NCBI GenBank assembly: GCA_016783745.1
Contig: JADHVZ010000006.1
Coordinates: 3,397 to 67,396 of the forward strand
Source of the DNA: Candidatus Omnitrophota bacterium
Lineage (GTDB): Bacteria; Omnitrophota; Gorgyraeia; JAHIPI01
Length of the DNA stretch: 64,000 bases
Direction of reading: 5' to 3'
Of this stretch, positions 1 to 64,000 are shown piece by piece. The translations under genes were made by a program, and so were the position numbers. The notes below the pieces were generated by a model. It ran no database searches. It was not told the origin of the DNA and saw only the letters and a program-made list of their open reading frames with translations. Each line of letters starts with the position of its first letter. Positions within the stretch are counted from its first letter, which is position 1.

Positions 1-1173
<1,173 letters not shown>

Positions 1174-1192
1174 ATTTTTTATTCCGAAATTT

Positions 1193-1219
1193 TTAGCACT
1201 CTAAGTATATGAGTGCTAA
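1193..1219. promoter_or_regulatory. CIRCE operator (HrcA binding site): TTAGCACTC-N9-GAGTGCTAA, perfect match
   Basis: ttagcactc taagtatat gagtgctaa seen directly 20 bp upstream of groES start; perfect 9-bp inverted repeat with 9-bp spacer. Confidence 0.85.
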
Positions 1220-1229
1220 GTAGACTTTC

Positions 1230-1257
1230 ATTATACGGTAATATCCGAAAAAATCAA
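1230..1257 (-). promoter_or_regulatory. Putative sigma70-type promoter for groESL (minus strand): -35 TTGATT (1252-1257), 16-nt spacer, -10 TATAAT (1230-1235)
   Basis: Reverse complement reads cTTGATTttttcggatattaccgTATAATg, located just upstream of CIRCE. Confidence 0.5.
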
Positions 1258-1265
1258 GTATTTTC

Positions 1266-2012
1266 TTATATTTTTTTCATTTTTTCTAAATATGCCAGTT
1301 TTACGCCTTTCAGGGTAAGATCCTCGTCTACCTTCCGTATCGCAATACTATGTTTCGCGATCAAACGCGCGTTACCGCCCGTAGCTATCACCTTAAATTT
1401 ATATTTAAATTTGTTTTGCAGTTTTTTAACAAGCCCATCGCACAACAAAGCGCATCCGTAGTATATTCCGCTTGCCATGCTTTCAGATGTGGTTTTTCCT
1501 AAAACAGCCGGAATTTTTTTAAGTGTGATCTTCGGCAAAAGGGCTGTCTTTTCGGCAAGGGAATTCAAGGACAATTCGATGCCCGGCGCGATGATGCCCC
1601 CAGCATATGCTCCGCTTTTTGATACAACATCAAAGGTCACTGCGGTTCCGAAGTCCACGATTATCAGGGGGGCTTTATATATCACGCAACCGGCGTAGGC
1701 ATTGATCAATCTATCCTGCCCCACCTGTTCAGGCCTTTTGTATAAATTCCTTATAGGCACGCGGATATCCTTGCCCATAATAAGCGGTTTTATCTTGAAT
1801 ATTCTCTTCAAAATACCGGTCAGTGCCTTTTCCGCCTTGGGCACAACGCTGCAGATCAGGATCGCGCCTACCTTATATCTAGCAAATGCCTTCTTTATCT
1901 TCCGGGCAAGAGCCTTATCGTACGTAGGTATCCGTGACTTCTTCACAAGCTGTTTATCCTTGAATACCCCCAGCGTTATATTGCTGTTTCCGATATCTAT
2001 TGCGAGTAACAT
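1266..2012 (-). CDS. coaX: Type III pantothenate kinase
   Basis: MLLAIDIGNSNITLGVF... N-terminus and length 248 aa typical of CoaX; adjacent to birA as in many bacteria. Confidence 0.9.
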   Translation of the reverse strand: MLLAIDIGNSNITLGVFKDKQLVKKSRIPTYDKALARKIKKAFARYKVGAILICSVVPKAEKALTGILKRIFKIKPLIMGKDIRVPIRNLYKRPEQVGQDRLINAYAGCVIYKAPLIIVDFGTAVTFDVVSKSGAYAGGIIAPGIELSLNSLAEKTALLPKITLKKIPAVLGKTTSESMASGIYYGCALLCDGLVKKLQNKFKYKFKVIATGGNARLIAKHSIAIRKVDEDLTLKGVKLAYLEKMKKI

Positions 2013-2021
2013 GCCTTCCTC

Positions 2022-2978
2022 CTAATGCGCTATAGTTACGTCCCCTGAGAGTATCCGCTTCTGGATCCCGCTGTCCAATCTTACTACAAGCGCCCCGTCT
2101 TTGTCAACATCAAGGGCGTGTCCCTCTGTTTTCTCGTTATGGCAATGTATCTTTACATGATGGCCTAAAGTTGCCGAATAATCACGCCATTCATTTCGGA
2201 TCTTGCCGAAGCCTTCTTTATTAAAAAGCGCCATATGCTCTTCCAGGCTTTCCAGTATTTTTTTCGTTAAGGCGACCTTGGAGATCTTTCCTTCAGATTC
2301 TTTCGCCAGCGAGGTAGCGGTTTTAGGCAGGTTCCCTGTAGCCGCGCCCACATTTATCCCGATGCCCACGATAACAAAATCCACTCTGTCCTGCTCAGCC
2401 TTCATCTCTGTCAGTATGCCGCAGACCTTTTTCTTTCCTATCATTATATCATTTGGCCATTTGATCATGGCAGAGACACCTGTTATTTCTCTTATGGATG
2501 AGCAGACCGCGACCGCGGCCACGAGCGTTATCTTGGCGACCTCTCGCGGCTCGATATCAGGCCTCAATATACAGGAAAGATAGATGCCGCCATTAGGGGA
2601 TATCCAGTTCCTCCCCTGTCTGCCTTTGCCTTTCTTCTGGCGCTCCGCCACAACTATAGCGCCTTCCTTCTCGCCTTTTTCGGCCAGGCCGTAGGCAGTA
2701 TTATTTGTAGAATCAAGGCTCTCGTATGCCAGGACCTTATTCCCCAGGGACCTGGTAGAGAGCTTATATTGAATTTCCTCAGGGATCAACCGATCGGGAC
2801 GGGCCACTAATTTATACCCCAGATGCGGTACCGCGTCGATCTCATACCCCAGGTGCCGTAAGGTCTGGATATGTTTCCATACGCTGGCCCTTGAGAATCC
2901 CAGCTCCTTGCTTATTTCTTCCCCGGAAACATAATTGTCATCATGCTTCCCGAATATCCTCAGTATCTTCTCATCCAT
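2022..2978 (-). CDS. birA: Bifunctional biotin--[acetyl-CoA-carboxylase] ligase / biotin operon repressor BirA (N-terminal HTH + ligase domain)
   Basis: 318 aa; N-terminal HTH (GEEISKELGFSRASVWKHIQTLRHLGYEI), central GRQGRNWISP motif of biotin protein ligases. Confidence 0.9.
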   Translation of the reverse strand: MDEKILRIFGKHDDNYVSGEEISKELGFSRASVWKHIQTLRHLGYEIDAVPHLGYKLVARPDRLIPEEIQYKLSTRSLGNKVLAYESLDSTNNTAYGLAEKGEKEGAIVVAERQKKGKGRQGRNWISPNGGIYLSCILRPDIEPREVAKITLVAAVAVCSSIREITGVSAMIKWPNDIMIGKKKVCGILTEMKAEQDRVDFVIVGIGINVGAATGNLPKTATSLAKESEGKISKVALTKKILESLEEHMALFNKEGFGKIRNEWRDYSATLGHHVKIHCHNEKTEGHALDVDKDGALVVRLDSGIQKRILSGDVTIAH

Positions 2979-2991
2979 ATTAAAGCCTCCA

Positions 2992-3368
2992 CGTCATTGC
3001 GAGCCCCAAAGGGGCGAAGCAATCTCAAAGATTGTTATACAAGTCAATAAAATCTGGATTGATGCTTTTTATAAGTTGTATTTTCTTCTTCCTGGACCCT
3101 GCCTTGATTTGTTTTTCTCTCTCTATCGCATCATTAATATCGTCAAATACTTCATAATAAACTAATTTATCTACATTGTATCTTTTAGTGAATCCGCCTA
3201 ATAACTTGTGTTTGTGCTCGTAAATTCTTTTTTGCAGATCACTTGAAATACCTGTGTAAATTACAGTATTTCTTTTGTTTGTCATCATGTATATATAACT
3301 TTGACGTTCATCCATTTGTATTGGCTTTGCTGGGATTGCTTCGGTCGCTTCGCGGCCTCGCAATGACG
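2992..3368. mobile_element. Small GIY-YIG gene cassette bounded by ~35-bp imperfect terminal inverted repeats (left 2992-3024 cgtcattgcgagccccaaaggggcgaagcaatc; right 3334-3368 gattgcttcggtcgcttcgcggcctcgcaatgacg)
   Basis: Outer 12 nt (cgtcattgcgag/ctcgcaatgacg) and inner 9 nt (gaagcaatc/gattgcttc) of the two arms are exact reverse complements; they bracket exactly one small GIY-YIG ORF in the birA-uvrB spacer. Confidence 0.5.
3025..3315 (-). CDS. GIY-YIG (URI-domain) nuclease family protein, ~96 aa (ORF track extends to 3363 but the extra N-terminus lies inside the right inverted repeat; start at MDERQ more likely)
   Basis: ...YIYMMTNKRNTVIYTGISSDLQKRIYEHK...YYEVFDDINDAIEREKQIKAGSRKKK matches GIY-(10-11)-YIG and the conserved R/E of small GIY-YIG proteins. 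Confidence 0.75.
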   Translation of the reverse strand: MDERQSYIYMMTNKRNTVIYTGISSDLQKRIYEHKHKLLGGFTKRYNVDKLVYYEVFDDINDAIEREKQIKAGSRKKKIQLIKSINPDFIDLYNNL

Positions 3369-3379
3369 GGAAACAGTTT

Positions 3380-5374
3380 TTACGTCTTCTTCTTTATTGA
3401 CTTCTCCTTCTTATATTTTTTAGTCAGCCTGGTCAGCTGGTCGCGATATACAGCGGCTCTCTCGAATTCCAGATTGCGCGCCGCAAGCTCCATATTGTGT
3501 TCCAGTTCAGAGATAAGCTCGTTAAATTCGTGCTGATCCTCGTTCTCACCCGCAACTTGAGCTACAAACTCCTTCGCTTTGGAATAAGCCTCTATGCCTT
3601 CTCTTATAGCTTTTTTAATGGAAGTGGGCTTGATATTGTTCTTTTTGTTGAATTCAAGCTGCTTCTCTCTCCTCCTGCGCGTCTCATCGATCGTCTTCCT
3701 CATCGAACCTGTTATCCTATCCGCATATAAGATGACCTGGCCGTTCACGTTTCTGGCAGCCCTTCCCGCTAGCTGCGTTAAAGATGTCTGGCTTCGCAGG
3801 AAACCTTCCTTATCAGCATCCAGCACCGCTACTAAAGAGACCTCAGGCAGGTCTATGCCTTCCCTCAAAAGATTTATTCCTACTATGCAGTCGAATTTCT
3901 TAAGACGGAGGTCTCTTATGATCTCTACCCTTTCTATGACATCGATCTCCGAATGGAGGTATTTTACGCGGATCCCCACTTCCTTAAGATATGCTGCCAG
4001 GTCCTCGGACATCCTCTTTGTCAGGGTATTGACGATGACTCTCTCTTTTACCTCCGCCCTCTTCCGCACCTCTTCAATAAGGTCGTCTATCTCATTTTCG
4101 CTGGGTTTTATGATGATATCCGGGTCAAGTAATCCGGTAGGCCTTATGATCTGCTCCGCGACAACAGCGCTTTTGCCAAGTTCATAGGGTGCTGGCGTAG
4201 CTGAGGCAAACACGGTATGCGAGGTGATTTTTTCAAATTCATCGGATTTTAACGGGCGGTTGTCCAGCGCTGAGGGTAATCTGAAACCATACTCCACAAG
4301 CGTAAGCTTGCGGGAACGATCCCCCTCATACATGCCGCGTACCTGCGGAACCGTTACGTGCGACTCGTCTATTATCACAAGAAGATCTTTCGGGAAATAA
4401 TCGATCAGACAATACGGTTTTGACCCCGGAGCCCTGCCTGAAAGATGACGGGAATAGTTTTCAATACCTGAGCAATACCCCAGCTCTTTCAGCATATCTA
4501 TATCATAATTAGTCCTGGACTCAAGCCTCTGGGCCTCAAGAAGCTTATTATTTTCTCTTAATTCCTTCAGCCTGCCGGCGAGCTCTTCTTTTATAGTCAC
4601 TATTGCTTTATTTATCTTATCTTCGGTAGTGACAAAGTGCTTTGCCGGATATATAGCAACCTTATTGATCTCGTTTATAGTCTTACCGGTAAGCGGGTCT
4701 ATCTCTCTAAGCCGTGATATCACATCATCCGATAGCTCCACCCTGATGGCCTTGTTCTCATAAGCCGGAAATATCTCTATCACCTCGCCGCGCGCCCTGA
4801 AGGTACCCCTCGCGAAATCGTAATCATTTCTGGAATAATGGATGTTTACCAGCTTTTTCATTATCTCATCCCGGGGTGTTTTCTCGCCCTTCTCCAGAAA
4901 TACAAGAAGCTCCGCATAGTCTTCGGGCGAACCCAAACCGTATATACAGGATACGCTGGCAACGATTATCACATCGCGCCTTGACATAAGCGAGCTTGTA
5001 GCTGAAAGCCTCAGCTTGTCGATTTCCTTGTTTATGGAAGCGTCTTTCTCAATATAGGTATCGGTGCGGGGAACATACGCCTCAGGCTGGTAATAATCAT
5101 AATAGCTTACAAAATACTCTACGGCGTTCTCTTGAAAAAGCTCTTTGAATTCACTGTAAAGCTGGGCGGCCAGAGTCTTGTTGTGAGAGATGACCAGAGT
5201 CGGCCTGTTGAGGTTATTTATGACGTGGGCAAGCGAAAAAGTCTTTCCCGAACCCGTAACGCCAAGAAGCGTTTGATAGCGGTTTCCTTTTGAGATACTG
5301 TCAGTGAGGGCCTTGATGGCTTTAGGCTGGTCGCCTCTCGGCCTTAAGTCTGTAGTGAGCTTGAATTTGTTCAT
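3380..5374 (-). CDS. uvrB: Excinuclease ABC subunit B
   Basis: 664 aa, [32 protein letters not shown] (Walker A), helicase motifs, C-terminal UvrB/UvrC-interaction coiled coil. Confidence 0.95.
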
Positions 5375-5497
5375 GTTTACGAGTGCCTTTTAAGCAATGT
5401 TGATATGCCCCGAGCGAATCAAAAATTTAGCCTCGAGCAAGCAAAAAATCGGTTTCTAAAAGGACAGTCGTTGTCCGGTGGCACTTACTACGCTCCG

Positions 5498-5528
5498 GTC
5501 CTTCGCTTTGTGAAGCAAAGCGAAGGAC
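5498..5528. repeat. Perfect 13-bp stem / 5-nt loop hairpin (gtccttcgctttg tgaag caaagcgaaggac) in the nadC-uvrB spacer
   Basis: Seen directly; no adjacent U-tract on either strand, so not a canonical intrinsic terminator. Confidence 0.5.
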
Positions 5529-5629
5529 GAGCCGACGCGGTAGCGTCAGGCGAGTTCGACCGTCCCCGATTTTTTGCGCCGCGAGAGGCGTATAAAATTT
5601 TTGTTGAGCAGAGGGGCTATCAACATTGC

Positions 5630-6508
5630 TTATATTACATTCAAAGAAAAATCTATTATCGCGGGGGAATGCGTGAGCGCGCCGATGGAGATCCGGTCCA
5701 CGCCGGTCTTCGCGTATTCCTCTATATTATTGAGGTTGATATTGCCGGATACCTCGATCACAGCCCGCTTCCCTTTTGAGCCGCCCGAATCTCTTATTTT
5801 TATGGCTTCTTTTATCATATCAGGCTTCATGTTATCCAGCATGATGATGTCAGCGCCGGATGAAAGCGCGTCCTGGAACTCAGCTATATTCTTTACCTCT
5901 ACCTCTATCTTTATATTCTTCTGCGCCTTATTTTTGGCGGCCTTTACAGAATCCTCGACAACCGATGACCCCTTTGTCTTTTTCAGCCTCTCGATGATCG
6001 CCAGGTGATTATCCTTTATCAGGACCTGATCATATAGGCCCATCCTGTGGTTTTTTCCGCCGCCTATCTTTACCGCGTATTTCTCAAAATAGCGCAGATT
6101 GGGAGTTGTCTTTCTCGTATCAAATATATCCACTTTATACGGGGCCGCCTTATCGACAAACCTTTTCGTAAGGGTGGCTATACCGCTTAGGCGGTTCAGA
6201 AAATTCAGCACCAGCCGCTCGCCTTTCAGTACCGATGAAGCCTTTCCCTCTATGTAGCAGACGGCCTTACCGTGTTCGATCTCACTTCCCTCGCCAATAT
6301 TCAATTTGACTCTAAGGTCAGCGTCCAGAAACCCGTACACAGCTTCCACAATAGGCAGTCCCGCCACAATACCTTCTGATTTCGCTATGATATCCGCTTT
6401 GATCTTTTCCCCGGGAGGGATCAAAAACGAGGTGGTAAGATCGATCCTGCCTATATCCTCTTCCAGCGCCCTTTTTATAACATCTAAGATCTTTTCTTTT
6501 TTTAACAT
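5630..6508 (-). CDS. nadC: Nicotinate-nucleotide pyrophosphorylase (quinolinate phosphoribosyltransferase)
   Basis: 292 aa; type II PRTase fold motifs (DxRKTxPxxR, IMLDN). Confidence 0.9.
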   Translation of the reverse strand: MLKKEKILDVIKRALEEDIGRIDLTTSFLIPPGEKIKADIIAKSEGIVAGLPIVEAVYGFLDADLRVKLNIGEGSEIEHGKAVCYIEGKASSVLKGERLVLNFLNRLSGIATLTKRFVDKAAPYKVDIFDTRKTTPNLRYFEKYAVKIGGGKNHRMGLYDQVLIKDNHLAIIERLKKTKGSSVVEDSVKAAKNKAQKNIKIEVEVKNIAEFQDALSSGADIIMLDNMKPDMIKEAIKIRDSGGSKGKRAVIEVSGNINLNNIEEYAKTGVDRISIGALTHSPAIIDFSLNVI

Positions 6509-6516
6509 AATAACAC

Positions 6517-7221
6517 CTAAAGTTCTTTCAACTTCTTTATCTCCGTTTCTCTCAATCGCCGGTAAGCTCCCTTTCTCAGGGACCCCAGCTTAAGAAACTC
6601 ATATCCGATCCTCTCAAGTTTCTTAATGGGGTGGCCTAAAAAAAGGAACATGCTCCTGATCTGTCTTTTTCTTCCTTCGTGTACCTCTATATACAGATCG
6701 CTTACCTTCTCATCAGCGCTGATTATGCTCACTTTGGCTCGAGCCGTCTTTCGGCCCTCTATGATAATACCTCTTTCAAGGCGCCTTATTTCTCTATCGC
6801 CGATCTTCCCCCTGCAATAGACGCGGTATTTCTTTCTTACTTCAAACTTCGGGTGCGTCAGCCTGTAGGTCAGGTCCCCGTCATTGGTCAGGATCAAAAG
6901 CCCTGTCGTATCCATATCAAGCCGGCCCACAGGATGCAGCTCGCGGAACTCCTTAGGAAGCATGTCAAAAACCGTCTTCCGCCCCTCCGGATCATGTTTA
7001 GATGTAATAAAACCTTTCGGCTTATTAAGGATGATATATACTTTTTTCTTGAATGTGAGCCTTTTGCCGCTTACCTCCACGTTGTCTTTATCCGGATCGA
7101 CAGCATAGCCTTTTTCACGGACTATCTTTCCGTTTACAAGAACATGGCCGTTTTCGATTATCTCTACGGCTTTCCTGCGGGAGGTTATTCCGGCGCGAGA
7201 AAGAACCACTTGAAGGCGCAT
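6517..7221 (-). CDS. rRNA pseudouridine synthase, RsuA/RluB family (S4 domain + catalytic domain)
   Basis: 234 aa; N-terminal S4 (RLQVVLSRAGITSRRKAVEII), catalytic HPVGRLDMDTTGLLILTNDG motif. Confidence 0.85.
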   Translation of the reverse strand: MRLQVVLSRAGITSRRKAVEIIENGHVLVNGKIVREKGYAVDPDKDNVEVSGKRLTFKKKVYIILNKPKGFITSKHDPEGRKTVFDMLPKEFRELHPVGRLDMDTTGLLILTNDGDLTYRLTHPKFEVRKKYRVYCRGKIGDREIRRLERGIIIEGRKTARAKVSIISADEKVSDLYIEVHEGRKRQIRSMFLFLGHPIKKLERIGYEFLKLGSLRKGAYRRLRETEIKKLKEL

Positions 7222-7224
7222 ATG

Positions 7225-9873
7225 TCAGCTCAGATCCTTTAAATTCTCTTCCAGGCGTTTTAAGGTGCTTTTAAAACCGGTTTCCGATAGCTTTGTCTTT
7301 TCGATAATATCCTTAGGCGCCCTTTCCATAAAGTTCTTATTCTTAAGCTTCTGCGCTATCACCTCAAGCCTTTTGACCACTTCCTGTTTTTGCTTAATAA
7401 GCCTGCTTTTCTCTTTTTCAAAATCTATTATGCCTTCAAGCGGTATATATACCTCCGCCATCTGCGGCGCTGCGTAAGCGGAGTGGGACGGCTTCGCGAT
7501 GCCCTTTCCTATCTCTAATGCTTTGACCCGGCATAACTTCTTTATGTATGCCTCTAGATCCTTTAAGATATTGCCGTGCTTCGGCTGCTTATATGACAAA
7601 ACCACTTTTATCTCGGTCCTCTGGTCTATGTTCCATTCGGAGCGTATATTGCGGATGGCCGTTATAACCTGTATGACGCCCTCAATATCATCTTCCAGTT
7701 CCTTAGAGATGAACTGCTTCTGTAGATGAGGCCATGAGCTTATCATGATGGGATCTCTCTCGTGCGGCAGATTCTGCCACAATTCTTCCGTAATAAACGG
7801 CATAAAAGGATGCAGCACCCTGAGAGACTTCTCAAGCACCTTATAGAGTATTATCTGGGTAGACTTCTCACCGGCTGAAAGTTTTGTAAACTCGATGTAC
7901 CAGTCGCAGAACTCATGCCAGAAAAATTCATATATCCGTGAGGCGGCATCATTAAAGCGGTAATTATCGAGACTTTCTGTGATATCTTTAAGCGCGGAGA
8001 AAAATCTGCTGAGTATCCACTTATCCACGGTCTTAAGGCTTGCAGCCTTGGCGTATACGCAAAGATCCACATTTATGTCATTCTGAAAAGTCGTAAGGAT
8101 ATAACGTGTGGCGTTCCATATCTTATTGGCAAAATTTCTGCCTATCTCGAATCTCCTGGGAGAAAGAAAGACATCCTGGCCTGTGGCCGTTATGGATATT
8201 ATGCTGAACCTGAGCGCGTCCGCGCCGAAAGAGCCTATTATCTCAAGCGGGTCTATTACATTGCCGAGTGATTTTGACATCTTTGTGCCTGTATCATCCC
8301 GGACCGTGCCATGGATATACACATCTTTAAAAGGTATTTCCCCTGTGAACTCGAATCCGGCCATGATCATCCGGGCGACCCAGAAAAATATTATCTCCTG
8401 CGCCGTTACCAGCACATTCGTCGGATAGAAATATTCAAATTCCGTCTTATTCTTCTCATCGCCTTCACTGAACGGCCAGTAAAAAGTAGCAAAAGGCCAT
8501 AGCCATGAAGAAAACCATGTATCAAGTACGTCCGGATCCTGCTCAAGCGCTTCAGAGTTACATTTCGGGCATTTATCCGGCCTTGCATTAGAAACTATTA
8601 CCTCCTCACACTGCGTGCAGTAATATACCGGGATCCTGTGCCCCCACCATATCTGCCGTGATATGCACCAGTCATGGATGTTTTCCATCCAGTTAAGATA
8701 GACCTTTGTCCATCTGGCGGGATAGAATTTTATTTTTCCTTTTTTGACTGCGTCTATGGCCGGTTTGGCAAGCGGCTTCATCTTCACAAACCACTGTTTA
8801 GATAGATACGGCTCGATTATTGTGTGGCAGCGGTAGCAATGTCCGGCTGAAAGCTGATGCGGCTCTACTTTTTCAAGAAGGTTCTTTTCTTTGAGGTCCT
8901 TCAGTATCACCTTTCTAGCCTCAAACCTGTCCATATCCTTATATTCGCCCGCGTTTTCGTTCATGCGGCCGTCAGGATGCATTACATTGACAAATTCCAG
9001 TCCGTGCTTTTTGCCCATGGCATAGTCGTTGGGATCATGCGCGGGTGTCACCTTGACCGCTCCTGTCCCGAACTTCTTATCTACCATGTCATCGGCGATT
9101 ATCTTGATCTCCCTGTTTATCAAAGGAAGGATAAGCGTTTGCCCGATATATTTTTTATACCTTTTGTCCTTGGGATTTACAGCGACAGCCGTATCCCCCA
9201 GCATGGTCTCCGGCCTGGTAGTCGCGACCATCACATATTTTTTAGCGTCATCCTTAAACGGGTATTTAAAATAATAGAGGCTGCCCTGGAGCTCCTTGCG
9301 CGGGGCCTCTTCATCGGAAAGCGCGGTATGGCACCGCGGACACCAGTTGATTATGTAATTCCCCTGATAGATGAGGCCCTTTCCATGCAGCCTGACAAAA
9401 ACATCTGTGATCACCCTGGAATAGGCGTCGTCCATTGTGAAACGAGTCCTCGACCAGTCGCATGAAGCGCCAAGCTTTTTAAGCTGGTGTATTATGGTAG
9501 AGCCGTATTCTTCTTTCCACTTCCATACGCGCTCGATAAATTCTTCACGGCCCAGATCCTGTCGCCTGAGATTCTCCTTGGCAATATCCTTTTCGACGGC
9601 ATTCTGTGTGGCTATGCCGGCATGGTCAGTGCCCGGCATCCATAAGGACTCGTGGCCCTGCATTCTCTTAAAACGTATGAGGATATCCTGGATGGTATTA
9701 TTGAGGGCATGGCCCATGTGCAGGATGCCGGTGATATTAGGCGGAGGGATGACTATGGAATACGGCTTTTTCTTGCCGTCTTCCTTCGCGGCGAATAGAT
9801 TCCTCTGTTCCCAGGATTTGTAGACACGATCCTCTACGGTTCTGGGGTCGTATGCTTTTGGAAGTTCTTTCAT
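7225..9873 (-). CDS. valS: Valine--tRNA ligase
   Basis: 882 aa; HIGH (PPPNITGILHMGHALN) and KMSKS (GTKMSKSLGNVIDP) motifs; C-terminal coiled coil. Confidence 0.95.
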   Translation of the reverse strand: MKELPKAYDPRTVEDRVYKSWEQRNLFAAKEDGKKKPYSIVIPPPNITGILHMGHALNNTIQDILIRFKRMQGHESLWMPGTDHAGIATQNAVEKDIAKENLRRQDLGREEFIERVWKWKEEYGSTIIHQLKKLGASCDWSRTRFTMDDAYSRVITDVFVRLHGKGLIYQGNYIINWCPRCHTALSDEEAPRKELQGSLYYFKYPFKDDAKKYVMVATTRPETMLGDTAVAVNPKDKRYKKYIGQTLILPLINREIKIIADDMVDKKFGTGAVKVTPAHDPNDYAMGKKHGLEFVNVMHPDGRMNENAGEYKDMDRFEARKVILKDLKEKNLLEKVEPHQLSAGHCYRCHTIIEPYLSKQWFVKMKPLAKPAIDAVKKGKIKFYPARWTKVYLNWMENIHDWCISRQIWWGHRIPVYYCTQCEEVIVSNARPDKCPKCNSEALEQDPDVLDTWFSSWLWPFATFYWPFSEGDEKNKTEFEYFYPTNVLVTAQEIIFFWVARMIMAGFEFTGEIPFKDVYIHGTVRDDTGTKMSKSLGNVIDPLEIIGSFGADALRFSIISITATGQDVFLSPRRFEIGRNFANKIWNATRYILTTFQNDINVDLCVYAKAASLKTVDKWILSRFFSALKDITESLDNYRFNDAASRIYEFFWHEFCDWYIEFTKLSAGEKSTQIILYKVLEKSLRVLHPFMPFITEELWQNLPHERDPIMISSWPHLQKQFISKELEDDIEGVIQVITAIRNIRSEWNIDQRTEIKVVLSYKQPKHGNILKDLEAYIKKLCRVKALEIGKGIAKPSHSAYAAPQMAEVYIPLEGIIDFEKEKSRLIKQKQEVVKRLEVIAQKLKNKNFMERAPKDIIEKTKLSETGFKSTLKRLEENLKDLS

Positions 9874-9884
9874 CTCGGCAGTTT

Positions 9885-10142
9885 TTAGCGCTTCATCATC
9901 GCGCAGCTACTCTTCGAGCCCCACCCCTTATACATCTTCCCGTGGCCCTGATAAGCCGAACATACGCTAAAGACCAGAGTAAATGCCGCGGCTACCCAGA
10001 GAGACATGGCGATCACATTTCCGAAGGATCTAAGCAGGCCCTTCTTTAATTTATCCGCTATTACCAGTACAAAGAAACTGAGCATCACTAGAAGCAGCGC
10101 GCTGGTGATCCCGCATAACCCGAAACTCCTCATAGCGATCAT
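9885..10142 (-). CDS. Small hypothetical membrane protein (~85 aa, two predicted TM helices)
   Basis: ORF preceded by AAGGAGG-5nt-ATG; hydrophobic segments ALLLVMLSFFVLVIA and IAMSLWVAAAFTLVFSV; no recognisable family. Confidence 0.5.
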   Translation of the reverse strand: MIAMRSFGLCGITSALLLVMLSFFVLVIADKLKKGLLRSFGNVIAMSLWVAAAFTLVFSVCSAYQGHGKMYKGWGSKSSCAMMKR

Positions 10143-10152
10143 GTGCACCTCC

Positions 10153-11733
10153 TTATTTTTTCGCGTCCTTCATTAGTTTATATTCTATGCCGTCTACAAG
10201 CGCGAGCCAGCTGGCTTCGATGATATTCACCGATACCCCTACCGTCCACCATGAATCTTGCTCATCCTGTGACTGGATGAGCACCCGCACCTTAGCGGCA
10301 GTTCCCGCTTTCTCGTCCAATACCCTGACCTTAAAATCGGCCAGGTGCATCTTGTCTAGAGATGGATAAAATTCCACAAGCGCCTTTCGAAGCGCGTTAT
10401 CAAGGGCGTTCACAGGCCCGTCTCCGAGCGCGGCCGTATGTTCTTTTTTACCGCCCACCTTGACTTTGATCGTGGCCTCGGAGACCAGATTACCGTCTTC
10501 ATCGTCTTCCACGATCACCCTGAAGCCTTCCAGGCGGAAGAATGATTTAAAATGCTTCATGGATCTTCTCATGAGGATCTCGAAAGACGCCTCGGCTGAT
10601 TCAAATTGATAGCCCTTATGCTCAAGCTCCTGCACAAGCTTAAGTATCTTTTTAGCCTTGGGGCTGTCTTTCTGTAATTGCAGATTGAACTCCTCTGCCT
10701 TTCTCAGGATGGTGGATTTTCCGGAAAGCTCCGAGATGAGAAGCCTGCGCCTGTTGCCAGTAGCGGCCGGATCCATATGCTCGTAACTTTTCGGATTCTT
10801 TAATATCGCGTTGACATGCACCCCCGCCTTATGGGCAAACGCGCTCGCTCCCACAAAAGGCTGATTGCCCATCTGCCTCATGTTGCTGATCTCTGAAATA
10901 AACCTTGAGGCCTCAGTCAGCTCCTTAAGCTGCGTATTCGATACGCAATTGATACCCAGCTTCAGTTTAAGGATAGAGATGATAGAGACCAGATTAGCGT
11001 TACCGCATCTTTCGCCGAAACCGTTTATGGTCCCCTGCACATGTTCGCATCCGGCCTGTACGGCGGAGATGGAATTGGCAACCGCAAGTTCTGAATCATT
11101 ATGCGCATGGATGCCGAGGCGTTTTTTTACGATTCTTTTCACCTCGGCGGTTATCCTATAGATATCCGATGCAAGTGTTCCGCCGTTAGTATCACAGAGG
11201 ACCAGGCAGTCCGATCCTCCGTTATCCGCCGCTTCCAGAGTCGCGATGGCGTAATCAGGGTTGGATTTAAATCCGTCAAAAAAATGTTCCGCGTCATAGA
11301 TGACCTCTTTATTTTTTGACTTAAGATAGGCTACACTTTCTGTGATCATGTTAAGGTTTTCTTCCAGGCTTGTGCGCAAAATATCTTTAACATGCAGGTC
11401 CCAGCTTTTTCCGAATATAGTGATGGCCTTTGTTTCCGCCTTGATCAGGGATCTCAGGTTTACATCGTCTTTGGCCTTGATCTTAGGCCTTTTGGTCGAA
11501 CCGAAAGCCGTGATCTTTGAGTTTTTGAGCCGTAATTTTTTGAGTTTTTTGAACACCTCGATATCCTTGGGGTTTGCCCCGGGCCAGCCCGCTTCGATGT
11601 AATGGACACCCAGTTCATCCAGCTTCTGCGCTATCCTCACTTTATCCGTGACGCTGAATGAGATTCCCTCTGTCTGCGCGCCGTCGCGCAGCGTCGTATC
11701 GTATAACTTTACATTGTCAGCCAATGTACTCAC
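10153..11733 (-). CDS. (R)-citramalate synthase / 2-isopropylmalate synthase family protein (CimA-like, with C-terminal LeuA-dimerisation/regulatory domain)
   Basis: 526 aa; N-terminal DTTLRDGAQ...IEAGWPGANPKD HMGL-like TIM barrel typical of the CimA subgroup; start overlaps lysC. Confidence 0.8.
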   Translation of the reverse strand: MSTLADNVKLYDTTLRDGAQTEGISFSVTDKVRIAQKLDELGVHYIEAGWPGANPKDIEVFKKLKKLRLKNSKITAFGSTKRPKIKAKDDVNLRSLIKAETKAITIFGKSWDLHVKDILRTSLEENLNMITESVAYLKSKNKEVIYDAEHFFDGFKSNPDYAIATLEAADNGGSDCLVLCDTNGGTLASDIYRITAEVKRIVKKRLGIHAHNDSELAVANSISAVQAGCEHVQGTINGFGERCGNANLVSIISILKLKLGINCVSNTQLKELTEASRFISEISNMRQMGNQPFVGASAFAHKAGVHVNAILKNPKSYEHMDPAATGNRRRLLISELSGKSTILRKAEEFNLQLQKDSPKAKKILKLVQELEHKGYQFESAEASFEILMRRSMKHFKSFFRLEGFRVIVEDDEDGNLVSEATIKVKVGGKKEHTAALGDGPVNALDNALRKALVEFYPSLDKMHLADFKVRVLDEKAGTAAKVRVLIQSQDEQDSWWTVGVSVNIIEASWLALVDGIEYKLMKDAKK

Positions 11734-12968
11734 CTCTCTTTTACAATTGCCTTCTTGCTCAGATTAAATGCCTTATGAAGCGCCTTTACGGCATCTTGGG
11801 CCTTCTTCCTGCTTATCACGCAGGATATCTTGATCTCGCTTGTGGATATCATCCCTATATTTATTTTTTTGCCCGCGAGCGCGGTAAACATCTTCGCGGC
11901 AACGCCGGCATGCGTCTTCATGCCTATGCCGACGACGGAGACCTTGGCGATATCATCATCGGAGGTCACGCCCTCGGCCCCTATCTTATCGGATATTTCC
12001 TTCGCGGTCCTTATGGTCTTGAGAAGATCATCCCTGTTTACGGTGAATGACACGTCGGTGGCGCCCGTTCGCGAAATATTCTGTATGATCATGTCTATGT
12101 TGATGTTCTTATCCGCCAGGACCTTGAATATATGAGCGGCCGCGCCCGGCTTATCGGGAACATCGCAAATGGTGATCTTGGCCTCATTCTTGTTCACGGT
12201 AACCCCGCTCACTACCACTTTCTCCATCATCTTGACCTCCTCCGAAATCACAGTCCCTTTTTTATCGTTAAAGCTTGATCTGACATGAAGCGGTATCTTG
12301 AATCTGCCCGCTATCTCGATGCTTCTTGGCTGCATGACCTGAGCGCCGAGTGATGCCAGCTCCAGCATCTCCTCATAGCTGATCTTGTCAAGTTTCCTGG
12401 CGTTTTTCACGATGCGCGGGTCAGCCGTATAAATACCGTCGACATCCGTATATATCTCACACACACTCGCGTTAAGTGATTTCGCCAGCGCTACCGCGGT
12501 CACGTCGGACCCTCCGCGGCCCAGAGTCGTTATTTCCTGCTTAAGCGAGACACCCTGAAACCCGGCCACTATCACTATCCTATTCTTCTCAAGCTCCTTC
12601 AGTATTTTCGTCGCGTTAACATCTATTATGCGTGCCTTTGTATGCGAGCTGTCGGTCCTTATCCCTACCTGTGACCCTGTGAATGAGATAGCCTCTTCAC
12701 CCAGCTTATGTATGGCCATAGCTAAAAGCGAGACGGATATCTGTTCCCCCGTCGATACAAGCATATCCATTTCCCGTTCGGAAGGATATTTTGTTATCTG
12801 CCGGGATAGTTCTATAAGCTTGTCGGTGGTACCGCCCAGCGCGCTTACCACGACTACCATCTTATACCCCAGGCGCTTAAACTTCACTATGCGCCTGGCA
12901 ACATCCTGTATCCGGCCTGTATTGGCGACGCTTGATCCGCCGTATTTTTGCACGACGATGTTACGCAT
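11730..12968 (-). CDS. lysC: Aspartate kinase (monofunctional, C-terminal ACT domains)
   Basis: 412 aa; VVQKYGGSSV...KMVVVVSALGGTTDKL amino-acid kinase signature; two ACT repeats. Confidence 0.9.
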   Translation of the reverse strand: MRNIVVQKYGGSSVANTGRIQDVARRIVKFKRLGYKMVVVVSALGGTTDKLIELSRQITKYPSEREMDMLVSTGEQISVSLLAMAIHKLGEEAISFTGSQVGIRTDSSHTKARIIDVNATKILKELEKNRIVIVAGFQGVSLKQEITTLGRGGSDVTAVALAKSLNASVCEIYTDVDGIYTADPRIVKNARKLDKISYEEMLELASLGAQVMQPRSIEIAGRFKIPLHVRSSFNDKKGTVISEEVKMMEKVVVSGVTVNKNEAKITICDVPDKPGAAAHIFKVLADKNINIDMIIQNISRTGATDVSFTVNRDDLLKTIRTAKEISDKIGAEGVTSDDDIAKVSVVGIGMKTHAGVAAKMFTALAGKKINIGMISTSEIKISCVISRKKAQDAVKALHKAFNLSKKAIVKER

Positions 12969-14571
12969 GTTTATACCTCTTCTTCTTTTTCAGATATACG
13001 TATACCTCAAACAACATGTACACTGTTATTATCAAAAGCGCGCATGATATGATCCCTAAAAGAACATCCCCGTTCTTTAGATATTTAGGTATGTTATATA
13101 ACAACGCTCCGAACGTGGTCAATAGCATAAATATACAGGGAAGAATCGTATATATTATTCTTGCGTTTCTGCTTAAAAGCCATACGGTGATCACCAGTAA
13201 AGCAAGTGCCGCTACAAGCTGGTTAGCGGCGCCGAATACCGGCCATATCTTCGTCCAGTTTCCGCTAAGGCCAAGCCAGCCGCTTAAAGCTACTACTATA
13301 AAAGTAGCCAGATACCTGTTCTTTATGCCAAAAAGTTCGTGCGTAAGATAACGGCCTATCCTTGTGGCGGTATCAAGTGTCGTCAAAATAAAAGCATTCA
13401 AGATCACTATAGCCAAAAACCCGCCCATACCCGCCAGCATCGATCCTGTAAGCGCGCCGTAACCGTGCCCGAAAGCTCCTACCGGCCCTGAACCGCCCTT
13501 ACCCAAAAAAGCGGTGAGCGCCGCCTGGTTTTTTAGCCCGGCCGCGACTACCAGGACCGCCATGACCGCGACAGCGGCCTCGACGATCATTCCGCCGTAG
13601 CTTATCCCTCTGGCGTGCGTCTCACTTGACAGCTGTTTCGAAGTAGTCCCGCTCGCCACAAATGAATGAAACCCTGATATCGCCCCGCAGGCAACAGTTA
13701 CAAAAAGCATCGGCCAAAGTGAATTATCAACTAAATGAAAACCGTTGAAAAACGGAAGCGCTATATTGGGACGGGAAACTATAATGCCCAGATAGCCGAA
13801 AATCACGCCAAATATCAGAAGAAACGCCGAAAGATAATCGCGAGGCTGAAGAAGTATCTGTACAGGCGTTATCGAAGCGATAAAAGAATATATAAGCAGC
13901 AAGCAACCCCAGAAAACTTGAGGGTTTTCAGCTTCGATCCTGACCGGGAACTTATTACCGATGATGATCAATAAGGCCATAACCCCCACCCCAAGCAATG
14001 TGACCGCCGCGTGATTCGCCTTCACGTTATAAAGCAAATACCCCACGAGTATCGCGACAGCTATCAGGCCTATTGAGGGAATCACTATCTTCGGTTCATA
14101 GGCGAGGGTCTTCGCGCATAGATAGACAAACACCGCTATCACCAGTATAAGCGTCAGCCATACAAATGAAGCGAAAAAGAGTTTTGCCCTGCGCGAGACC
14201 ACATTCTCAGCTATATCCGAGATCGAGCGTCCGCTGTTTTTTATAGACAATACCAAAGAGCCGAAATCGTGAACACCGCCGATAAAAATAGACCCTATTA
14301 TGATCCAGATGATAGTGGGCCCCCACCCCCAAATGGATAAAGCAAGTATGGGCCCTATAATGGGAGCGGCGCCTGAAATACTCGAAAAATGATGCCCGAA
14401 AAGCACCAGCGGGTTCTTTGCCGGCACATAATCAACGCCGTCATAGTTTTTATGCGCCGGCGTCACCGCTTTTGCGGATATACCGAATAGCTTGACGAAT
14501 TTCTTACTGTAAAAAATGTAACCCAGGGTCAAAAAGACTATCGCTATGGCAGCAACCAAAAGCGAATTCAT
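12961..14571 (-). CDS. cstA: Carbon starvation protein A family transporter
   Basis: 536 aa polytopic membrane protein with CstA motifs (LFGHHFSSISGAAPIIGP, VTVACGAISGFHSFVASGTTSKQL). Confidence 0.85.
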   Translation of the reverse strand: MNSLLVAAIAIVFLTLGYIFYSKKFVKLFGISAKAVTPAHKNYDGVDYVPAKNPLVLFGHHFSSISGAAPIIGPILALSIWGWGPTIIWIIIGSIFIGGVHDFGSLVLSIKNSGRSISDIAENVVSRRAKLFFASFVWLTLILVIAVFVYLCAKTLAYEPKIVIPSIGLIAVAILVGYLLYNVKANHAAVTLLGVGVMALLIIIGNKFPVRIEAENPQVFWGCLLLIYSFIASITPVQILLQPRDYLSAFLLIFGVIFGYLGIIVSRPNIALPFFNGFHLVDNSLWPMLFVTVACGAISGFHSFVASGTTSKQLSSETHARGISYGGMIVEAAVAVMAVLVVAAGLKNQAALTAFLGKGGSGPVGAFGHGYGALTGSMLAGMGGFLAIVILNAFILTTLDTATRIGRYLTHELFGIKNRYLATFIVVALSGWLGLSGNWTKIWPVFGAANQLVAALALLVITVWLLSRNARIIYTILPCIFMLLTTFGALLYNIPKYLKNGDVLLGIISCALLIITVYMLFEVYVYLKKKKRYKHA

Positions 14572-14578
14572 AGGGTCT

Positions 14579-15799
14579 TTACGCGCCTTTCATAAAGCTA
14601 TCCATGAGCTGCCAGCCGCTCGGAAACGTCAGCCGGGAAGCCTTTCCGGATTTCTCACTGAAGACCATGGTATTGTCAGCTTCGACGCCGGCACCGCATA
14701 TGACAAAAGGAATCGGGTCAGAGGTATGGGTACCTATCGATATCGGAGTCGAGTGGTCAGGAAGGAGCATCATTTTGACATCGTCCCTGCCTTTAAAGTA
14801 CTTCAATGCGGTCCCTACTATGTGTTTATCAAAGTTTTCGATTGCCGTTATCTTGGCGCGTATATCCTTGTTGTGGCCGGCCTCATCCGTTGCTTCCACG
14901 TGTACGAATACAAAATCATTATTATCGAGCGCCGCCATGGCGTAGTCAGCCTTTCCCTGATAATTCGTATCGTAGTATCCTGTCGCGCCCGGCACATCTA
15001 TGACCTCAAGCCCTATAAGCTTGCCTATGCCGTTTACGAGGTTGACTGCTGAGACTATAGCCCCCTTCACACCGTATTTTTCCTCAAACATGGGAAGCCT
15101 CGGCTTTGTACCCTGGCCCCAGAGCCATACCATGCTGGCGGGGTTTTCCTTAAGATCCAGCCTGACCCTATTGATGTCCTGCTTCTCCAGAACAGCCTTT
15201 GAATCATTCATCAGTTTTATGAGGAAATCAGCTCCCTTACCCTTAGGAAGATTCTTGTCTACCCTCTGGCCTACTATATCGTGCGGCGGCATGTAAGATA
15301 TCTTGCTAAGATCCGCATCCTTGCCTGAAGATTTAAAATGCCTGCCGTTTTTTATCACCATAAGATGCCGGTAACTTATTCCCGGATAAAATTTCACATC
15401 ACCCTTGCCCAGCTTCTTATCGATGGCCCTTATAAGTATGTCAGCTTCCTTGGTGGTTATGTGTCCCGAGCTGTAATCGGTCAGGATACCTTTATCCTCA
15501 GTTATAAGATTGCACCTGAAGGCCACATCGTCATCACCAAGACCTATATCCATATTTGCCGCTTCAAGCGGGCCCCTGCCCGAATAATACTTTAGAGGGT
15601 CATAACCGATGATGGAAAGGTTGGCAACATCGCTTGCCGGGGTCATGCCTTTCGGGATCACGGAAACCATGCCCACTTTACCGTTCTTGGCCATATAAGT
15701 CATGTTCGGTACTTTGGAGCATTCAAGCGGTGTCCTCCCGTCTAGCTCTTCTAAAGGATAATCCCCCATTCCGTCAGGAACCATAACTATGTATTTCAT
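14579..15799 (-). CDS. Cofactor-independent phosphoglycerate mutase (archaeal ApgM/COG3635) family protein; from operon context likely the non-orthologous homoserine kinase
   Basis: 406 aa, MKYIVMVPDGMGDYP... metalloenzyme superfamily N-terminus; sits between thrC and lysC in a hom-thrC-X-...-lysC array lacking a GHMP-type thrB. Confidence 0.75.
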   Translation of the reverse strand: MKYIVMVPDGMGDYPLEELDGRTPLECSKVPNMTYMAKNGKVGMVSVIPKGMTPASDVANLSIIGYDPLKYYSGRGPLEAANMDIGLGDDDVAFRCNLITEDKGILTDYSSGHITTKEADILIRAIDKKLGKGDVKFYPGISYRHLMVIKNGRHFKSSGKDADLSKISYMPPHDIVGQRVDKNLPKGKGADFLIKLMNDSKAVLEKQDINRVRLDLKENPASMVWLWGQGTKPRLPMFEEKYGVKGAIVSAVNLVNGIGKLIGLEVIDVPGATGYYDTNYQGKADYAMAALDNNDFVFVHVEATDEAGHNKDIRAKITAIENFDKHIVGTALKYFKGRDDVKMMLLPDHSTPISIGTHTSDPIPFVICGAGVEADNTMVFSEKSGKASRLTFPSGWQLMDSFMKGA

Positions 15800-15811
15800 T
15801 TTTTCTCCTCG

Positions 15812-16870
15812 TTAATAACCTATTTCTTTCAAGACAGCGCTCATATCGTTCTCGAGAACTATTGGCTTATCTACGCTGGCAATAGCCCTATCAGGGTCTT
15901 TTAAGCCGTGCCCCGTTACAATACAGACTATCTTTGACTTCTTCTTAAAATAGCCTTTTTTCGAATATTTAAGCAGTCCCGCGACTGAAGCTGCCGAAGC
16001 GGGCTCCACAAACACGCCTTCTTTTTGAGCCAGGATCTTATACGCGTTAAGGATCTCGTCATCGGAAACCATATCTATGGCCCCTCCCGATTCATCCCTC
16101 GCGGCTACAGCCTGTTCCCAGCTGGCGGGGTTGCCTATCTTTATGGCGGTCGCTATTGTCTGGGGCTTTTTTACAATATGCCCCTTCACGATGGGAGCCG
16201 CGCCTTCCGCCTGAAACCCTACCATTTTCGGGAGACTTTTTATGATGCCTTTTTCTTTATATTCTTTATAACCTTTCCAGTACGCCGTGATATTACCCGC
16301 GTTTCCTACAGGAATAACATGATAATCCGGAGCTTTGCCGCCAAAGGCATCGCATATCTCAAAGGCCCCTGTCTTTTGGCCCTCGATCCTGAAAGGATTG
16401 AGCGAATTGACAAGTGTTATAGGATATTTATCCGTGATCTCACGCACAAGCATCAGGGCATCGTCAAAGTTGCCCTTAATAGCAATGACTTGAGCTCCGT
16501 GAATAAGCGCCTGAGCCAATTTGCCCAGAGCTATAGAGCCTTCCGGTATTAAAACCACACATTTCATTCCGGCGCGCGCTGCGTACGCGGAGGCAGAAGC
16601 GGAGGTATTGCCGGTAGAGGCGCACATAACCGCCTTTGAGCCTTCCTCCAGGGCCTTGCTGACAGCCATGGTCATACCCCTGTCCTTGAATGAACCTGTC
16701 GGATTCAGCCCCTCATATTTTACGTAAAGCTCAACATCGCCGCCGGCCAGCTCATCCAGATATGGTGTTCTGATAAGCGGCGTATCGCCCTCATTAAGAG
16801 TTATTACGGGCGTATCTTTGCCTACCGGTAAATATTTCTTATATCTTTCTATGACCCCCTTATACATCAT
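15812..16870 (-). CDS. thrC: Threonine synthase (short form)
   Basis: 352 aa; PLP-lysine motif TGSFKDRGM. Confidence 0.9.
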
Positions 16871-16873
16871 ACA

Positions 16874-18169
16874 TCACCTCATCTCCATTCTGATGGCTAC
16901 GGGTTTTCCGCTGATCGAGTTAAGCTTGTTTATCTGACCGAGCGCCTTTCTTAGATCCATCTCTATTGCCTCATGGGTCAGCATGACTATAGGAACCGCG
17001 TGCTCTTTATTTCTCTCTTTCTGCGAAACGCTGGAAATGCTTATTTTATATTTAGCGAGAATGCCTGATATGCCGGCCAGGACGCCGGGTTTATCCATCG
17101 CCATGAACCTTATGTAGTAACGGCTTTTTACTCTTCCGATACCCTTTATTCCGCTTACACCCGAATCAAAATTCATCTCGGGCATTATCATCTTCTTTCC
17201 GGCCGCGACAGCTTCCGCGATATCTGTTACATCCGATATGATCGCGCTTGAAGTCGCCTTCTCGCCGGCGCCTTCACCGTAAAGAAGGCTCTCCCCTATC
17301 ATGTCCCCTTTTATATAGATGGCATTTTGCGCGCCTCTGACTCCGGCTAAAAGATGTTTTGTGGTAAGCAAAGTGGGGTGCACTCTTACGTCAAGTTTGC
17401 CCTCATCCTTTTTCGCGATAGCCAGAAGTTTAATGGAATATCCGAGCTCCTTGGCGTATTGTATGTCCTGTAATTCCACGCTCTGAATGCCTTCTGTAAA
17501 AATATCTCCGACATCTACATACCTTCCGAATCCTAATAACGATAAAATGGCGAGCTTATGCGCCGAATCCATACCGTTTATATCCAGAGTCGGGTTACTT
17601 TCAGCTATTCCCAGCCCTTTGGCTTTTTTTAGCGCGCCATTAAATGTCTCGCCTTCTTCCTCCATCTTAGTCAGAATATAATTTGAAGTACCGTTTATGA
17701 TGCCGTATACCGCCTGGATCCTGTTCGCCACAAAATCACCGCTTAACGCCTTTACCACAGGTATGCCGCCGCCTACACTTGCCTCGAACCTTACCGTCAC
17801 ACCGCATTTTTTCGCTACTTTGAATATCTCTTTGCCGCATGCCGCCAGGAGAGCCTTATTGGCTGTGACCACATGTTTCCCGCTTTCCAGCGCCTTTATC
17901 ACAAATTCCTTCGCGGGATGTATGCCCCCGATGAGTTCGATGACAATATCAATATTGGGGTCATTTAAGATATCGCCGGCTTTTTTAGTGAGTTTTTTAC
18001 GGGAGACCTTGACCGGCCTTTTTGTTCTAAGGTCCTTATCGGCTATACGGACGAGCTCAAGCTCAAGACCCCTTTTTTTCTTTATAAATAACCTCTTGCC
18101 GGCCAGCGCCTTGACTACACCTGTTCCGATAGTGCCGAATCCTATAAGGGCGATATTGACTTTCTTCAT
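16874..18169 (-). CDS. hom: Homoserine dehydrogenase (with C-terminal ACT domain)
   Basis: 431 aa; N-terminal Rossmann GFGTIGTGV, catalytic domain and C-terminal ACT. Confidence 0.9.
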   Translation of the reverse strand: MKKVNIALIGFGTIGTGVVKALAGKRLFIKKKRGLELELVRIADKDLRTKRPVKVSRKKLTKKAGDILNDPNIDIVIELIGGIHPAKEFVIKALESGKHVVTANKALLAACGKEIFKVAKKCGVTVRFEASVGGGIPVVKALSGDFVANRIQAVYGIINGTSNYILTKMEEEGETFNGALKKAKGLGIAESNPTLDINGMDSAHKLAILSLLGFGRYVDVGDIFTEGIQSVELQDIQYAKELGYSIKLLAIAKKDEGKLDVRVHPTLLTTKHLLAGVRGAQNAIYIKGDMIGESLLYGEGAGEKATSSAIISDVTDIAEAVAAGKKMIMPEMNFDSGVSGIKGIGRVKSRYYIRFMAMDKPGVLAGISGILAKYKISISSVSQKERNKEHAVPIVMLTHEAIEMDLRKALGQINKLNSISGKPVAIRMEMR

Positions 18170-18208
18170 ATCAAACCTTTCGTATTAGGAAAAATCGTGG
18201 GACACAAC

Positions 18209-18345
18209 GTCACCAGGTCACCCGTCACCAGGTCACCAAAATCCTATGTGAAATATCTTGGGTTTCAAAGTCACCCGTCACCAGGTCACAAGGGGTTTTC
18301 TTATCCTTTTCTCGTGTGACCTTGTGACGTGTGACCTTGTGACCC
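18209..18345. repeat. REP-like dyad element, 'gtcacc' family: tandem gtcacc(a/c)ggtcacc words plus a palindrome gtcacccgtcaccaggtcacaagg-[loop ggttttcttatccttttctc]-gtgtgaccttgtgacgtgtgaccttgtgac
   Basis: Seen directly; related copy with the same loop word (ggggttttcttat) at 28907-28970. Confidence 0.8.
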
Positions 18346-18362
18346 TTGTATTTTCCAAGAAC

Positions 18363-18441
18363 TGGTCGGGGGGACCAGATTCGAACTGGCGACCTCTTGC
18401 ACCCCAAGCAAGCGCGCTAAACCAAACTGCGCCACCCCCCG
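18363..18441 (-). tRNA. tRNA-Pro (anticodon GGG), genomically encoded CCA, C1-G72 pair and A73 discriminator
   Basis: Minus-strand cloverleaf traced by hand: acceptor CGGGGGG/CCCCCCG, D-stem GCGC, anticodon stem CTTGC/GCAAG with loop TTGGGGT, T-arm GCCAG-TTCGAAT-CTGGT, then ACCA. Confidence 0.8.
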
Positions 18442-18445
18442 GTTT

Positions 18446-19444
18446 TTATAAATGTTCGATCTTCGGAGACCTCATCATAAGGTCTTTTACTACGTCCTTT
18501 GGGGATTTATCTTTATATATTACGTTATAGATCTCGCGCGTGATCGGCATATCCACGCCGATTTTCTGCGAGAGCCGGTATGCCGATTCCGTAGTCGTCA
18601 CACCCTCTACTACCATCTCAGTCTCTTCCACTATTGCTTTGGCCCGCTTGCCCCTGCCAAGCATCTCACCAAACCATCTATTCCTGCTGTGCGGGCTTAT
18701 ACATGTTGTTATAAGATCGCCCATACCGCTTAATCCGGCGAATGTCTCCCGCCTTGCTCCCATAGCAACTCCCAGGCGCGTGATCTCCGCAAGGCCTCTG
18801 GTTAAAATAGCGGCTTTTGTGTTCGCGCCGAACCCCAGACTATCTGATATTCCCGCGGCAATGGCAATTATATTCTTTAGAGCGCCCCCTAATTCGACAC
18901 CCGTTAAATCATCGCTGGAATATACCCTCAGCTTATCTCCGGCAAGAACATTCTGCACTTCCCTGGCCAGATTCAAGCTCCTGGAAGATGCCACTATTGT
19001 CGCGGGCATGCCCTTAGCCACCTCGATCGCTATGCTGGGGCCTGATATTGCCGCGATCTTCCTATCTTTGCCAAGGACATCCTCTATCAGCTCTGACATC
19101 CTCATCAATGTCCTACCTTCAATGCCCTTAGCGGCAGAGACCAGAATAGACGCATCTGCCAGAACACCCTTAAGGCGCGGCAGTATGTCACGCAAATATT
19201 TTGACGGGATAGCCAGGATAACTATGCCTGCTCCGCTTAAGGCCGGCTTTAAAGACGGTGTTATATTGACTTCGGCGGGGATAGCAATACCTTTCAGGAA
19301 TTTTGTGTTTTGGCGGGTCTCTGATATGGATCTTATATAATCCTCAAAAACACCCCACAAGGATACATCAACGCCTTTTTCCGATAGACGTATCGCTAGA
19401 GCCGTCCCCCATCCCCCGTCACCTAATATGCATACTTTATTCAT
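18446..19444 (-). CDS. gpsA: NAD(P)H-dependent glycerol-3-phosphate dehydrogenase
   Basis: 332 aa; MNKVCILGDGGWGTALA Rossmann N-terminus. Confidence 0.9.
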   Translation of the reverse strand: MNKVCILGDGGWGTALAIRLSEKGVDVSLWGVFEDYIRSISETRQNTKFLKGIAIPAEVNITPSLKPALSGAGIVILAIPSKYLRDILPRLKGVLADASILVSAAKGIEGRTLMRMSELIEDVLGKDRKIAAISGPSIAIEVAKGMPATIVASSRSLNLAREVQNVLAGDKLRVYSSDDLTGVELGGALKNIIAIAAGISDSLGFGANTKAAILTRGLAEITRLGVAMGARRETFAGLSGMGDLITTCISPHSRNRWFGEMLGRGKRAKAIVEETEMVVEGVTTTESAYRLSQKIGVDMPITREIYNVIYKDKSPKDVVKDLMMRSPKIEHL

Positions 19445-19508
19445 ATTACTACGCTAATTTTATGCTATAAATTTACCATGTAATATTATATTAGTCAAGG
19501 GGGAAAGT

Positions 19509-19540
19509 AAAAAGTCCCCGGTTTTATCCGGGGACTTTTT
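19509..19540. terminator. Bidirectional intrinsic terminator: AAAAA-gtccccgg-ttttat-ccggggac-TTTTT
   Basis: 8-bp GC-rich stem flanked by A5 and T5; 35 nt downstream of the minus-strand ORF ending at 19575. Confidence 0.7.
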
Positions 19541-19574
19541 CGGAGGTACAGGGGTATGGATGAGTCCGAATCCC

Positions 19575-20063
19575 TTAAGAGATCTCTTTGGCAACAGCAA
19601 CAACCGCTAAGTCCATTTTAAAGGAATGAACGAATGCTATGCTGTACACATATTGCCCAACTATGGCGTAACATGTGCCTGCGGTCTTACATAGAAGTGT
19701 ATCCTCTCCTGTGAAGGAGCTGTGCCTTCTTAGTATATGAAAGTGCTTCTTTTTCCATGTATTGCTTGCTTCTTTAAGTTCTCTAAGGCTTTGCATGTCC
19801 TTGGGGCTTTTCAATAAGACCTTCTTCCTTACAAAATAAGTACATCTCCTCTCGATACGCGCCAATATGCCGTCTTTAGAGACAAGCTCTTTTATGTACA
19901 AGCGACGCTTCTTATTGCCTTTTTGAGTGAGATTTCTGTACAATATTTCTCTCATTTTAAGTATCCGCCTTCGCGGCCTCCATAAGTACTTAAAACTTTT
20001 TAAAGCTCTTGAATTAATTGGTAAAAAAAAATTCGCACTTTCTGTACCATATAAGTATACCAC
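19575..20063 (-). CDS. Hypothetical highly basic protein (162 aa, K/R-rich) in an AT-rich insert; true start may be internal (MREIL..)
   Basis: Longest ORF in a ~650-bp AT-rich (~38% GC) segment between plsY and gpsA; followed by a clean terminator; no confident family assignment. Confidence 0.35.
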   Translation of the reverse strand: MVYLYGTESANFFLPINSRALKSFKYLWRPRRRILKMREILYRNLTQKGNKKRRLYIKELVSKDGILARIERRCTYFVRKKVLLKSPKDMQSLRELKEASNTWKKKHFHILRRHSSFTGEDTLLCKTAGTCYAIVGQYVYSIAFVHSFKMDLAVVAVAKEIS

Positions 20064-20108
20064 AAGAAGGGGGCAGCGTCAATGGACCAAATCTTACTTT
20101 TTTAACTC

Positions 20109-20729
20109 TTAATTCTTATGGGCGCCTATCTTGTTTTCATTACCGGCAAGCAGCCTTTTTATGTTACTCTTATGCTTGTAACTTATTATTATACAGATAG
20201 TTATGGCAAGTAGTACATTTTCTAGCCTATCGCCCATTAGAGCCGCTACTACGGGCAATGCCACCACTAAATGGAGTGACGCTAAAGATACATATTTGGT
20301 AAAAGCTAATGTTATGAAAAAGATTATGACCGCGGCTATCATGGCCTTCGGCATGAGTATTCCCAGTACCCCACAGCTTGTCGCGACACCTTTACCGCCT
20401 TTGAATTTTAAAAAAAAGCTCCAGTTATGGCCGCATACAGCACATAGTCCAAGCAAGGTGCGATACATCTCTATAGTGATGATCGCATTGTCATTATAGA
20501 AATAAGTTGCGATAAAAGTAACGGCTAGCACCCCCTTCAATATATCCACTATCAAGGTTATCAGCGCAGGCAGCTTTCCTACGGTCCTCAGCACATTTGT
20601 TGCCCCCACATTGCCGCTGCCCGCTTTGCGGACATCTATGCCTTTGATCTTTCCCATTAAATAGCTGGTCGGGATCGATCCTAATATGTATGCGGAAACC
20701 ATACCGAGTAGCGCGTATATTATGGCCAT
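20109..20729 (-). CDS. plsY: Glycerol-3-phosphate acyltransferase (acyl-phosphate dependent)
   Basis: 206 aa, 5 TM; GSGNVGATNVLR signature. Confidence 0.9.
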   Translation of the reverse strand: MAIIYALLGMVSAYILGSIPTSYLMGKIKGIDVRKAGSGNVGATNVLRTVGKLPALITLIVDILKGVLAVTFIATYFYNDNAIITIEMYRTLLGLCAVCGHNWSFFLKFKGGKGVATSCGVLGILMPKAMIAAVIIFFITLAFTKYVSLASLHLVVALPVVAALMGDRLENVLLAITICIIISYKHKSNIKRLLAGNENKIGAHKN

Positions 20730-20741
20730 TTCTTCTCCTGC

Positions 20742-22073
20742 TTATTTTTTATTCTTCTTCCGTTTTATTCTTATCCTTATCGGCACACCTGTAAGCCCCA
20801 GTTCATTCCTTAAAATATTTTTGATGCACTCTATATAATCACCTGAGACATTGCGCGGGTCATTGACCGATACCTCAAAAGTAGGCGGGGCCCCATCCTC
20901 CTGCTTCATGCCCTCTATCTTTATTAATTTACCGGAACGCACAAGCGGCACCTTATCGCTCATCTCTATTAGCTGCCGGATCCGCTTTATTTCATCGTCG
21001 GGAAACCTGGCCGTGATGTTTCTGAAGACCAGGCTTATAAGGGAGAATACATCCTCTAAGTTAAGGCCTGTTTTACAGGAGGTAAACAATACCGGTATGC
21101 CCCTGAGATATTTCATCTTTCTTACAAGCGCGTCCTGGTATTTAGCCATCTCAAATCCTGATATAAGGTCCCACTTATTGACGATGAGAAAAGAACCCTT
21201 CCCTGCCTCTTCCACAGAGCTTAGTATGCTCATATCGTCTCTTGTCAGCCCGTCATAAGCGTCTATCATGATCAAACTTATATCGCTTCGATCTATACTT
21301 TCTTTCGCCCTTAACATCCCGTAAACATCTACGGCGTCGTGTACCTTTCTTTTGTGGCGCATACCGGCCGTATCGACAATAATATAGTCGGTGTTCTGTC
21401 TCTTAAGATGTATGTCTATAGAATCCCTGGTAGTACCCGGTTCCTCGTGGACGATCACCCTCTCCTCATTTATTATCTTATTCACGAATGATGATTTTCC
21501 GACATTCGGCCTGCCGACTATCGCCACTCTTATGCCGGTCTCCGCGGGGCTTTCGTCGATCGACTGAGGCTTGATCCTTCCCGCGATGCTCTCGAGCAGC
21601 GTCGATATCCCGATATTATGGATCGCGGAAACAGGGTAAAGCTCGCCTATGCCGAAGGAATAAAATTCGCTTACATTCTCCTCCAATTTCTCATTATCCA
21701 CTTTATTCACGACGAGCACGATGTCCCCGCCGGATCTTCTTAAGACGGACAATATCTCCTCGTCCAGATTCGTTATTCCGTCGGTCACATCGCAGACAAA
21801 AAGTATTATATCAGCGCTTTCCAGCGCTATCTCGATCTGCCTTTTGATCATGCCGGAAATATGGTCGACGCGCCCAAAATCCAGTCCGCCGGTATCCACC
21901 AGCTCAAAGCTATATCCTTCCTTTTTAACTAAAGCGCTCACCCTGTCCCTGGTGGTGCCGGATTTCTTTTCGGTTATCGAGTGCCGCCGTCCGACGATCC
22001 TGTTAAACAGCGTCGATTTACCGACGTTAGGCCTTCCTATGATCGCGATCCTACTTATGCTTGACTGTTTCAT
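20742..22073 (-). CDS. der: Ribosome-associated GTPase Der/EngA (tandem GTPase domains + KH-like domain)
   Basis: 443 aa; two G domains (GRPNVGKST each with DTAG/NKxD). Confidence 0.9.
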   Translation of the reverse strand: MKQSSISRIAIIGRPNVGKSTLFNRIVGRRHSITEKKSGTTRDRVSALVKKEGYSFELVDTGGLDFGRVDHISGMIKRQIEIALESADIILFVCDVTDGITNLDEEILSVLRRSGGDIVLVVNKVDNEKLEENVSEFYSFGIGELYPVSAIHNIGISTLLESIAGRIKPQSIDESPAETGIRVAIVGRPNVGKSSFVNKIINEERVIVHEEPGTTRDSIDIHLKRQNTDYIIVDTAGMRHKRKVHDAVDVYGMLRAKESIDRSDISLIMIDAYDGLTRDDMSILSSVEEAGKGSFLIVNKWDLISGFEMAKYQDALVRKMKYLRGIPVLFTSCKTGLNLEDVFSLISLVFRNITARFPDDEIKRIRQLIEMSDKVPLVRSGKLIKIEGMKQEDGAPPTFEVSVNDPRNVSGDYIECIKNILRNELGLTGVPIRIRIKRKKNKK

Positions 22074-22611
22074 TTAACATCCTGTTTGTACGCACCAGAT
22101 AATAGATGCCTGAGGCAACCGTGAACAAGGCCGCCGCGCTCCATATGATATTAGAATAATTGAACCTTAAAAGAACGGCCAGGATCGTCATCATCTGCAA
22201 AAAAGTAGTGAATTTTCCGATCAGGCTTGGTTTGAATTCTATGGACCCGAACATCATCAATATCGCTGAAGCTCCGGTAAGTATGAATAAGTCTCTTGTT
22301 AAAACTATTATGAGGACCCAGGGCGGTATCCTGAGATGGCCGGGCACGGTGGATACAAATGTAAGGGTTATAAAGCTTACTACGATCAGGAATTTGTCGG
22401 CGAGCGGATCTAAAATGGCTCCCAGCCGACTCGCCTGTCCGTACCGGCGCGCTATATATCCGTCCACTGCGTCGGTAATAATAGCCGAGATAAAAATAGC
22501 GATAGGCAGGCCGGCCAGCACAGCATTATCCGCGCGGTAATACAGCATGGATAATACAAATAACGGCGTCAGCAACAACCTTATAAAAGAGAATTTATTG
22601 GCAAGATTCAT
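22051..22611 (-). CDS. pgsA: CDP-diacylglycerol--glycerol-3-phosphate 3-phosphatidyltransferase (CDP-alcohol phosphatidyltransferase family)
   Basis: 186 aa; DAVDGYIARRYGQASRLGAILDPLADK = D-G-x2-A-R-x8-G-x3-D-x3-D motif. Confidence 0.85.
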   Translation of the reverse strand: MNLANKFSFIRLLLTPLFVLSMLYYRADNAVLAGLPIAIFISAIITDAVDGYIARRYGQASRLGAILDPLADKFLIVVSFITLTFVSTVPGHLRIPPWVLIIVLTRDLFILTGASAILMMFGSIEFKPSLIGKFTTFLQMMTILAVLLRFNYSNIIWSAAALFTVASGIYYLVRTNRMLNETVKHK

Positions 22612-22655
22612 AATTTGAAGCTACTATATCACATGGCTATATCAAAGTCAATCAT

Positions 22656-22767
22656 TTGGGGACGTGTGAGAAGGGGACGGTCCAAAAGGGGACAGGTCAC
22701 TTAGATAGTATGGTGTGTCCCCTTTTGACACGTCCCCAAATGACACGTCCCCTTCTCACACGTCCCC
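22656..22767. repeat. REP-like dyad element, 'ggggacg' family: ggggacgtgtgagaaggggacggtccaaaaggggacaggtcac-[loop]-gtgtccccttttgacacgtccccaaatgacacgtccccttctcacacgtcccc
   Basis: ~110-bp imperfect palindrome, each arm carrying three ggggac words; abuts the stop codon of the truncated ABC ATPase. Confidence 0.8.
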
Positions 22768-22773
22768 TTTTTG

Positions 22774-23280
22774 CTACGGTTCATCCAGAAGAAGGATGTC
22801 CGCCTTCTGGATCAATGAAGCTGATATCATGATCTTCTGGTGTTCCCCGGAGCTCAGCGTGCCCATATCCCGCTCTTTAAAACGGCTCATATGAACGGCT
22901 TCCAGGGCCTCATCGACTTCGCGCTCATCTTCCGCGGTCACCATGGAAAAAGGATTGAGGTACGGATACTTGCTCAAAAGGATAAATTCATGAACTTTAA
23001 AAGGGTACGCTCTCGCGTCAGGCTGGGGAACATAACTCATCTCTTTGGCGAGGTCTTTCTGCTTAAAATGCCTTACTTCGGTTCCATTGATCTTTATACC
23101 GCCGGTCCCGCCGGTAAGGATCCTTATCATATTCTTTAGAAGCGTGGTCTTTCCCGCCCCGTTAGGGCCGACTATTGTCAGATATTCGCCCTTCTTCACG
23201 GAAAATCCTACGGAGCGCAGGATATCGCCGTTGCCGTAAGAGTATGAGAAATTTTCTACTTCTATAGCGAATTTTTCCAT
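22774..23280 (-). pseudogene. ABC transporter ATP-binding protein (iron-siderophore/cobalamin FepC/BtuD-like), C-terminally truncated: reading frame stops immediately after Walker B (..ILLLDEP*)
   Basis: 168 aa with Walker A GPNGAGKTT, Q-loop, signature LSSGEHQK, Walker B ILLLDEP then TAG; lacks D-loop/H-loop (~60-80 aa); stop lies 7 bp from palindromic element 22656-22767. Confidence 0.55.
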
Positions 23281-23286
23281 GTGGGA

Positions 23287-24144
23287 TCAGAGGACCTGCT
23301 CGATATCTCTCAATATCAAGGTAAAGCGGGGGCCGGGGATGGCTATGTAATCGCCGTTCAAAACGTGAATATCTCCGCTTTTAACGGCATTTACCTTATC
23401 GATAGTTTTCCATTCCTCAATTAATCCAGGCTTGTCCTCGTCAGGGATATGCGGCGCCATCTCCAGTATTATATCGGGATTCATCCTCATTATAGACTCT
23501 ACGGACAAGGTGGGATAACTTATATCATTATCGGAAGATACGTTTTCACAGCCCAGGATATCCAAAAGGTCGCTATAGAAGGTCTCTTTCCCCGCTACAT
23601 ATACATTTTCAAGCGAGCCTTTGTTTCTACTGACCGCTATCATTATCCGTTTAGCCGTTCTAAGCTCGGCTCTTTCCCGGAATGACTTTATACTATCCCG
23701 TTTATTATTCACTATCTCCCGCGCTTTATTTTTCACGCCGCATTTTAAGCCTATTTCTTCTATCGTAGTCAGTATACTGTCGACAGTTTGCGTGTTTACC
23801 GTAAAATGATCGATTTCCGTGGCATCAAAAAGTTTTTTTATCTCATCGTCATATTCGGACGGCGAGATCACCAGGTCCGGCTTCAGGAATATAATGGATT
23901 CGAAGTTAGTGTTCAGATATCCCCCTACCCTGAACTTATCATTCACATCCGGAGGATAACTGCAGAAGTCAGTCACTCCCACAACTTTATCCCCGAGTCC
24001 CAGCTCATAAAGTATCTCGGTTATGCTGGGAGACAAAGACACTATACGGTTATAGGTCATTTTTTGATCTTGCGCAAGGCAGGGCCGATAAAGAAATGTC
24101 AGGCAAAAAATTAGAATAAGCGTTTTTTTCATAAAAAATCTCAT
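23287..24144 (-). CDS. ABC transporter periplasmic substrate-binding protein, BtuF/FecB-like (cobalamin/iron-siderophore class)
   Basis: 285 aa with signal peptide; RIVSLSPSITEILYELGLGDKVVGVTDFCSYPP typical of BtuF-type binding proteins. Confidence 0.8.
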   Translation of the reverse strand: MRFFMKKTLILIFCLTFLYRPCLAQDQKMTYNRIVSLSPSITEILYELGLGDKVVGVTDFCSYPPDVNDKFRVGGYLNTNFESIIFLKPDLVISPSEYDDEIKKLFDATEIDHFTVNTQTVDSILTTIEEIGLKCGVKNKAREIVNNKRDSIKSFRERAELRTAKRIMIAVSRNKGSLENVYVAGKETFYSDLLDILGCENVSSDNDISYPTLSVESIMRMNPDIILEMAPHIPDEDKPGLIEEWKTIDKVNAVKSGDIHVLNGDYIAIPGPRFTLILRDIEQVL

Positions 24145-24253
24145 AGCTTCAACTCTTCTTTCGATAAATAATTATACCATAAAATGAGGTTAAAACGTAA
24201 CTTTTCCTCCGCTGTCTGCACTACGTTGATACCCGGTATATCTTTAAAAACGG

Positions 24254-24365
24254 GAGGGGACAGACACTTTTTTTGAAGAGTTGGGACAGACACTTTTTGT
24301 AGCTATATAAGTAACCTCAAAAAGTGTCTGTCCCTGACAACGCCGCAAAAAAAGTGTCTGTCCCC
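24254..24365. repeat. REP-like dyad element, 'gggacagacac' family: two gggacagacacttttt words on each arm around loop tagctatataagtaacctc
   Basis: Left arm ggggacagacactttttttgaagagttgggacagacacttttt; right arm is its reverse complement with a different inter-word spacer. Confidence 0.85.
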
Positions 24366-24371
24366 TTCATG

Positions 24372-24950
24372 CTATTTAAGCTTCTGGATGCGCCAGGGAG
24401 GCCACCAAATGAACATGGCCCTTCCTATAACATTCTCTTGCGGCACAAACCCCCAATACCGGGAGTCCTTGGAGCTGGCGCTGTTATCGCCCAGGACAAA
24501 ATAATCGTCTTCGGGGACATCGACAGGCCAACCCGACCTTCCGTAATAACCTTTATTATAATAGTGTATATTTTCGACCTCCGGCGGGCCATCCAGAGAT
24601 TTTCCGTTTATGATTATATCTCCGTTAGAGATCTCGACCGCTTCTCCGCCTTCGCCGACCAGCCGTTTTATAAAATCCTTCTTCTCATCCTCGGGATATT
24701 TAAAGACGATAATGTCTCCTCTCATGGGCTTCCTTAATCCCGGCAGCTTGATATCTGTAAACGGGATCTTAGGCCCATAAAGAAGTTTATTGACCATTAT
24801 CTTATCGCCTTCTTTTAATGTGGGCCTCATCGACCCGGAAGGGATCCTGAAAGCCTGAATAAAAAAAGCCCTTATGAATAACGCGAGAACAACCGCTATT
24901 ACAATTGATTCGACCCATTCCCTGATTATAGCTTTAGTGCTATGTCTCAT
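24372..24950 (-). CDS. lepB: Signal peptidase I (start placed at internal ATG 24950, directly after lepA stop)
   Basis: Catalytic Ser box IPSGSMRPTL and Lys box; the longer ORF (to 25082) would overlap lepA by 130 nt; MRHSTKAII start gives classic lepA-lepB coupling. Confidence 0.8.
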   Translation of the reverse strand: MRHSTKAIIREWVESIVIAVVLALFIRAFFIQAFRIPSGSMRPTLKEGDKIMVNKLLYGPKIPFTDIKLPGLRKPMRGDIIVFKYPEDEKKDFIKRLVGEGGEAVEISNGDIIINGKSLDGPPEVENIHYYNKGYYGRSGWPVDVPEDDYFVLGDNSASSKDSRYWGFVPQENVIGRAMFIWWPPWRIQKLK

Positions 24951-24952
24951 GA

Positions 24953-26746
24953 TCAAGCCTTTAGCGCGGCCATAAAAGCCTTTTGCGGTATTTGGACTTT
25001 TCCGAATTGCTTCATCTTTTTCTTGCCTTCTTTCTGCTTTTCCCAAAGCTTTCTTTTGCGCGTTATGTCCCCGCCGTAACATTTGCCCGTGACATTCTTC
25101 TTTAAGGGCTTGACGGTGGACCTGGCTATTATATTATTGCCTATCGCCGCCTGAATAGCGACTTCTATCATCTGCTTGGGTATCAGTTCCTTTAATTTAT
25201 CGACTATGGCGCGGCCTTTGAACTGGGCTTTTTCCCTGTGTATGATGGATGACATCGCGTCAAAGGGGTCTCCGTTTAAAAGTATATCCAACTTTACCAT
25301 ATCGCTCTCCTGGTAGTCAAGGAATTCGTAGTCAAGCGAACCGTAGCCTCTTGTAAGCGATTTTATCTTATCATAGAAATCCACTATGATCTCGGAAAGG
25401 GGCATTATGTATATCAGCTTGGCCTTCTTTTCTCCTATATACTCTGTGCTTATATACTCGCCCCTTTTGGATTCAGCAAGCTGCATCATGTTTCCTATTG
25501 ATTCGCTCGGGGTGATTATATAAGCGGATACATAAGGCTCTCTTATCTCCTGGATAAGGTTAACCGCCGGCAGCTTGCACGGATTGTCAACCTCTACCAT
25601 CTCGCCGTCTGTTTTCAGGATCCTGTATATTACGCTCGGGGTACTTACGACAAGATTAAGGTCATGCTCCCTCTCCAGTCTTTCCTGTATTATCTCCATA
25701 TGCAAAAGCCCCAGGAATCCGCAGCGGAAGCCGAAACCCAGCGACGCGGAACTCTCAGGCTCATAATGGAATGACGCGTCACTCAATCTTAATTTCGCCA
25801 TGGCGTCTTTTAAGGCCTCATAGTCTTTACTGTTTACGGGATATATCCCGCTAAAGACCATCGGCTGAAGTTTTTTATATCCCGGCAAGGATTCTTTGGC
25901 AGGGTCACTTGCCATGGTTATGGTATCCCCTATCTCTATTTCTCCGGCGTCTCTTATATTGCAAGTGAGATAGCCTACTTCCCCGCAGTACAACTTATCA
26001 ATAGCCTTCGCCTTCGGCGTAAAAACACCTATCTCCAGAACCTCATATTTTTTCTTAGTACTCATCATAAGGATCTCATCGCCCTTGCTTATGGATCCGT
26101 TTTTTATTCTGACATAAATAATAGCGCCTTTGTATGTATCATAGCTTGAATCAAATATCAGCGCCTGCAAAGGATTGGACTCACTCCCGCCGGGAGACGG
26201 GATCCTGTTAATGATCTCTTCGATCACGCTTATCACATTGGTCCCCTCTTTGGCGCTGACAAGAAGTATCTCTTCTCCCTGCCCCTTAAGGAGATTAACG
26301 ATCTGGTGCTTCACTTTTTCAGGCTCAGCGTTTGAAAGGTCTATCTTATTGATGACGGGTATTATAACGATATTATGCTCCATCGCCATATAAAGGTTGG
26401 CCACCGTCTGCGCCTGTATACCCTGAGCGGCATCCACAACCAGTAACGCGCCTTCGCAGGCCGCGACGGATTTTGACACTTCATAAGTAAAATCCACGTG
26501 CCCCGGGGTATCTATGAGATTAAGAATATACTCTTCGCCGGAGGTAGACTTATAGTGAAGCCTGACAGCGCTGGATTTTATGGTGATGCCTCTTTCCCGC
26601 TCGATGTCCATATCATCCAGCATCTGCGCGTGAAACTCCCTCTCCGTTATGGCAAATGTCAATTGCAGTATCCGGTCGGCGAGGGTGGACTTGCCGTGGT
26701 CGATATGCGCGATTATAGAAAAATTTCGAATTTTGCTGATGTCCAT
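24953..26746 (-). CDS. lepA: Elongation factor 4 (LepA)
   Basis: 597 aa; G-domain [21 protein letters not shown]; LepA-specific C-terminal domain. Confidence 0.95.
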
Positions 26747-26771
26747 AATTCTGATTTTTGAGTCAATTTGA

Positions 26772-26820
26772 GGTTACGAGACGTTACGAGAGGTTACGAG
26801 AAGTTACGAAAGGTTACAGA
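26772..26820. repeat. Tandem decamer array (ggttacgaga cgttacgaga ggttacgaga agttacgaaa ggttacagaa), 'gttacgag' family
   Basis: Five direct 10-bp units filling the lepA/phosphohexomutase spacer; same word at 48704-48734. Confidence 0.85.
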
Positions 26821-26827
26821 ATCCCTC

Positions 26828-28246
26828 CTACTTTAAGCTGTTCGCTATCCTCTTGCCCGCGTCAAGCAGCTTGAGCGCCCTCTTATCGCTTGCCGCCTCC
26901 GAGTATATCCTTAATATCGGCTCGGTTCCCGAAAACCTGAGAAGAAGCCATGTCTTATCTTCCAGGATAAATTTCACTCCGTCGTATGATTTTACGTCCA
27001 CGACTTTTTTGCCTAATATTCTGGCCGGCGGCTTAACCTTCAGCGTATTCATAAGCTTCTGCTTAAGATGATCCGGATATCTTGTGTCTATGCGCCTGTA
27101 ATAGTAACTTCCGTATTCTTTCGCTATATCCTTTAGTATCGCGGACAACTTCTTATTCCTGTGGCACATCATCTCAAGCACCAGAAGGCCTGAGAGTATT
27201 CCGTCTCTCTCCGGAATATAGTTTTTGTATCCTATGCCTCCCGCTTCTTCTCCTCCGATCAGGATATCGTTAAATCTCATAAGGTCGCATATATATTTAA
27301 ATCCTACGGGCGTCTCGTATATCTTGAGGCCGTATTTCTCGCAGATCTTGTCTATAAGAACTGTCCCGCATATGGTCTGCACGACTGCACCCGTCATCTT
27401 CCTGTCTTCTAGAAAATGAAGCAGTAAAAGCGCGATCACCCTGTGCCCTGTCAGCACTTTGCCGTCCGGGCCGACTATAGCTACCCTGTCAACGTCTCCG
27501 TCTGTCGCTATGCCCAGGTCATATCCGCCCTTTTTCACGCCTTCCATCAAAGAGCCCAGATTCTTTTCGATAGGTTCCGGATTAATGCCTCCGAAATACG
27601 GGTCTCTATGGCTGCGGATAGTCACGACTTTATTCTTTGTCTTTGACAAGAGCTGCTCAGCAAAATTATACGCTGAGCCGTGCATCACATCCACCAGCAC
27701 CTTGAATTTTCCCTTCTTCAAAGCCTTCCAGTCCAGGTACGATGATAAAAAACGCAAATGTGCCGGGCAGACATTTTCATATTTCAACAGCCCGTTCTTA
27801 GCAAACTTTGTCGTGGTGGTCCTTTTAGGCTTGGTCTTATACAGGTTTTTCTCTATTTTTCCTGTGATCCCCGGATCCGCGCTGCCGGAATAGAACGCCT
27901 TGTACTTGATGCCGTTATAATAGGGCGGGTTATGGCTTGCGGTTATCATGACACCGCCGTTCAGCTTTTTATCCTTGATAGCGTAAGAGACTGCCGGAGT
28001 CGGTGACGGCCTGTCGGTAAGGATAACACGGATACCGTTAGTCACCAGATTTTTAGCCACTATTTCCGCGTATTTTTCCGACATGAAACGGGGGTCATAA
28101 CCGACTATGATCCTGATCACTTTTCCTCTATATTCTTTTTTTAGAAAATCGCTTATGGCCTGCGCCACGATCCTCACGTTTTCAAAAGTAAAGTCATCAC
28201 TTATTACGGCTCTCCATCCATCTGTTCCAAACTTGATCTTACTCAC
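26828..28246 (-). CDS. Phosphoglucomutase/phosphomannomutase family protein (alpha-D-phosphohexomutase)
   Basis: 472 aa; FGTDGWRA N-terminus and active-site TASHNP. Confidence 0.85.
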   Translation of the reverse strand: MSKIKFGTDGWRAVISDDFTFENVRIVAQAISDFLKKEYRGKVIRIIVGYDPRFMSEKYAEIVAKNLVTNGIRVILTDRPSPTPAVSYAIKDKKLNGGVMITASHNPPYYNGIKYKAFYSGSADPGITGKIEKNLYKTKPKRTTTTKFAKNGLLKYENVCPAHLRFLSSYLDWKALKKGKFKVLVDVMHGSAYNFAEQLLSKTKNKVVTIRSHRDPYFGGINPEPIEKNLGSLMEGVKKGGYDLGIATDGDVDRVAIVGPDGKVLTGHRVIALLLLHFLEDRKMTGAVVQTICGTVLIDKICEKYGLKIYETPVGFKYICDLMRFNDILIGGEEAGGIGYKNYIPERDGILSGLLVLEMMCHRNKKLSAILKDIAKEYGSYYYRRIDTRYPDHLKQKLMNTLKVKPPARILGKKVVDVKSYDGVKFILEDKTWLLLRFSGTEPILRIYSEAASDKRALKLLDAGKRIANSLK

Positions 28247-28250
28247 TTTA

Positions 28251-28889
28251 TTACCCCCTTAAATATTTTATCGCCTTTTTCATGTCAGGCGCGTTAAAAA
28301 TGTATGTACCGGCTACAAGAATATTCGCGCCGGCTTTAACAGCTTCCCTCGCGGTTATTTTGCTTATTCCGCCATCGACCTGTATATCGCCTTTATAGAT
28401 CTTTCTTAATTCTCTGATCTTCGGCATCATATCCCTCATAAATGCCTGGCCGCCGAATCCCGGCTCAACCGTCATGATCAGCACCATATCTATTTTTTTG
28501 AGATTCTTACGGATCATATCTATGCCGCTCTTAGGCTTTAGCGAAACACCGGCCTTTATGCCGGATGACTTGATGCGCGATAAAAGAGCGCCTATATTTC
28601 TCTCTGATTCCGCGTGGATGGTTATGATATCGCTTCCCGCCTTCCTAAACCCGTCTATATATTTAGAAGGCTCTTTTATCATAAGGTGCACATCAAGAGG
28701 TATGCTGGTGATCTTTCTTAAGTCACGTACCACCGAAGGCCCTATTGTAATATTAGGTACGAAGTGGCCGTCCATGATGTCGACGTGTATCATGTCCGCT
28801 CCGGCTGCCTCCGCTCTCTTTACCTCGCTGCCAAGTTTGCTGAAGTCCGCGGCGAGTATGGACGGTGCAATAAGTATTTTTCTAGCCAT
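28251..28889 (-). CDS. rpe: Ribulose-phosphate 3-epimerase
   Basis: 212 aa; IAPSILAADF...HVDIMDGHFVPNIT signature. Confidence 0.9.
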   Translation of the reverse strand: MARKILIAPSILAADFSKLGSEVKRAEAAGADMIHVDIMDGHFVPNITIGPSVVRDLRKITSIPLDVHLMIKEPSKYIDGFRKAGSDIITIHAESERNIGALLSRIKSSGIKAGVSLKPKSGIDMIRKNLKKIDMVLIMTVEPGFGGQAFMRDMMPKIRELRKIYKGDIQVDGGISKITAREAVKAGANILVAGTYIFNAPDMKKAIKYLRG

Positions 28890-28906
28890 TGTTTTCTCCG
28901 TAATTA

Positions 28907-28970
28907 CAAGGTCACCAGGTCACCAGGGGTTTTCTTATACTGGTGACGTGTGACTTTGTGACCTTGTGAC
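28907..28970. repeat. REP-like dyad element, 'gtcacc' family (aaggtcaccaggtcaccagg-ggttttcttata-ctggtgacgtgtgactttgtgaccttgtgac)
   Basis: Shares arm words and loop word with 18209-18345. Confidence 0.8.
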
Positions 28971-28999
28971 TCATGTATTTTAACATTATAATTCATTCT

Positions 29000-30058
29000 T
29001 CACCTTCGCACCATTATTGAATAGATCCTGGCGATATCCTCGAGCGTCACTACCCCGCAAATCGCGGAGTTGCGCAATACCGGCAGCGCCTTGATCTGGT
29101 TCTCCTCCATCAAGCGCTGCACCTTAGTAAGCTTGTCCTCGGGAGCAACATAAGGCACTTTGACTCTCATTATGTCGGATAGCGGCGTAGCGGGACCACT
29201 CTTATGCATAGCAAGAATAATGTCAGATCTTGTGGCGAACCCCACCATCTCAGCGCCATCCATCACAGGGAAGTCCTCCTGGTGCGCATGAAACACAAGT
29301 TCAAGCACTTTCGAGATCGTTGTACCCTTATCAAGCGTCATAAATTGCGAATTAAGTATATCCTTTACTCTATAGCCTTTCAAAGTCTCCCTGACGTCAA
29401 CATGGCTTTCTTCAGCCGACGCGGCCATGTAAATGAAAATTGCTATTAATATCAAAAAAGGGTGCCTGTAAACAAACCCTATATATCCGAAAAATATCGC
29501 GAATATATGCCCTATGTAAACCGCTATCTTTGTAGCTCTTCTGAAATCGATCCTGGTGGCAAGTATAGAACGCAGCAGCCTCCCGCCGTCCATCGGAAAT
29601 GCCGGCAATAGATTAAAAACAGCAAGCACTATGTTGATCAACGGGACCATCGCGACTGTATGGCGCCATGTGTTACCTAATGTGGGATTGCGCAAAATAC
29701 TCTTTGGCATCCACGGCGCGCTGCTAAGTATCAAATAAAGCAAGGCCGCTATAACGATGTTTGAAAGCGGGCCTACTATCGAAATAATGAATTCCTGCTT
29801 CGGGCTTTCCGGCATCTTGCTCATCGACGCCACTCCGCCTATAGGCAGAAGCGTGATGTCCCTTACCTTTATACCGAATTTCCTTGCCGCTAAACTATGG
29901 GTCAGCTCATGGATAGTCACGCAGATAAATACAATAAGCACAAGCACCATGGATTTCAACCCTCCGATCATAAGAAAAATGACCGGCAAAAAAAGGAAGG
30001 TAATATGAACATTGACGGATATCCCTAAGACCTTGAATAATTTAATAGATCCCTTCAT
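29000..30058 (-). CDS. Site-2 protease family (M50) zinc metalloprotease with C-terminal CBS-domain pair
   Basis: 352 aa; HELTH zinc motif in TM helix, multiple TM segments, CBS-like repeats at C-terminus. Confidence 0.8.
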   Translation of the reverse strand: MKGSIKLFKVLGISVNVHITFLFLPVIFLMIGGLKSMVLVLIVFICVTIHELTHSLAARKFGIKVRDITLLPIGGVASMSKMPESPKQEFIISIVGPLSNIVIAALLYLILSSAPWMPKSILRNPTLGNTWRHTVAMVPLINIVLAVFNLLPAFPMDGGRLLRSILATRIDFRRATKIAVYIGHIFAIFFGYIGFVYRHPFLILIAIFIYMAASAEESHVDVRETLKGYRVKDILNSQFMTLDKGTTISKVLELVFHAHQEDFPVMDGAEMVGFATRSDIILAMHKSGPATPLSDIMRVKVPYVAPEDKLTKVQRLMEENQIKALPVLRNSAICGVVTLEDIARIYSIMVRR

Positions 30059-30083
30059 GATTCCACGCTTATCGCCGGCGGTT

Positions 30084-31361
30084 TTAAAACGCCCGCGTTA
30101 TCTCCTTTATTCTTTTACTCTCTTTTTCCACTGCCGGGCCTACTATGGCTATATTGAGAGATCCTTTTCTGAATACCCGCCGGGCGCTATCCCGCACATC
30201 ATCAATAGTCACATCTTGAACCGCGGACAATATTTTGTTTACATCAATAGGTCCGTCACCCGTAACGGTCTTCTTGCCCAGCCACAACATGTGAGAGGCC
30301 GTATCCTCGAGAAGAAACATCAGATGACCCAGGTAATATTCCTTAGCCCGCTCAAATTCTTTGCGCGTTATAGGATCTTCCTTTATCCTTGAGACCTCCT
30401 TCATCATAAGATCGACCGCCTTAGCGACTTTCCTGTTATCCACACCCGCTTCTATCAGCGCGGCGCCTCCGTCAGCGTAATAATGCACGTGTGAACCGAT
30501 GGCATAAGCAAGGCCTCTCTTCTCGCGCAATTCATGAAATAATCTGGAAGACATATTAGCGCCTAAGGCAACGTTTAAAAGATCCATAGCGTACCTTAGA
30601 GGGTTGTTACGTGAAAACCCGTGAAACCCTATCACTATATGTGTCTGCTCTGTGTCCTTATTAAGCAATTTTACTTTGGGAGAGCGCTGATCCACCTTCA
30701 TCTTGTTATAATTATTCGCCTTGCCCGTTTTTCTGCCTGAGAACAGACTCGCGCATGAGTCGACCAGCACGTTCCAATCAACGTCGCCACAAGCCACAAC
30801 AGTAATGCTGGAAGGGCTGTATGTCCTGTTTCTGTACGCCAGAATATCACGCCTGGTCACAGAATTTACGGTGTCGATAGTGCCCACCAGCGGTATGCCC
30901 ATTGCCTGCTTAGGCCACATGAGCTCTCCCATGAGATCGTTCGCGTATTGGTCAGGCTGGTCCTTATACATCTTGATCTCTTCCAGGATAACAAACCGTT
31001 CCTTCTCAATATCTTTGAGGTCTATCTTGGCGTTCAGCACCATGTCGCCCAGGACATCGACACCCAGCTTCAAATGCCTTCCCAACACCTTGGCTAAATA
31101 ACATGTGACTTCCTCAGATGTAAAGGCGTTCAATGAGCCGCCGATACCCTCTATGGTATTTTTTATCTGGGAGGTAGTTCTTTTCTTTGTCCCTTTAAAT
31201 AAAAGGTGCTCGAGGAAATGGCTTATGCCCCTGTTCCTTGTGTTTTCATAGCGCCCACCCGTAGCTATCCATATCCCCAGAGCAACCGATCTCATCTGCG
31301 GCATACTACGCGCTATTATTTTTAATCCGTTATTAAGGGTTTCTGTATTATATTCGCACAT
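30084..31361 (-). CDS. M16 family zinc peptidase (insulinase/pitrilysin-like)
   Basis: 425 aa; inverted zinc motif HFLEHLLF...E. Confidence 0.85.
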   Translation of the reverse strand: MCEYNTETLNNGLKIIARSMPQMRSVALGIWIATGGRYENTRNRGISHFLEHLLFKGTKKRTTSQIKNTIEGIGGSLNAFTSEEVTCYLAKVLGRHLKLGVDVLGDMVLNAKIDLKDIEKERFVILEEIKMYKDQPDQYANDLMGELMWPKQAMGIPLVGTIDTVNSVTRRDILAYRNRTYSPSSITVVACGDVDWNVLVDSCASLFSGRKTGKANNYNKMKVDQRSPKVKLLNKDTEQTHIVIGFHGFSRNNPLRYAMDLLNVALGANMSSRLFHELREKRGLAYAIGSHVHYYADGGAALIEAGVDNRKVAKAVDLMMKEVSRIKEDPITRKEFERAKEYYLGHLMFLLEDTASHMLWLGKKTVTGDGPIDVNKILSAVQDVTIDDVRDSARRVFRKGSLNIAIVGPAVEKESKRIKEITRAF

Positions 31362-31362
31362 A

Positions 31363-31782
31363 CTATGTTTTAGTATCGTTGGCGCTTAAATAGCTTTGAA
31401 GGATCAACTGCGCGGCCATCTTGTCATCCACTTTCTTTCTCTTTTTTCTGCTTACATCCGCCTGTAGTAAGATACGGCTTGCCTCCATCGTCGTAAGCCT
31501 CTCATCCCAGAGTTTTATAGGTATATTGAGTTCGCCGTTTAAAAGCTCCACAAACTCATATGCCTCATCGGCCTTCTCCCCGGCTGTCCCGTCCATGTTT
31601 AGCGGAAGCCCGACTACCACCCTGGTGACGTTCATATTGCGTATGATCGCCTTCAAATGATCCAGATCTCCTGCCCGATCAGTTCTTGTAAGCACTTCAA
31701 GCGGTTGAGCCGTAATGCCAAGCGCGTCACTTATGGCAAGTCCTATTCTTTTTTTTCCGAGATCAAGAGCCAGTGTCCTCAT
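31363..31782 (-). CDS. ruvX: Putative pre-16S rRNA nuclease / Holliday junction resolvase-like YqgF
   Basis: 139 aa; LALDLGKKRIGLAISD RNase H-like N-terminus. Confidence 0.85.
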   Translation of the reverse strand: MRTLALDLGKKRIGLAISDALGITAQPLEVLTRTDRAGDLDHLKAIIRNMNVTRVVVGLPLNMDGTAGEKADEAYEFVELLNGELNIPIKLWDERLTTMEASRILLQADVSRKKRKKVDDKMAAQLILQSYLSANDTKT

Positions 31783-32900
31783 AAAAACTTCTTAAGGGCC
31801 TTTTTATTTTTCATCTTCGCCACAAGTTTTCTGATATCTCCCGCCTTCTTTCTGTCGCAGACCAGAACCGCGTCATCAGTACATACTATTATCATATTCC
31901 CTACGCCCACGGTACCCACGATCCGGTCACTATCCGAGAAGATAATGCATTTCCTGGTATCGATACCCGCGTGAGAGCCAAAAACAGCGTTGCCGTTCTT
32001 ATCCTTTTTGGCCAGCAGGGAGATGCTGTCAAAAGAGCCCACATCGTTCCATCCTAAATTTAAGGGTATGACGCGTATATTCCCGCTCTTCTCCAGCACC
32101 GCATAATCCAGTGACGTACCCTTGATCTTACCGTACAATTTCCTTAATTCCTTGTCAAACTTTGTCTTCTTTTTTCTCGCGGGCAGCATTTGAAGACCTT
32201 CGTGTAATACAGGCATATATTTTTTAAAAGCTGTAAGCATTACCGATGCTTTGAATACGAATATACCGCTGTTCCAGAAATATTTTCCGCTCGATATCAG
32301 GCGGGCGGCTTTCGCGGGACCGGGCTTCTCCACAAATCTTACCACCTTGCGTGAAGAACCGAAGGCTTCTCCGAGCCTACGACTCGGAGAGCCGGAAGGA
32401 GTTCCGGAGGCCTTTCCGTCTACCCCTATATACCCATAAGCGCTTTCCGCGGAGCGCGGTTTTATGCCGAGCGTTATGATAGCTTCTGTTTTTACCGCTT
32501 CTCTCACCGCGCGGCTGATCACCTTATAAAACCCTCTGCCATCAACTATAAGATGGTCGCTTGGCATCACGACGAGAACAGCGTTTCTATTCTTTCTATA
32601 TGAAAGCAGGGCAGCAAGTCCCACAGCGGGCGCCGTATTCCTGCCGAAAGGTTCCTTGACAATAACGCTTTTTCCGACTCTTCCGAGCTGCTTTACCATA
32701 TTTCCGGCGCTTTCCTTATTCGCTATTATGAATATATTTCCGCCGGCTATCTTTGCGGCCCGGATAAATGTATTCTGGAAGAGGGTATTCCGGCCTTGAA
32801 GCTTCAGGTTCTGCTTCGGATAAGCCGCCCTGCTCTTTGGCCACAGCCGCTCACCCTTACCGCCGGCTAATATCGCTGCGTAAATATCTTTTTTATTCAT
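31779..32900 (-). CDS. Mannose-1-phosphate guanylyltransferase (nucleotidyltransferase domain only), with a low-complexity Ser/Gly/Pro insertion
   Basis: 373 aa; AAILAGGKGERLWP N-terminus of ManC/CpsB-type sugar nucleotidyltransferases; insertion GTPSGSPSRRLGEAFGSSRK. Confidence 0.75.
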   Translation of the reverse strand: MNKKDIYAAILAGGKGERLWPKSRAAYPKQNLKLQGRNTLFQNTFIRAAKIAGGNIFIIANKESAGNMVKQLGRVGKSVIVKEPFGRNTAPAVGLAALLSYRKNRNAVLVVMPSDHLIVDGRGFYKVISRAVREAVKTEAIITLGIKPRSAESAYGYIGVDGKASGTPSGSPSRRLGEAFGSSRKVVRFVEKPGPAKAARLISSGKYFWNSGIFVFKASVMLTAFKKYMPVLHEGLQMLPARKKKTKFDKELRKLYGKIKGTSLDYAVLEKSGNIRVIPLNLGWNDVGSFDSISLLAKKDKNGNAVFGSHAGIDTRKCIIFSDSDRIVGTVGVGNMIIVCTDDAVLVCDRKKAGDIRKLVAKMKNKKALKKFL

Positions 32901-33693
32901 TATGTACAGCTTTTGCTATGCTTGAAGTAAATTTTCCGACTGCCTTATTAAGCGTACTCTTCCCCTCGTTCTCTCCTATCACTCTTATGAGCGCGCTGCC
33001 TATTATCACTCCATCGGCCACTCTTGAAATATCCCGCGCCTGCTTCTCATTGGAGACGCCAAAACCTACGCACACAGGCTTGTCTGTAAGGCGCTTGATC
33101 CTCTTAATATTCTTTGAGATATGCGATGGGAGCGCTGCCCTGGCGCCGGTAACGCCCGTAAGTGAGACATAGTATATGAAGCCTTTTGAATGCCTCGCTA
33201 TGATCTTCAGGCGGTCGTTCGTGCTTGTGGGTGAGGCAAGAAATATCAAATAAAGATCTTGGGCCCTGGCTGCCCCTTCAAGCTCGGCTGCCTCCTCAGC
33301 GGGAAGATCCGGGAAGATAGCGCCGTCAACGCCGCATTTCACCGCGTCACGGACAAATTTCTCAACGCCATAATGATAGACAGGGTTCAGATAACTCATA
33401 AGAATGATAGGGATCTGACTCTTTCCCCTGATCTTCTTGACACTCTTTAATATTTTATGCAATGTAGTTCCTGATTTAAGTGACCTTTCGGATGATCTCT
33501 GGATGGTAAGCCCGTCAGCCATCGGGTCGGAAAACGGTACTCCCAGCTCGACTATGTCCACTCCGGATCTTTCAAGCTCTAAAACTATTTTTTCGGTCGC
33601 GGCCATGGACGGATATCCCGCGGTTATATAGACGATGAATGCCTTGCGCTTATCCTTGCTCAGCTTATTGAATGTTTTTTTTATTCTATTCAT
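32893..33693 (-). CDS. trpA: Tryptophan synthase alpha chain
   Basis: 266 aa; TIM barrel with YITAGYP and GFGV motifs. Confidence 0.9.
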   Translation of the reverse strand: MNRIKKTFNKLSKDKRKAFIVYITAGYPSMAATEKIVLELERSGVDIVELGVPFSDPMADGLTIQRSSERSLKSGTTLHKILKSVKKIRGKSQIPIILMSYLNPVYHYGVEKFVRDAVKCGVDGAIFPDLPAEEAAELEGAARAQDLYLIFLASPTSTNDRLKIIARHSKGFIYYVSLTGVTGARAALPSHISKNIKRIKRLTDKPVCVGFGVSNEKQARDISRVADGVIIGSALIRVIGENEGKSTLNKAVGKFTSSIAKAVHNE

Positions 33694-33785
33694 TGGTTAC
33701 GGTTCTCGGTTTTCGGTTTTCGGTTCTCGGTTCTCGGTTGCAGGATTCTTCCCCCTACCCCCTACTACCTACCCCCTACTACCTA
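33694..33785. repeat. Composite tandem array filling the whole trpB-trpA spacer: (ggtt[c/t]tc)x5-6 followed by (taccccctactacc)x2
   Basis: Seen directly; the ggttttc/ggttctc heptamer is shared with elements at 53052-53125 and 56047-56124. Confidence 0.85.
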
Positions 33786-34958
33786 TTATAAGTACTCTTT
33801 AACTATATCTATATCCTTATCGCCGCGTCCTGAAAGACAGACGATTATGATATTCTTTTTACTCAGTTTGGGCGCAAGCTTTGAGGCCTGATATATCGCG
33901 TGCGCCGGTTCAAGGGCGGGGATGATACCTTCTATCTCAGAAAGCATCTTAAAACCTGCGAGCGCCTCCTTATCGTTGACCGCCACATACGAGGCTCGGC
34001 CGGATTTTTTATAAAAAGAGTGTTCGGGCCCTACTCCGGGATAATCCAATCCAGCGCTTATCGAATGAGTGAAGTTTATCTGGCCGTCACTATCCTGAAG
34101 AACATAACTTTTGCTGCCGTGAAGTATGCCTATACCCCCCTTGATCAGAGTCGCGGCGTGTTTTGACGATGAGATCCCGGCTCCTCCGGCTTCAACGCCG
34201 ACAAATCTGACCTTGTCCTTAAAGAACGGGTAAAACAGGCCCATGGAATTACTGCCTCCGCCCACGCAGGCGAGGAGATAATCCGGTAACCTTCCTTCCT
34301 CCTTAAGTATCTGCGCGCGCGCCTCTTTACCTATTACGGACTGAAAGTCCCTTACCATCTTGGGATACGGGTGCGGCCCTACCACCGATCCAAGAACATA
34401 GTGAGTTGTCCTTATATTAGTGACCCAGTCACGCAGGGTCTCGTTAATGGCGTCTTTTAAAGTCTTTGAACCGCTTGTCACGGGGATGACCTCCGTGCCC
34501 ATAAGGGCCATCCTGAAGACATTAAGCGCCTGCCGCTTCATATCCTCCTGGCCCATATAAACGTGGCATTCGCATCCGAATAGCGCGGCGGCTGTCGCAG
34601 TGGCCACTCCATGTTGGCCCGCTCCGGTCTCCGCGATAATTCGGTTCTTTTTCATGCGCTTAGCCAGAAGCAACTGGCCTATGGTATTGTTTATCTTATG
34701 CGCTCCTGTATGCAGCAAGTCTTCGCGCTTCAGATATATCCTGGCGCCCTTAAATTTTTTTGTCAGGTTGCGCGCAAAATATAAAGGTGTAGGCCTTCCC
34801 GCGTACTTTTTAAGATAGAAATCAAATTCTTTTTTAAATCCGGGGTTTTTCTTCGCCTTAAGATACTCACGCTCAAGTTCATCCAGAGCGGACATGAGAG
34901 TCTCAGGGACATATTTTCCGCCGAATCTTCCGAAGTATCCTCTTTTACCGGGTAACAT
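33786..34958 (-). CDS. trpB: Tryptophan synthase beta chain
   Basis: 390 aa; PLP site HTGAHKINN. Confidence 0.95.
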
Positions 34959-34988
34959 TGTATTTTTCCTTGTTAGACAGCATCATTA

Positions 34989-35055
34989 GGCCGTAGGTTT
35001 ATAGGTTATATAGAAACTCACTTAACCGTACACCGTAAACCGAAAACCGTACACC
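34989..35055. repeat. Low-complexity element of the 'ccgtaaacc/ccgtacacc' family (aaccgtacaccgtaaaccgaaaaccgtacacc), preceded by taggtttataggttata
   Basis: Same words, in inverted-repeat form, at 56047-56124. Confidence 0.7.
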
Positions 35056-37442
35056 TAAATAATGACCAGGCTCTGCTTCTTCCCTGTTAATGGGAAAGAC
35101 AGCTTCAGTATACCGTCTTTGTGCTTAAAATTTATCTCGCTTCCGTCAAGTGAGACACTGTACGGCTTTCGTATTTCTATCAGTATCTCGCAATGACCGC
35201 CCGCGCTTCCGTGCAGGGCAAGCCTCAATTCTCTGTCCGTGCATGAAGCCTTAAGTATCTCAGCCGTGGAATACCTGATCTTCGCCCGCCTGGAAACAGG
35301 CACATTGAGCGGAAGAACATAAGAGCTCCTGTTGGGCATAAGAAGTTTATTTTCCTGCGGTATCGTGGCGGACTTATTTAGACCCGGGATCCGGAAGTTC
35401 AAAGTCACTTCATGCGGTTCGTCGTTGAAATTCGACACAAACAGGAATCCGTATTTTTTATTAGACCTCATCACAGCATGAACATCATTCACTGATGTCT
35501 TTATGCAACGCGGCAGATTAAGGATCTGCATAAAATGGTCTATCAATCCTATTTGATAATCGAGAGTATGCTTCACTGCGAACCCGAGCAAAAGCAATTT
35601 GCCTTTCTTTATCTTCTTAAGGATACCGCACGGTTTTCTGTCTCTGGTCCGCGCTACTACCCGTCTCTTTTTAGACTCAAATACCTTGATATCACCTTCT
35701 ATCAAATAATCTTTTCCGGTGACAAATACCAGATTATCATTTACCGTCTCGCCTATACTGACATCAAATTCTTTTAACAAAGACTCTTCTCTTAAGAGCC
35801 CCATATTTTTATTAGGCGCTGTGGGATTCATGATAAGCGTTCCGCCTCTTTTGACGTACTCGGCTAATTTGAGTTGTGTCGCCTGATCCATATAGTCCAT
35901 TGAAAAGACCCACATGGCGGGAATTTCCTGCAGATCCCTTATCTTCGCTCTTTCAATATCCACCAGATTATAATTATAACCATTGATCATCAGCAGCCTT
36001 GCTATTCCGTCAAAGAAGAAATTATCTCTCGCAAGAGCCATCTGGTCTATGACTGAACCTTTGAGATAACCGGTCTCATAATAAGGCGCATAGAGGCCCA
36101 TTGCAAAATCATAATTTTTCTTTGTATCCGCTATCTGACTTCCGAAGGTCTTCACGAGATCACCGACATCCTCCATAGGCTTGATCTTGGAGTTCTTTTT
36201 TCCCTTACTGTCTATGGGAGCCTGCCATTCATGGTAGGTTCCTCTAAAACCCAATCCCGGCGGATTCAGCCCCCCGCAGAACATATACGCGTTAAGGCCG
36301 TTCAGGCCGTGCCCGATTGAGTATCTCATAAGTAAATTGATATCATTAGGATATATTCTGGGCCGGTCATTCATGCCTCCTACCTGGGCCTCCAAACAGA
36401 CCCTGGGTGCGGTTTTATCGCCTATCATATTCAATCCCTCGGTCATGAGGATAGCGTCATGAAAATTTTCAAAGTTGAGATTTCTCATCTGATACGCGCC
36501 GCCAAAAATAATATGCGGCGTATATTTTATAAAATCCCTGTATTGAAGAACGGTCATCAGCCCCTGATTACCTCTGGCGCATATGTTATAGTCCCAGAAC
36601 ATCGGGATATTGGCTACGAAAGGAAGGTCGATTTTCGCGCCCTTCGCGCGCTTGGATAAAGAATTGTAGTAGCGGGCGTAAAAATCTCTATAGAAATGTA
36701 CCCAGTCCCAGCATCTTCTTACGCCTTCTTCATCCACGTCACCTTTCGGCTGCGGGATCTCCTTAAAGCTCGTATGATTCGTGTAATACCTGTCGTTAAG
36801 GGCGGATAGCTCACCGCCATAAAGCGCCTTCAGGTATTCTCCGTACATCTCGGTCGTAGCCTTATTATAATCCGCGTCACCCATGACCCAATTCATCATG
36901 CCGATCTCGTTATCCAGCTGCACCATTATCACCGGCCCGCCTTTTGTAAAAGAGTTCTTATGGATTATCGGCAGGATCTTCGAATACCACCCGGATACGC
37001 GCTCCTGAAAAACAGGATGCATATAAGAGACCATGGCCTCGTGCGGAACATTCGATCCTTTTCTGTTTTTCGCGCGCGCTTCCTGGTAATTTTCCAGAAA
37101 CCAGGGCGGGGTGCCTTCACCCTTTATCTCCGCGTTAGAAGTAGGGCCTATCCTGGCTATAAGATTAAAGCCGGCGTTTTTGACAAGCTTGATAAAATAT
37201 ATAAGATCCTTTTGAGGAGAAGTCTTACCGGTGAAATCAAACTGGCCTTCTTCATGCTCGTGCCAGGCCCACGGTATGTAAGTGCTTATAGTATTTAATC
37301 CCGTTTCCCTGGCCTTCCTCAGCCTATCCACCCATTTATCCTTCGGTATCCTGAAATAATGGATCTCGCCCGAATAGAGGAAAAAAGGCTCATTATTCAA
37401 CAGGATCTTACCGTCTTTCAATTCGATCTTATTCCTGCCCAT
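35055..37442 (-). CDS. Glycoside hydrolase family 35-like beta-galactosidase
   Basis: 795 aa; N-terminal GEIHYFRIP...GLNTISTYIPWAWHE...FDF...GP...AE...PPWFL and acid/base VQLDNEIG match the GH35 catalytic TIM barrel. Confidence 0.75.
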   Translation of the reverse strand: MGRNKIELKDGKILLNNEPFFLYSGEIHYFRIPKDKWVDRLRKARETGLNTISTYIPWAWHEHEEGQFDFTGKTSPQKDLIYFIKLVKNAGFNLIARIGPTSNAEIKGEGTPPWFLENYQEARAKNRKGSNVPHEAMVSYMHPVFQERVSGWYSKILPIIHKNSFTKGGPVIMVQLDNEIGMMNWVMGDADYNKATTEMYGEYLKALYGGELSALNDRYYTNHTSFKEIPQPKGDVDEEGVRRCWDWVHFYRDFYARYYNSLSKRAKGAKIDLPFVANIPMFWDYNICARGNQGLMTVLQYRDFIKYTPHIIFGGAYQMRNLNFENFHDAILMTEGLNMIGDKTAPRVCLEAQVGGMNDRPRIYPNDINLLMRYSIGHGLNGLNAYMFCGGLNPPGLGFRGTYHEWQAPIDSKGKKNSKIKPMEDVGDLVKTFGSQIADTKKNYDFAMGLYAPYYETGYLKGSVIDQMALARDNFFFDGIARLLMINGYNYNLVDIERAKIRDLQEIPAMWVFSMDYMDQATQLKLAEYVKRGGTLIMNPTAPNKNMGLLREESLLKEFDVSIGETVNDNLVFVTGKDYLIEGDIKVFESKKRRVVARTRDRKPCGILKKIKKGKLLLLGFAVKHTLDYQIGLIDHFMQILNLPRCIKTSVNDVHAVMRSNKKYGFLFVSNFNDEPHEVTLNFRIPGLNKSATIPQENKLLMPNRSSYVLPLNVPVSRRAKIRYSTAEILKASCTDRELRLALHGSAGGHCEILIEIRKPYSVSLDGSEINFKHKDGILKLSFPLTGKKQSLVII

Positions 37443-37457
37443 CGACTTCTCCTATAT

Positions 37458-39248
37458 TTATTTACTTCTTACGAGTTCTATTCTGTCCACATAGATCTTT
37501 GATCTCTCTACCGGATATTTCGCGCGTATATCCAATGAGATCTCAATAACGCGGGAGAGCCCGAATATATTGTCTCCGTAAGTCACGCCGTCATACGGAT
37601 CCCTTTTGAAGTCTTTCCATAGATCAAAGGAATATTTGTTCCATCCGCTCTTATTAAGGAAGATAGGGGGTGAATTATAAATTTCCCCTTCCCTGTCTTT
37701 TATATTTAGATGCGCAACATTGCTCGCGTGGCCGCTGGATCCGTTTGAATATACCCATAGGTTAACGGCATCGTAAGTGCTCCAATCCTGAGGATACAAA
37801 AAAGGCCGCCTTATTGTGGCATTGGCTCTTTTTGCTTTTTCGTTCGGTGTAAACTCGATTCGCATAGAATGTGTACCGTCGACCGCCAGTTCATCCGTCC
37901 AGCCCAATGCTACCTCCGCCTTACTTAAATGCATGAGATCCTCCGGATATGCGGTTTTAAATTTTATATCCGTATATTCAAAGTCATCCACTACCGGCAC
38001 AAATTGGTAATCAGGATCATACTCCAGACTTTCGATCATCCTATTGGATTCATCCAGGTCTTTGAACGCCGAAAAAGGATTAAAGCTGCTCTTGGCGAAA
38101 AGATACCACGAAGTGCTGGAGATGCACAAGGGTTTATCCTGCATAAGCCAGCTGTCATATACAGGCGTCCCCTCATTGCTCGCATAAGGTAAACCTTTTG
38201 TGTGAGGAAAAGCCGGACTATCCGTAAGGCACCTGTCCAGTTCGTTTAAAAAATAGAGCCTTTCCTCTTCCCTGCCGGCCACTTCATATGCCAATACCAT
38301 GTGCGCCGTACCCTCAAACCAGACAGCGTCTTTGTCGGGAAAAGGCGAATTCTTATAGGAAGATCCGAAGTCGAATCCTTCAACCTTTACGTCTTTGACT
38401 TTATAGAGCTGTGAGTTAAGCCCCTTATCAATGGCAAAATCCAGACTAACAGCGTAATCCTTTCCCAGGCTTAATACCGCCCATGAGGACAAATCCGTGG
38501 CAAAATTAGGATTGCGCCTGCCAAGGAAAAATCTTTTCGCTTTATCATCCCAGGCATCATCATCCAGCCATTTCTTTACTTCTTTCGCGGCTCTTAAATA
38601 TTTTTCATCGCTTGTCAGGATGCCCAGATCTCTTAAGCCGGCATAACAGTCAAAATTATGCTCCGAAGATATCCAGACCATGGGATTACCGTTGCCGTAA
38701 TAACCTCCTATTATTCCTCCCTCTATAGACTGCAGGGAAATAAGCCAGTCCGCTATATCTTTCGCGAGCGGAAGGAATTCATCATCACCGGTTTCATGAT
38801 AATAATAGTTCGCCGCCATAAGAACCCAGGCACCCGGTCCGGCGGCCCGGGTCTCCGTCTCTTCTCCGTCTCGTTTATATACATCCGTAAAACCCCATAT
38901 ATCACCTTTTTCCTCAATGTGGGCCTTCCTTACATCATCAAAAAACTTGAGCAATAACCTGGCCCTGTCATAATCCCCTCTAAGCGTAAAAGCCATTGCT
39001 GCCAATGCCTCGTCATAAACAAAACAATCTTCTCCCTTTTCCATACTGGGCAGTAATCCGGTGCGGAAGAGGAGCCATTGCCTGTTAGTCCGCTGATTAG
39101 AAACCAGCCATTGATAAGCCTTATCCGCGTCTGACCACTCCTTATGGCCTCTTACAGCCAGGATATCCTGGATAGCGGGGGTCAAGGCTAAAGACCCGGC
39201 AAGGACGCAAATAATAATTAAGGAAATAATTAATATTTTTTTCATCAT
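37458..39248 (-). CDS. Secreted hypothetical protein, probable alpha/alpha-toroid glycosidase-like domain with C-terminal beta-sandwich (CBM-like) domain
   Basis: 596 aa with signal peptide; no confident family match; C-terminal ~150 aa resembles the CBM-like paralogs 41545-43154 in composition. Confidence 0.45.
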   Translation of the reverse strand: MMKKILIISLIIICVLAGSLALTPAIQDILAVRGHKEWSDADKAYQWLVSNQRTNRQWLLFRTGLLPSMEKGEDCFVYDEALAAMAFTLRGDYDRARLLLKFFDDVRKAHIEEKGDIWGFTDVYKRDGEETETRAAGPGAWVLMAANYYYHETGDDEFLPLAKDIADWLISLQSIEGGIIGGYYGNGNPMVWISSEHNFDCYAGLRDLGILTSDEKYLRAAKEVKKWLDDDAWDDKAKRFFLGRRNPNFATDLSSWAVLSLGKDYAVSLDFAIDKGLNSQLYKVKDVKVEGFDFGSSYKNSPFPDKDAVWFEGTAHMVLAYEVAGREEERLYFLNELDRCLTDSPAFPHTKGLPYASNEGTPVYDSWLMQDKPLCISSTSWYLFAKSSFNPFSAFKDLDESNRMIESLEYDPDYQFVPVVDDFEYTDIKFKTAYPEDLMHLSKAEVALGWTDELAVDGTHSMRIEFTPNEKAKRANATIRRPFLYPQDWSTYDAVNLWVYSNGSSGHASNVAHLNIKDREGEIYNSPPIFLNKSGWNKYSFDLWKDFKRDPYDGVTYGDNIFGLSRVIEISLDIRAKYPVERSKIYVDRIELVRSK

Positions 39249-41536
39249 CTCAACAACTCTATGCTTGTCCTTGAATATTTTGCATAATCGGAATCCGGAT
39301 GATTGTCGATTATATGCTGGTACTCTCTTATGGCCTCTTCTTTTGCCCCAACAGAAGCCAGGGATGACGCAAGTTCAAAACGCGCCATAATTGAAAAATC
39401 GCTATCAGGATAAAGGGCGATCATTTCTTTTAAGAAAGAAATTGTCTTCTGAGCCCTTGCGCCCTGGCTGTATACAGTAAATATACTGAGGGTCTCCTTT
39501 ATAGCGCTTTGAGCCAGATCACTTTCCGAATAATTCACTATGAAATCGCGGAAGGCCTGAATGGCTTTGCTGTATGAACGCTTTTCTTTCAGCGCTACCC
39601 CTATCGCATATGCGGCATCATCCGCTAACTCACTATTAGGGAATTCGGCGATCAATCTTTGATACACATTGACAGCTTCATCATACACCTCATTCCTCTT
39701 ATAGGAACTGGCAAGTTCCATTATCGCAAATGACGCCTCTTCCTGAGAAAGATTCTGTATCACATTATTCATATAAATGTTATATAATATCTTTGCGCGC
39801 TCAACATCGCCGTTGCTAAGCGCCAGCTCCGCTTTTTCCGTAAGCAGCGCCTTTACCTTCCCGGCATCGGTGATCTGCCCTATATTAGCGGCATATTCGC
39901 GTAAAAGGCGCCTGGAAAGCCTGACCTCTCCCTCCTCCTGCAATAATTCCGAATAGGTAAGCAGCGGCATAGCATTGCCTGTCGATTTAGCGTGCGCCAT
40001 TATCTCTTTTTCAAGCCGCTCAAGAGCAACCGTCTCCTGCCCTACAAGAAGATCATTATATATCAACCATTCAAGATACAAGACCTTTAAATAATACTCC
40101 GCGCCTTCCGTTTTTTTCCGGGCGGTTTTCATATGACCCACCACTTTACTGAGGTGCCTCATCTTCTCCGCGTAATAAGTCTCCCACGATCCGATATGCG
40201 CCAGATGCTCTAATTTGCACCATCCCGCCAGCGCGGCGTAATAATGCAAGAGTCCGGAAAATTCTGAATCGGGATAAGAAGACATGTACTCCTCAAGATA
40301 AGAGGAAAGTTGATCGAATCCCCGCTTCTCCAGTAATCTACCGGCCAGATCTTCAAGCATATCCGGAACAGCGGGACTTGACGGAGTCAGATTTAACTGA
40401 TTCTCAAGCTTTTCGATATCACTGTCTACTATAATATCTTCCTTCCAGACTTTTCTCAATGCGCTTCTTTTAACCGCGTTATAGGTACCCCGGCAATATT
40501 CTGATATCGCGAGCAGAAAATTCCTGAATATAGTGTTTCTGAACATCTGCTTGGCCGCGTAATATCCGCCTTTCGGCTTCCTGTCCCCCTTTACCAAGCC
40601 CCAATGCTCTTCCACGTTATCATCCTGGTTGTTTATATCACCGGCTTTGGACCAGTCATCCGCCCACTGGAATAATATGGCGCCTAATATGTGCCTATTG
40701 ACCTTGGCTATCTGGTCGGATATCACATCTTCCTGCAATTTGGCGGTCCAGTAAGTGCTGTAACCCATTTCGGTTATAATGATGGGCTTTTTATACTTAC
40801 GCGAGATCTCTACAAGCTCATCCACTGTCTTCTTCGCCAGGTCAGGATCATACATACCGCTACGCCAGTCAGATACACCCAGGTAAACGTTGTACCCTAG
40901 AATATCCAGGAAATCCGCACCCAGTGTCTTTGCCTCTTCATCAACTATCAGGGTGGCTGCGGTGACAGGCCTTAGCGGATCCTGCTTCTTTACGGTCTCG
41001 TACAGTTCTTTAAGGAAACTATTTACAACATCCTTACCGTAGGCCTTGATGACATCCCCTTTTCCGGTACCGTATGTCCACGGCGCGTCATTCCATATGC
41101 TCCACGCATAAATGCACTCCCTGTTCTTATCCCTTCTTATGTTCCTTACAGCTTCTCTCTTCAGCGCCTGAAGCTGGTAAGGTGAAGTGAAGTCCGTCCA
41201 GTCTCCGGGAAATACTATTGTTTCAATGACCTTTATGCCATACTTATCGGCCAGGTCAAGGATGAATTCAGGGGGCATGCCGTACAGTCTTATCGTATTT
41301 ATTCCCGCCTCTTTGATGCGTTTAAAATCCTCTTCAAAGACCTCGCGCGGTATTTGAGAATAGTGCCGCACTTTCGGATACTGGGTGTCATATGTCACGC
41401 CTTTTATAGCATCAGGTTTTTTCGGCAGCAACACAAGAAAGATGAGTATCGCAAAAAAGAGCGCCAACAATCCCAGAACTAATCGCCTGGCAATCCGTAA
41501 CCGGCCGCCTTCTATCTTGTTTTTACTTTTTAACAT
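39245..41536 (-). CDS. Membrane-anchored clan GH-A-like TIM-barrel (glycosidase-like) domain fused to C-terminal TPR repeats
   Basis: 763 aa; N-terminal TM helix; residues ~40-330 paralogous to ORF 43177-44250 (AGINTIRLYG...LDLADKYGIKVIE...WSIWNDAPW...IITEMGYSTY); C-terminal ~330 aa with repeated A/Y/L-rich TPR-like units. Confidence 0.55.
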   Translation of the reverse strand: MLKSKNKIEGGRLRIARRLVLGLLALFFAILIFLVLLPKKPDAIKGVTYDTQYPKVRHYSQIPREVFEEDFKRIKEAGINTIRLYGMPPEFILDLADKYGIKVIETIVFPGDWTDFTSPYQLQALKREAVRNIRRDKNRECIYAWSIWNDAPWTYGTGKGDVIKAYGKDVVNSFLKELYETVKKQDPLRPVTAATLIVDEEAKTLGADFLDILGYNVYLGVSDWRSGMYDPDLAKKTVDELVEISRKYKKPIIITEMGYSTYWTAKLQEDVISDQIAKVNRHILGAILFQWADDWSKAGDINNQDDNVEEHWGLVKGDRKPKGGYYAAKQMFRNTIFRNFLLAISEYCRGTYNAVKRSALRKVWKEDIIVDSDIEKLENQLNLTPSSPAVPDMLEDLAGRLLEKRGFDQLSSYLEEYMSSYPDSEFSGLLHYYAALAGWCKLEHLAHIGSWETYYAEKMRHLSKVVGHMKTARKKTEGAEYYLKVLYLEWLIYNDLLVGQETVALERLEKEIMAHAKSTGNAMPLLTYSELLQEEGEVRLSRRLLREYAANIGQITDAGKVKALLTEKAELALSNGDVERAKILYNIYMNNVIQNLSQEEASFAIMELASSYKRNEVYDEAVNVYQRLIAEFPNSELADDAAYAIGVALKEKRSYSKAIQAFRDFIVNYSESDLAQSAIKETLSIFTVYSQGARAQKTISFLKEMIALYPDSDFSIMARFELASSLASVGAKEEAIREYQHIIDNHPDSDYAKYSRTSIELLR

Positions 41537-41544
41537 TATATTTT

Positions 41545-42327
41545 CTACTCCGCGTTATTTGTGAAAATGAAATCATCGATGTAGGCGATGTCGCCCTGCA
41601 TATTACCGACATCCTTTCCAAACGCTATGCCTAAATTATCAAGTTGAGACAGATCCACTTTACCGCTGATCTGAGCAAGCGGTATCATTATCCTCTGCCA
41701 CTGGGCAGTCAGGTCAGGGAGCCTATATCTGATCTGAGGGTCATAATCCAAGGCGTGGCCATCCCTGACCAAAAGCTCCATTTTCTCGCCGCCACTTTCG
41801 CCTTTTGCCCAAAATACAATAAATTTATATCCGGAGGCATCCAGCGACTCTACTTTTTTTGGAGTTGTCGTTATATCTATCGTAGAACCCAGATCCATCG
41901 CAAAACTGCCCCAGGCAAGCTCCGGTTTAACGCCAAGTCCGTTTACAAGCCTGAAGGAATTATTGCCGGAACGGACATTCGCCGTATTGTAGCCGAGTGA
42001 AACAGGATCATAGACCCAGGAAACAGGAAACTCGTTTACATTTTCCCAATCAGGTTCCAACGCCCCGTATACACCTATTTCGCCGCCTAGATTATTCGGC
42101 CACCCTTCAAAATCAGCGACGATCAAGGCATCATCCGACACCGCCGCCTTCTCCGATTCCACCATAGGCTTTGAGGGTATTGCGGGCGGGGCTTTCGGTG
42201 TTTCTACTTGACTACTTTGCGCGGTTTCCGGCTCTGAGATAGGCTGTTCCACCTCAGCCTTTTTCCCGCATCCTGAAACCGCGAATAACAGCACAAAAAG
42301 GAGAACACAAAATCTATTCATTATCAT
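41545..42327 (-). CDS. Secreted lipoprotein, CBM-like beta-sandwich domain (paralog of 42435-43154)
   Basis: 260 aa; lipobox AVSGC; shares ADFEGWPNNLGGE(I/V)GVYG...SFRLVNGLG...WGSFAMDLG...F(I/L)VFW with the downstream paralog. Confidence 0.5.
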   Translation of the reverse strand: MIMNRFCVLLFVLLFAVSGCGKKAEVEQPISEPETAQSSQVETPKAPPAIPSKPMVESEKAAVSDDALIVADFEGWPNNLGGEIGVYGALEPDWENVNEFPVSWVYDPVSLGYNTANVRSGNNSFRLVNGLGVKPELAWGSFAMDLGSTIDITTTPKKVESLDASGYKFIVFWAKGESGGEKMELLVRDGHALDYDPQIRYRLPDLTAQWQRIMIPLAQISGKVDLSQLDNLGIAFGKDVGNMQGDIAYIDDFIFTNNAE

Positions 42328-42376
42328 AATTACCTCCTATTGATAATGCACGTATATTATACATAAATCAATGACA

Positions 42377-42408
42377 AAAGCAATACCGAATTAACGGTAT
42401 TGCTTTTG
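42377..42408 (-). terminator. Probable intrinsic terminator (13-bp perfect stem aaaagcaataccg / cggtattgctttt, loop aattaa) downstream of ORF 42435-43154
   Basis: On the minus strand the hairpin is followed by UUUUGUCAUUGAUUU. Confidence 0.45.
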
Positions 42409-42434
42409 CAGAAACAGGATGTATTTTGCGGCGA

Positions 42435-43154
42435 TTATTCGCCGTTGTTAAACATGAAATCGTCTAAATAAACGATCTCGCCTTTCAGGTTGCCGACATC
42501 CCTTCCGAAAGCTATGCCAATATTGTCAAGCGCTGCCAGATCAAGCTTGCCGCTGAACTGCTGCAAAGGAATAACAACCTTCTGCCATTCAGTAGTGGCA
42601 TCCGAAAGCTTATGCTTGACCTGCGGCATATAGTTAAGCGCATGCGCATCTCTCATAAGAAACTGCAACCGCTCTCCGCCTTTTTCGCCCCGTAACCAGA
42701 AAACCAGATATTTAAATCCTGAACAGTCAAAAGATTCCACTCTTTTAGGGATAACTGTTAGATCCGTTGTCGGACCAAGATCCATAGCAAAACTTCCCCA
42801 TGTCTCTTCGGGCTTAAGCCCCAGGCCGTTTACCAGTCTGAATGATTGTCTTCCTCCGTGGACATTCTTGATATCATAAGTCGGCGTTATGGTCTCATAG
42901 ACCCATGAATATGGTACACTCGCTATATCATCCCAATTCGGCTCGAGCGATCCGTAAACACCTACTTCACCGCCCAAATTATTAGGCCAGCCCTCGAAAT
43001 CCGCTATCAAGACAACGCCGGCCTCGGCCTCAGTCACCACGACCTCTTCCATTTCCGTCAGCTCGCTTATCAGATCATCCTGTCCTATAGCAGTATTTAC
43101 AAACAGGAAAGTCGCGACTGCCAGAAATAACGCAAAAAATGTTCTTCTTACCAT
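42435..43154 (-). CDS. Secreted CBM-like beta-sandwich protein (paralog of 41545-42327)
   Basis: 239 aa with signal peptide; ~55% identical to the upstream paralog over the C-terminal 200 aa. Confidence 0.5.
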   Translation of the reverse strand: MVRRTFFALFLAVATFLFVNTAIGQDDLISELTEMEEVVVTEAEAGVVLIADFEGWPNNLGGEVGVYGSLEPNWDDIASVPYSWVYETITPTYDIKNVHGGRQSFRLVNGLGLKPEETWGSFAMDLGPTTDLTVIPKRVESFDCSGFKYLVFWLRGEKGGERLQFLMRDAHALNYMPQVKHKLSDATTEWQKVVIPLQQFSGKLDLAALDNIGIAFGRDVGNLKGEIVYLDDFMFNNGE

Positions 43155-43176
43155 GTCCTACCTCCTTTGTTATTTT

Positions 43177-44250
43177 TTAAAATTTTACTACTCCTCTATA
43201 GCCCCTTGATTTTGTCTGTATCATACCAAAAGCCTGAGACACCGCTTTGTAGCCGCTCTTTTGATCCCTGAAAGCGTCCACTATTCCCCAGTGCTCTTCT
43301 ATATGATTATCCTGGGTCAGGGGATTTCCCGCTTTATGCCATCCATCGGACCATTGGAACACTACGACCCCGGCTACCTTTGTACCCGCAGCCTTTATTT
43401 GCGCTTCCACTACTTTACCCTGACTGTACTTTTTACAATAAGTGCTGTACCCTGTTTCCAGGATCAATCCCGGCTTCTTTTGCTGTATACTGCATATACG
43501 TTCTATTTTGCTGACCTGCTTCTTAGCCTCTCTCAGGCTAAATCCCCCATTGAACCAGTCTGTGATCCCTACAAAAGCATTAAAACCCAAAACATCCAGA
43601 AAACCAAAGCCTATGTCCTCGCCCTCTTCTCCCAGTATATTAGAACCTGTCACCGGGTGATCAGGGTCACTTTCTTTGATGGCATCATATATTTCCTTCA
43701 AAAAAGCGTTTACTGTCCTCTTGTCATACTTTTTAAGTATGGATCCTTCTTTGCTCCACCTGAAAGGCATATCGTTCCATATGGACCACATTAGTATAGC
43801 CGGGTGGTCTTTATCTCTTTCGACATAGGCCAGAGCTGTTCGCTTCAGTCCCTCAAGGTCAGACTTGGAGTTGAATTTCGTGCCTCCGCCCGGATAACAT
43901 ATATTTTCGATGACTTTCAGTCCGTACTTATCCGCCAGGTCTAATACACTTGTAGGGAGCGGCGCGTATGTACGTATGGTATTGATGCCGGCCTGCCTCA
44001 TCATCTCGAAATCCTTTTCCCATACGCTGAAAGGTACGCTCTTAAAATCCTGCTTTGGGCCGTAGTCTAAAGAGTAGCTCACGCCTTTCACATAGAAAAG
44101 CTGGCCGTTTACATATATATTTCTTTCATCCCAGGTTATCTTAGCGGGTTTCTTGACTTTATCCTGGCAATCCGCGACATCTACCCCGGATGACAGGAGG
44201 AACGCGAGACACAAAAAACCGCTTAATATATTTCTGATCAGCCTAACCAT
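43177..44250 (-). CDS. Secreted clan GH-A-like TIM-barrel glycosidase-like protein (paralog of N-domain of 39245-41536)
   Basis: 357 aa with signal peptide; QAGINTIRTYAPLPTSVLDLADKYGLKVIE, WSIWNDMPF, ILETGYSTY. Confidence 0.55.
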   Translation of the reverse strand: MVRLIRNILSGFLCLAFLLSSGVDVADCQDKVKKPAKITWDERNIYVNGQLFYVKGVSYSLDYGPKQDFKSVPFSVWEKDFEMMRQAGINTIRTYAPLPTSVLDLADKYGLKVIENICYPGGGTKFNSKSDLEGLKRTALAYVERDKDHPAILMWSIWNDMPFRWSKEGSILKKYDKRTVNAFLKEIYDAIKESDPDHPVTGSNILGEEGEDIGFGFLDVLGFNAFVGITDWFNGGFSLREAKKQVSKIERICSIQQKKPGLILETGYSTYCKKYSQGKVVEAQIKAAGTKVAGVVVFQWSDGWHKAGNPLTQDNHIEEHWGIVDAFRDQKSGYKAVSQAFGMIQTKSRGYRGVVKF

Positions 44251-46664
44251 ACGTCCACTATATGTGTTTTGTTATCGTTTCTTGCTCTTACAATTTTATG
44301 TTTCTGCTCAATACCGTCGACTATTATACGCTTTACGCCGCTTTGGACTCCCATGGGGTTTTTAATAGTGATCTTGTACTTATCCCCCCTGAAAAGTCTT
44401 GTTATGGAACATTTTTTCCAGTGCGAAGGTATAGAAGGGTCTATCCGCAGTCCATTAAACTCTCTGTGTACACCTAAAAGATATTCTGTAGCGGCCAGGT
44501 ATGTCCACGCCGCGGTGCCGGTTATCCAGCTAAAAGCTCCCTCACCATATCTGTAAGGATGTTCCGGGCCTATTAGATATTCCGCATATACGTAAGGCTC
44601 TGTCTTGTAAAGATTCATGTCCTTCTGGCTGCTCGGCATGATCTTCCTCATGCTCTCATACGCCTTGTTCCCGCGTCCTGCCATGCAGTCAGCGACTATC
44701 TTGAACGTCGCGGCATGGCAAAATACGGCGGCGTTCTCCTTGGTACCTTCGGAAAACATGGTTATCCGGCCAAGCTTGGGATTGTAATTAGAGTAAGCCG
44801 GAAAAAAAAGAGCTATGCCGTGTTTTCCGTCCAGGTACTTATCGACTGCCTTAAATAATTTTTTCCTCCGTCCGGCAGTCGCGACACCACTTAAGACCGC
44901 CCAACTCTGGGTGTTTACGAATATCTTACCCTCACTATTTTTAGCTGAACCGTATATGGTATCGCAGTCCGTAAATCCGCGCAAATACCAGCTTCCGTCC
45001 CAGCAGTGCTTATTTATACGTTCGGTCATGATTTTAGCGCGGTTTCTGAATTGTTTGGCCTTATTTCCGTAGCCTATGATGTCCGCCAGCTCCAATAAAA
45101 TACTGTATGAGCGCACAAGCGCCATTGCCAGCCAGACACTTTCACCTTTTAAGTGCTTTCCTGCCGCATCTATGCCGTCGTTCCAGTCCGCGTGGCCGAT
45201 CAGCGGTAAGCCGCGTTTTCCGGTATCCGTAAATGTAAAATTGAGATTCTTCTCAAGATGCTCGAACAAAGTCCCCTCGCCGTCCCTAACGGCGCCACCC
45301 TTCCAATGTACATCCTTCCTGGTAGCCTTTTCTCTCCAGGCGTCTTTCATATAGGGGAATCTCTCAAGAAGGATCTTCTTATCGCCTGTTTCTTTCACAT
45401 AAGCCGAAACTGTCGAAGTCAACCAGACGGGGTGATCCTTATTTGGCGCGAAAGCGGCCGGACCCCTGGTAGATGACCAGCCCGGAGCGCTTGAACCATC
45501 CCTTCTTATAAGGGTCGCCAAGGTGGCTATTTTACCATACGCGTGCTTCGGATTTATCGACATAATGCCTTCGGCATCCTGGCACGAATCCCTATAGCCC
45601 CTTCCGCCGGAACCTTCATGGTAGTAAGACGGAGACCTGGACCACAGATTACAGATATACATCTGGTACTTTACCCAGATATTTATCATAGTATTAAAAT
45701 TTTTGTCCGGAGTCTCTACGGTAACATTATCAAGGATCCTATTTTGCCACAGTTTTTTGGTCTTTTCGAATTCAGACTGAGCGGTTTTGACATTTCTGTA
45801 TTTTGAGACTATCGCTTTTGCTTTATTTTTATTGTCTGTCTGACCCAATATAACCGCGAAAACTTTTTCCTCTTTCGGGCCAAGCCCGGCCTTAAGGCAA
45901 AAAGAGCCTATCCCGTCCTCCCCCGAACAGATCTCTGAAGATATATACCTGTCGGACGACACGGATTCCGGACAGGACTCATTGTTATATCTTCCCAAAA
46001 ATCTGTCTTTCCTCGTCGCGTAACCACTGGCCGGCAGGCTTGAAGCCAAGAAAGCTACAGAGTGAAACGGCTGTATATTATTCGCCTCCCACATAGCGGT
46101 CTTTCTCGCGAATATTATCTCATCTTTTTTGTCGTACCATACCCTGTTATAAAGGTTCATAATATTTCTATAGCGAAGCTCCATATGGTAATCGCCCATA
46201 AGCCACTCGACATAAGGGGCAATAGTAAGGCTTCTCTTCCTGGATGTAGTGTTTTTAAGCCTGACAAGCCAGATCTCACAACTGTCTTCAGGAGGCACAA
46301 AGTATGTGACTTCAGATTCTATTCCGTGATTTCTTGTCTTTATCGCTGTATATCCCAGGCCATGCCTGGCTTCAAAAAAATCGAATTTAGCTCTTACCGG
46401 CTGGTATGTAGCGCCCCAGTATTTTTTTGTTTTATTATCCCTTAAATATATATATTTACCGGGCCTATCCTTATGATAATTTTGCGGAGCCCAGCGCGTT
46501 GTCCTGTCAGTCCGGCAGTCTTTATAAAAACTATAACCTCCGGCACACTGCGAAATAACGCAGCAATAATCATTATTAGTCAGATAATTTATCCAGGGCC
46601 GTGGCGTCTGGGGTGTTTTAATTATATATTCCATGCCGTCTTTTGAAAAATTTCCGTATTTCAT
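44238..46664 (-). CDS. GH94 glycoside phosphorylase (cellobiose/chitobiose/cellodextrin phosphorylase-like)
   Basis: 808 aa; N-terminus MKYGNFSKDGMEYIIKTPQTPRPWINYLTN matches the characteristic cellobiose-phosphorylase N-terminus; GHADWNDG motif; length typical of GH94. Confidence 0.8.
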   Translation of the reverse strand: MKYGNFSKDGMEYIIKTPQTPRPWINYLTNNDYCCVISQCAGGYSFYKDCRTDRTTRWAPQNYHKDRPGKYIYLRDNKTKKYWGATYQPVRAKFDFFEARHGLGYTAIKTRNHGIESEVTYFVPPEDSCEIWLVRLKNTTSRKRSLTIAPYVEWLMGDYHMELRYRNIMNLYNRVWYDKKDEIIFARKTAMWEANNIQPFHSVAFLASSLPASGYATRKDRFLGRYNNESCPESVSSDRYISSEICSGEDGIGSFCLKAGLGPKEEKVFAVILGQTDNKNKAKAIVSKYRNVKTAQSEFEKTKKLWQNRILDNVTVETPDKNFNTMINIWVKYQMYICNLWSRSPSYYHEGSGGRGYRDSCQDAEGIMSINPKHAYGKIATLATLIRRDGSSAPGWSSTRGPAAFAPNKDHPVWLTSTVSAYVKETGDKKILLERFPYMKDAWREKATRKDVHWKGGAVRDGEGTLFEHLEKNLNFTFTDTGKRGLPLIGHADWNDGIDAAGKHLKGESVWLAMALVRSYSILLELADIIGYGNKAKQFRNRAKIMTERINKHCWDGSWYLRGFTDCDTIYGSAKNSEGKIFVNTQSWAVLSGVATAGRRKKLFKAVDKYLDGKHGIALFFPAYSNYNPKLGRITMFSEGTKENAAVFCHAATFKIVADCMAGRGNKAYESMRKIMPSSQKDMNLYKTEPYVYAEYLIGPEHPYRYGEGAFSWITGTAAWTYLAATEYLLGVHREFNGLRIDPSIPSHWKKCSITRLFRGDKYKITIKNPMGVQSGVKRIIVDGIEQKHKIVRARNDNKTHIVDVWLG

Positions 46665-46671
46665 TCAGCTT

Positions 46672-47979
46672 CTATCTTTCCCTCTCCTTCAGTAATTTGT
46701 TTGCCTTAGGAGTAGCTTCTCTTATCACTTCCTCAACATCAGCTGTCCCGTTAAAGACCAGATCCAGCTTAGGCGATAGATATAATTCGTTTACTTCACG
46801 CCATTTAATGTGAAAAGGTTCGAATACGACATGTCCTACGGCTTCATTAAGCATACCTTTATTTTTTGGCGGACTATCGCTGCCCGCAAAGTACGGGCCT
46901 AAGGCTATTGGCTTAAGGGCCGGCTGCGCCAGTCCCATTTCAGACAAAAATATTTGAGCTTTATCACTCGTCAGGGCTTTTACGATGCTCCACGCAAGTT
47001 CCGGATATTTAGTGGATTTGAGCACGCAGTAACCCGATCCGCCGGTCCCGAATTTCCTTATACCGGAAGGGCCTTTGGGAAACATGGCCACATCCCAATC
47101 AAAATCCTTTATGTTGCCAAACATAACGCTTTCCCAGAAGCCGGACTGATACATGGCAAGCTTCTGTGACATAAATAACTGCTGTGCGCCCATGCCAAGG
47201 TTACCGAATTCAACCGGGCTGGGAGAGACCTTATGTTTATTGATAAGGTCCGAGTAAAACTGTAATCCCTCTATACTTTCCGGCCTGCCCAGAGTGAATT
47301 CCCTGGGGTCTCCCACGTTATCTACTATGCTGCCGCCGTTTGAATAAACAAAATTTTGCCAGGTCCAACCGTAAAAACCGTACTGCGCCACCCTTCCGTT
47401 TTCATCCAGCTTAGTAAGCGCCTTTGCCTTGGAAAGCATATCATCCCAGGTCCAATCATCAGCAGGATACGGTATGCCGGCTTTGTCAAACAAGCGCTTG
47501 TTATAAAATACACAGGCAAATGGCGCCGTGTCTCTGGGTATGCAGTAAGTCTTACCGTCCTTAGTAAATCTCTCGATCATCTCCGGGAAAAAATCGTCCA
47601 CATTAAATTCTGTATCACTCTCTATGTAAGGCTTAAGATCCAGAAAAGCATCCATAGCCCAGAAATTCACAAATATATTTGATTCCACAAACATGACGTC
47701 CGGAGCCGTGCCGCCCGCTATTCTTATGAGCAGCTTGTTTGTGTAAGACCCGGCCGGTGTGTGCTCAATTTTAGCGACTGCTTCCGGATGGCCTTTTTGC
47801 CATTCATCGATTATCTTGTTGATTATCTCTATCTCATCCGGCCCGCCCCATATAGCGACTTTGATCACAGGCTGTTTGGAAGAAGTGCCGCATCCGGCCA
47901 TATTGAGTAATGAAAAGACTGTAATAAGGGTAAGTATAAAAAAAACAACTGGCTTTTTATTGATGCTAAATCTGCTCAT
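46672..47979 (-). CDS. Carbohydrate ABC transporter substrate-binding lipoprotein (family 1 extracellular solute-binding protein)
   Basis: 435 aa; lipobox MAGCG; sugar-SBP fold composition; no permease/ATPase genes adjacent. Confidence 0.8.
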   Translation of the reverse strand: MSRFSINKKPVVFFILTLITVFSLLNMAGCGTSSKQPVIKVAIWGGPDEIEIINKIIDEWQKGHPEAVAKIEHTPAGSYTNKLLIRIAGGTAPDVMFVESNIFVNFWAMDAFLDLKPYIESDTEFNVDDFFPEMIERFTKDGKTYCIPRDTAPFACVFYNKRLFDKAGIPYPADDWTWDDMLSKAKALTKLDENGRVAQYGFYGWTWQNFVYSNGGSIVDNVGDPREFTLGRPESIEGLQFYSDLINKHKVSPSPVEFGNLGMGAQQLFMSQKLAMYQSGFWESVMFGNIKDFDWDVAMFPKGPSGIRKFGTGGSGYCVLKSTKYPELAWSIVKALTSDKAQIFLSEMGLAQPALKPIALGPYFAGSDSPPKNKGMLNEAVGHVVFEPFHIKWREVNELYLSPKLDLVFNGTADVEEVIREATPKANKLLKERER

Positions 47980-48055
47980 TTTTTACCTCACATTTATTTC
48001 TATGTGAATTTTCGATATAAGCAAAGAGGTAAGTATTATAACATAATCATTGAAA

Positions 48056-48676
48056 TTAGTCAAGAGCCTTAATAATGCTTATTATCCGCTCCATAAGCTT
48101 TTTATCCTTTTTACCCGGGATTAGCTCTATGGAGCTGGATATGTCTACTCCATAAGGCCTTACAGCTTTTATAGCTTCCTCTATATTATATAGAGAGAGG
48201 CCCCCTGAAAGTATCATGGGTATGCCCAGGCTCCTGGCTTTAAGCGCAAGGCCCCAGTCAAAAGTCTTTCCTGTGCCGCCGTAAGCCTCTTTAGAGTAAG
48301 TATCCAAAAGGCAGGCGAAAATATCCTTATAATCAGTTATGGGCTTGAGGCTTTTTTCGTCTTTGATCCTGAACGCCTTTATCACCTTCCACCGCAACAG
48401 CTTAGAACAAAAAAGCGGGTTTTCATCGCCGTGAAGCTGGAGGGCGTCTAAAGAACAATTTCCGGCAATTCTTTCAATATTAGACAGGTCTTCATTCACG
48501 AAAACGCCGACTTTTAGAACGCTTCCCTTGAGCCCCTTTATGATGGATCTGGCTTTTTTCGGATCCACTTTTCTGGGGCTTTCAGCGAATACAAAGCCGA
48601 TCGCGTCAGCGCCTAAGTCCACAGCGCCTTGCGCGTCTTCCTGATTGGTTATACCGCATATCTTGATCTTGGTCAT
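48056..48676 (-). CDS. trpF: N-(5'-phosphoribosyl)anthranilate isomerase
   Basis: 206 aa; MTKIKICGIT...ADAIGFVF. Confidence 0.9.
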   Translation of the reverse strand: MTKIKICGITNQEDAQGAVDLGADAIGFVFAESPRKVDPKKARSIIKGLKGSVLKVGVFVNEDLSNIERIAGNCSLDALQLHGDENPLFCSKLLRWKVIKAFRIKDEKSLKPITDYKDIFACLLDTYSKEAYGGTGKTFDWGLALKARSLGIPMILSGGLSLYNIEEAIKAVRPYGVDISSSIELIPGKKDKKLMERIISIIKALD

Positions 48677-48703
48677 TATTCTATTGGATAGCTGGATACT
48701 GAT

Positions 48704-48734
48704 GTTACGAGACGTTACGAAAGATTACGTAACC
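48704..48734. repeat. 'gttacgag' family element (gttacgagacgttacgaaagattacgtaacc) in trpC-trpF spacer
   Basis: Direct gttacga words followed by inverted cgtaac; related to tandem array 26772-26820. Confidence 0.75.
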
Positions 48735-48743
48735 TCAATATAA

Positions 48744-49523
48744 TTACCCTATTAACTCCCTCATCTTTTCTCCTATGTCCTCGCTGCGCATCAGGGCTTC
48801 GCCTACAAGCACCGCGTTGATCCCGAAAGACCTTAAATATGAGATATTCTCCTTTGATTTTATGCCGCTTTCGGAGACTATCACCTTACCGCCCGGGATC
48901 ATCTTTAAAAGGCGGGGTGTGGTCTTTATGTCGACCTTAAAGGTATGCAGGTCTCTATTGTTTATGCCTATTATATCACACCCTGAATCCAGCGCTTTTT
49001 TGACGTCTTCTTCGCCATGCACTTCGACAAGAAAATCAATGGAATACCGGCTGCCTATTTCCAGAAATCTTTTTATTTCCTCGACCGACAGCAGGTCCGC
49101 GATCAAAAGCGCGGCGTCTGCTCCCGCTAAAACCGATTCGTATATCTGATATTCGTCTATTATAAAATCTTTTCTTAAAATAGGCAGGGATATACCCTTC
49201 CTTATTTCTTTTAAATATGACAGCTTACCCTGGAAAAATTTCTTGTCTGTAAGCACTGATATAGCCGATGCGCCATTTGCCTGGTATACAGAAGCTATCT
49301 TGACAGGATTAAAATCTTCTCTTATCACTCCGGCTGAAGGGGACGCCTTCTTCACCTCGGCTATAAGATGGATCTTGTGGGGTTTGCTTAGTGAGTTTTT
49401 AAAAAGATTCTTTGGGCGGGGCGCTATACCCTCAAGCCTCGCTATCAGATCCTCCTGAGGGGCCTTTTTCCTGGATCTTTCTACTTCCTTTCTCTTCGTT
49501 TCTATTATCTCGGTTAGGATCAT
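48744..49523 (-). CDS. trpC: Indole-3-glycerol phosphate synthase
   Basis: 259 aa; IAEVKKASPS motif. Confidence 0.9.
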   Translation of the reverse strand: MILTEIIETKRKEVERSRKKAPQEDLIARLEGIAPRPKNLFKNSLSKPHKIHLIAEVKKASPSAGVIREDFNPVKIASVYQANGASAISVLTDKKFFQGKLSYLKEIRKGISLPILRKDFIIDEYQIYESVLAGADAALLIADLLSVEEIKRFLEIGSRYSIDFLVEVHGEEDVKKALDSGCDIIGINNRDLHTFKVDIKTTPRLLKMIPGGKVIVSESGIKSKENISYLRSFGINAVLVGEALMRSEDIGEKMRELIG

Positions 49524-50533
49524 CTGCCGCTCTCGTCTATCAGCTTGCGCAATGTCTCAAGCGCCTTTCCGGAGCTTACGCATTCCGCTGCTATCTTTAC
49601 GCCTTCCCTGAAATCGCCTGCCTTGCCGGCCATATGTAAAGCGGCGCCGGAATTTATCAACACCATATCAAGGCGCGGGCCTTTATCCTTTCCTTCCAGT
49701 ATCTCCAGCACAGCTTTCTTGTTATGTTCTCTACTCCCGCCTCTTATATCTTCCAGGGAACCTTCTTTAATGCCAAAATCTGACGGTTCGATAGTGTGTG
49801 TCTCGACCTTCCCGTCCTTAAGTTCCGACAGCCTGGTTTTTCCTTTAATTGATATCTCATCCAGGCCTTCATATCCATGGACTACAAATGCCCTTTCAGA
49901 ACCCAGTTTATTGAGGGCCTCCGCCATTACCTCCGTCAATTCAGCCTTAAAAACGCCGAGCACCTGCATCTTCGCGCCGGCGGGGTTGGAGAGCGGGCCC
50001 AGAATATTAAAAATAGTCCGCGTCTTGAGTTCACTTCTTATCTGTGCCACATTTTTCATCGCGGGATGAAAATTCTTAGCGAATATAAATCCTATGCCTA
50101 TCTTTTCAATAAGTTCAGCGACCTTCTCAGGCGGAATATTTATATTAACACCGAGCTCCATCAGTATATCGGCGCTTCCGCACTTACCGGTAAAGGATAC
50201 ATTGCCGTGCTTGGCCACTTTCATGCCGCAGCCGGCCAGAATAATGGCAGAGACCGTAGAAACGTTTATATCATTAAACGGCGCGCCGCCTGTGCCGCAT
50301 GTATCGATAAGATCCTTTTTAGGCACGGAGACTTTCGTCATTTTGTCCCTCATGATCTTCGCTGCCGCGGCGATCTCCCCGGGACTCTCCCCCTTCGCTT
50401 TAAGGGATAAAAGGAACTCCTTTACATCATCACTTCCGGCTTCTCCGTTCATTATCTCGCTAAAAACGGCTTCCATCTCGGCGCTATCGAGATCGACTTT
50501 CTTTGACAATACACGTATGGCTTCTTTTATCAT
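49520..50533 (-). CDS. trpD: Anthranilate phosphoribosyltransferase
   Basis: 337 aa; DTCGTGGAPFNDINVST motif. Confidence 0.9.
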   Translation of the reverse strand: MIKEAIRVLSKKVDLDSAEMEAVFSEIMNGEAGSDDVKEFLLSLKAKGESPGEIAAAAKIMRDKMTKVSVPKKDLIDTCGTGGAPFNDINVSTVSAIILAGCGMKVAKHGNVSFTGKCGSADILMELGVNINIPPEKVAELIEKIGIGFIFAKNFHPAMKNVAQIRSELKTRTIFNILGPLSNPAGAKMQVLGVFKAELTEVMAEALNKLGSERAFVVHGYEGLDEISIKGKTRLSELKDGKVETHTIEPSDFGIKEGSLEDIRGGSREHNKKAVLEILEGKDKGPRLDMVLINSGAALHMAGKAGDFREGVKIAAECVSSGKALETLRKLIDESGR

Positions 50534-50542
50534 TCTAACTCC

Positions 50543-51109
50543 CTATTTGATCTGCAGAAAATTATTAAGGATCTTTTTCCCTTCGCCGGTCAATATCGAT
50601 TCAGGGTGAAACTGTACGCCGTATATATGATGGTCCTTATGCTTTAAGGCCATTATCTCTTTTTCCTTTGTCTCGGCAGTGATTAAAAAGCAATCGGGAA
50701 GGGAACTTCTTTCCGCGATAAGCGAATGATATCTTGTAGCTTCAAAAGGGTTTTTTACACCTTTAAATATATCTCTTCCGTCGTGCATAATGGCCGATGT
50801 CTTACCGTGCATCAGTTTTTCCGCCCTTACTATGACTCCGCCGAAGACCTCCGCTACCGCCTGATGGCCCAGGCACACCCCAAGGATAGGTATTTTACCC
50901 GCGAAGGCCCTGATGGCAGGCTCTGATATACCGGCATCCGAAGGATAGCCCGGCCCGGGAGATATTATTATCCGCTCCGGATCCAGTTTTTCCATATCTT
51001 TAAGATCTATCTTGTCATTACGATAGACTTCAAGTTCCGCCCCAAGCTCACCAAGGTATTGCACCAGGTTATACGTAAACGAATCATAATTATCTATTAC
51101 CAATATCAT
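50543..51109 (-). CDS. trpG: Anthranilate synthase component II (class I glutamine amidotransferase)
   Basis: 188 aa; GVCLGHQ catalytic Cys motif and HPES. Confidence 0.85.
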
Positions 51110-51110
51110 C

Positions 51111-52577
51111 TTACGCTTCCTCTATGGCCTTTATCAGCGCCATTGCCTTATTCAACGTCTCCTGATATTCCTTATCCGGATCGGAATCAGCCACTATTCC
51201 CGCGCCCGCCTGGATATACGCCTTGTTCTTCTTGACCAGGATAGTCCTTATAGTGATACAACTGTCTATATTCCCGGAAAAACTGAAATAGCCGACACAT
51301 CCTGAATAAGTCCCGCGCTTCAGATTTTCGAGCTCATCAATGATCTCCATAGCTCTTATCTTAGGGGCGCCTGTCACAGTGCCCGCCGGAAACGATGCCC
51401 TTACCACATCATATATGTTACTGTCCTTTGACAATCTGCCCGTGACATCGCTGACTATGTGCATGACGTGGGAATACTTCTCCACCTTCATCAGTTCGCC
51501 TACGCGCACACTGTTAAACCTTGATACCCTTCCAACATCATTCCGGCCAAGATCCACTAGCATGATATGCTCGGCCCTCTCTTTTGGGTCCCCCAGCAGC
51601 TCTTTCTCAAGCCTGCTATCCTCGCTCTTGTTTCTTCCTCTCGGCCTTGTACCCGCGATCGGCCTTAACTCTATTTTGCCGTCTTCACATCTTACCATTA
51701 TCTCAGGGGATGAACCGATAAGCTTGATGTCTTTGAATCTTAGATAATACATATAAGGCGAAGGATTTATAGAACGCAGCTGTCTGTATATACTGAAGGG
51801 GTCTTTTTTTCCAAGATCGGCTTCCAGTCTTTGAGATAGAACTACCTGTATGATGTCCCCGTTCTTTATATACTCCTTTCCTTTTCTTACGATATCGCCG
51901 AAAGAATTTTTTGTAAAATTCGATCTTATCTTAATTTTGCGGTTTACGGTTTGCGGCTTACGGTTTACTTTCGTGTTCTTCAGAAGCGTTTTTTCTATCT
52001 TAGCTATCTTCTTCAGGGCCTCGCTGTACGCCGCTCGCGGGTTGCGCTTCACATGGACGTTTGAGACTATCTTTATCTTATGCATAATATGGTCGAATAT
52101 CAGAAGCGTGTCGGTAAGTACAAAAATGCAGTCCGGCACTTTAAGATCGTCCGGATTCCTGTCAGGCAGTCTTTCAAAAAACCGAACCATATCATAACCG
52201 ATATAGCCGACAAGGCCTCCGCAAAAACGGGGCAGCCCCTTGATACTTACAAACTTAAACTGAGACATCAGATTTTTTATTTCTTCAAGCGGATCCGAGT
52301 CCGCCTTATAGCGCCTGAGCTTCTCACCCTCCCTTATCTCCACATCCATTCCCTTGCTCCTGAATACCAGTGAAGGATTTGACCCTAAAAAAGAGTACCG
52401 CGCTATTTTTTCTTCACCCTCTACGGACTCAAGAAGATATGAATAATCTCCGGAGTCTATTTTTAAAAAAGAAGATACCGGCGTCTCCAGGTCAGCGCTT
52501 ATTTCCTTATATACGGGAATGACGTTCCCTTTTTTTGAGAGACCGATGAATTCTTTTTTACTCGGATATATCATCAA
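51111..52577 (-). CDS. trpE: Anthranilate synthase component I
   Basis: 488 aa; chorismate-binding C-terminal domain ([10 protein letters not shown]). Confidence 0.9.
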
Positions 52578-52954
52578 TACACCTTGCCAGGATCAAAGAC
52601 TTTCTCTTCTACTGTTTCCAGTCCGCCTTCACCCGTAGCGCGCCTGTAGTAGCATGTAAAGTAGCCCGCATGGCAAGCGGCGACTTTTTGTTCGATCTTA
52701 AGGAGCAGTGACTTTCCCTCGCAATCCATAAGCGCTTCCTTGAGTATCTGGATGTGACCCGAGGTCTCGCCTTTCATCATCAGCCTGCTCTTGGACCTGC
52801 GAAAAAGATACACCTTGCCTTCCTTGAAAGTCATCTCAAGCGACTCCTTGTTCATATAGCATAGCGTCAGCACCTTGCCGGAATCACTATCCTGAATAAC
52901 AGCAGGAATAAGTCCGTCATCGTTAAATTTTAGTTGTTCAATAAATTTGTCCAT
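52574..52954 (-). CDS. hisI: Phosphoribosyl-AMP cyclohydrolase (monofunctional HisI)
   Basis: 126 aa; LIPAVIQD...MNKESL...GETSGH motif; stop overlaps trpE start by 4 nt. Confidence 0.85.
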   Translation of the reverse strand: MDKFIEQLKFNDDGLIPAVIQDSDSGKVLTLCYMNKESLEMTFKEGKVYLFRRSKSRLMMKGETSGHIQILKEALMDCEGKSLLLKIEQKVAACHAGYFTCYYRRATGEGGLETVEEKVFDPGKVY

Positions 52955-53051
52955 GTTTGCTCCTTAGGTAATGATGATATCCGCTCGGTCGCTTAACAAG
53001 GATTCCACACATGTTAAATGTGCTCTCGAATCGTTTGTTATTTCGCAGAGA

Positions 53052-53125
<74 letters not shown>

Positions 53126-53159
53126 AACATGAATTTGCCAAATAAGCTTACTGTTAGTA

Positions 53160-53287
53160 AATCACAAATAACAAATTACAAATAACAAACAAATAACAAG
53201 CACCAAATTCCAAACACATTGTTTTGAATTTTGAATTTGAGATTTTGAATTTGTTTGTGATTTGTTATTTGAAATTTGTTATTTCCG
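53160..53287. repeat. AT-rich dyad element built from 'caaataacaa' words and inverted ttgttatttg words
   Basis: cacaaataacaaattacaaataacaaacaaataacaag...ttgttttgaattttgaatttgagattttgaatttgtttgtgatttgttatttgaaatttgttattt. Confidence 0.75.
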
Positions 53288-53323
53288 TATTTTATGTAAT
53301 TAACACGTATTTCACTTTTTATT

Positions 53324-54088
53324 TCAAATTCGGACAATAACCCCTTTATCACGCAAGTATTCTTTCGTTTCCTGTATCGTATATTCCTTAAAATGAAAGA
53401 TCGATGCGGCGAGGGCCGCGTCAGCCTTGCCTTCTGTCAGCACTTCGCGCATGTGTTCTATATTGCCGCATCCGCCTGAAGCTATGACGGGAATGTTTAC
53501 GGCCTCGCAGATACTTCTCGTCAGTTCGATATCGTAGCCGTCCTTTGTGCCGTCAGCGTCCATGCTTGTAAGAAGGATCTCACCGGCGCCCAGATCCTCC
53601 ACCTTACGGGCCCACTCTATAGCGTCTATCCCCGTCGGAGTCCTGCCGCCGTTAACATATATCTCCCACTTCGCGCCTTCATCCTTTTTTCTCTTCGCGT
53701 CTATCGCCACCACTATGCACTGGCTTCCGAATTTATCCGAAGCCTCCTTCACGAACTCCGGCCGCTTGACAGCCGAAGTGTTAATGGATACTTTATCACA
53801 GCCCGCATTGAGCAGGTCTCTTATATCATCAATATCTCTTATCCCGCCCCCGACCGTAAACGGCATAAACACGCATTTTGCCACACGCTCGACTACATCT
53901 ATCATGATCTTGCGCTTCTCATGAGAAGCCGTTATGTCCAGAAACACAAGTTCATCGGCACCTTCATCATTATAGACCTTTGCCTGCTCTACGGGGTCTC
54001 CGGCATCGCGCAATTGGAGAAATTTTACGCCCTTTACCACTCTACCCTCTTTCACATCAAGGCACGGGATTATTCTTTTTGCAAGCAT
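53324..54088 (-). CDS. hisF: Imidazole glycerol phosphate synthase cyclase subunit
   Basis: 254 aa; RIIPCLDV... Confidence 0.9.
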
Positions 54089-54801
54089 ATTGAAATAGCC
54101 TCCTTTAGATCAAGCGCGCCCTCGTAAAGCGCCTTCCCCACTATTACGCCGTACAGATTCTTCCTGTCGAGAGCTTTAAGTCTTTTTATATCATCTAATG
54201 ACGATATTCCGCCGGCGGATATTACTGAAATATTGACCTTGCTCAAAAAATCATCCAGCCCGTCAAGATTCGGGCCGCTCAATGTACCGTCCACGGTTAT
54301 ATCCGTGTATATGACCGCGAAGGCCCCGAGGCCTTCTACTTTCTTTGCCAGATCGATAGCCTTTACAGTCGACGCCTTAGTCCAGCCTTGAAGCATTACA
54401 AGACCGTCTCTGGAATCGATCGATACGATTATTTTCTCTCCGTATTTATTTATGGCATCCTTTACAACGTCGACCTCTTCCACGGCCTTACTCCCCAAAA
54501 CCACCTTTGAGGCACCGGATTTAAAAGCTCCGCTAATGTCTTTCTCGCTTCTAAGCCCGCCGCCAAGCTCAACGGGTATGCCGACTGCTTTTACGATTTT
54601 CGCGACCGATCCCGAATTCTTCGGCTTACCGGCCAGAGCGCCGTCCAGATCCACTATATGCAGTGTACTTGCCCCCTGATCCTGCCAGTTTTTCGCGATC
54701 CTCACCGGATCATCGGAATAAACCTTTACCTGCTGGTAATCTCCCCTTGTTAAACGCACTACCTTTCCGTCCTTCAGATCGATGGCCGGTATTATCTGCA
54801 T
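54070..54801 (-). CDS. hisA: 1-(5-phosphoribosyl)-5-[(5-phosphoribosylamino)methylideneamino]imidazole-4-carboxamide isomerase
   Basis: 243 aa; [17 protein letters not shown]. Confidence 0.9.
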
Positions 54802-55406
54802 TATAACCTCATAAAATTCTCCAGAAACTTTAATCCCGCTTTCTGGCTTTTCTCGGGGTGAAACTGGACAGCGTACAGATTCTCATCCCAGACCATGGAG
54901 GCAAAATCCCCGCCATAGTCAGTAGCGGCCGCGACTATGGCGCTGTCTTTCGGCCTTACATAATAAGAATGCACAAAATAAAAAAATGAATCCTGCTCAA
55001 TACCGTTAAAAAGAGAACATCCGCTTTTTTTTATCTTTACCTGATTCCATCCTATCTGCGGCACCTTGATGCCTCCTGAGGAGAATTTGACTACATCTCC
55101 TTTAAGGATACCCAGGCCTTCGCATCCGCCGCCTTCTTCGCTTCTCTCAAAAAGCAGCTCATACCCTAAGCATATTCCGAGATATGGCTTTTTTCTCTTT
55201 ATCTCGTCCTTAAGCGGCTCGATAAGGCCCAATCGTTTAAGGGCGTTCATCGCGTCCTTAAAAGCGCCCACTCCGGGTAGTACTATCTTAGCCGCCCCGC
55301 TCAAGTCCGCGCCCTTCTGGGTGATCACGACATCGCCACCTAAATATTCCAGGGCCTTAGATACGCTGCCTAAGTTGCCCATCTCATAATCAATAACAGC
55401 TATCAT
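54801..55406 (-). CDS. hisH: Imidazole glycerol phosphate synthase glutamine amidotransferase subunit
   Basis: 201 aa; MIAVIDYEMGNL...GICLGYELL (catalytic Cys). Confidence 0.9.
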   Translation of the reverse strand: MIAVIDYEMGNLGSVSKALEYLGGDVVITQKGADLSGAAKIVLPGVGAFKDAMNALKRLGLIEPLKDEIKRKKPYLGICLGYELLFERSEEGGGCEGLGILKGDVVKFSSGGIKVPQIGWNQVKIKKSGCSLFNGIEQDSFFYFVHSYYVRPKDSAIVAAATDYGGDFASMVWDENLYAVQFHPEKSQKAGLKFLENFMRL

Positions 55407-56014
55407 TCGTCCGCGATTATCCCTTTTGTGGATGGAATTTCTTTTCTTCTGGGGTCTATCTGAGTAGCATGGTCAAGGGCCACGCCAAATGCCTTGAAAA
55501 CCGCCTCAAGCACATGGTGCAGATCACTTCCTGTAAATATCTCAACATGCAAATTTATGTTAAGCTTTTTAGCGAAACTGTCAAGGAAGTCTAATCCGTC
55601 ATTAAACGTATAACCCTTTTCCTCGCCCAGCGCCGGTATGATTGTCTGAGGAAAATGTTTTTCAAACGCAAACCGGTTGCTGATGTCCACCACCACCTTT
55701 GCCCTTGCCTTATCCATTGGGATTTCCGAAGAACCGAAACGTTTGATGCCCTTACAATCCCCCAGCGCTCTTTTAAAGGCCATGCCCAAAGCAATGCCTA
55801 TATCCTCATTAGTGTGGTGCATATCCACATTTAAATCGCCCGTCGCCTTCAGCTCAAGATCAAATAGCCCGTGGAAGGTAAACAATTCCAGCATGTGATC
55901 AAGAAAGCCTATACCGGTCTTTATGTCGGAATCCCCATTACCGTCTAAAACCAGTTTGCCGGATATATCAGTTTCTTTTGTCTTTCTTTGTATTTCAGCG
56001 GTCCTTGGTTTCAT
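55403..56014 (-). CDS. hisB: Imidazoleglycerol-phosphate dehydratase
   Basis: 203 aa; metal-binding HH/E motifs (HTNEDIGIALG, HHVLEAVFKAFG). Confidence 0.9.
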   Translation of the reverse strand: MKPRTAEIQRKTKETDISGKLVLDGNGDSDIKTGIGFLDHMLELFTFHGLFDLELKATGDLNVDMHHTNEDIGIALGMAFKRALGDCKGIKRFGSSEIPMDKARAKVVVDISNRFAFEKHFPQTIIPALGEEKGYTFNDGLDFLDSFAKKLNINLHVEIFTGSDLHHVLEAVFKAFGVALDHATQIDPRRKEIPSTKGIIADE

Positions 56015-56046
56015 GGATTGACCTTTCTTGACATATTTTTTAGGTT

Positions 56047-56124
56047 AACGGTGTACGGTTTTCGGTTTACGGTTTTCAAAATCCCACGGTTGTTCCGTAA
56101 ACCGTACACCGAAAACCGTAAACC
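56047..56124. repeat. Dyad element of the 'ccgtaaacc/ggttttc' family: aacggtgtacggttttcggtttacggttttc-[aaaatcccacggttgtt]-ccgtaaaccgtacaccgaaaaccgtaaacc
   Basis: Near-perfect ~30-bp inverted arms in hisD-hisB spacer. Confidence 0.85.
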
Positions 56125-56125
56125 T

Positions 56126-57346
56126 TCACTTAAACCTCACCTTGATCGATTCCAGATGCTTGGGAAGGCCTTCCATCGCCGCGAGCCTCTCCAGGCTTCC
56201 GCGTGCCTTCTCCAGCCCTTTTTTTGTATAGCTTATTATGTGCGAGCTTTTTGTAAAATCACTCAGCCCCAGTCCTGAGAAAAACCTCGCGGTCCCGCCT
56301 GTGGGTAGTACATGAGAAGGTCCGGCGACATAATCCCCTACGGCAGTAGGTGAATATGAACCTATGAATATAGCGCCCGCGTTCCTTATCTTCTTTATGA
56401 CTTTCTTAGGGCTTCTTATCTGGATCTCAAGGTGCTCAGGAGCCAGATCATTGATGGCATCCACCGCCTCATCGAGATTCTTCGCTAAGATGATATACCC
56501 CTGCTCTACTTCCTTCTTCACTGTCTTCGCCAGCTTTTTTGAGGTAGTCACAAGCACAGAAAGCCCGCCGTAATGTTCGCCCTGAGCAAGAAGATCCGCC
56601 TTTACATAGTCAAAATTCGCGTGCTGGTCGGCGAGCACCACTACCTCGCTGGGGCCGGCTATCATATCTATGCCGCAATAACCGAAAACCTGCCTCTTCG
56701 CCTCAGTCACGTATTGATTCCCGGGGCCCACTATCTTGTCGACTTTCGGAATAGTCTTTGTGCCAAAAGCCAGCGCGCCGATAGCCTGAGCTCCGCCGAT
56801 CTTGTATATCTCATCCACTTTCAAGAGATTCGCGACTACTAATATGTGAGGGTCAACGCTCTTATATTTATTAGGAGGCGTCGCGAGCGCCACTCTTTTT
56901 ACTCCGGCAAGCCTCGCCGGCAGCACCGTCATATAAACGCTTGAAATAAGCGGCACTGTTCCGCTTGGCACATATACGCCGACGGAATCAAGCGGCTGAT
57001 ACTTTTCCCCCAGCACTACACCGTCGTCATCTTTTATTTTCCAGGACTTTCTGATCTGCTTTTTGTAGAATCTGCTTATATTATCTATGACAAGTTTAAG
57101 ATTTGTCACGAAATCCGGGCTTATATCCTGATATGCGCCGTTTGTCTCACTTTCGGATACTCTGAGTTCCTTAGGAGCCAGCTTCACCTTGTCGAATTTC
57201 CTGGTATATCTTAAGATAGCGTCGTCTCCTCGCAGCCTTACGTCTTCAAGTATCTTTTCGACACTCGCGGCTACTCTTTTATTTTTCGTAAAATTGCGAG
57301 AACATAATCTTTCGTATCTTTTACCCGTAACTTTTATAAGTCTCAC
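56126..57346 (-). CDS. hisD: Histidinol dehydrogenase
   Basis: 406 aa; conserved zinc/NAD-binding core. Confidence 0.9.
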   Translation of the reverse strand: MRLIKVTGKRYERLCSRNFTKNKRVAASVEKILEDVRLRGDDAILRYTRKFDKVKLAPKELRVSESETNGAYQDISPDFVTNLKLVIDNISRFYKKQIRKSWKIKDDDGVVLGEKYQPLDSVGVYVPSGTVPLISSVYMTVLPARLAGVKRVALATPPNKYKSVDPHILVVANLLKVDEIYKIGGAQAIGALAFGTKTIPKVDKIVGPGNQYVTEAKRQVFGYCGIDMIAGPSEVVVLADQHANFDYVKADLLAQGEHYGGLSVLVTTSKKLAKTVKKEVEQGYIILAKNLDEAVDAINDLAPEHLEIQIRSPKKVIKKIRNAGAIFIGSYSPTAVGDYVAGPSHVLPTGGTARFFSGLGLSDFTKSSHIISYTKKGLEKARGSLERLAAMEGLPKHLESIKVRFK

Positions 57347-59991
57347 TTTTCAAGCTCCTCCCGCACTACATCGCCCGCCTTCTCCAGCGCCTCGTCAAGT
57401 TTAGTCATATCCTTGCCTCCGGCCTGCGCGAAATCAGCCCTTCCTCCGCCTGAGCCGCCCACTATTTGAGCTATTTTCTTAATAACATCGCTCGCGCTGA
57501 CTTTATCCGTGATCTCTTTGCTGACGGCGCACACAAGGGCCACTTTACCTTTGACTTCGGATCCGAGGACAATGATAGACGCTCCTATCCTGTTTTTTAT
57601 ATTGTCGGTCATAGTCCTCAATGAACCGATGTTCATATTCTGAAGCCTGGAAGAGATCACCTTGACGCCGTTTATCTCCCGTGAACCCCGGATCAACTCA
57701 TCTATATTCATGGATGCGCGCCCGCTTTGAAGGTCAGAGACCTCTTTCTCAAGGCTTCGTATCTTTAATGCGGCGTCTACCGCCGCCTTGACTACATCTT
57801 TCGGCGATGTCTTAAGGGCTAAAGCCACATCGCTCATAATATCCTCATCTGATTTTACGCTTCGATACGCGCCCCTGCCGGTAAGCGCTTCTATACGCCG
57901 TATCCCGCCGGCTATAGAGCTTTCGCTCGTGATGCGGAAAAGCCCGATCTCACCTGTCGAGTCCAGATGAGTGCCTCCGCATAGTTCTTTCGAGTAATCC
58001 CCGACGGAGACCATACGCACACTCTTGCCGTATTTCTCCCCGAAAAGGGCAATAGCCCCCTTCTTTTTTGCCTCTTCAATCTTTAATTGCTCGCCTTTTA
58101 CTTTTATGTTTGCCCTCACAAGCTCATTTACGAGCCCTTCTATTCTGTCGAGTTCGCGTTTTCCCGCTGACTTAAAGTGTGTGAAGTCGAATCTTAACCT
58201 GTCCCTGGCTACAAGCGATCCGGACTGCTTGACATGCTTGCCCAGGACCTCTCTAAGCGCGTAATGAAGCAAGTGAGTCGCCGTATGATTGCGCGCTATA
58301 TCCAGACGTGAATCCCTGTCGACTATAGCTTTGACCTTACTCTTTTCGCTTATGCTGCCTTTGAGGACCTCGCAAATATGCACTATAATGCCCCCGGCCT
58401 TCCTGGCGTCATCAACCCTTACCTTTACTTTCTTGCTGATAATGACCCCGGAATCACCGATCTGCCCTCCGGCTTCACCATAGAAGGGAGTCTTATCCAA
58501 TATGAGCTCTATTTTTTCGCCTTCTTTTGCCACTTTTACCCTTTTCCCCCTTGCAACGATCGCCGTAACTGCCGCATCTGATCCACAAGTCTTATGGCCG
58601 GTAAAGTCTGTGGGCTTTAATGCCTCTGACAGCTTCTTAAGCGCATCCTCATCTCTTGAATTATCGAATATCGAAGACTTAAGTTTGCTCTTTGATCTGG
58701 CCAATTTTCTCTGCTTTTCCATTGCCTTCTCATACCCCTTTTTATCTATTGAGAGGCCTTCTGACTTAGCAAGCTCCTCGGTCAGCTCTACCGGAAATCC
58801 GTATGTATCATATAATTTAAAGGCATCTTCACCCGAAAGCTCGCTTTTGCCGCTCTGTTTTAAATCCTCGATAATACTCTCAAGCACTCTTGTGCCTTCT
58901 TCAAGGGTATTCTGAAATCTTTTTTCCTCATTCAGGATCACATCCGCTATGCCCTCTCTCATCGTCTCAAGGGCCGGATAGGGCTCCCTCATGACCTTCG
59001 CCACTGACGGAACAAGTTTATACAAAAACGGTAGTCCTATACCAAGCTCTTTTCCGGTCCTGAAGGCCCTTCTTATGAGCATCCTCTCTACGTATCCTCT
59101 TCCCTCATTCGAAGGCAAAATACCGTCGGAGATCATAAATGAGACGGCTTTTATGTGGTCCGCTATCGCCTTGACGCGCGGATCATCATGGGCACATTCA
59201 CTTCCGGTGAGATCCCTGATCACTCCGGTAATAGGCGTAAACAGGTCTGTCTCAAAATTATTGGACACACCCTGCATCACGGCTGCCACTCTTTCAAGCC
59301 CCATTCCCGTATCTATATTTTTACTCTTTAAGGGTTTAAGCTTATTTTTGCCGACTCTGTTAAACTGCGTGAATACCAGGTTCCAGACCTCCACAAACCT
59401 ATCGCAGCCGCATGAAGGTTCGCAATCCTCGCCCTTATTACATCCCGCATCTTTCCCCTGATCGTAAAATATCTCGCTGCAGGGCCCGCAGGGCCCGTTA
59501 GGCCCTTCTTCAGGGGCGTTTGCCGGCCAGAAATTATCATCCGCGCCGTAGCGCTTTATTTTATGTTCAGGGACCTTTATTAGATCCCTCCAGACTTCAT
59601 AGGCTTCTTCATCGTCTTTGTAAACGGAGACCCATAATCTCTCCGGCGGAAGCTTAAGCTCCTTTGTCATAAATTCCCAGCCCCATTCAATAGCTTCCTT
59701 CTTAAAATAATCCCCGAAAGAAAAATTGCCGAGCATCTCGAAGAAGGTGTGGTGCCCGGCTGTCTTTCCGACATTATTCAAGTCACCCGTCCTGAGACAC
59801 TTCTGACAGGATGTAGCGCGCTTAAATGAGATATTGATGCCCATGAACTGCTCCTTGAACTGGTTCATGCCGGCACCGGTGAAGAGTACGGAGGGGTCAT
59901 TAGCGGGAACTAATGAATCGCTCGCGACTACCTTATGCTTTTTTGATTTAAAAAACTTAAGATATTTAAGTCTGATCTCGTCTGCTGTCAT
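57343..59991 (-). CDS. alaS: Alanine--tRNA ligase
   Basis: 882 aa; class II core, editing domain HxxxH/CxxxH, C-terminal DHHA1-like domain. Confidence 0.95.
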   Translation of the reverse strand: MTADEIRLKYLKFFKSKKHKVVASDSLVPANDPSVLFTGAGMNQFKEQFMGINISFKRATSCQKCLRTGDLNNVGKTAGHHTFFEMLGNFSFGDYFKKEAIEWGWEFMTKELKLPPERLWVSVYKDDEEAYEVWRDLIKVPEHKIKRYGADDNFWPANAPEEGPNGPCGPCSEIFYDQGKDAGCNKGEDCEPSCGCDRFVEVWNLVFTQFNRVGKNKLKPLKSKNIDTGMGLERVAAVMQGVSNNFETDLFTPITGVIRDLTGSECAHDDPRVKAIADHIKAVSFMISDGILPSNEGRGYVERMLIRRAFRTGKELGIGLPFLYKLVPSVAKVMREPYPALETMREGIADVILNEEKRFQNTLEEGTRVLESIIEDLKQSGKSELSGEDAFKLYDTYGFPVELTEELAKSEGLSIDKKGYEKAMEKQRKLARSKSKLKSSIFDNSRDEDALKKLSEALKPTDFTGHKTCGSDAAVTAIVARGKRVKVAKEGEKIELILDKTPFYGEAGGQIGDSGVIISKKVKVRVDDARKAGGIIVHICEVLKGSISEKSKVKAIVDRDSRLDIARNHTATHLLHYALREVLGKHVKQSGSLVARDRLRFDFTHFKSAGKRELDRIEGLVNELVRANIKVKGEQLKIEEAKKKGAIALFGEKYGKSVRMVSVGDYSKELCGGTHLDSTGEIGLFRITSESSIAGGIRRIEALTGRGAYRSVKSDEDIMSDVALALKTSPKDVVKAAVDAALKIRSLEKEVSDLQSGRASMNIDELIRGSREINGVKVISSRLQNMNIGSLRTMTDNIKNRIGASIIVLGSEVKGKVALVCAVSKEITDKVSASDVIKKIAQIVGGSGGGRADFAQAGGKDMTKLDEALEKAGDVVREELEK

Positions 59992-60004
59992 ACGTCAATA
60001 CTTA

Positions 60005-60448
60005 TCACTTGGCCTGGTGCATTTTTTTGATGAGGATATTGAATTTGCCTGCCAGGTCGTTTACGGAATCATTCTTTCTGAAATGAAGAAGATCCACCTT
60101 CTCTCCCTTCACAAGCTTATCGATGGTCTCTTCCATTTTATAGACAGGGCCCGCGATATGATGCGAAAACCTTATCCCTATATACGACAAAAGGATCGCC
60201 GTTATTACAACAAGGGAGGTCAACGCGTGGACCGAAAAACTGAGCGTGCCCTGAATATCGACATCCGCGATCATTGTCTCACCCATAATACGCTGCATAG
60301 CGTAAAGATAGGTCTTGTTTACTATATATAGCGAGCTTCCGAGCAATACGATCGGAATGATCGCCAATAACAGTAGTAGCACTACAAACTGTAGCTGGAT
60401 CCGCTTGTTTACCAAATAATGTGTACGCCTGTTCCATGGTATCATCAT
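60005..60448 (-). CDS. Small membrane protein: two TM helices followed by a HAMP domain, no output domain
   Basis: 147 aa; HHIAGPVYKMEETIDKLVKGEKVDLLHFRKNDSVNDLAGKFNILIKKM resembles a HAMP linker. Confidence 0.55.
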   Translation of the reverse strand: MMIPWNRRTHYLVNKRIQLQFVVLLLLLAIIPIVLLGSSLYIVNKTYLYAMQRIMGETMIADVDIQGTLSFSVHALTSLVVITAILLSYIGIRFSHHIAGPVYKMEETIDKLVKGEKVDLLHFRKNDSVNDLAGKFNILIKKMHQAK

Positions 60449-60522
60449 CGCTTCTTTCCTTCCTGGCCTCTTTCTTAAAGCTGAAACTGGTCTATTTTTT
60501 TATCCAATCTAACATTGTATAT

Positions 60523-61551
60523 TTACACCATCTGGTTTCTTATCTCTTTTTCTATTTTTTCAAGCACCTTCGGGTTTTGCTTGAGAAATAAGCGGGCATT
60601 CTCCCGTCCCTGGCCTATCTTTTCTTCTCCGAAAGCTATCCAGTTGCCGGTTCTTTTAAGAATGCCCATGCTTTCGGCCGCATCCAGAACGCCTCCGGTG
60701 CGGGAGATGCCTTCATCAAACATTATGTCGAATTCCGATTTCCTGAATGGCGGGGCTACTTTATTCTTGACCACATTCGCGCGGACCCTTGAGCCCACGA
60801 TCTCATCACCTTTCTTAAGTGAACCTATTCTTCTGAGATCGATCCTGACCGAAGAATAAAATTTCAAGGCGCGGCCTCCGGTTGTGGTCTCCGGATTGCC
60901 GAACATGACACCTATCTTCATCCTTATCTGGTTGATGAATATAACGCAGGTCTTTGATTTGCTTATACAGCCTGTGAGTTTTCTAAGCGCCTGGCTCATC
61001 AATCTGGCCTGAAGCCCCATGTGAGACTGGCCCATCTCGCCTTCGATCTCAGCTCTTGGGGTAAGGGCCGCTACAGAGTCAACTACTACAACATCAACAG
61101 CATTGCTGCGGACAAGGGTCTCGGCTATGTCCAGCGCCTGTTCCCCTGTATCAGGCTGGGATATCAATAACTCATCAAGATTAACGCCGATTTTCTTAGC
61201 GTAAGCAGCGTCGAAGGCGTGTTCAGCGTCTATGAAAGCGGCCTGGCCGCCCATTTTTTGCGCCTGTGATATTATGGACAATGTAAGAGTTGTCTTGCCG
61301 CTGGCTTCAGGCCCGAATATCTCTGTGACCCTGCCCCGCGGTAAACCGCCGACGCCTAACGCCATGTCCAGAAGCGCGGTTCCGGTAGGAATGCTGGGGA
61401 CATTAACCTTAAACCCATCACCTAACCTCATAATGGAGCCTTTGCCAAACTGCTTCTCGATCTGATTAATGGCCAGGCCCAGCGCTTTAGTCTTATTCTC
61501 TTTTTCGTCCTTTTTATCCTGAACCTCTTTGACCTCTATGACTTTGACCAT
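60523..61551 (-). CDS. recA: Recombinase RecA
   Basis: 342 aa; GPEASGKTT Walker A, L1/L2 loops. Confidence 0.95.
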
Positions 61552-61723
61552 GTAAACACCTCCTAATTTGTCTTAATAATATTAGACTGTTATTATACAT
61601 CCCTGCTAACTTTTTGTAAAGTGTATTATTGGGCATTTCAGCTCATATGCATCACCTCCTCACCTATATATACGTTTGAAACGGCGATTTCTTACATTAT
61701 TTTTTAAAAAAATACGCAAAGGC

Positions 61724-61752
61724 TTGTCTTATGCTTGATAATAAGCTATAAT
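61724..61752 (+). promoter_or_regulatory. Candidate sigma70-type promoter for cinA: -35 TTGTCT, 17-nt spacer, -10 TATAAT
   Basis: Seen directly ~30 bp upstream of cinA ATG in the recA/cinA divergent region. Confidence 0.4.
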
Positions 61753-61781
61753 TAGATATATTCGATCAGAAAGATGAGGCG

Positions 61782-63035
61782 ATGAAACCTAATAATGTAA
61801 GCGCGGAGATCATAGCTGTAGGAAGCGAGCTGCTTCTGGGGCAAATAGTCAATACAAACGCGGCCTATATTTCAACGAAGCTTTCCGAGATAGGCATAGA
61901 CCTTTTCCGCCAGTCAGTCGTTGGAGATAACCCCGAGCGGCTCACGGTTGCCCTGAAAGACGCTTTAAGTAAGTCTGATATTGTGATAACAAGCGGCGGG
62001 CTGGGGCCCACAGTTGACGATATAACTATGGCCGCAATAGCAAGCACGGTCTCCCGCCCCCTGATATTAGATGAAGAGATATGGAAGAGTATTAAAGATT
62101 TTTTTAAAAAGAGGCGCTTAAAAATGCCGCATTATGTATCAAAACAGGCGCATGTGCTTGAAGGTGCCCTGGCAATAAAGAATCCTGTAGGGACAGCGCC
62201 TGGGGTCATAATCGAGTACGGAAAAAAAACTATCATAGCCCTTCCCGGGCCTCCGCGTGAATTAAAACCCATTCTTGAAAAATCTGTCATCCCATATTTA
62301 AGAAAGAAATTCGGGAAGCGCTCGATCATACTCACTCGCTCTATCCGGACTGCGGGACTGCCCGAATCTTACGTTAATAAAAAGATCAGAAAGTTTTTGA
62401 TGATGTCAGGACAGGTGACTGCCGGTATTTATTCCCGTCCGAATGAGGTGGATATAAAAATAACCGCGAAAGCCGTAGATAAAAAAAGGGCCACCGCGAA
62501 AATAAAGAAAGTTGAGAAAAATATATTGAGCATTTTAGGAAAGGCGGTTTTTGGATTTGATGGTGACACGCTGGAACTTATTGTAGGAAAAGAACTTACA
62601 AAAAAACATATGACGCTCTCTATCGCCGAGTCCTGCACCGGAGGGCTGATATCCAGCAGGATCACAAATATCTCAGGAAGCTCCAAATATCTGGACAGGT
62701 CTATTATAACATACAGTGATAGATCAAAAATAAAAGAACTCGGCGTTAAGAAGGACCTTATCGCCAGGCATGGCGCGGTAAGCAGGCCTGTTGCTGTAGC
62801 AATGGCGAAAGGTATTCGCGGCAGGTCAGGTTCTGATGTAGCTTTAGCCGTTACGGGTATTGCCGGGCCTTCTGGCGGGACAGAGGAAAAACCCGTGGGG
62901 TTGGTTTATATAGCACTGGCAAAGCAAGGTAATGTGCGCTGCGTAGAGCGCCGTTACATCGGTAATCGAACTGATATTAAATACCAGGTATCGTCAGCCG
63001 CTCTGGAGTTATTAAGGAAAGAGCTCCTCAAATGA
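61782..63035 (+). CDS. cinA: Competence/damage-inducible protein CinA (N-terminal MoCF-binding domain + C-terminal PncC-like NMN deamidase domain)
   Basis: 417 aa; N-terminus AEIIAVGSELLLGQIVNTNAAY typical of CinA. Confidence 0.9.
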   Translation: MKPNNVSAEIIAVGSELLLGQIVNTNAAYISTKLSEIGIDLFRQSVVGDNPERLTVALKDALSKSDIVITSGGLGPTVDDITMAAIASTVSRPLILDEEIWKSIKDFFKKRRLKMPHYVSKQAHVLEGALAIKNPVGTAPGVIIEYGKKTIIALPGPPRELKPILEKSVIPYLRKKFGKRSIILTRSIRTAGLPESYVNKKIRKFLMMSGQVTAGIYSRPNEVDIKITAKAVDKKRATAKIKKVEKNILSILGKAVFGFDGDTLELIVGKELTKKHMTLSIAESCTGGLISSRITNISGSSKYLDRSIITYSDRSKIKELGVKKDLIARHGAVSRPVAVAMAKGIRGRSGSDVALAVTGIAGPSGGTEEKPVGLVYIALAKQGNVRCVERRYIGNRTDIKYQVSSAALELLRKELLK

Positions 63036-63601
63036 ATGATAAAATACGCTGCTTTATAGCGATCGAGCTATCAAAGGAGATAAAACAGGCTCTGGAAGAG
63101 ATCGAGAGCAAGCTGCAAGAGACGATTCGCGGCGTTAAATGGGTAAATCCGGATAATATCCATCTTACCTTGAAGTTTTTAGGTAATATCGAAGCAAGCG
63201 CGGTTGAAGATATAAAAAAGATCTTAGATGGCGCTGCATCCGGCGCCGGGCCTTTTAAAATAAAACTTTCAAACGCCGGAGCCTTTCCGGATCCGGCCAG
63301 GCCTCGCGTAATATGGATAGGTATTGACGAAGGCACAAAAGAAAGTACTGATCTGGCGGATCTGATCGAGCAAAAAGCTGAGCCTTTAGGTATTGAAAAA
63401 GAAGGCCGCCCTTTTCATCCGCACCTGACTTTAGCCCGGGTTAAATTTTTAAAAGATAGGGATTCCGTTAAAAACGCCTTCACTTCCCTGAAAGTACCGC
63501 ATGCTGAGATGACTGCCCCAAAAATCACACTCTTTCAAAGCAATCTTACCCCGCAAGGCGCTGTTTACACACCCATACATCAGGTAGAACTAAAAAAATA
63601 A
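63032..63601 (+). CDS. thpR: RNA 2',3'-cyclic phosphodiesterase (2H family, LigT/ThpR)
   Basis: 189 aa; two H-x-T-x motifs (HLTLKF, HLTLAR). Confidence 0.85.
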   Translation: MNDKIRCFIAIELSKEIKQALEEIESKLQETIRGVKWVNPDNIHLTLKFLGNIEASAVEDIKKILDGAASGAGPFKIKLSNAGAFPDPARPRVIWIGIDEGTKESTDLADLIEQKAEPLGIEKEGRPFHPHLTLARVKFLKDRDSVKNAFTSLKVPHAEMTAPKITLFQSNLTPQGAVYTPIHQVELKK

Positions 63602-64000
63602 GGGTAGATACGAAGTGTATCTGCCCATTACTTATAGGACAGCTTCTCATTAGAGGGCTATTGAGAGCTGTTCCTATTTGGTTGATGTTTTTTTATTCTA
63701 TTGTTTGGAATGGAGTCCTTTCAGCTCCGGGGGTTTTGCTGCTATTTGAGATCTTAGTACTACTTCTCCTTTCTTGCCCAGTCTATGGGGTTTTTAAAAC
63801 TCTTTGGTTAATGGTTAAATAAAAAGACATAAAAAAAACTAACTTTTACAACATTTTTAACTATTTCCATCTACCGTAGAGTGTACCATATGATATCTGA
63901 AAATTCAAGTGATGAAATCTTACTTTTTTATCTTTAACTAATTTTACTTGAGGAACGTTCTAGCTATCAAAAATACACATACAGCCAGGTAGGAATACAA

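Follow-up and report, generated by a model that had tools for sequence, protein, structure and literature searches.

The stretch of DNA analyzed here (the window, 64 kb) derives from a Candidatus Omnitrophota MAG and carries a GIY-YIG gene between uvrB (3380-5374, minus strand) and birA (2022-2978, minus strand), such that all three genes are encoded on the minus strand. The intervening gene occupies 3025-3315 of the minus strand, with its ATG at 3315-3313 and its TGA at 3027-3025, and encodes a 96-aa protein with a single GIY-YIG domain, an assignment that draws on the match to PF01541 (E 6.9e-18), homologue lengths and conserved residues. A preliminary description of this DNA had recognized a GIY-YIG ORF of ~96 aa between two repeat arms, and the domain search agrees. 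The PF01541 match covers residues 22-95 of a 112-aa ORF, which correspond to residues 6-79 of the 96-aa protein, and no second Pfam domain was found in the latter. The 112-aa, TTG-started frame is an over-extension that reads through the upstream hairpin (3334-3368); the start is placed at the ATG at 3315 because most homologues are 94-96 aa long, consistent with the earlier remark that the right arm overlaps an artificially extended N-terminus. Several homologues with annotated N-terminal extensions present the same picture, with the arm encoded as peptide (e.g. RHCEEVATDEAIP). Inspection of the 96-aa protein reveals intact Y9, Y20, R30, H34, E67 and N86, each of which is at least 97% conserved among 120 homologues.

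The gene is present once in the 64-kb window. An 18-nt spacer (3316-3333, minus strand) separates the start codon from the upstream hairpin and contains no sigma-70-like promoter, and none was found anywhere in 2800-3600; the gene is therefore probably read through from uvrB. These features describe what is probably a resident, single-copy gene transcribed together with its neighbours.

On either side of the gene lies a hairpin repeat, the two copies being inverted with respect to one another. The downstream hairpin (2992-3024, plus strand), a CGTC-tagged motif related to that of the Ssn system discussed below, adjoins the stop codon of the gene. Behind its tag (2992-2995), the stem ATTGC/GCAAT encloses the internal loop GAG//CGAA, which is capped by the apical hairpin GCCCCaaaGGGGC; the plus strand is the active one, and the tag faces away from the cassette. 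The upstream hairpin (3334-3368, minus strand) has the same architecture, with the tag at 3368-3365 and an apical hairpin, GGCCGCgaaGCGACC, that includes GCGAAGC. DNA folding of the arms gave -8.1 kcal/mol with a z of -3.2 (values for 2992-3024). Between the downstream tag and the birA start codon there are 13 nt, one fewer than the 14 bp first reported. Four short-read assemblies of the same organism stop within the downstream arm.

When each arm is read on its own strand, both take the form CGTCATTGCGAG...CGAAGCAATC over ~34 nt, with CGTCATTGCGAG exact at 2992-3003 (plus) and 3357-3368 (minus) and GAAGCAATC exact at 3016-3024 (plus) and 3334-3342 (minus). Two instances of the composite pattern TCATTGCGAG-N5-30-GAAGCAATC are present in the 64-kb window and none in any of 100 shuffles, and the original observation of two matching arms at 2992-3024 and 3334-3368 is therefore correct. 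The centres of the arms, 13-15 nt in length, differ from one another (GCCCCaaaGGGGC versus GGCCGCgaaGCGACC), and each is self-complementary. Together with the outer ATTGC/GCAAT stems, this indicates that each arm is a two-tier hairpin in its own right rather than one half of a long inverted repeat. The sequences bordering the stem are CGTC|ATTGC...GCAAT|CTCA in one arm and CGTC|ATTGC...GCAAT|CCCA in the other. Neither hairpin is followed by a T-run, and no Rfam family matched the arms, either at the gathering threshold over the whole window or at E values up to 10 over 2900-3460.

A covariance model built from 60 related arms was run without filters over the 64 kb and returned 2988-3029 on the plus strand (53.5 bits, E 3.5e-11) and 3329-3372 on the minus strand (48.3 bits, E 6.8e-10). 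The model found no third arm in the 64 kb, the next match having an E value of 3.6. A third copy of the 12-mer at 35187-35198, with one mismatch, lacks the GAAGCAATC half and is missed by the arm model, and we attribute it to chance. Similarly, the hairpin at 5498-5528, which had been suggested to be a solo remnant of an arm, is ruled out as such: the arm model is silent there, and the hairpin lies at the midpoint of a distinct element, an imperfect palindrome of ~240 nt that spans 5391-5632 between nadC and uvrB, is partly common to the related Omnitrophota contig L216 and is absent from two others, L217 and L219.

The protein belongs to a large family, with more than 8000 homologues scored and the best non-identical ones 67-79% identical. 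A scan of a genome collection for homologues yielded 80 loci (629 kb of sequence from more than 15 phyla) whose proteins are 54-75% identical to that of the window. Their hosts include Omnitrophota, Planctomycetota, Aminicenantes, Actinomycetota, Nitrospirae, Chloroflexi, Spirochaetes, Bacteroidota and Firmicutes, as well as CPR groups, Cyanobacteria, Elusimicrobia, several classes of Proteobacteria, Legionella and Rickettsiaceae. A tolerant arm pattern detected 311 arms in these 629 kb versus 4 in shuffled sequence. In 44 of the 80 loci, the nearest arms within 150 bp form the same arrangement as in the window, that is, a plus-oriented arm, the gene and a minus-oriented arm. A plus-oriented arm lies upstream in 57 loci, at a median of 28 nt from the ATG, and a minus-oriented arm lies downstream in 52, at a median of 6 nt, adjoining the stop codon in 15 as it does in the window. 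Where loci lack a window-type arm (L181, L187 and L206), different CGTC-tagged hairpins take its place in an identical arrangement, which indicates that the type of repeat co-varies with the gene. Tandem duplicates of the cassette occur at three loci (L146, L200 and L193), and many copies are located at contig ends.

The repeat also extends well beyond the gene. It had been proposed that the terminal word be sought elsewhere, and it recurs massively: an exact-pattern scan of viral contigs returned at least 120 loci, with 184 matches among those listed, the commonest form among the listed matches being the 26-mer GTCATTGCGAGCGAAGCGAAGCAATC. Only 1 of the 120 listed repeat-bearing viral loci contains a GIY-YIG homologue, and there it is situated away from the repeat; peptide patterns for close relatives of the window protein found none in viral contigs. 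The arms are thus copies of a widespread dispersed repeat and not cassette-specific ends, and the preliminary description of them as terminal inverted repeats of the cassette has to be given up. Repeat-bearing hosts comprise Omnitrophota, CPR, Cyanobacteria, Bacteroidota, Chloroflexi, Spirochaetes and Proteobacteria, in addition to the viral contigs. Searching the literature by repeat sequence returned unrelated primers only for ten-mers and nothing for longer strings.

Across 592 instances of the repeat (420 distinct sequences) the architecture is constant, consisting of the CGTC tag, the 5-bp stem, the GAG//(C)GAA internal loop and an apical hairpin. The 5-bp stem covaries (ATTAC/GTAAT, ATCGC/GCGAT and ACTGC/GCAGT), and the apical hairpin is highly variable in both sequence and length, such that the total arm measures 20-52 nt. 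The apex is mostly GCGNAGC, with all four nucleotides seen at N, which we take to be a stable DNA mini-hairpin with a GNA triloop. The structure was further tested on an alignment of 60 gene-flanking arms, in which 85.5% of cells are paired under the named structure compared with 71% after shuffling (none of 500 shuffles attains the observed figure) and no more than 53.5% with slid partners; 9 of the 11 pairs have changed on both sides. The same 60 arms all have C directly after the stem, and GTC in front of the stem is conserved to at least 90%. In a sample drawn independently of the gene, doublets that lack the gene are oriented with tags outward in 53 cases versus 7 with tags inward and 12 in tandem, with a median spacer of 22 bp. 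That is to say, the doublets share the geometry of the cassette, minus the gene. They are compatible with either miniature derivatives or empty target sites, neither of which is proven.

Occupancy of the uvrB-birA junction was compared using the contexts of four BirA relatives on Omnitrophota contigs. Three of these lack the cassette, the empty sites in relatives for which the preliminary description had recommended looking: uvrB and birA are 3 nt apart in L216 (BirA 78% identical), they overlap in L217 (BirA 73%), and they are separated in L219 (BirA 73%) by an unrelated 118-bp spacer with neither arms nor cassette. The fourth, L218 (BirA 76%), carries the same cassette with both arms at the same junction. 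Its gene has a TAA in place of TAT at codon 7 and substitutions at the otherwise conserved Y46 and Y53, and is thus probably a pseudogene. The apical stems of the orthologous arms differ between L218 and the window by compensatory changes. The two cassettes are 84% identical in nucleotides and 77% in amino acids, values close to those of the host genes (BirA 76%, UvrB 81%), which points to a cassette inherited vertically over a long time and not to one that moved recently. The empty L216 is related to the window and to L218 as closely as these two occupied genomes are to each other, so that the history requires a single gain plus one clean loss, or else two separate gains at this site. Presence and absence at this junction support an inserted element of long residence. 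No target-site duplication is definable, the occupied and empty flanks being too diverged.

A system of closely similar composition was described by Chenal et al. (2025, Nat Commun 16:2388, PMC11893778) as the Ssn family, site-specific ssDNA nucleases of ~94 aa with a GIY-YIG domain. Its member from N. meningitidis, SsnA (CAX49033.1), is a 94-aa protein with a single GIY-YIG domain (CDD cd10448) and binds the NTS hairpin (CGTCATTCCCGCGMAVGCGGGAATCYRG) exclusively as ssDNA, and not as dsDNA, as RNA or as the reverse strand (PMC11893778). Cleavage occurs a few nucleotides upstream of the repeat and is governed by the three nucleotides preceding the palindrome, whereas binding is governed by the C that follows it; Y6A, Y17A and E64A each abolish cutting (PMC11893778). 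Strand-specific binding of ssDNA alone with cleavage upstream was reported for four SsnA homologues, and three enzymes besides the meningococcal one cut their own repeats (PMC11893778). The Ssn-related motif (SRM), copies of which typically flank Ssn genes, lies near 71% of Ssn homologues and on both sides of 42% (PMC11893778). In Neisseria, the system restricts incoming ssDNA and lowers transformation by NTS-bearing DNA, and the authors likened the NTS-ssnA-NTS arrangement to an insertion sequence and to RAYT/REP, offering mobility as a hypothesis only (PMC11893778).

The window cassette resembles this system in several respects. Its protein is of the same size class (~94-96 aa) and single-domain composition, and Y9, Y20 and E67 are spaced as are the catalytic Y6, Y17 and E64 of the 94-aa SsnA. 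The gene lies between inverted hairpins, each with a (C)GTC tag, a stem beginning with AT and a C directly after the stem. This repeat is also frequent without the gene, nuclease and repeat co-vary, and the protein is highly conserved over a very broad phylogenetic range. A bridge between the two was sought by scanning for two canonical NTS halves (CGTCATTCCCGCGAAGGCGGGAATCCAG) ~350 nt apart, which returned nine loci, four of which enclose a GIY-YIG ORF of 97-103 aa. Aligned along almost all of its length, the window protein is 39-41% identical to these four NTS-flanked proteins (E 4e-30 to 2e-24), and one of them is 45-58% identical to many proteins of the window type, which is as close as it stands to the other NTS-flanked proteins. 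Among solved structures, weak matches to UPF0213 (1zg2 and 1ywl, E 3e-4 and 0.05, far below the NTS-flanked proteins) and to UvrC were the only ones, and no Ssn structure was found. NCBIfam, PADLOC and PHROGs gave sub-threshold or marginal matches only, including a PHROG "homing endonuclease" (E 9e-4) and the group I intron endonuclease model TIGR01453 (19.8 bits versus a cut-off of 56.05, over residues 6-38 only).

The repeat itself differs from the NTS. In place of the ATTCCCGC-loop-GCGGGAAT organization with its continuous stem of ~8 bp and short loop, the window repeat reads ATTGC-GAG-[variable stem-loop]-(C)GAA-GCAAT, in which a stem of 5 bp leads, via an internal loop, to an apical stem that varies. 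It also lies outside the published SRM search string, HGTCWYN(0-2)YYVSBRHN(0-5)WNVSBRGN(0-2)RNCYNB, and the protein is ~40% identical to the NTS-flanked ones. Regular-expression searches with this string and the NTS consensus matched neither the window arms nor the common 26-nt and 32-nt forms (ATTGCGAG...GAAGCAAT), and scanning the whole window in the same manner gave no match; the canonical NTS, used as a control, did match. The ATTGC-type motif is absent from the main text of Chenal et al. 2025 (PMC11893778). The host differs as well, being an Omnitrophota MAG with two repeats in 64 kb and not a repeat-rich symbiont or pathogen such as Neisseria, in which the repeat population spans the genome. 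What the window repeat does share with the SRM and NTS is the (H)GTC 5′ of the stem and the C directly 3′ of it, on a hairpin backed by covariation, and the conservation of this GTC and invariance of the C mirror the mutational results of Chenal et al. Given the Ssn-like protein and arms that escape the SRM string, we classify the cassette as an Ssn member with a class of repeat that the published string misses. From size, single-domain composition, the catalytic Tyr/Tyr/Glu and the inverted hairpins on both sides, with the NTS-flanked proteins as the link, it is very probable that the cassette is an Ssn-family gene accompanied by two inverted copies of its putative cognate hairpin.

Further likenesses link the repeat to families described before the Ssn work. 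Di Nocera, De Gregorio and Rocco (2013, BMC Genomics 14:522, PMC3733652) defined CGTC-tagged REPs, hairpins with CGTC left unpaired at one end, AT at the start of the stem and a tail resembling CCA; they are found in many phyla, for the most part as inverted dimers, and "apparently lack a dedicated transposase" (PMC3733652). The window repeat shares the unpaired CGTC tag, the AT-starting stem and a short C-rich tail (CTCA/CCCA versus CCA), and repeats of its type are likewise found mostly as paired inverted units in many phyla. The four described families are set apart, by their text description, through continuous stems of 8-9 bp and loops of 4-5 nt, as opposed to the 5-bp stem here; moreover, the repeats of the window and of Chenal et al. 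are tied to a GIY-YIG nuclease gene. REP/REPIN-RAYT systems also place a single-copy nuclease gene between inverted short hairpin repeats, with the repeat dispersed as singlets and inverted doublets and with a folded ssDNA hairpin recognized and cleaved nearby. In contrast to the hydrolytic GIY-YIG enzymes, RAYTs are HUH/Y1 proteins related to IS200/IS605 that form a covalent intermediate, and their repeats carry a GTAG rather than a CGTC tag, such that the likeness is one of layout only; a full transposition cycle has been demonstrated for neither RAYT nor Ssn. Homing enzymes of the I-TevI type share the GIY-YIG catalytic domain, and a selfish lifestyle is plausible for both. These enzymes, in contrast, exceed 200 aa, with a linker and DNA-binding domains, and cut dsDNA at intron-less or gene-less alleles without flanking hairpin repeats, whereas the window protein has 96 aa and a single domain.

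By analogy with SsnA, the protein would bind the folded hairpin only in ssDNA and only on the strand reading 5′-CGTC-stem, with binding dependent on the stem and on the C following it, and would cut a few nucleotides 5′ of the CGTC tag. Both tags face outward, and the predicted cuts thus fall just outside the cassette, one per strand: in the 13 nt that separate the birA start codon from the downstream tag (2979-2991, plus strand), a cleavage zone predicted from SsnA biochemistry, and in the corresponding 11 nt that separate the uvrB stop codon from the upstream tag (3369-3379, minus strand). The unit very probably entered the tightly coupled junction of uvrB and birA in an ancestor of the present Omnitrophota lineage. 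Its biological role could be to limit recombination of hairpin-bearing ssDNA, or it could be selfish spread.

Three other explanations were weighed against this assignment. The preliminary description had favoured a compact mobile or selfish cassette resembling a homing endonuclease; its account of a discrete, inserted single-gene unit with inverted repeats stands, and the resemblance to homing enzymes falls with the 96-aa, single-domain protein and the 19.8-bit score against TIGR01453. An autonomous selfish element, like an insertion sequence or a homing element and analogous to RAYT/REPIN, would involve a nuclease that cuts its own terminal hairpins or gene-less doublets, with the whole unit copied or moved and the doublets representing miniature derivatives or empty targets. 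Such behaviour would fit a junction that holds the cassette in the window and L218 but not in L216, L217 or L219, with L216 as near to each of the two carriers as these are to one another, and it would fit homologues 54-75% identical over more than 15 phyla, the many copies at contig ends and the tandem duplicates, the tags-outward doublets (53 versus 7 inward and 12 in tandem) that match the cassette, and the IS-like architecture remarked upon by the Ssn authors (PMC11893778). Set against these are the divergence of the window and L218 cassettes, which matches that of host genes while the L218 copy decays, the single gene copy and two hairpins in 64 kb, and the lack of a definable target-site duplication. 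[quoted passage not shown] Transposition or homing has been demonstrated for no Ssn cassette (PMC11893778). We regard autonomous mobility as possible but less likely than not.

A homing endonuclease of the classical kind, or a housekeeping gene of the UPF0213/YhbQ type, with repeats present by coincidence, is contradicted by several lines of evidence and is extremely improbable. Weak similarity to 1zg2 and 1ywl (E 3e-4 and 0.05) and the faint match to the group I intron endonuclease model would speak for it, yet NTS-flanked proteins are far more similar, the TIGR01453 score stays at 19.8 bits against a cut-off of 56, and no DNA-binding domain of the I-TevI type is present. Coincidence also sits poorly with repeats around homologues in 44 of 80 loci, when shuffling of the 629 kb leaves just 4 arms by chance, and with a gene that is missing from the same site in close relatives. 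The hairpins might instead act mainly as RNA, as stabilizers or attenuators of a uvrB-ssn-birA message, with a regulatory link to the gene such as autoregulation. As the three genes are co-directional and 2800-3600 contains nothing resembling a promoter, transcription probably runs through both hairpins, and many REPs are transcribed according to Di Nocera et al. (PMC3733652). The motif is strand-asymmetric, however, with its CGTC tag and C tail, and its two copies are oppositely oriented, so that a single transcript would hold it once in sense and once in antisense. GNA triloops, the preferred apical form, typify stable DNA mini-hairpins; a T-run follows neither hairpin, and no Rfam match was obtained. 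SsnA, moreover, does not bind RNA of the same sequence (PMC11893778). A principal role as RNA is accordingly very unlikely.

Placing the cassette in the Ssn family means that it opens no new category, since the system was published in 2025. Its modest additions to the main text of Chenal et al. are a hairpin class outside the SRM string and a cassette that is present or absent at the uvrB-birA junction. The former documents a putative second major class of Ssn hairpin, with a tolerant, expandable apical stem-loop. Because the published string misses this class, the reported share of homologues with flanking repeats (42-71%) is probably an underestimate, and the addition of the class enlarges the catalogue of enzyme/site pairs for ssDNA tools. 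The occupied and empty Omnitrophota junctions provide natural alleles for the question of whole-unit insertion and excision, a hypothesis in Chenal et al. (PMC11893778). Furthermore, the 2013 statement that CGTC-type REPs have no dedicated enzyme is now linked, in lineages remote from Neisseria, to one particular gene family. It is conceivable, if doubtful at present, that the arm-ssn-arm unit is a mobile element operating through a hydrolytic GIY-YIG ssDNA nuclease, with the tags-outward doublets as its non-autonomous derivatives or empty targets and ATTGCGAG...GAAGCAAT as a separate, widespread specificity class. If so, CGTC-type REPs would gain the enzyme they have been missing, and the spread of REP-like repeats a new, non-HUH route.

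Inspection of the uvrB-birA junction in a related Omnitrophota contig, L218, reveals an orthologous cassette at the same position (L218 3629-4005; GCA_964645565.1, CAZYBX010000036.1). This gene copy is decaying, because codon 7 has changed from TAT to TAA, creating a premature stop, and the conserved residues Tyr46 and Tyr53 are both altered. Despite the decay of the gene, both hairpins remain intact. The differences from the window in the apical stems of the arms are compensatory substitutions. In a second related contig, L219, the uvrB-birA spacer (3883-4000) carries a different G/C-rich hairpin set in place of the cassette (cccttctcccc...ggggagaagg and cccctaggggaagg), possibly another small repeat family at the same junction.

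Logan assemblies of the window organism (L123-L126) carry a gene identical to that of the window. Examination of the last 70 nt of each contig indicates that all four of these independent short-read contigs terminate within the downstream hairpin, a pattern suggesting that assembly is interrupted by the hairpin or repeat. Separately, groEL is called as two fragments of 233 and 300 aa in L121 (8516-10170) and as a single 546-aa gene in L122 (4599-6239), another assembly of the same organism; the discrepancy is likely artefactual, caused by assembly or a frameshift.

The nadC-uvrB spacer of the window is occupied by an imperfect palindrome of ~240 nt (5391-5632), with 38-nt outer arms that are 79% complementary, perfect 12-nt inner arms and a perfect 13-bp hairpin at its centre (5498-5528). 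The DNA fold energy of this palindrome is ~-70 kcal/mol, and Rfam holds no family matching it. Terminal GCAATGTTGATA-like ends are common to the window spacer and that of the related contig L216, and the palindromic spacer is essentially missing from L217 and L219. The palindrome could be either a MITE-like insertion or a structured uvrB leader.

The Planctomycetota contig L138 contains a GIY-YIG gene flanked by ATTGCGAG-type arms and, ~270 bp downstream of this gene, a repeat of the canonical type found in the published Ssn system (NTS; 801-828, one mismatch allowed). This single contig therefore contains hairpins of two classes.

The hairpin of the window cassette also occurs without a gene in head-to-tail arrays of 4-5 copies with a 33-43 bp period (L046 2695-2818, L020 28-101 and L163 4561-4758), an arrangement less common than tags-outward doublets. 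Tandem duplication of the entire arm-gene-arm unit is observed at three loci (L146 5001-5832, L200 4205-5505 and L193 4328-5450), each with two GIY-YIG copies ~430-640 bp apart and each copy with its own arms. Such duplications suggest that complete cassettes have been amplified locally in certain genomes.

Follow-up and report, generated by a model that had tools for sequence, protein, structure and literature searches.

Gene content and organization of the locus

The locus analyzed here lies in a 64-kb stretch of DNA (hereafter the window) of an uncultured Omnitrophota bacterium, and its features are listed in Table 1. According to the preliminary description of this DNA, hom, thrC, a gene for a 406 aa protein similar to cofactor-independent phosphoglycerate mutases (iPGMs), and lysC form a co-directional array; the coordinates of these genes are exact, all of them are on the minus strand, and the families of their products agree with the results of searches with HMMs. 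Hom yields homoserine, and the substrate of ThrC is O-phosphohomoserine. LysC catalyzes step one of the aspartate pathway, and CimA belongs to the threonine-independent route to isoleucine.

Table 1. Features of the locus, in the order of their positions in the window
Feature	Description	Position	Strand	Length	Model matches and sequence elements
cimA	citramalate synthase	10153-11733	(-)		TIGR00977, 793 bits (cutoff 450)
lysC	monofunctional aspartate kinase, two ACT domains	11730-12968	(-)	412 aa	NF005155, 601 bits (cutoff 346)
cstA	CstA-family transporter	12961-14571	(-)	536 aa	PF02554, 436 bits
homK/thrB2	ApgM-like metalloenzyme, predicted homoserine phosphotransferase	14579-15799	(-)	406 aa	TIGR02535; PF10143 (PhosphMutase) and PF01676 (Metalloenzyme)
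thrC	threonine synthase	15812-16870	(-)	352 aa	TIGR00260, 351 bits (cutoff 167); PF00291
hom	homoserine dehydrogenase with C-terminal ACT domain	16874-18169	(-)	431 aa	PF00742, 192 bits; PF03447; PF01842; NF004976, 499 bits (cutoff 205)
leader	between tRNA-Pro and hom	18170-18362	(-)		long GTGACC-repeat hairpin; weak sigma-70-like site
tRNA-Pro		18366-18441			Rfam

The distances between the genes are short: 3 bp between hom and thrC, 12 bp between thrC and homK, and 7 bp between homK and cstA, with overlaps of 8 bp between cstA and lysC and of 4 bp between lysC and cimA. With hom directly upstream of thrC, homK follows thrC with a ribosome-binding site of its own (GAGGAG). This operon-like spacing suggests the co-transcription of hom, thrC, and homK. 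The operon boundaries were taken from spacing alone because promoter and terminator scans gave no improvement over shuffled sequence. The probable start of the operon is the leader upstream of hom, whose sigma-70-like site has the form TTGAAA-16-TAGGAT (positions 18268-18241). In a scan of the whole window, the tRNA-Pro was the sole Rfam match at the gathering score, and no Rfam family or riboswitch was found in the leader at this threshold; a search of positions 18100-18480 at an E-value of 1 returned, within the leader, two microRNA models far below threshold and nothing else.

Conservation of the gene order in related genomes

The best 120 homologues of the 406 aa protein and the 80 related genome loci that were fetched represent nearly exclusively Omnitrophota, chiefly as MAGs. 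In most of the 80 loci the order hom-thrC-homK-(cstA)-lysC-cimA-valS is retained, with homK between thrC and lysC and with cimA after lysC; including gpsA upstream, the arrangement gpsA-hom-thrC-homK-(cstA)-lysC-cimA-valS is kept across Omnitrophota and neighbouring phyla. The same order in a second, independently obtained assembly from this organism (L001), together with its recurrence in most of the related loci, indicates that the arrangement is not a product of chance. The sole exact match is a 9.6-kb Logan contig; the GTDB representatives do not include the genome and gave at best a match of 61% identity.

The gene for a CstA transporter, described preliminarily as an insertion between the putative kinase gene and lysC, is indeed present there, but it is not a one-off. 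It occupies the same slot in 17/80 related loci, which are spread across the HomK tree, and its remnants of about 250 bp occur in two further loci (L045 and L046). This recurrence rules out an insertion specific to the window, and cstA is an optional operon member across Omnitrophota. The score of the encoded protein does not reach the cutoff of the nearest named NCBIfam model, the pyruvate/proton symporter CstA.

In many relatives thrC and homK are separated by gaps of 0.6-4.6 kb. The ORFs within these gaps, as read by eye from their translations only, include ones for an approximately 210 aa CoaB-like protein and for LemA-like, TPM-domain-like, and nucleotidyltransferase-like proteins; by these labels they were judged to have no part in the threonine pathway, and an extra threonine-related gene in the gaps was rejected.

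Family assignment of the 406 aa protein

The ApgM branch comprises archaeal-type cofactor-independent phosphoglycerate mutases of the alkaline-phosphatase superfamily. The window protein scored 519.2 bits with TIGR02535, "proposed homoserine kinase", above the trusted cutoff of 446.3, while the archaeal iPGMs used as controls stayed below it (2zkt, 318.5 bits; 3kd8, 277.3 bits). The reverse was found for the ApgM equivalog model NF003104, the cutoff of which (489) is passed by 2zkt (569) and 3kd8 (539) and not by the window protein (329). The best-scoring NCBIfam model for the latter is NF003242, named "cofactor-independent phosphoglycerate mutase" (543 bits vs. cutoff 426). Since 2zkt and 3kd8 fail this model (317 and 282) and pass NF003104, NF003242 marks the TIGR02535 clade and not the characterised archaeal iPGMs. 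The alignment of the window protein to 2zkt extends over its full length (E = 2e-69), and this match to solved structures, along with those to the curated HMMs, settles the family and the fold.

Three other identities were rejected. The protein is only a partial match to PhpG (NF038358; 234.5 bits, far under the cutoff of 545). As an iPGM of ApgM type it fails NF003104, and K302, R109, R110, R113, and R227 of such enzymes are all replaced. It also lacks the PF00288 domain of the GHMP-type ThrB.

The statement that no GHMP-type thrB occurs in the window held as well. No PF00288-type GHMP kinase was detected in a Pfam scan of all 57 non-overlapping window ORFs of at least 70 aa, tblastn with E. 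coli ThrB gave a best E of 0.9 in the window, and there was no ThrB-like match in 1.1 Mb of related loci; the absence of thrB applies to the 64-kb window only. Neither a second phosphoglycerate mutase among the same 57 ORFs nor cobD or phosphonate genes near homK (window ORFs, Pfam/NCBIfam) were found.

Residues of the active site

A discriminating-column analysis compared 81 HomK-like sequences with iPGMs of the PDB. The residues D9, S56, D305, H309, D348, H349, and H358 are intact in the window protein and are the same in 2zkt and 3kd8. All of them but H349 are invariant in the HomK-like set (81/81); position 349 is His in 80 sequences, with one residue unread. In column 302, the only one that combines an invariant Glu in the HomK-like set with Lys in both iPGM structures, Glu is present in 81/81 sequences, a count that is not fully independent, as the relatives were fetched in part by a pattern containing that Glu. 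Glu302 appears to match the published residue of HomK vs. PGM specificity, E299 of BT2402, judging from the shared N-terminal numbering (D9, S56), the correspondence of D346/H347 to D348/H349, and the uniqueness of the Glu/Lys column; the further ligand numbers given for BT2402 in the preprint (D274/H278/H325) are out of register with this mapping.

Other changes remove charge as well. The mutase motif DRRAGR is replaced by DYSSGH in the window protein (Y109/S110/H113 vs. R/R/R), and W227, E306, and D277 are found in place of R, A/V, and N/G, respectively. The pattern composed of K->E at 302, DRRAGR->DYSSGH, and R->W at 227 is a slightly richer signature for distinguishing HomK from ApgM than the single published residue.

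Predicted function and its alternatives

Proteins of the TIGR02535 family have been named ThrB2 (Ashniev 2022) and HomK (GapMind 2026 preprint, bioRxiv 10.1101/2024.10.14.618325). The complementation of an E. coli thrB mutant, put forward as a check in the preliminary description, has been published for two family members: BT2402 of Bacteroides thetaiotaomicron and DET_RS08350 of Dehalococcoides mccartyi rescue E. coli thrB::kan, with a weak effect (OD600 up 0.14-0.25 after 47 h) (bioRxiv 10.1101/2024.10.14.618325). An earlier attempt with BT2402 gave no rescue, and BT2402 mutants are threonine auxotrophs (PMC7311316). Gut genomes with ThrB and those with ThrB2 form complementary sets (PMC9026213). 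Formation of O-phosphohomoserine in vitro has not been reported for any member of the family, and we found no literature on homoserine kinase in Omnitrophota.

The window protein is distant from BT2402 and DET_RS08350, and it shares with them a score above the TIGR02535 cutoff, the numbering of Ser56 and D9, the specificity Glu, and the placement of its gene beside hom and thrC of the same strand with no ThrB-type gene nearby. It differs from them in its origin from another phylum, from an uncultured member of Omnitrophota. The operons differ too: in the window, a monofunctional hom and thrC precede homK, which is followed by cstA, lysC, cimA, and valS, while the operon of Bacteroides consists of three genes and encodes a bifunctional enzyme that forms homoserine (Asd-Hom in PMC9026213).

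Taken together, we consider it about 85% probable that the 406 aa protein is HomK (ThrB2), an enzyme of the ApgM branch that phosphorylates L-homoserine and fills the ThrB step alongside hom and thrC, since Hom would supply homoserine, HomK would convert it to O-phosphohomoserine, and ThrC would form threonine from the latter. The earlier proposal that an ApgM-family metalloenzyme stands in for ThrB is supported by the TIGR02535 score, the cutoff of which the iPGMs do not reach, and by the Glu-for-Lys replacement, with the qualification that the enzyme is probably not an ATP-dependent kinase. HomK is probably a phosphotransferase acting through a phosphoserine enzyme with a donor other than ATP. 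By analogy with the family, Ser56 would be activated by a two-metal centre (D9/S56/D348/H349 and D305/H309/H358), would take the phosphoryl group from the donor, and would hand it on to the gamma-hydroxyl of homoserine in a ping-pong manner. Glu302, in place of the mutase Lys, may pair with the amino group of the substrate, and the loss of arginines in the change of DRRAGR to DYSSGH would remove the anionic phosphoglycerate site.

The ApgM proteins of P. horikoshii (2ZKT) and T. acidophilum (3KD8/3IDD), as well as SSO0417, are homologous to HomK over the full length and have the same two-metal centre and Ser nucleophile, and the phosphoryl-transfer chemistry is probably shared. They differ from the window protein in having a glycolytic role instead of a thr-operon context, and in Lys302 and Arg227, replaced in the latter by Glu and Trp. 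The E. coli ThrB (b0003, GHMP) acts at the same pathway step and is encoded in the same operon neighbourhood, beside hom and thrC or between them, but it is not homologous to HomK and depends on ATP, while HomK probably does not. A functional analogue is ThrH, the phosphoserine:homoserine phosphotransferase of Pseudomonas aeruginosa, which uses no ATP, can replace ThrB, and was the precedent for suggesting phosphoserine as the donor of HomK (bioRxiv 10.1101/2024.10.14.618325). ThrH, unlike HomK, belongs to the HAD superfamily, with an unrelated fold and no sequence similarity.

Phosphoserine, PEP, and phosphoglycerate have been put forward in the literature as donors. The linkage of homK to cimA in Omnitrophota, with a CstA-family transporter in roughly a fifth of the loci, could be read as a sign that PEP is the donor and that the released pyruvate feeds CimA. 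We regard this as very unlikely: the loci with this linkage are not phylogenetically independent, the non-Omnitrophota loci with homK lack it, and the Glu302 signature argues for an amino-acid-like donor. If true, the use of PEP would answer the question of the phosphate donor of HomK. PEP was also the original donor suggestion of the TIGRFAMs curators.

Phosphoglycerate is the most obvious donor according to the preprint (bioRxiv 10.1101/2024.10.14.618325), and the phospho-Ser intermediate of a mutase homologue could in principle be loaded from it. The protein could then be bifunctional, serving both as the phosphoglycerate mutase of the cell, for which no other candidate is seen in 64 kb, and as a homoserine phosphotransferase with 2PG or 3PG as the donor. 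Such a dual role is very unlikely given the loss of the mutase Arg and Lys residues and the lack of preferential co-occurrence of HomK with glycerate kinase (53% of HomK vs. 67% of ThrB genomes; bioRxiv 10.1101/2024.10.14.618325); moreover, a 64-kb window tells little about the remaining genome.

The same absence of another PGM from the window would suit a purely glycolytic iPGM, placed beside thrC by inherited synteny and with no role in threonine synthesis. The PF10143/PF01676 domains, the NF003242 score, the labels that NCBI and JGI give to its homologues, and the catalytic Ser and metal ligands common to solved iPGMs all fit such an enzyme. Against this, the structurally characterised iPGMs fail NF003242 and the window protein fails NF003104, the substitution of Glu for Lys at 302 and the loss of four conserved mutase Arg residues take away the presumed positive pocket for phosphoglycerate, and members of the clade complement a thrB mutant and are required for threonine prototrophy; we therefore find a glycolytic enzyme highly improbable. 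A phosphotransferase of another substrate, for example one forming L-threonine O-3-phosphate for cobalamin synthesis or a PhpG-like phosphonoformyl transferase, is hardly credible, even though the family is diversified, homologues linked to cobD have the Glu as well (bioRxiv 10.1101/2024.10.14.618325), and PhpG is matched in part, as that match is far under its cutoff, neither cobD nor phosphonate genes are nearby, and thrC and lysC flank the gene in most related loci.

Significance for annotation

HomK as a replacement of ThrB is already known from other bacteria, with genetic confirmation, and the locus studied here adds one more ordinary case, that of an uncultured member of Omnitrophota, with little significance past correct annotation. 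The donor and the reaction in vitro are questions of the whole family and are not specific to this locus. The name "cofactor-independent phosphoglycerate mutase", which NCBI and JGI give to the homologues, should be replaced by homoserine phosphotransferase/kinase (HomK/ThrB2). Annotated in this way, this Omnitrophota genome does not seem to have a gap in threonine synthesis, and its glycolysis is not wrongly counted as complete.

Organization of the threonine gene array

In the preliminary description, a gene for an ApgM-like protein was reported to lie in the array hom-thrC-homK-cstA-lysC, and every detail of this array was confirmed by the ORF list, Pfam, and NCBIfam. All neighboring genes overlap (cstA/lysC by 8 bp, lysC/cimA by 4 bp) or are separated by no more than 12 bp (hom/thrC 3 bp, thrC/homK 12 bp, homK/cstA 7 bp), and homK has a GAGGAG ribosome-binding site of its own. 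After cimA, the array runs on with an 87-aa ORF, valS, a pseudouridine synthase gene, and nadC, while a tRNA-Pro gene and gpsA are located upstream. The lack of a thrB-type (GHMP) kinase gene in the window, which had also been proposed, holds as well. A Pfam scan of all 57 non-overlapping ORFs of the 64-kb window detected neither a GHMP kinase domain nor another phosphoglycerate mutase, and tblastn of E. coli ThrB (from NC_000913.3) against the window gave nothing (best E = 0.9). No ThrB-like sequence was found across 1.1 Mb of related loci.

Features of the window and cstA remnants in two related loci (L045, L046; locus coordinates)
Feature	Position	Strand	Details
hom	16874-18169	-	431 aa; PF00742, PF03447, ACT domain
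thrC	15812-16870	-	352 aa; TIGR00260, 351 bits
homK (ApgM-like ORF)	14579-15799	-	406 aa; PF10143 PhosphMutase, PF01676 Metalloenzyme
cstA	12961-14571	-	536 aa; PF02554, 436 bits
lysC	11730-12968	-	412 aa; NF005155, 601 bits
cimA	next after lysC		TIGR00977, 793 bits
tRNA-Pro	about 18363-18441
Palindromic element	18209-18345; 28911-28970		units GTGACC(T/A)GGTGAC
ABC-transporter ATPase ORF	22774-23280	-	168 aa
trpB-A	32893-34958
trpE-G-D-C-F	48056-52577
hisD-B-H-A-F-I	52574-57346
ORFs with no Pfam match	9885-10148; 19575-20063; 37458-39248; 41545-42327; 60005-60448	-
cstA remnant, L045	6606-6863		about 250 bp
cstA remnant, L046	3872-4105		about 250 bp

The repeated intergenic palindromic element (9 motif matches vs. 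0.37 expected) is probably a REP-like element or a terminator. Five of its units between tRNA-Pro and hom form a long hairpin (201-nt fold, -72.3 kcal/mol, z = -4.3), for the upstream arm of which two downstream copies are possible alternative partners; no evidence of attenuation was found in this leader. A hairpin resembling this one, also in its AAGAAAACCCC loop, is located between rpe and an M50 peptidase gene. The trp genes are split into two blocks about 13 kb apart, with genes of a solute-binding protein, a GH94 phosphorylase, GH2-like and GH35/42 glycosidases, a CBM30-like protein, and two ORFs without a family match between them, and the his genes run straight into trpE. The 162-aa ORF adjoining gpsA (19575-20063) has no NCBIfam match. 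The ABC-transporter ATPase ORF stops right where its ABC_tran match ends and may be truncated or frameshifted.

Relatives and conserved gene order

The best protein matches of the 406-aa HomK are metagenomic, and those with names belong to Candidatus Omnitrophota/Omnitrophica; an identical protein is encoded, in the same gene order, on a 9.6-kb Logan contig. Our scan of GTDB species representatives yielded 80 loci, mostly of Omnitrophota MAGs, with a few from Ratteibacteria, Auribacterota, Elusimicrobia, Nitrospirota, Actinomycetota, and Methanosarcinales. Since the best match among these representatives is only 61% identical, the lineage of the window is without a close representative. Mapping of the window proteins onto these loci revealed the order (plsY)-gpsA-hom-thrC-homK-lysC-cimA-valS in nearly all of those long enough to show it. 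The 87-aa ORF wedged between cimA and valS is kept on the Logan contig (L001); at a threshold of E < 1e-10, no further relative yielded a match. Many relatives contain 0.6-4.6 kb inserts between thrC and homK, which are absent from the window. As judged from translations read by eye only, these inserts encode a CoaB-like ORF of about 210 aa (ITAGPT..IDxVRxISNxxSG motif; e.g., L006, L010, L012, L015, L020, L024, L028, L034, L038, and others) and, in some cases, also LemA-like, TPM-domain-like, and nucleotidyltransferase-like ORFs.

The position of cstA between homK and lysC was described correctly, but its interpretation as a local insertion does not hold. A cstA-family gene occupies the same slot in 17 of the 80 loci (L008, L009, L012, L014, L017, L023, L029, L031, L032, L034, L038, L042, L048, L052, L053, L054, and L059), and two more retain its remnants. 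As loci with cstA occur in scattered places on the neighbor-joining tree of HomK, the results suggest that cstA is an ancestral member of the operon that was lost repeatedly. It is very unlikely that the conserved linkage of homK with cimA and cstA reflects the use of PEP as the HomK donor with pyruvate as a by-product.

The HomK-like proteins of Methanosarcinales (L070, L077, and L078, from ANME-2, Methanolobus, and Methanosarcinaceae MAGs) share 52-54% identity with the window protein, nest in the bacterial HomK clade, distant from archaeal ApgM mutases, and may result from inter-domain transfer. In L077, a lysC-like gene adjoins the homK-like gene in divergent orientation.

Family assignment and residue pattern

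The window protein scores 519.2 bits with TIGR02535, the NCBIfam model of a "proposed homoserine kinase" (trusted cutoff 446.3), 543 bits with NF003242, and 504 bits with TIGR00306, the broad apgM subfamily model, but only 329 bits with the archaeal iPGM equivalog NF003104 (cutoff 489). Its PDB matches include the solved archaeal iPGMs 2zkt of P. horikoshii (E = 2e-69) and 3kd8 of T. acidophilum (E = 2e-58). Used as controls, these two pass NF003104 (569 and 539 bits, respectively) and fail both TIGR02535 (318 and 277 bits) and NF003242 (317 and 282 bits). The latter model, although named "cofactor-independent phosphoglycerate mutase", has HomK proteins scoring over its cutoff and tracks the TIGR02535 clade, which explains why sources call the homologs mutases and why PGAP-style annotation systematically labels HomK proteins in this way.

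When the window protein and its 80 relatives were aligned with the two PDB sequences, HomK-like proteins and mutases proved to have the nucleophile and metal ligands (D9, S56, D305, H309, D348, H349, and H358) in common. Position 302 is the sole column with an invariant Glu in the former (81/81, a count not fully independent, as the relatives were fetched partly with a pattern containing this residue) and Lys in both mutases. Opposite E218, which varies among relatives, one mutase has K and the other R. Further clade-specific differences are Y109/S110/H113 vs. R/R/R (mutase motif DRRAGR changed to DYSSGH), W227 vs. R, D277 vs. N/G, and E306 vs. A/V; in each, positive charge is lost or negative charge gained. 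These differences are consistent with the replacement of anionic phosphoglycerate by an amino acid as the substrate.

Proposed function

TIGR02535 was put forward by TIGRFAMs curators as a replacement of ThrB; mutants of its Bacteroides thetaiotaomicron member BT2402 require threonine, and the first complementation attempt with BT2402 failed (PMC7311316). Ashniev et al. named the family ThrB2 and found that it and thrB occupy complementary sets among 2,856 gut genomes, with its gene operon-linked to thrC and hom (PMC9026213). A 2026 GapMind preprint (10.1101/2024.10.14.618325), which gives the new name HomK, reports the rescue of E. coli thrB::kan by BT2402 and the divergent DET_RS08350 of Dehalococcoides mccartyi. 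It identifies S56 as the catalytic serine and E299 as a specificity residue (Glu in HomK, Lys in mutases), and argues against ATP as the donor and, less firmly, against phosphoglycerate, with phosphoserine as a speculation. D9 and S56 have the same numbers in BT2402 and the window protein, and BT2402 D346/H347 correspond to D348/H349; by numbering rather than direct alignment, E302 is the presumed counterpart of E299. The D274/H278/H325 numbers of the preprint are out of register with window-protein numbering.

By analogy with the genetic evidence on these two homologs, the window protein would catalyze the HomK reaction. In the most likely reading (probability of about 0.85), Hom would form homoserine, HomK, with its two-metal center and a phospho-Ser56 intermediate, would phosphorylate it to O-phosphohomoserine, and ThrC would convert the latter to threonine. 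The proposal that an ApgM-family protein stands in for homoserine kinase here is supported by the TIGR02535 score, the iPGM controls, the residue pattern, and the gene context. The poorly supported rivals have against them the HMM controls, the missing Arg/Lys residues of the mutases, and the genomic context: a bifunctional mutase/transferase using phosphoglycerate is very unlikely, a plain glycolytic mutase slightly more so, and action on a different substrate (threonine phosphate, for example, or a PhpG-like reaction) is hardly credible.

The gene order, family membership, and residue pattern of homK are established. The locus adds a further case, this one from an uncultured phylum, to a published, HMM-curated non-orthologous displacement. 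Residues 109-113, 227, 277, and 306 may serve as extra specificity markers of the HomK family beyond the published Glu/Lys position.

Follow-up and report, generated by a model that had tools for sequence, protein, structure and literature searches.

The gaps between housekeeping genes in a Candidatus Omnitrophota MAG carry short repeat elements, which represent a palindromic form, with many families, of the heptamer repeats long known from bacteria. We give an even chance to the reading that they belong to the heptamer simple-repeat class as dispersed REPIN/MITE-like elements, non-autonomous and with arms that lengthen through slippage; those present in the 64,000-nt stretch analyzed here (the window) would then be copies from a lineage-wide population of small noncoding repeat elements. 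The phenomenon is new for the phylum Omnitrophota.

Short-period arrays are concentrated between genes

Tandem Repeats Finder detected 14 short-period tandem arrays in the window (period 6 to 11, at least 2.8 copies), whereas first-order Markov simulations of the same DNA produced 0.07 on average and never more than 1. Intergenic DNA, which totals 3,426 bp, held thirteen of these arrays, and coding DNA, which totals 60,574 bp, held one, a ~230-fold difference in density. Arrays of period 7 or 8 occurred at 13.9 per 100 kb in the window and its syntenic relatives. In a 1.45-Mb sample of other phyla, in which periods of 6, 9, and 12 predominated, the density was 1.5 per 100 kb. Independent assemblies terminated within arrays, which argues that the elements are multicopy.

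The words listed in the original prediction were present at every one of its coordinates, and the gene contexts it named (trpB/trpA, trpC/trpF, hisF/hisI, hisD/hisB, and phosphohexomutase/lepA) were correct, as was the placement between genes that are probably cotranscribed. Its proposal of one shared architecture, with a word array mirrored on the other arm, held strongly for 7 of 11 segments and weakly for two; the remaining two were plain tandem arrays. When RNA folding energies were compared with those of shuffled sequences (z scores), the seven clear dyads ranged from -27 to -73 kcal/mol (z = -5 to -16). As predicted, most elements would form very stable hairpins, the exceptions being the two unstructured direct-array segments and the two weak dyads.

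The GTCAC family was represented by an element in the tRNA-Pro/hom spacer (18203 to 18349; -61 kcal/mol, z = -5.3; intergenic elements are given without strand) and a dyad between an M50 peptidase gene and rpe (28907 to 28971; -27 kcal/mol sense, -33 kcal/mol antisense), which have the loop AGGGGTTTTCTTAT in common. In the former, direct arrays at 18208 to 18238 and 18270 to 18293 (units GTCACCAG/GTCACCC) precede the loop at 18294 to 18314 and a mirrored array at 18315 to 18345 (units CTTGTGA/CGTGTGA); the latter has its left arm at 28909 to 28927 and its right arm at 28943 to 28971. The GGGGACG dyad separating pgsA from a truncated ABC ATPase ORF (22658 to 22766; -73 kcal/mol, z = -11.9) is built of 15-nt units (GGGGAC + GTGTCA + 3 nt), and its right arm (22713 to 22766) exceeds its left (22658 to 22700) by one unit across the loop at 22701 to 22712. 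A nested GGGGACAGACAC(T)n dyad starts 6 nt past the lepB stop codon (24256 to 24365; -71 kcal/mol, z = -15.8); its outer pair spans 24256 to 24275 and 24346 to 24365, and its inner pair spans 24283 to 24299 and 24319 to 24335. This dyad closes an operon, with TTTTT directly after it.

Two CGGTT dyads lie in the his genes. The hisF/hisI dyad (53052 to 53125; -37.5 kcal/mol sense, -49.1 kcal/mol antisense) has a left arm of (CGGTTTT)x4 and a right arm that, reverse-complemented, reads (CGGTTCT/CGGTTAG)x4, so that the sequence is homogeneous within each arm and different between arms. The arms of the 18208 element also differ systematically, an observation more easily explained by independent growth of each arm than by copying of a finished palindrome. 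At the hisD/hisB spacer (56039 to 56124; -38.5 kcal/mol, z = -7.4), both arms share the variants CGGTGTA, CGGTTTT, and CGGTTTA, in a different order. An A/C-rich CAAATAAC/TTTTGAA dyad (53159 to 53287; -35 kcal/mol, z = -7.8), whose word family is also present in L092 (846 to 1370), abuts the hisF/hisI element.

Other segments were weakly structured or unstructured. A degenerate CGGTT-family dyad between a GH35 gene and trpB (34989 to 35059; -16 kcal/mol, z = -1.0) retains a right arm of (AACCGTA)n at 35024 to 35059, with a decayed left arm at 34992 to 35013, and a short GTTACGA array of ~3 units in the trpC/trpF spacer (48704 to 48734; -11.7 kcal/mol, z = -2.5) terminates in the small palindrome TTACGTAA and counts as a weak dyad. 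Five direct 10-nt units of GAGGTTACGA fill the spacer between the phosphohexomutase gene and lepA (26770 to 26820; -3.6 kcal/mol, z = +1.6) without a mirrored arm or structure. The trpB/trpA spacer (33700 to 33785; z = -1.5) holds two unrelated direct arrays side by side, (CGGTTYT)x6 at 33700 to 33741 and (CCTACCCCCTACTA)x2.3 at 33751 to 33785, which form no dyad and are unstructured.

Two further CGGTT-type copies had been overlooked in the original prediction. One is an in-frame heptamer array within trpE (TTTRCGG x4.7; 51936 to 51968, minus strand), which codes for 11 residues of the linker that joins the N-terminal domain to the chorismate-binding domain; the other is a dyad located ~1 kb beyond the right edge of the window (L253, 11940 to 12021).

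A constant core and free spacer bases define the unit

The unit is 7 to 8 nt long and consists of an invariant 5-nt core followed by 2 to 3 free bases, stacked head to tail; cores include GTCAC, CGGTT, and GGGGAC, among others. Across 50 CGGTT units, entropy was 0.3 to 0.5 bits at positions 4 and 5 and 1.5 to 1.6 bits at positions 6 and 7. In the typical Omnitrophota design, an array and an inverted array of the same core make up a 70- to 150-bp palindromic unit, and many occurrences are single arrays with no inverted partner. Words were shared between loci within the window as predicted (two loci each for GTCAC and GTTACGA and five for CGGTT(NN)). Part of the diversity of words, which had been considered striking, reduces to a few core superfamilies (GTCAC, CGGTT, and GGGGAC); ggtt[t/c]tc and ccgtaaacc, previously listed as separate words, are both variants of one CGGTTNN core.

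Elements turn over at gene junctions and recur at unrelated loci

Comparisons with relatives showed that gene junctions gain and lose copies more quickly than close species diverge. Relatives with 79 to 87% TrpB identity kept the gene order and carried elements at other junctions, often with other words. At the trpB/trpA junction, the window, L091, and L092 each carried an element with a word of its own; in four other relatives' genomes, this junction measured only -4 to 17 bp. The M50/rpe junction held GTCAC in the window, CACAGAT in L090, and TAGCG in L088 and was empty in L085 and L091.

These comparisons also showed that the same families occupy many nonorthologous places. Three CACAGAT elements within 21 kb of L090 were homologous by alignment, and in L145, GTCAC dyads that share a homologous loop lay ahead of rpmF and within the rpmF/plsX and fabH/fabD spacers, in both orientations. 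Arrays of GTCACMAG were present at at least 120 metagenome loci, and those loci that are named or syntenic belong to Omnitrophota. Many unrelated loci, and genomes with only 45 to 70% protein identity, had cores and even loops in common. The words recur far beyond the window, and the recurring words and common loop sequence bear out the view that they are families of dispersed intergenic repeats rather than unique terminators.

Arm length changes by whole units, as seen in L001 versus the window, L093 versus L131, and L118 versus L194. In L001, which comes from another sample, the left arm of the 28907 copy had three extra 15-nt units, adjoining a scaffold gap. Within species, only such unit-number changes were seen, with no insertion or empty-site polymorphism. 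Slipped-strand mispairing would explain the changes in arm length, and new copies would arise when an existing element is copied via a trans-acting factor that recognizes the core. By analogy with REP/RAYT or IS200-type systems, this factor probably works on single-stranded or hairpin DNA. Selection would spare copies only where they are tolerated, namely, in intercistronic spacers and protein surface loops. Dyads transcribed within operons would give very stable RNA hairpins, which probably form barriers to processing or for stability only incidentally and are not the reason why the elements exist.

A possible but considerably less likely account dispenses with mobility. Any small hairpin or chance duplicate in a spacer would expand by polymerase slippage in a 7- to 8-nt register, and intramolecular template switching would then transfer the expansion to the other arm, so that dyads grow locally. 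Slippage was reportedly put forward for heptamer simple repeats by Mrazek. The unit-number polymorphisms and the homogeneity within each arm at 53052 and 18208 are consistent with growth in place, as are the dyads that are palindromic through the center (several, including ACGTAAAAGCTTTTACGT in L109 and L112), the islands of L093, which resemble one long period-7 array with drifting sequence, and the heptamer bias known from many phyla (PMC4679880). However, local growth fits poorly with the recurrence of cores and loops at unrelated loci of distant genomes, with the different words at one junction among close relatives, and with a dyad polarity of ~20:1. Slippage also duplicates whole units, whereas here the core is invariant and the spacers vary, and the stepwise origin of three- to four-unit arrays in essential genes would require frameshifts.

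The elements resemble several known repeat classes

Cyanobacterial STRR were reportedly described by Mazel in 1990. The nearest described class to the Omnitrophota elements is the heptamer-dominated long simple sequence repeats/STRR of other phyla (PMC4679880, PMC4692102), which the original prediction did not weigh. These repeats have units of 5 to 11 nt, with heptamers predominating, and include TAACTGA in Beggiatoaceae, Cyanobacteria, and Bacteroidetes (PMC4679880) and GGGNATC in Xanthomonas and Nostoc (PMC4692102). The two groups share head-to-tail 7- to 8-nt units, several word families per genome, a marked preference for intergenic DNA, numbers of units that vary, arrays that occasionally lie in frame within genes, and arrays abutting start codons without a Shine-Dalgarno sequence. 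In contrast to the described repeats, the Omnitrophota arrays are mostly paired with an inverted array and form long hairpins whose polarity is fixed; three heptamer arrays and no dyad were present in a 50-kb sample of Nostoc DNA. The vocabulary differs as well: TTTTGAA occurred once here, and STRR1-3, TAACTGA, GGGAATC, and GGGGAYT did not occur.

Like REP/BIME/REPIN sequences (PMC3116915), the elements are extragenic, often between operon genes, comprise several families per genome, form 70- to 110-bp hairpins of two inverted halves in both orientations, and occur in clusters and nested copies without target-site duplication. Their arms, however, are an iterated 7- to 8-nt word rather than one 20- to 40-nt imperfect palindrome, and single arms are also found within coding regions. 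The RAYT/IS200-type transposases that the original prediction proposed to look for were not found: no transposase, RAYT, IS200/IS605, or reverse transcriptase gene was present in the window, in the 10 kb to its right, or, by a crude tblastn search, in related DNA amounting to 0.79 Mb. The elements showed neither target-site duplications nor a conserved motif at their ends, such as the REP-type terminal tetranucleotide. Since no RAYT, IS200, or reverse transcriptase gene was seen, membership in the REP class is not established.

Pneumococcal BOX elements (boxA-boxB(n)-boxC) and MITEs (PMC10969869) are likewise modular, with a variable count of internal tandem modules, complementary folding ends, clustering, and insertion into one another. 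The BOX module is ~45 nt, though, and MITEs are characterized by terminal inverted repeats together with target-site duplications and a parent IS, none of which was evident for the elements described here. Rickettsia palindromic elements (PMC10969869) are also in-frame selfish repeats in unrelated housekeeping genes, tolerated in surface loops, but they are whole palindromes of ~150 bp.

Arrays within genes are one-armed

Four separate GTCAC-type arrays were present in frame in a single valS of relatives, and further arrays occurred in hisF, leuS (three genomes), truA, and a pstB-like gene. All were one-armed and 24 to 48 nt long, because the other arm has TGA in every frame. Slippage alone cannot account for these in-frame arrays. 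In a sample selected by search pattern, orthologous in-gene arrays were 88 to 94% identical and their flanks 62 to 77%, a difference that hints at constraint beyond selfish spread.

Such conservation would be consistent with the arrays being protein binding sites, with a 5-nt core every 7 to 8 bp, for regulation or chromosome organization, an explanation that we regard as improbable. Ribbon-helix-helix proteins known to read sites of this kind are MetJ, on 8-bp met boxes, ParG, and omega/ParB of pSM19035. The WATCACW heptads of omega/ParB, direct and inverted, are also contiguous 7-bp units with a 5-nt core, 4 to 10 per site, and their core ATCAC is one base away from GTCAC (PMC9499535); the conserved core, free spacer, period, contiguity, and direct and inverted arrangement seen here all match this design. 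Nevertheless, omega arrays are few and lie at promoters of the plasmid to which the protein belongs (PMC9499535), whereas >10 different cores were found here at very many sites, in operon spacers and coding loops instead of promoters, and no cognate binding-protein gene was seen. Presence or absence also varies at housekeeping operons of close relatives, and unit number varies within populations.

Some arrays lie close to start codons

In phage contigs, the CGGTT word always formed a single array, often 0 to 10 nt before a start codon; (AACCGNN)n lay 0 to 10 nt upstream of ATG, without a Shine-Dalgarno sequence, in ~17 of 43 cases. The same arrangement, again without a Shine-Dalgarno sequence, was found before a GH2 gene (8 nt) and trpA (6 nt), where the array of the 33700 to 33785 segment reads (GAGAACC)n on the mRNA strand. 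The phage arrays near start codons look functional rather than selfish. They would fit a role in RNA, which for the elements as a group we judge slightly more doubtful than protein binding: single A/C-rich (AACCGNN)n arrays would be Shine-Dalgarno-independent translation leaders, and dyads would be intercistronic stabilizers, RNase III or decoupling hairpins, or terminators. The very stable hairpins and their position within trp, his, and fab operons point the same way, and a comparable proposal exists for TAACTGA repeats (PMC4679880). Against this, the mRNA strand is not favored, since the more stable fold was on the sense strand for 16 of 28 elements and on the antisense strand for 12; this lack of strand preference is more readily expected of DNA-level elements than of mRNA structures under selection. 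Moreover, both orientations occur, the same junction is empty in close relatives, most dyads are not followed by a U-run (24256 to 24365 being the exception), no element matched Rfam, and arrays are also found within coding regions.

Dyad polarity is nearly fixed

Dyads were GTCAC first at ~20:1 and CGGTT first at 4:0, and one reversed dyad was found (L208). This polarity, fixed in every family, could also result from de novo templated, polar synthesis at DNA breaks or nicks by a telomerase-like, reverse transcriptase, or reiterative primer-realignment activity, with words added to both 3' ends and rejoining producing W(n)-loop-revcomp W(m). Arms unequal in length and unit order (56039 and 22658), the 7- to 8-nt unit with a constant core and variable end, and the in-frame arrays within genes would be accommodated, but we consider this purely inferential reading quite remote. 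An enzyme that performs such synthesis is not known, and none was seen in this DNA; the reversed dyad in L208 runs counter to it, and loops conserved among copies fit whole-element copying better.

The idea of ordinary, unique terminators or of artifacts of assembly, suggested by the operon-closing dyad at 24256 to 24365 and the scaffold gap in L001, has a negligible probability and is refuted for the set as a whole, given that the window element sequences are identical in four independent assemblies, the words turn up in hundreds of contigs, and most elements lie within operons without a U-run.

Tandem arrays of short words lie in intergenic spacers of the window

The window has a G+C content of 46%, with all genes between 0.8 and 61.5 kb on the minus strand. 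It carries housekeeping genes (groES, coaX, birA, uvrB, nadC, valS, leuA/cimA, an aspartokinase gene, a thrC-like gene, hom, tRNA-Pro, gpsA, plsY, der, pgsA, lepB, lepA, a phosphohexomutase gene, rpe, M50 and M16 peptidase genes, ruvX, and trpA/B), a glycoside-hydrolase cluster, trpF/C/D/G/E, hisI/F/A/H/B/D, alaS, and recA. The TrpB protein is identical to an NCBI entry labeled 'Candidatus Omnitrophica bacterium', and its closest relatives bear that label as well. When arrays were called with Tandem Repeats Finder (period of 6 to 11, at least 2.8 copies), 14 were found in the window, compared to a mean of 0.07 in Markov simulations of the window. Their placement was also non-random: 13 fell within the 3.4 kb of intergenic DNA and 1 within the 60.6 kb of coding DNA (3.8 versus 0.017 per kb). 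Upon reading of every spacer, repeats were found in 10 of the 13 spacers of at least 45 bp between 18 and 57 kb, and the spacers outside this interval were without such repeats. The intergenic repeats of the original prediction are thus real in substance. They are also not an assembly artefact, the alternative that the prediction had named against itself, since four independent assemblies contain the same contig with 99.97 to 100% identity, arrays included.

The prediction further held that at least ten of these elements are REP-like dyads of one architecture, in which a tandem word array is mirrored around a loop by its reverse complement and the word differs by family. RNA folding of each segment, which the prediction had called for, indicated that this description was too broad. 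Strong dyads account for seven segments (18203-18349, 22658-22766, 24256-24365, 28907-28971, 53052-53125, 53159-53287, and 56039-56124), whose folding energies range from -27 to -73 kcal/mol and whose z scores range from -5 to -16. The segments at 34989-35059 and 48704-48734 form only weak dyads, and those at 26770-26820 and 33700-33785 are unstructured direct arrays that lack a mirrored arm. Another CGGTT dyad is located ~1 kb beyond the right end of the window, and six CGGTT loci and two GTCAC loci were present in the ~75 kb of this genome that was read. The 92-bp trpB-trpA spacer of the window contains (CGGTTYT)n plus (CCTACCCCCTACTA)n.

Units have a fixed core, and dyads have a fixed polarity

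In the CGGTT family, 50 units were compared, drawn from ten loci with 13 arrays; positions 4 and 5 were almost invariant, and the entropy at positions 6 and 7 was 1.5 to 1.6 bits. GTCAC units, in a sample biased by the search pattern, similarly combined a fixed core with a free tail, at a period of 8 or sometimes 7. The two arms closely mirror each other in the dyads at 22658 (where the right arm has one more unit) and 24256. At two other dyads, each arm is uniform yet unlike its partner: at 53052, (CGGTTTT)4 on the left is paired with the complement of (CGGTTCT)3 on the right, and at 18208, GTCACCAG/GTCACCC faces GTCACAAG/GTCACAC. The same unit variants occur in both arms at 56039 but in a different order.

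Each family adopts a single dyad polarity. Whichever strand is read, the GTCAC array precedes the GTGAC array in ~20 dyads versus one exception (contig L208), and CGGTT-first and GGGGAC-first polarity was observed in 4 of 4 dyads and in 6 of 6 cases read, respectively. The opposite polarity would give an equally stable hairpin. Selection on the mRNA strand was ruled out by a test of G-U versus C-A asymmetry, in which the energy differences went both ways (16 versus 12) and the sense strand had no consistent energy advantage.

Unit number varies between samples and close strains, namely, between the window and L001 (the same region in another sample), L093 and L131, and L118 and L194. In L001 (16048-16294, corresponding to 28865-28911 of the window), the left arm of the GTCAC dyad at 28907 contains three additional 15-nt GGTCACCAGTCACCA units beside a scaffold gap, where the scaffold has a stretch of N and duplicates 116 bp. 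These units reflect either genuine variation in length or an assembly problem caused by the repeat. Differences between L085 and L086 were ruled out as array changes because they are coding-DNA deletions unrelated to the arrays.

Homologous copies occur at unrelated loci

The loop AGGGGTTTTCTTAT is common to both GTCAC copies of the window, and a CACAGATGATCGCAGAT element occurs three times in 21 kb of the syntenic relative L090, in copies that can be aligned through the non-repeated right half as well. Arrays of GTCACMAGGTCACMARGTCAC were detected at at least 120 loci in JGI metagenomes. Several of the loci listed are syntenic with parts of the window (42 to 79% protein identity), and the named contigs among them belong to Omnitrophota. 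Approximately 20 of these at least 120 loci are dyads, subsets of which have common loops (e.g., ACGTAAAAGCTTTTACGT). In an rpmF-plsX-fabH-fabD operon (contig L145), GTCAC dyads with a homologous loop are found upstream of rpmF and at the rpmF-plsX and fabH-fabD junctions, with one of the three inverted. Short assemblies of the window's species begin or end within the arrays on either side of trpB, a pattern that multi-copy sequence would produce.

Arrays were also observed in a 62-kb viral contig of 56% G+C, IMGVR_UViG_3300042504_001487 (L214, 1-287; L216, 5113-5157, 6405-6439, 6728-6767, and 10560-10939). Its arrays comprise one of (CCTGGTGA)n, ~500 nt in length, and three of (CGGTTTT)n; two of the latter directly adjoin start codons, and both words also occur in the window. 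Pfam searches with the ORFs of the array-rich phage contig matched only a DNA methylase.

The period spectrum is lineage specific, and elements turn over at orthologous junctions

In the window and six syntenic relatives (195 kb), the density of arrays with a period of 7 or 8 is 13.9 per 100 kb; these periods account for 27 of 31 arrays, and few periods are multiples of three. In contrast, controls from 80 genomes of other phyla, covering 1.45 Mb in the vicinity of lepA (LepA identity of at most 65%), contain 1.5 such arrays per 100 kb, and periods 6, 9, and 12 dominate. It was the period spectrum that separated the lineage from the controls; raw tandem-repeat density did not. A few controls, from Terriglobales, Nitrospira, and an unclassified groundwater bacterium, nevertheless carry heptamer or octamer arrays (L061, 3678-3760 and 4666-4775; L071, 11873-12053; L074, 15563-15636), some of which are dyads and one of which is inside a gene. 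The phenomenon is therefore patchy across bacteria, and its design is not confined to Omnitrophota. Long simple sequence repeats have likewise been described as patchy across bacteria (PMC4679880, PMC4692102).

Gene order from the glycoside-hydrolase cluster to lepB is kept in the six relatives (TrpB identity of 79 to 87%), and their spacers hold the same kind of element at other junctions, often with other words. The trpB-trpA junction measures -4, 2, 11, and 17 bp in four relatives and contains GTCCACAG/CTATGGAC-type words in the relatives L091 and L092. The M50-rpe junction is occupied by a GTCAC dyad in the window, a CACAGAT element in L090, and TAGCG words in L088, and it is without an element in L085 (5 bp) and L091 (32 bp). 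Since the same junctions are filled, empty, or differently worded in relatives, gain and loss of elements outpace species divergence, and junctions are hit repeatedly. Neither insertion boundaries nor target duplications were definable at orthologous junctions because the spacers of the relatives are not alignable.

GTCAC dyads were also observed between dnaK and dnaJ in two Omnitrophota contigs of 55% and 35% G+C (L109, ~5200-5300, and L125, 652-760, respectively), which reflects either long retention or repeated insertion at one junction.

Arrays enter genes in frame

Approximately one-quarter of the retrieved GTCAC arrays are inside long ORFs, always in the stop-free orientation; the opposite (GTGAC) strand has TGA in all frames. 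The valS gene of a distant Omnitrophota relative (L154, 224-3154) contains four separate GTCAC-type arrays within one essential gene, one of them a composite that runs into ATAGCTG/AAAGCTG heptamers. These arrays, which encode VTKSPGHKVTS, SPSHQVIKS, SLVTRHSS, and VTKSQSH, among others, account for four insertions of ~10 to 19 residues relative to the ValRS of the window, and a fifth insertion of 29 residues is without an array. The hisF gene of contig L169 carries one array, in a loop. A leuS array occupies the same position in three genomes, the arrays being 94% identical and the flanks 62 to 77%, although this contrast is only suggestive because the genomes were chosen by the search pattern.

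In the window, an in-frame heptamer array in trpE (51936-51968; CCGYAAA on the coding strand) encodes an 11-residue peptide in the inter-domain linker of anthranilate synthase I. By comparison with an ortholog of 59% identity, it was ruled out as a length insertion; the linker of the L169 ortholog, which lacks the array, is similarly long.

Relationship to known repeat classes

The arrays share the properties of LSSR/STRR repeats: head-to-tail units of 5 to 11 nt beyond chance (14 versus 0.07), a non-coding excess (3.8 versus 0.017 per kb), and unit-number variation (L001/window, L093/L131, and L118/L194). Heptamer and octamer repeats have been noted since 1990 in cyanobacteria, Beggiatoaceae, Xanthomonas, and others. 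Single arrays only were present in a 50-kb Nostoc sample, whereas the Omnitrophota arrays are mostly inverted pairs. A heptamer vocabulary common across phyla was ruled out, since only one of seven published words, TTTTGAA, occurs, and it does so once.

The REP likeness of the original prediction was borne out insofar as the seven strong dyads, with homologous-loop copies elsewhere, are dispersed extragenic inverted-repeat hairpins. It did not extend to the internal structure. Each half of a REP/REPIN is one 20- to 40-nt imperfect palindrome with a GTAG-type terminal tetranucleotide, whereas the halves here are tandem 7- to 8-nt or 15-nt words, and no terminal motif was common to the flanks of the ~20 GTCAC dyads. 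REP/REPIN elements number in the tens to hundreds per genome, and the gene for the cognate RAYT, a Y1 HUH transposase, is typically flanked by its own REPs. No transposase, RAYT, IS200, or RT genes were found in the window or the next 10 kb, and a crude tblastn search with IS200 TnpA gave no match in 0.79 Mb of related DNA.

While heptamer repeats in other phyla and palindromic extragenic repeats in proteobacteria are already known, we have not found described a combination in which palindrome arms consist of tandem 7- to 8-nt words, many families follow a common design with fixed polarity, elements are spread phylum-wide in Omnitrophota, and arrays repeatedly enter aminoacyl-tRNA synthetase and biosynthetic genes in frame. 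Our search of the literature on repeats in Omnitrophota found nothing relevant.

Origin of the arrays

These properties fit dispersed, non-autonomous elements that belong to the heptamer simple-repeat class and, in this phylum, mostly take the form of REPIN-like inverted pairs. Such elements may spread by copying through a core-recognizing factor that acts in trans, their arms may grow by slippage, and their RNA hairpins may matter for the processing of operon mRNAs. The leading alternative, in which arrays grow only locally through slippage and template switching, accounts for the arm dynamics but leaves the common cores and loops, the polarity, and the in-frame arrays unexplained.

Single (AACCGNN)n arrays could plausibly function at the RNA level. 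They lie 0 to 10 nt before start codons in ~17 of 43 cases from phage contigs, echoing the TAACTGA repeats (PMC4679880). The trpA gene of the window (start at 33693) has no recognizable Shine-Dalgarno sequence, and (GAGAACC)n ends 6 nt before its ATG on the mRNA strand, with 33694-33699 in between; an array similarly precedes the start codon of a GH2 gene in L092 and of genes in many phage contigs. The core-plus-spacer design is also found in protein-binding heptads of the omega/MetJ kind (PMC9499535), and the contiguous 7- to 8-bp units with a conserved core, both direct and inverted, match those of RHH heptad operators (omega, MetJ, or ParG type). The distribution of the arrays is nonetheless unlike that of such heptads: they occupy intercistronic spacers and loops within coding sequences rather than recognizable promoters, and no candidate gene for a cognate RHH protein was found.

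Like MITEs, the elements have inverted arms, but the 8-nt flanks of ~20 dyads contain no direct duplication that would mark a target site, and no IS was found at any locus in the partial sample examined. Rickettsia palindromic elements enter genes in frame as a whole palindrome, whereas genes here hold one-armed arrays only. At the gathering score, Rfam 15 matched only tRNA-Pro. The sense-strand sequences are not, as a set, the G+C-rich hairpins with U-runs of intrinsic terminators, since TTTTT follows only the dyad at 24256-24365, at the end of the lepA-lepB unit on the mRNA strand, and the other dyads are within operons.

Beyond the dispersed-element reading, it is conceivable, if rather unlikely, that the arrays were left behind by a specialized machinery of a kind new to bacteria, perhaps a nickase/transposase or a templated polymerase/RT, that is specific for the core and writes or pastes fixed-polarity 7- to 8-nt words at nicks or breaks. 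Such a machinery would make both the inverted arrays in operon spacers and the in-frame peptides in essential enzymes across Omnitrophota, and it could possibly also be behind the similar arrays of Acidobacteriota, Nitrospirota, and Cyanobacteria. If true, this would provide a mechanistic answer to the 35-year-old puzzle of bacterial heptamer repeats. Any explanation must now accommodate an invariant 5-nt core with free spacers, the fixed polarity of inverted arrays, and repeated in-frame entry into essential genes. The system is tractable, given that close relatives retain the gene order but differ in their elements, so that filled and empty sites occur naturally.

The elements break up metagenome assemblies of Omnitrophota, create unit-number variation, add 8- to 30-residue peptides to conserved enzymes, and place hairpins of 40 to 70 kcal/mol inside amino-acid biosynthesis operons, with consequences for the annotation, binning, and expression models of these uncultured bacteria.

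Other features of the region

The GTCACC word resembles the BstEII site (GGTNACC) and Chi-like (CTGGTG) and anti-Shine-Dalgarno-like (UCACC) motifs. At 22774-23280, an ABC-transporter ATPase ORF is truncated (168 amino acids; its profile match covers the first ~170 of 190 to 400 positions). Its stop is 8 nt from the GGGGACG dyad, so the ORF resembles a pseudogene or a deletion that abuts the element. Downstream of lepB, three relatives have a putative cobalamin riboswitch upstream of a TonB-dependent receptor (L085, 20503-20806; L088, 20520-20676; L091, 20539-20901), and the same place in the window, without a riboswitch match in Rfam, holds a gene for a BtuF-like binding protein and the shortened ATPase.

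A small GIY-YIG nuclease ORF of 112 amino acids (3025-3363) is followed by a hairpin (cattgcgagccccaaaggggcgaagcaatc) at 2979-3024; in the syntenic contig L154, this ORF and birA are missing between uvrB and coaX. Between uvrB and nadC, a 255-bp element (5375-5629) with ~18-bp terminal inverted repeats (GCAATGTTGATA..CCCC / GGGGCTATCAACATTGC) looks like a classical MITE, separate from the word arrays, and a related element is present at 2273-2682 of contig L087.

Follow-up and report, generated by a model that had tools for sequence, protein, structure and literature searches.

A small basic protein gene of Omnitrophota follows plsY as a putative transcription unit of its own

Introduction

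Why do 664 bp of AT-rich DNA (positions 19445–20108) separate plsY from gpsA in the genome of an Omnitrophota bacterium? The genes that flank this gap are canonical and keep the usual order of the bacterial der-plsY-gpsA cluster. Unlike the usual cluster, however, Omnitrophota carry an extra, apparently separately promoted gene after plsY. A sequence-only reading of the 64,000 nucleotides analysed here, which we refer to as the window, had regarded the gap as an insertion, possibly acquired horizontally, encoding a Lys/Arg-rich protein of 162 amino acids. Here, we ask which gene the gap contains, whether this gene, designated X, is a recent arrival and what its product may do.

Results

A conserved gene of 126 codons in the plsY-gpsA gap

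All genes around the gap are located on the minus strand, and the neighbours are housekeeping genes. A pgsA-like gene (22051–22611), der (20742–22073) and plsY, which encodes PlsY of 206 amino acids (20109–20729; Pfam G3P_acyltransf, 2.2e-54), overlap or abut each other with plsY as the last gene, and look like one operon. A promoter-like site upstream of pgsA (22651–22623, minus strand), a one-mismatch match to TTGAC-N15-TGnTATAMT, is probably the promoter of this operon. No terminator was found after plsY. Directly downstream of X follows gpsA (18446–19444; 332 amino acids; Pfam NAD_Gly3P_dh_N and NAD_Gly3P_dh_C), and then come tRNA-Pro (18363–18441), hom and thrC, all on the minus strand. 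In an Rfam scan of positions 18000–21000 the tRNA was the sole match.

The 162-amino-acid open reading frame, starting with GTG at position 20063 (19575–20063), exists just as a mechanical ORF and is not the gene. All homologues begin at the equivalent of an internal ATG, with the sequence MRE(I/L)(L/V)(Y/F)KNLT, and the predicted promoter of X (20082–20054) falls within the N-terminal extension. Judged by these starts, the coding sequence extends on the minus strand from the ATG at 19955 to the stop codon at 19575 and comprises 126 codons; the homologues, the conservation by codon position and an exact database match agree on this. The product is identical to NCBI entry MBL7070962.1, a ‘hypothetical protein’ from a Candidatus Omnitrophica MAG, and the NCBI annotation gives exactly the 126-residue product. 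X is thus already present in public annotation as an uncharacterised, lineage-specific hypothetical protein. Lineage-specific hypothetical genes are common in candidate phyla.

A word-indexed search found a single relative of X, and an exhaustive HMMER search was used next. At E ≤ 1e-3 it yielded at least 125 cluster representatives, 39 of them with E ≤ 1e-10. The family members are all ~105–135 residues long and match over their full length; profile searches added named members from Ca. Omnitrophus magneticus and Ca. Aceula meridiana. As far as sampled, the family is restricted to the candidate phylum Omnitrophota. Its most conserved features are the N-terminal MRE..KNLTS helix and residues E23, Y40, K90 and G93. 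Domain fusions offered no information, as the longer members, P0081 and P0100 among them, seem to be chimeras or mis-called ORFs. Literature searches returned no description of the family; an association between EVE and GpsA in alpha-proteobacteria is unrelated to X (PMC7641849).

Comparison of five close loci showed 61–95% identity at the first two codon positions, as compared to 31–47% at position 3; synonymous sites are saturated and pN/pS ranges from 0.09 to 0.34. Frame, start and length are kept in more than 100 representatives. X is a protein-coding gene under purifying selection. Comparison with the nearest relative revealed 65% identity for X, 61% for PlsY and 74% for GpsA, so that the divergence of X has kept pace with that of the flanking housekeeping genes.

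Signals of a separate transcription unit

A promoter-anchored alignment of 18 loci was used to define the elements upstream of X and in its leader. The predicted promoter (20054–20082, minus strand) consists of the -35 hexamer TTGACG (20082–20077), a 17-nt spacer and the extended -10 element TGgTATACT (20062–20054). It scores 10 of 12 matches plus the TG in the promoter scan and is conserved in the 18 loci. Moreover, it is one of two perfect matches to TTGAC-N15-TGnTATAMT in the 64 kb; by chance, about 0.14 matches would be expected even if one mismatch were tolerated. By these signals, X appears to possess a near-consensus promoter of the sigma-70 type with an extended -10 element. About 15 nt before the -35 hexamer, the alignment uncovered a further conserved element (20090–20112, minus strand) with the consensus TTAG.ATTTAAAAAAG.TAG. 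It contains an A-tract (A6 at 20103–20098), whose columns are at least 80% conserved, and resembles an UP element, or it could be the binding site of a factor.

Transcription of X would start near position 20047, where the aligned loci share the sequence TATA.TG. The resulting AU-rich 5’ leader of ~92 nt (19956–20047, minus strand) contains a run of nine T residues (20031–20023; six to nine T across loci) and the element CTTTAAAAAG (20005–19996), a near-palindromic CTTTT(N)AAAAG with variable centre. Most loci contain the T-run and, at a constant spacing of 24–27 nt downstream of it, this TTTWAAAAAG element; two TTTWAAAAAG-like copies likewise flank the promoter in most loci. A Shine-Dalgarno (SD) sequence, GGAGG (19981–19977), is followed by the small hairpin CCGC-GAAG-GCGG (19976–19965), which lies between the SD and the ATG. 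This hairpin is found in all seven of the closest loci (z about -2 to -2.7 each), with stems that differ between loci (CCGC/GCGG, CCGU/ACGG, ACCCAC/GCGGGU). Its folding would restore a normal SD-ATG distance, which supports the start at ATG 19955; the more distant loci possess an ordinary SD at normal spacing to the ATG. The folding stability of the leader as a whole is not unusual (z = -1.0), so we claim no structured regulatory RNA beyond the small hairpin.

Downstream of X, a hairpin of the form A5-GTCCCCGG-loop-CCGGGGAC-T5 occupies positions 19509–19540 and has the features of an intrinsic terminator on both strands. Its 13-nt arms (19509–19521 and 19528–19540) are 100% complementary, the folding energies are -22.2 and -22.1 kcal/mol on the two strands, and none of 200 shuffled sequences folded as well. 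Nine loci of the main clade carry a hairpin after X, with compensatory differences between them. The terminator would end the transcript of X and also any read-through from plsY: as plsY lacks a terminator of its own, operon read-through would also stop here. A putative gpsA promoter follows (19470–19498, minus strand; TTGACT, 17 nt, TGgTAAATT), which is near-identical in the nearest relative, L001. Hence, the arrangement of signals presents X as a self-contained transcription unit directly after plsY, with gpsA starting from its own promoter. Taken together, the promoter, leader and terminator suggest that X is highly expressed.

A low GC content shared by the family

The sequence-only reading had estimated by eye that the gap has ~38% GC versus ~47% in the flanks. 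Measurement gave 39.2% for the gap; the window as a whole has 46.3%, and a value as low as that of the gap is reached by only 0.9% of equally long segments. Together with the folding of the terminator hairpin, which had been described as clean and bidirectional, this measurement shows that the original observation was correct. At 40.4% GC, the coding part of X is the lowest among the 53 genes in the window (z = -3.5). The deviation is also seen in GC1 (z = -3.2), GC3 (z = -1.9) and synonymous codon usage (z about -3), and the atypical composition suspected earlier is thereby confirmed quantitatively.

However, if the amino acids of X were encoded by genome-average synonymous codons, the GC content would be 44.1%, and the Lys/Arg-rich composition therefore explains ~40% of the deficit. 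In relatives, the GC content of X is below that of gpsA in six of six measured loci and below that of plsY in six of eight. As X falls below gpsA in all six, the low GC content is a family trait. We infer that it reflects the many Lys and Arg residues of the protein, AT-rich control regions and a GC3 that is low throughout the family, and that recent transfer is not the cause.

A fixed position after plsY

In 19 distinct loci, plsY is located directly upstream of X on the same strand, 115–290 nt away; DNA was available for 17 of them, the window included, and two are known from gene tables alone. Within the plsY-linked groups, X follows plsY in all 19 loci with upstream sequence, including members with only 22–26% identity (L005, L007, L023, L024). 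What lies downstream of X is more variable: gpsA in seven loci, the distant L024 among them, a 1005-residue exported protein in L005, a small basic ORF starting with MPHxTTRRL in L014, L015, L017, L018 and L019, and pilT in L023. The plsY-X pairing persists in loci without der nearby (L013, L007) and in those from which gpsA has moved away or is missing (L005, L007, L023). In L021, L022, L027 and L028, X is not next to plsY. A constraint that holds the plsY stop codon at a fixed distance to the X promoter was considered as the cause of this linkage and rejected: in L003 the stop codon is located ~27 nt further upstream and the TTAG...A-tract element is still there.

In a neighbour-joining tree, which is based on short and divergent sequences, plsY-linked members are found on both sides of the root, suggesting that the linkage to plsY is ancestral. 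No terminal or direct repeats were detected around X, the terminator being the sole inverted repeat. Likewise, searches of phage, plasmid and IMG/VR collections retrieved no relatives, and the window contains no second copy of X.

A basic, soluble protein with a predicted beta-rich fold

The X protein has a mass of 14.7 kDa and a pI of 10.1, with 27 Lys and Arg versus 11 Asp and Glu residues. Its basic character is typical of the family, whose median pI is 9.65, and 85% of the members exceed 9. Direct reading of the sequence revealed no signal peptide and no hydrophobic or membrane segment. An AF2 model calculated from two sequences was useless (pLDDT 38), and an alignment of 37 sequences was used instead, which gave a pLDDT of 82.6 and a pTM of 0.67. 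The model predicts two helices and five long strands (H2–10, E16–27, E30–47, H55–61, E71–78, E85–99, E102–118), that is, an alpha-beta-beta-alpha-beta-beta-beta topology.

As the sequence-only reading had stated, the Lys/Arg-rich protein belongs to no recognisable family: the window protein matched no Pfam family at E ≤ 1 and gave no credible match in NCBIfam, PHROGs and PADLOC. Pfam (E ≤ 0.1) and NCBIfam searches with 67 relatives also returned nothing credible. Two PHROG matches (E = 0.027 and 0.22) concern families of unknown function and were counted as noise. A sequence-profile search of the PDB retrieved nothing but egg-lysin (E = 1). With Foldseek, the best E in the PDB was 0.012 with TM ≤ 0.32, and the one match in BFVD (E = 6.9e-4), to an uncharacterised phage protein, is not credible at a TM of 0.29. 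Finally, hhalign of the N-terminal against the C-terminal half provided no sign of an internal duplication (2% probability). Judged by sequence and model, the product of X is soluble, strongly basic and mostly composed of beta strands, and represents an undescribed family.

Divergent members adjoin type IV filament genes

In some divergent members, the genomic neighbourhood provides a functional lead. In L023, the gene order is der-plsY-X-pilT and the stop codon of X overlaps the start of pilT by 4 nt; this pilT matches TIGR01420 at 410 bits (cut-off 319). A 4-nt overlap also joins X to a prepilin gene (KKAG|FTLLE) in L027 and L028; this prepilin gene matches TIGR02532 above the cut-off, and a PilM-like start comes next. 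In L021 (Ca. Aceula meridiana) and L022, X is located between gspE/pilB, encoding an MshEN domain, and gspF, which is followed by gspG and further genes. Two hairpins upstream of X and a promoter-like site downstream of it in these two loci indicate that X need not be co-transcribed with gspE or gspF. In the neighbour-joining tree, the filament-linked members group in one deep clade together with the plsY-linked L005 and L023. By a rough estimate, which assumes a few such genes per genome, it is unlikely that three architectures of filament genes adjoin X by chance.

Because divergent members are translationally coupled to pilT or to a pilin gene, or reside between gspE and gspF, we tentatively propose that X may be a cytoplasmic accessory or regulatory factor of a type IV filament machinery, i.e. 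of a type IV pilus or a T2SS-like system, a mechanism that we regard as possible rather than probable. X would bind ATPases of the PilB/PilT type or control pilin expression. However, no pilus or secretion gene is found anywhere in the 64 kb of the window, nor nearby in the ~15 loci of the clade to which its X belongs, and the filament-linked members are just 22–26% identical to the X protein of the window and could have diverged in function.

Discussion

How do these observations bear on the insertion that the gap had suggested? The view that X is a genomic islet, inserted recently by horizontal transfer into an ancestral plsY-gpsA junction, can refer to the GC content of X, the lowest among the 53 genes, to its atypical codon usage and to the self-contained unit with its own promoter and terminator. 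We nevertheless consider it very improbable. The same site is occupied in relatives with 22–65% identity, whose flanks diverged in step, X has less GC than gpsA in each relative measured, amino acid composition alone accounts for ~40% of the GC deficit, and terminal or direct repeats as well as phage, plasmid and IMG/VR relatives are lacking. The retention of X after plsY across diverged loci argues for vertical inheritance of an old arrangement. Thus, of what had been proposed for the gap, the lineage-specific, self-contained gene with its own predicted promoter and terminator and its low GC content stands, whereas the horizontal insertion does not: X follows plsY in 19 loci, diverges at the pace of its neighbours and is under purifying selection. 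Against an insertion, the sequence-only reading had itself looked to conservation of the ORF at this position, purifying selection and a housekeeping annotation; the former two were found, and a housekeeping annotation does not exist. The genomic comparisons identify X as an old, vertically inherited gene. We likewise give virtually no credence to a spurious ORF within a conserved non-coding RNA that extends from promoter to terminator. The strong promoter and the terminator do bracket ~510 nt and no protein family is recognised for X, but the substitution pattern by codon position with its low pN/pS, the conservation of frame, start and length in more than 100 representatives and the confident AF2 model obtained from the alignment are those of a protein; in addition, Rfam returned no match at E ≤ 1 and leader folding is unremarkable. 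Hardly more can be said for a Y1 HUH transposase (IS200/IS605 TnpA or RAYT) that uses HFH and the Tyr of YVY. X shares with these enzymes (PF01797) a similar size, the H-hydrophobic-H triplet and tyrosines, and the motifs noticed earlier are indeed present in the window protein, HFH at residues 71–73 and YVY at 102–104, which is the sole support for this idea. The relationship itself did not hold up, since the proposed profile comparison detected PF01797 neither in the window protein (E ≤ 1) nor in 67 relatives (E ≤ 0.1). Outside the closest clade, in which both motifs are kept, HFH is replaced by HYF, HVY, NLT and others, and YVY is variable. In Y1 HUH transposases, the catalytic Tyr resides on a helix ~60 residues downstream of HUH, whereas in X the spacing is ~30 residues and the Tyr cluster falls into the predicted strand 102–118. 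Moreover, the modelled topology differs from the ferredoxin-like beta-alpha-beta-beta-alpha-beta arrangement, and X is syntenic, its position after plsY being fixed in 19 loci, single-copy in the window and devoid of flanking hairpin ends.

The function of X is the harder question. The earlier suggestion of a small nucleic-acid-binding protein retains some standing, albeit without a match to any known binding family or fold. X would in this case be an abundant nucleoid-associated or RNA-binding protein without a specific role in pili. It would bind AT-rich DNA or AU-rich RNA and regulate its own synthesis through the A-tract at the promoter and the CTTTT(N)AAAAG element of the leader; candidate targets would be the leader RNA and, on the DNA, the A-tract and the CTTTTAAAAAG elements. 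The basic character conserved throughout the family, the monocistronic cassette with predicted signals for high expression, the TTTWAAAAAG-like motif pair around the promoter with its near-palindromic leader copy and the lack of membrane or export signals are consistent with this role. Like HU/IHF, Fis and H-NS/Lsr2-like proteins, the X protein is small and basic; its monocistronic gene has a predicted near-consensus promoter preceded by an A-tract, and conserved AT-rich elements are found around this promoter. However, X shares neither sequence nor fold with them. Searches in Pfam, NCBIfam, PDB profiles and with Foldseek detected no known DNA- or RNA-binding family or fold, and specifically none of HU/IHF, Fis, H-NS, Lsr2, Hfq, CspA and Veg. 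With 3 copies versus 1.5 expected, TTTAAAAAG shows no enrichment in the window, the AT-rich elements could equally represent an UP element and a translational enhancer of the ribosomal protein S1 type, and this role would not account for the repeated occurrence of pilT, pilin and gspE/gspF genes beside X. We rank nucleic-acid binding, which we deem somewhat unlikely, next after the filament mechanism; the two are not mutually exclusive. A partner of PlsY or of phospholipid synthesis, perhaps a basic subunit that binds peripherally to the membrane and regulates acyl-phosphate:glycerol-3-phosphate acyltransfer, would explain why X stays next to plsY. The pairing, observed in 19 distinct loci, survives where der is absent or where gpsA has moved or is absent, and read-through transcripts would include X as plsY has no terminator. 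We strongly doubt such a role, as in all plsY-linked loci X appears to have a strong promoter of its own, as the members in L021, L022, L027 and L028 are not beside plsY and as no lipid-binding or acyltransferase-related domain was detected. To our knowledge, PlsY works without such a subunit in the bacteria studied.

Taken as a whole, the explanation that we favour on balance is that of an ordinary, old Omnitrophota gene in its own transcription unit with a possible filament-linked role. Like nucleic-acid binding, this role leaves the tight linkage to plsY unexplained, and PilZ, LytTR, HU and other known profiles or folds were not matched. Among known systems, X can be compared to PilZ of Pseudomonas and Xanthomonas (PA2960, XAC1133), a small, beta-rich cytoplasmic protein that assists PilB, the ATPase of the type IV pilus. 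X is of similar size (about 118–126 residues), soluble and beta-rich, its gene lies among housekeeping genes rather than in a main pilus cluster, and some of its relatives adjoin or overlap pilT, pilB/gspE-type or pilin genes. In Pseudomonas and Xanthomonas, pilZ adjoins holB and tmk. However, neither the window protein nor 67 relatives match PF07238, the alignments lack RxxxR and D/NxSxxG motifs in register, the model is not a six-stranded barrel with a C-terminal helix, and Foldseek returned no PilZ structure from the PDB. The resemblance is thus at most one of functional analogy, not of membership. A more far-reaching version of the filament-linked role, which we consider clearly unlikely, would make X a highly expressed new cytoplasmic filament component. 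It would represent a new phylum-wide family with a fold unmatched in PDB and BFVD, binding PilB/PilT-type ATPases or governing the supply of pilins, and the place of its gene next to plsY would reflect a joint regulation of envelope lipid synthesis and pilus function.

The locus also holds a caution: low GC content and a self-contained cassette in a conserved cluster mimicked an insertion, while the gene is ancient and vertically inherited. X has been kept at a single, fixed site throughout an uncultured phylum, its promoter-like signal is among the strongest in the window and its product has neither a detectable family nor a recognisable fold. Omnitrophota are ultra-small bacteria, possibly predatory or host-dependent, and type IV pilus and T2SS systems are thought to be important for their lifestyle. 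If the adjacency to filament genes reflects function, X would add a new part to these systems.

X relatives in other gene neighbourhoods

X is the 126-aa basic protein encoded between plsY and gpsA (minus strand, 19575-19955). Divergent members of its family were found within or adjoining type IV pilus/T2SS gene clusters at four loci, namely L021 (5001-5357; Ca. Aceula meridiana), L022 (5001-5357), L023 (1565-1942) and L027 (295-663). The arrangements around these genes are gspE-X-gspF, plsY-X-pilT and X-pilin-pilM-like, and in two of these a stop codon and the next start codon overlap by 4 nt.

A small basic ORF of roughly 50 aa is conserved behind X in one clade (L014, from ~117 onward; L015, ~1210; L017; L018; L019, 322-480). 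Its product starts with MPH(I/L/T)(T/A)TRRL and returned no family match. An AGGAGG ribosome-binding site is located between X and this ORF. Beyond it, L019 encodes a CvpA-like membrane protein, a protein with a weak Nif3-like match and dnaG.

The search of cluster representatives for X relatives also returned two longer proteins, P0100 (147 aa) and P0081 (208 aa), each of which consists of half an X-like sequence and an unrelated N-terminal part, RNA-ligase-like in one case and resembling a membrane segment in the other. True domain fusions are disfavoured here, and both proteins are probably chimeras generated by assembly or gene calling. Locus L002 (CAYIQH010000057.1) is labelled 'uncultured Planctomycetia bacterium'. 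Its pgsA-der-plsY-X order is identical to that of the Omnitrophota MAG L003 and the X proteins of the two are close (pN ~0.08); the L002 MAG may be misclassified or mis-binned.

Palindromic arrays flanking the pgsA-to-tRNA block

The block comprising pgsA, der, plsY, X, gpsA and the tRNA gene is flanked on either side by a palindromic array. The array at 22652-22771, which has a 15-nt period, lies in the interval that separates the pgsA promoter from an ABC-ATPase-like ORF upstream, and it directly adjoins the promoter-like site at 22651-22623. GGGGACGTGT has four exact copies in this array and one more match, with one mismatch, elsewhere in the window, against 1.7 expected. The array includes one pair with 27-nt arms that are 93% complementary. 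This second palindromic array is unrelated to the block at 18202-18345.

The latter, a block of short GTCAC-containing repeats, is located between tRNA-Pro and hom and, read along the minus strand, comes just after tRNA-Pro. Some of its repeats are spaced by 15 nt and the layout is that of long imperfect inverted repeats, with one inverted pair having 28-nt arms (89% complementary). The block could form a large hairpin, serving as a terminator or an insulator, or be REP-like. The gpsA-hom interval of the window holds only tRNA-Pro and this repeat hairpin, whereas in the relative L004 an ATPase gene (1979-2776) is inserted, whose product is similar to the ATPase associated with the XrtA/PEP-CTERM system (232 bits to TIGR03015, under the model cut-off).

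Approximately 50 of the 52 long ORFs in the window (1-64000) are on the minus strand, and GC skew is negative over most of 15000-25000, the stretch profiled. The window is probably situated inside a single replichore with strongly co-oriented genes.
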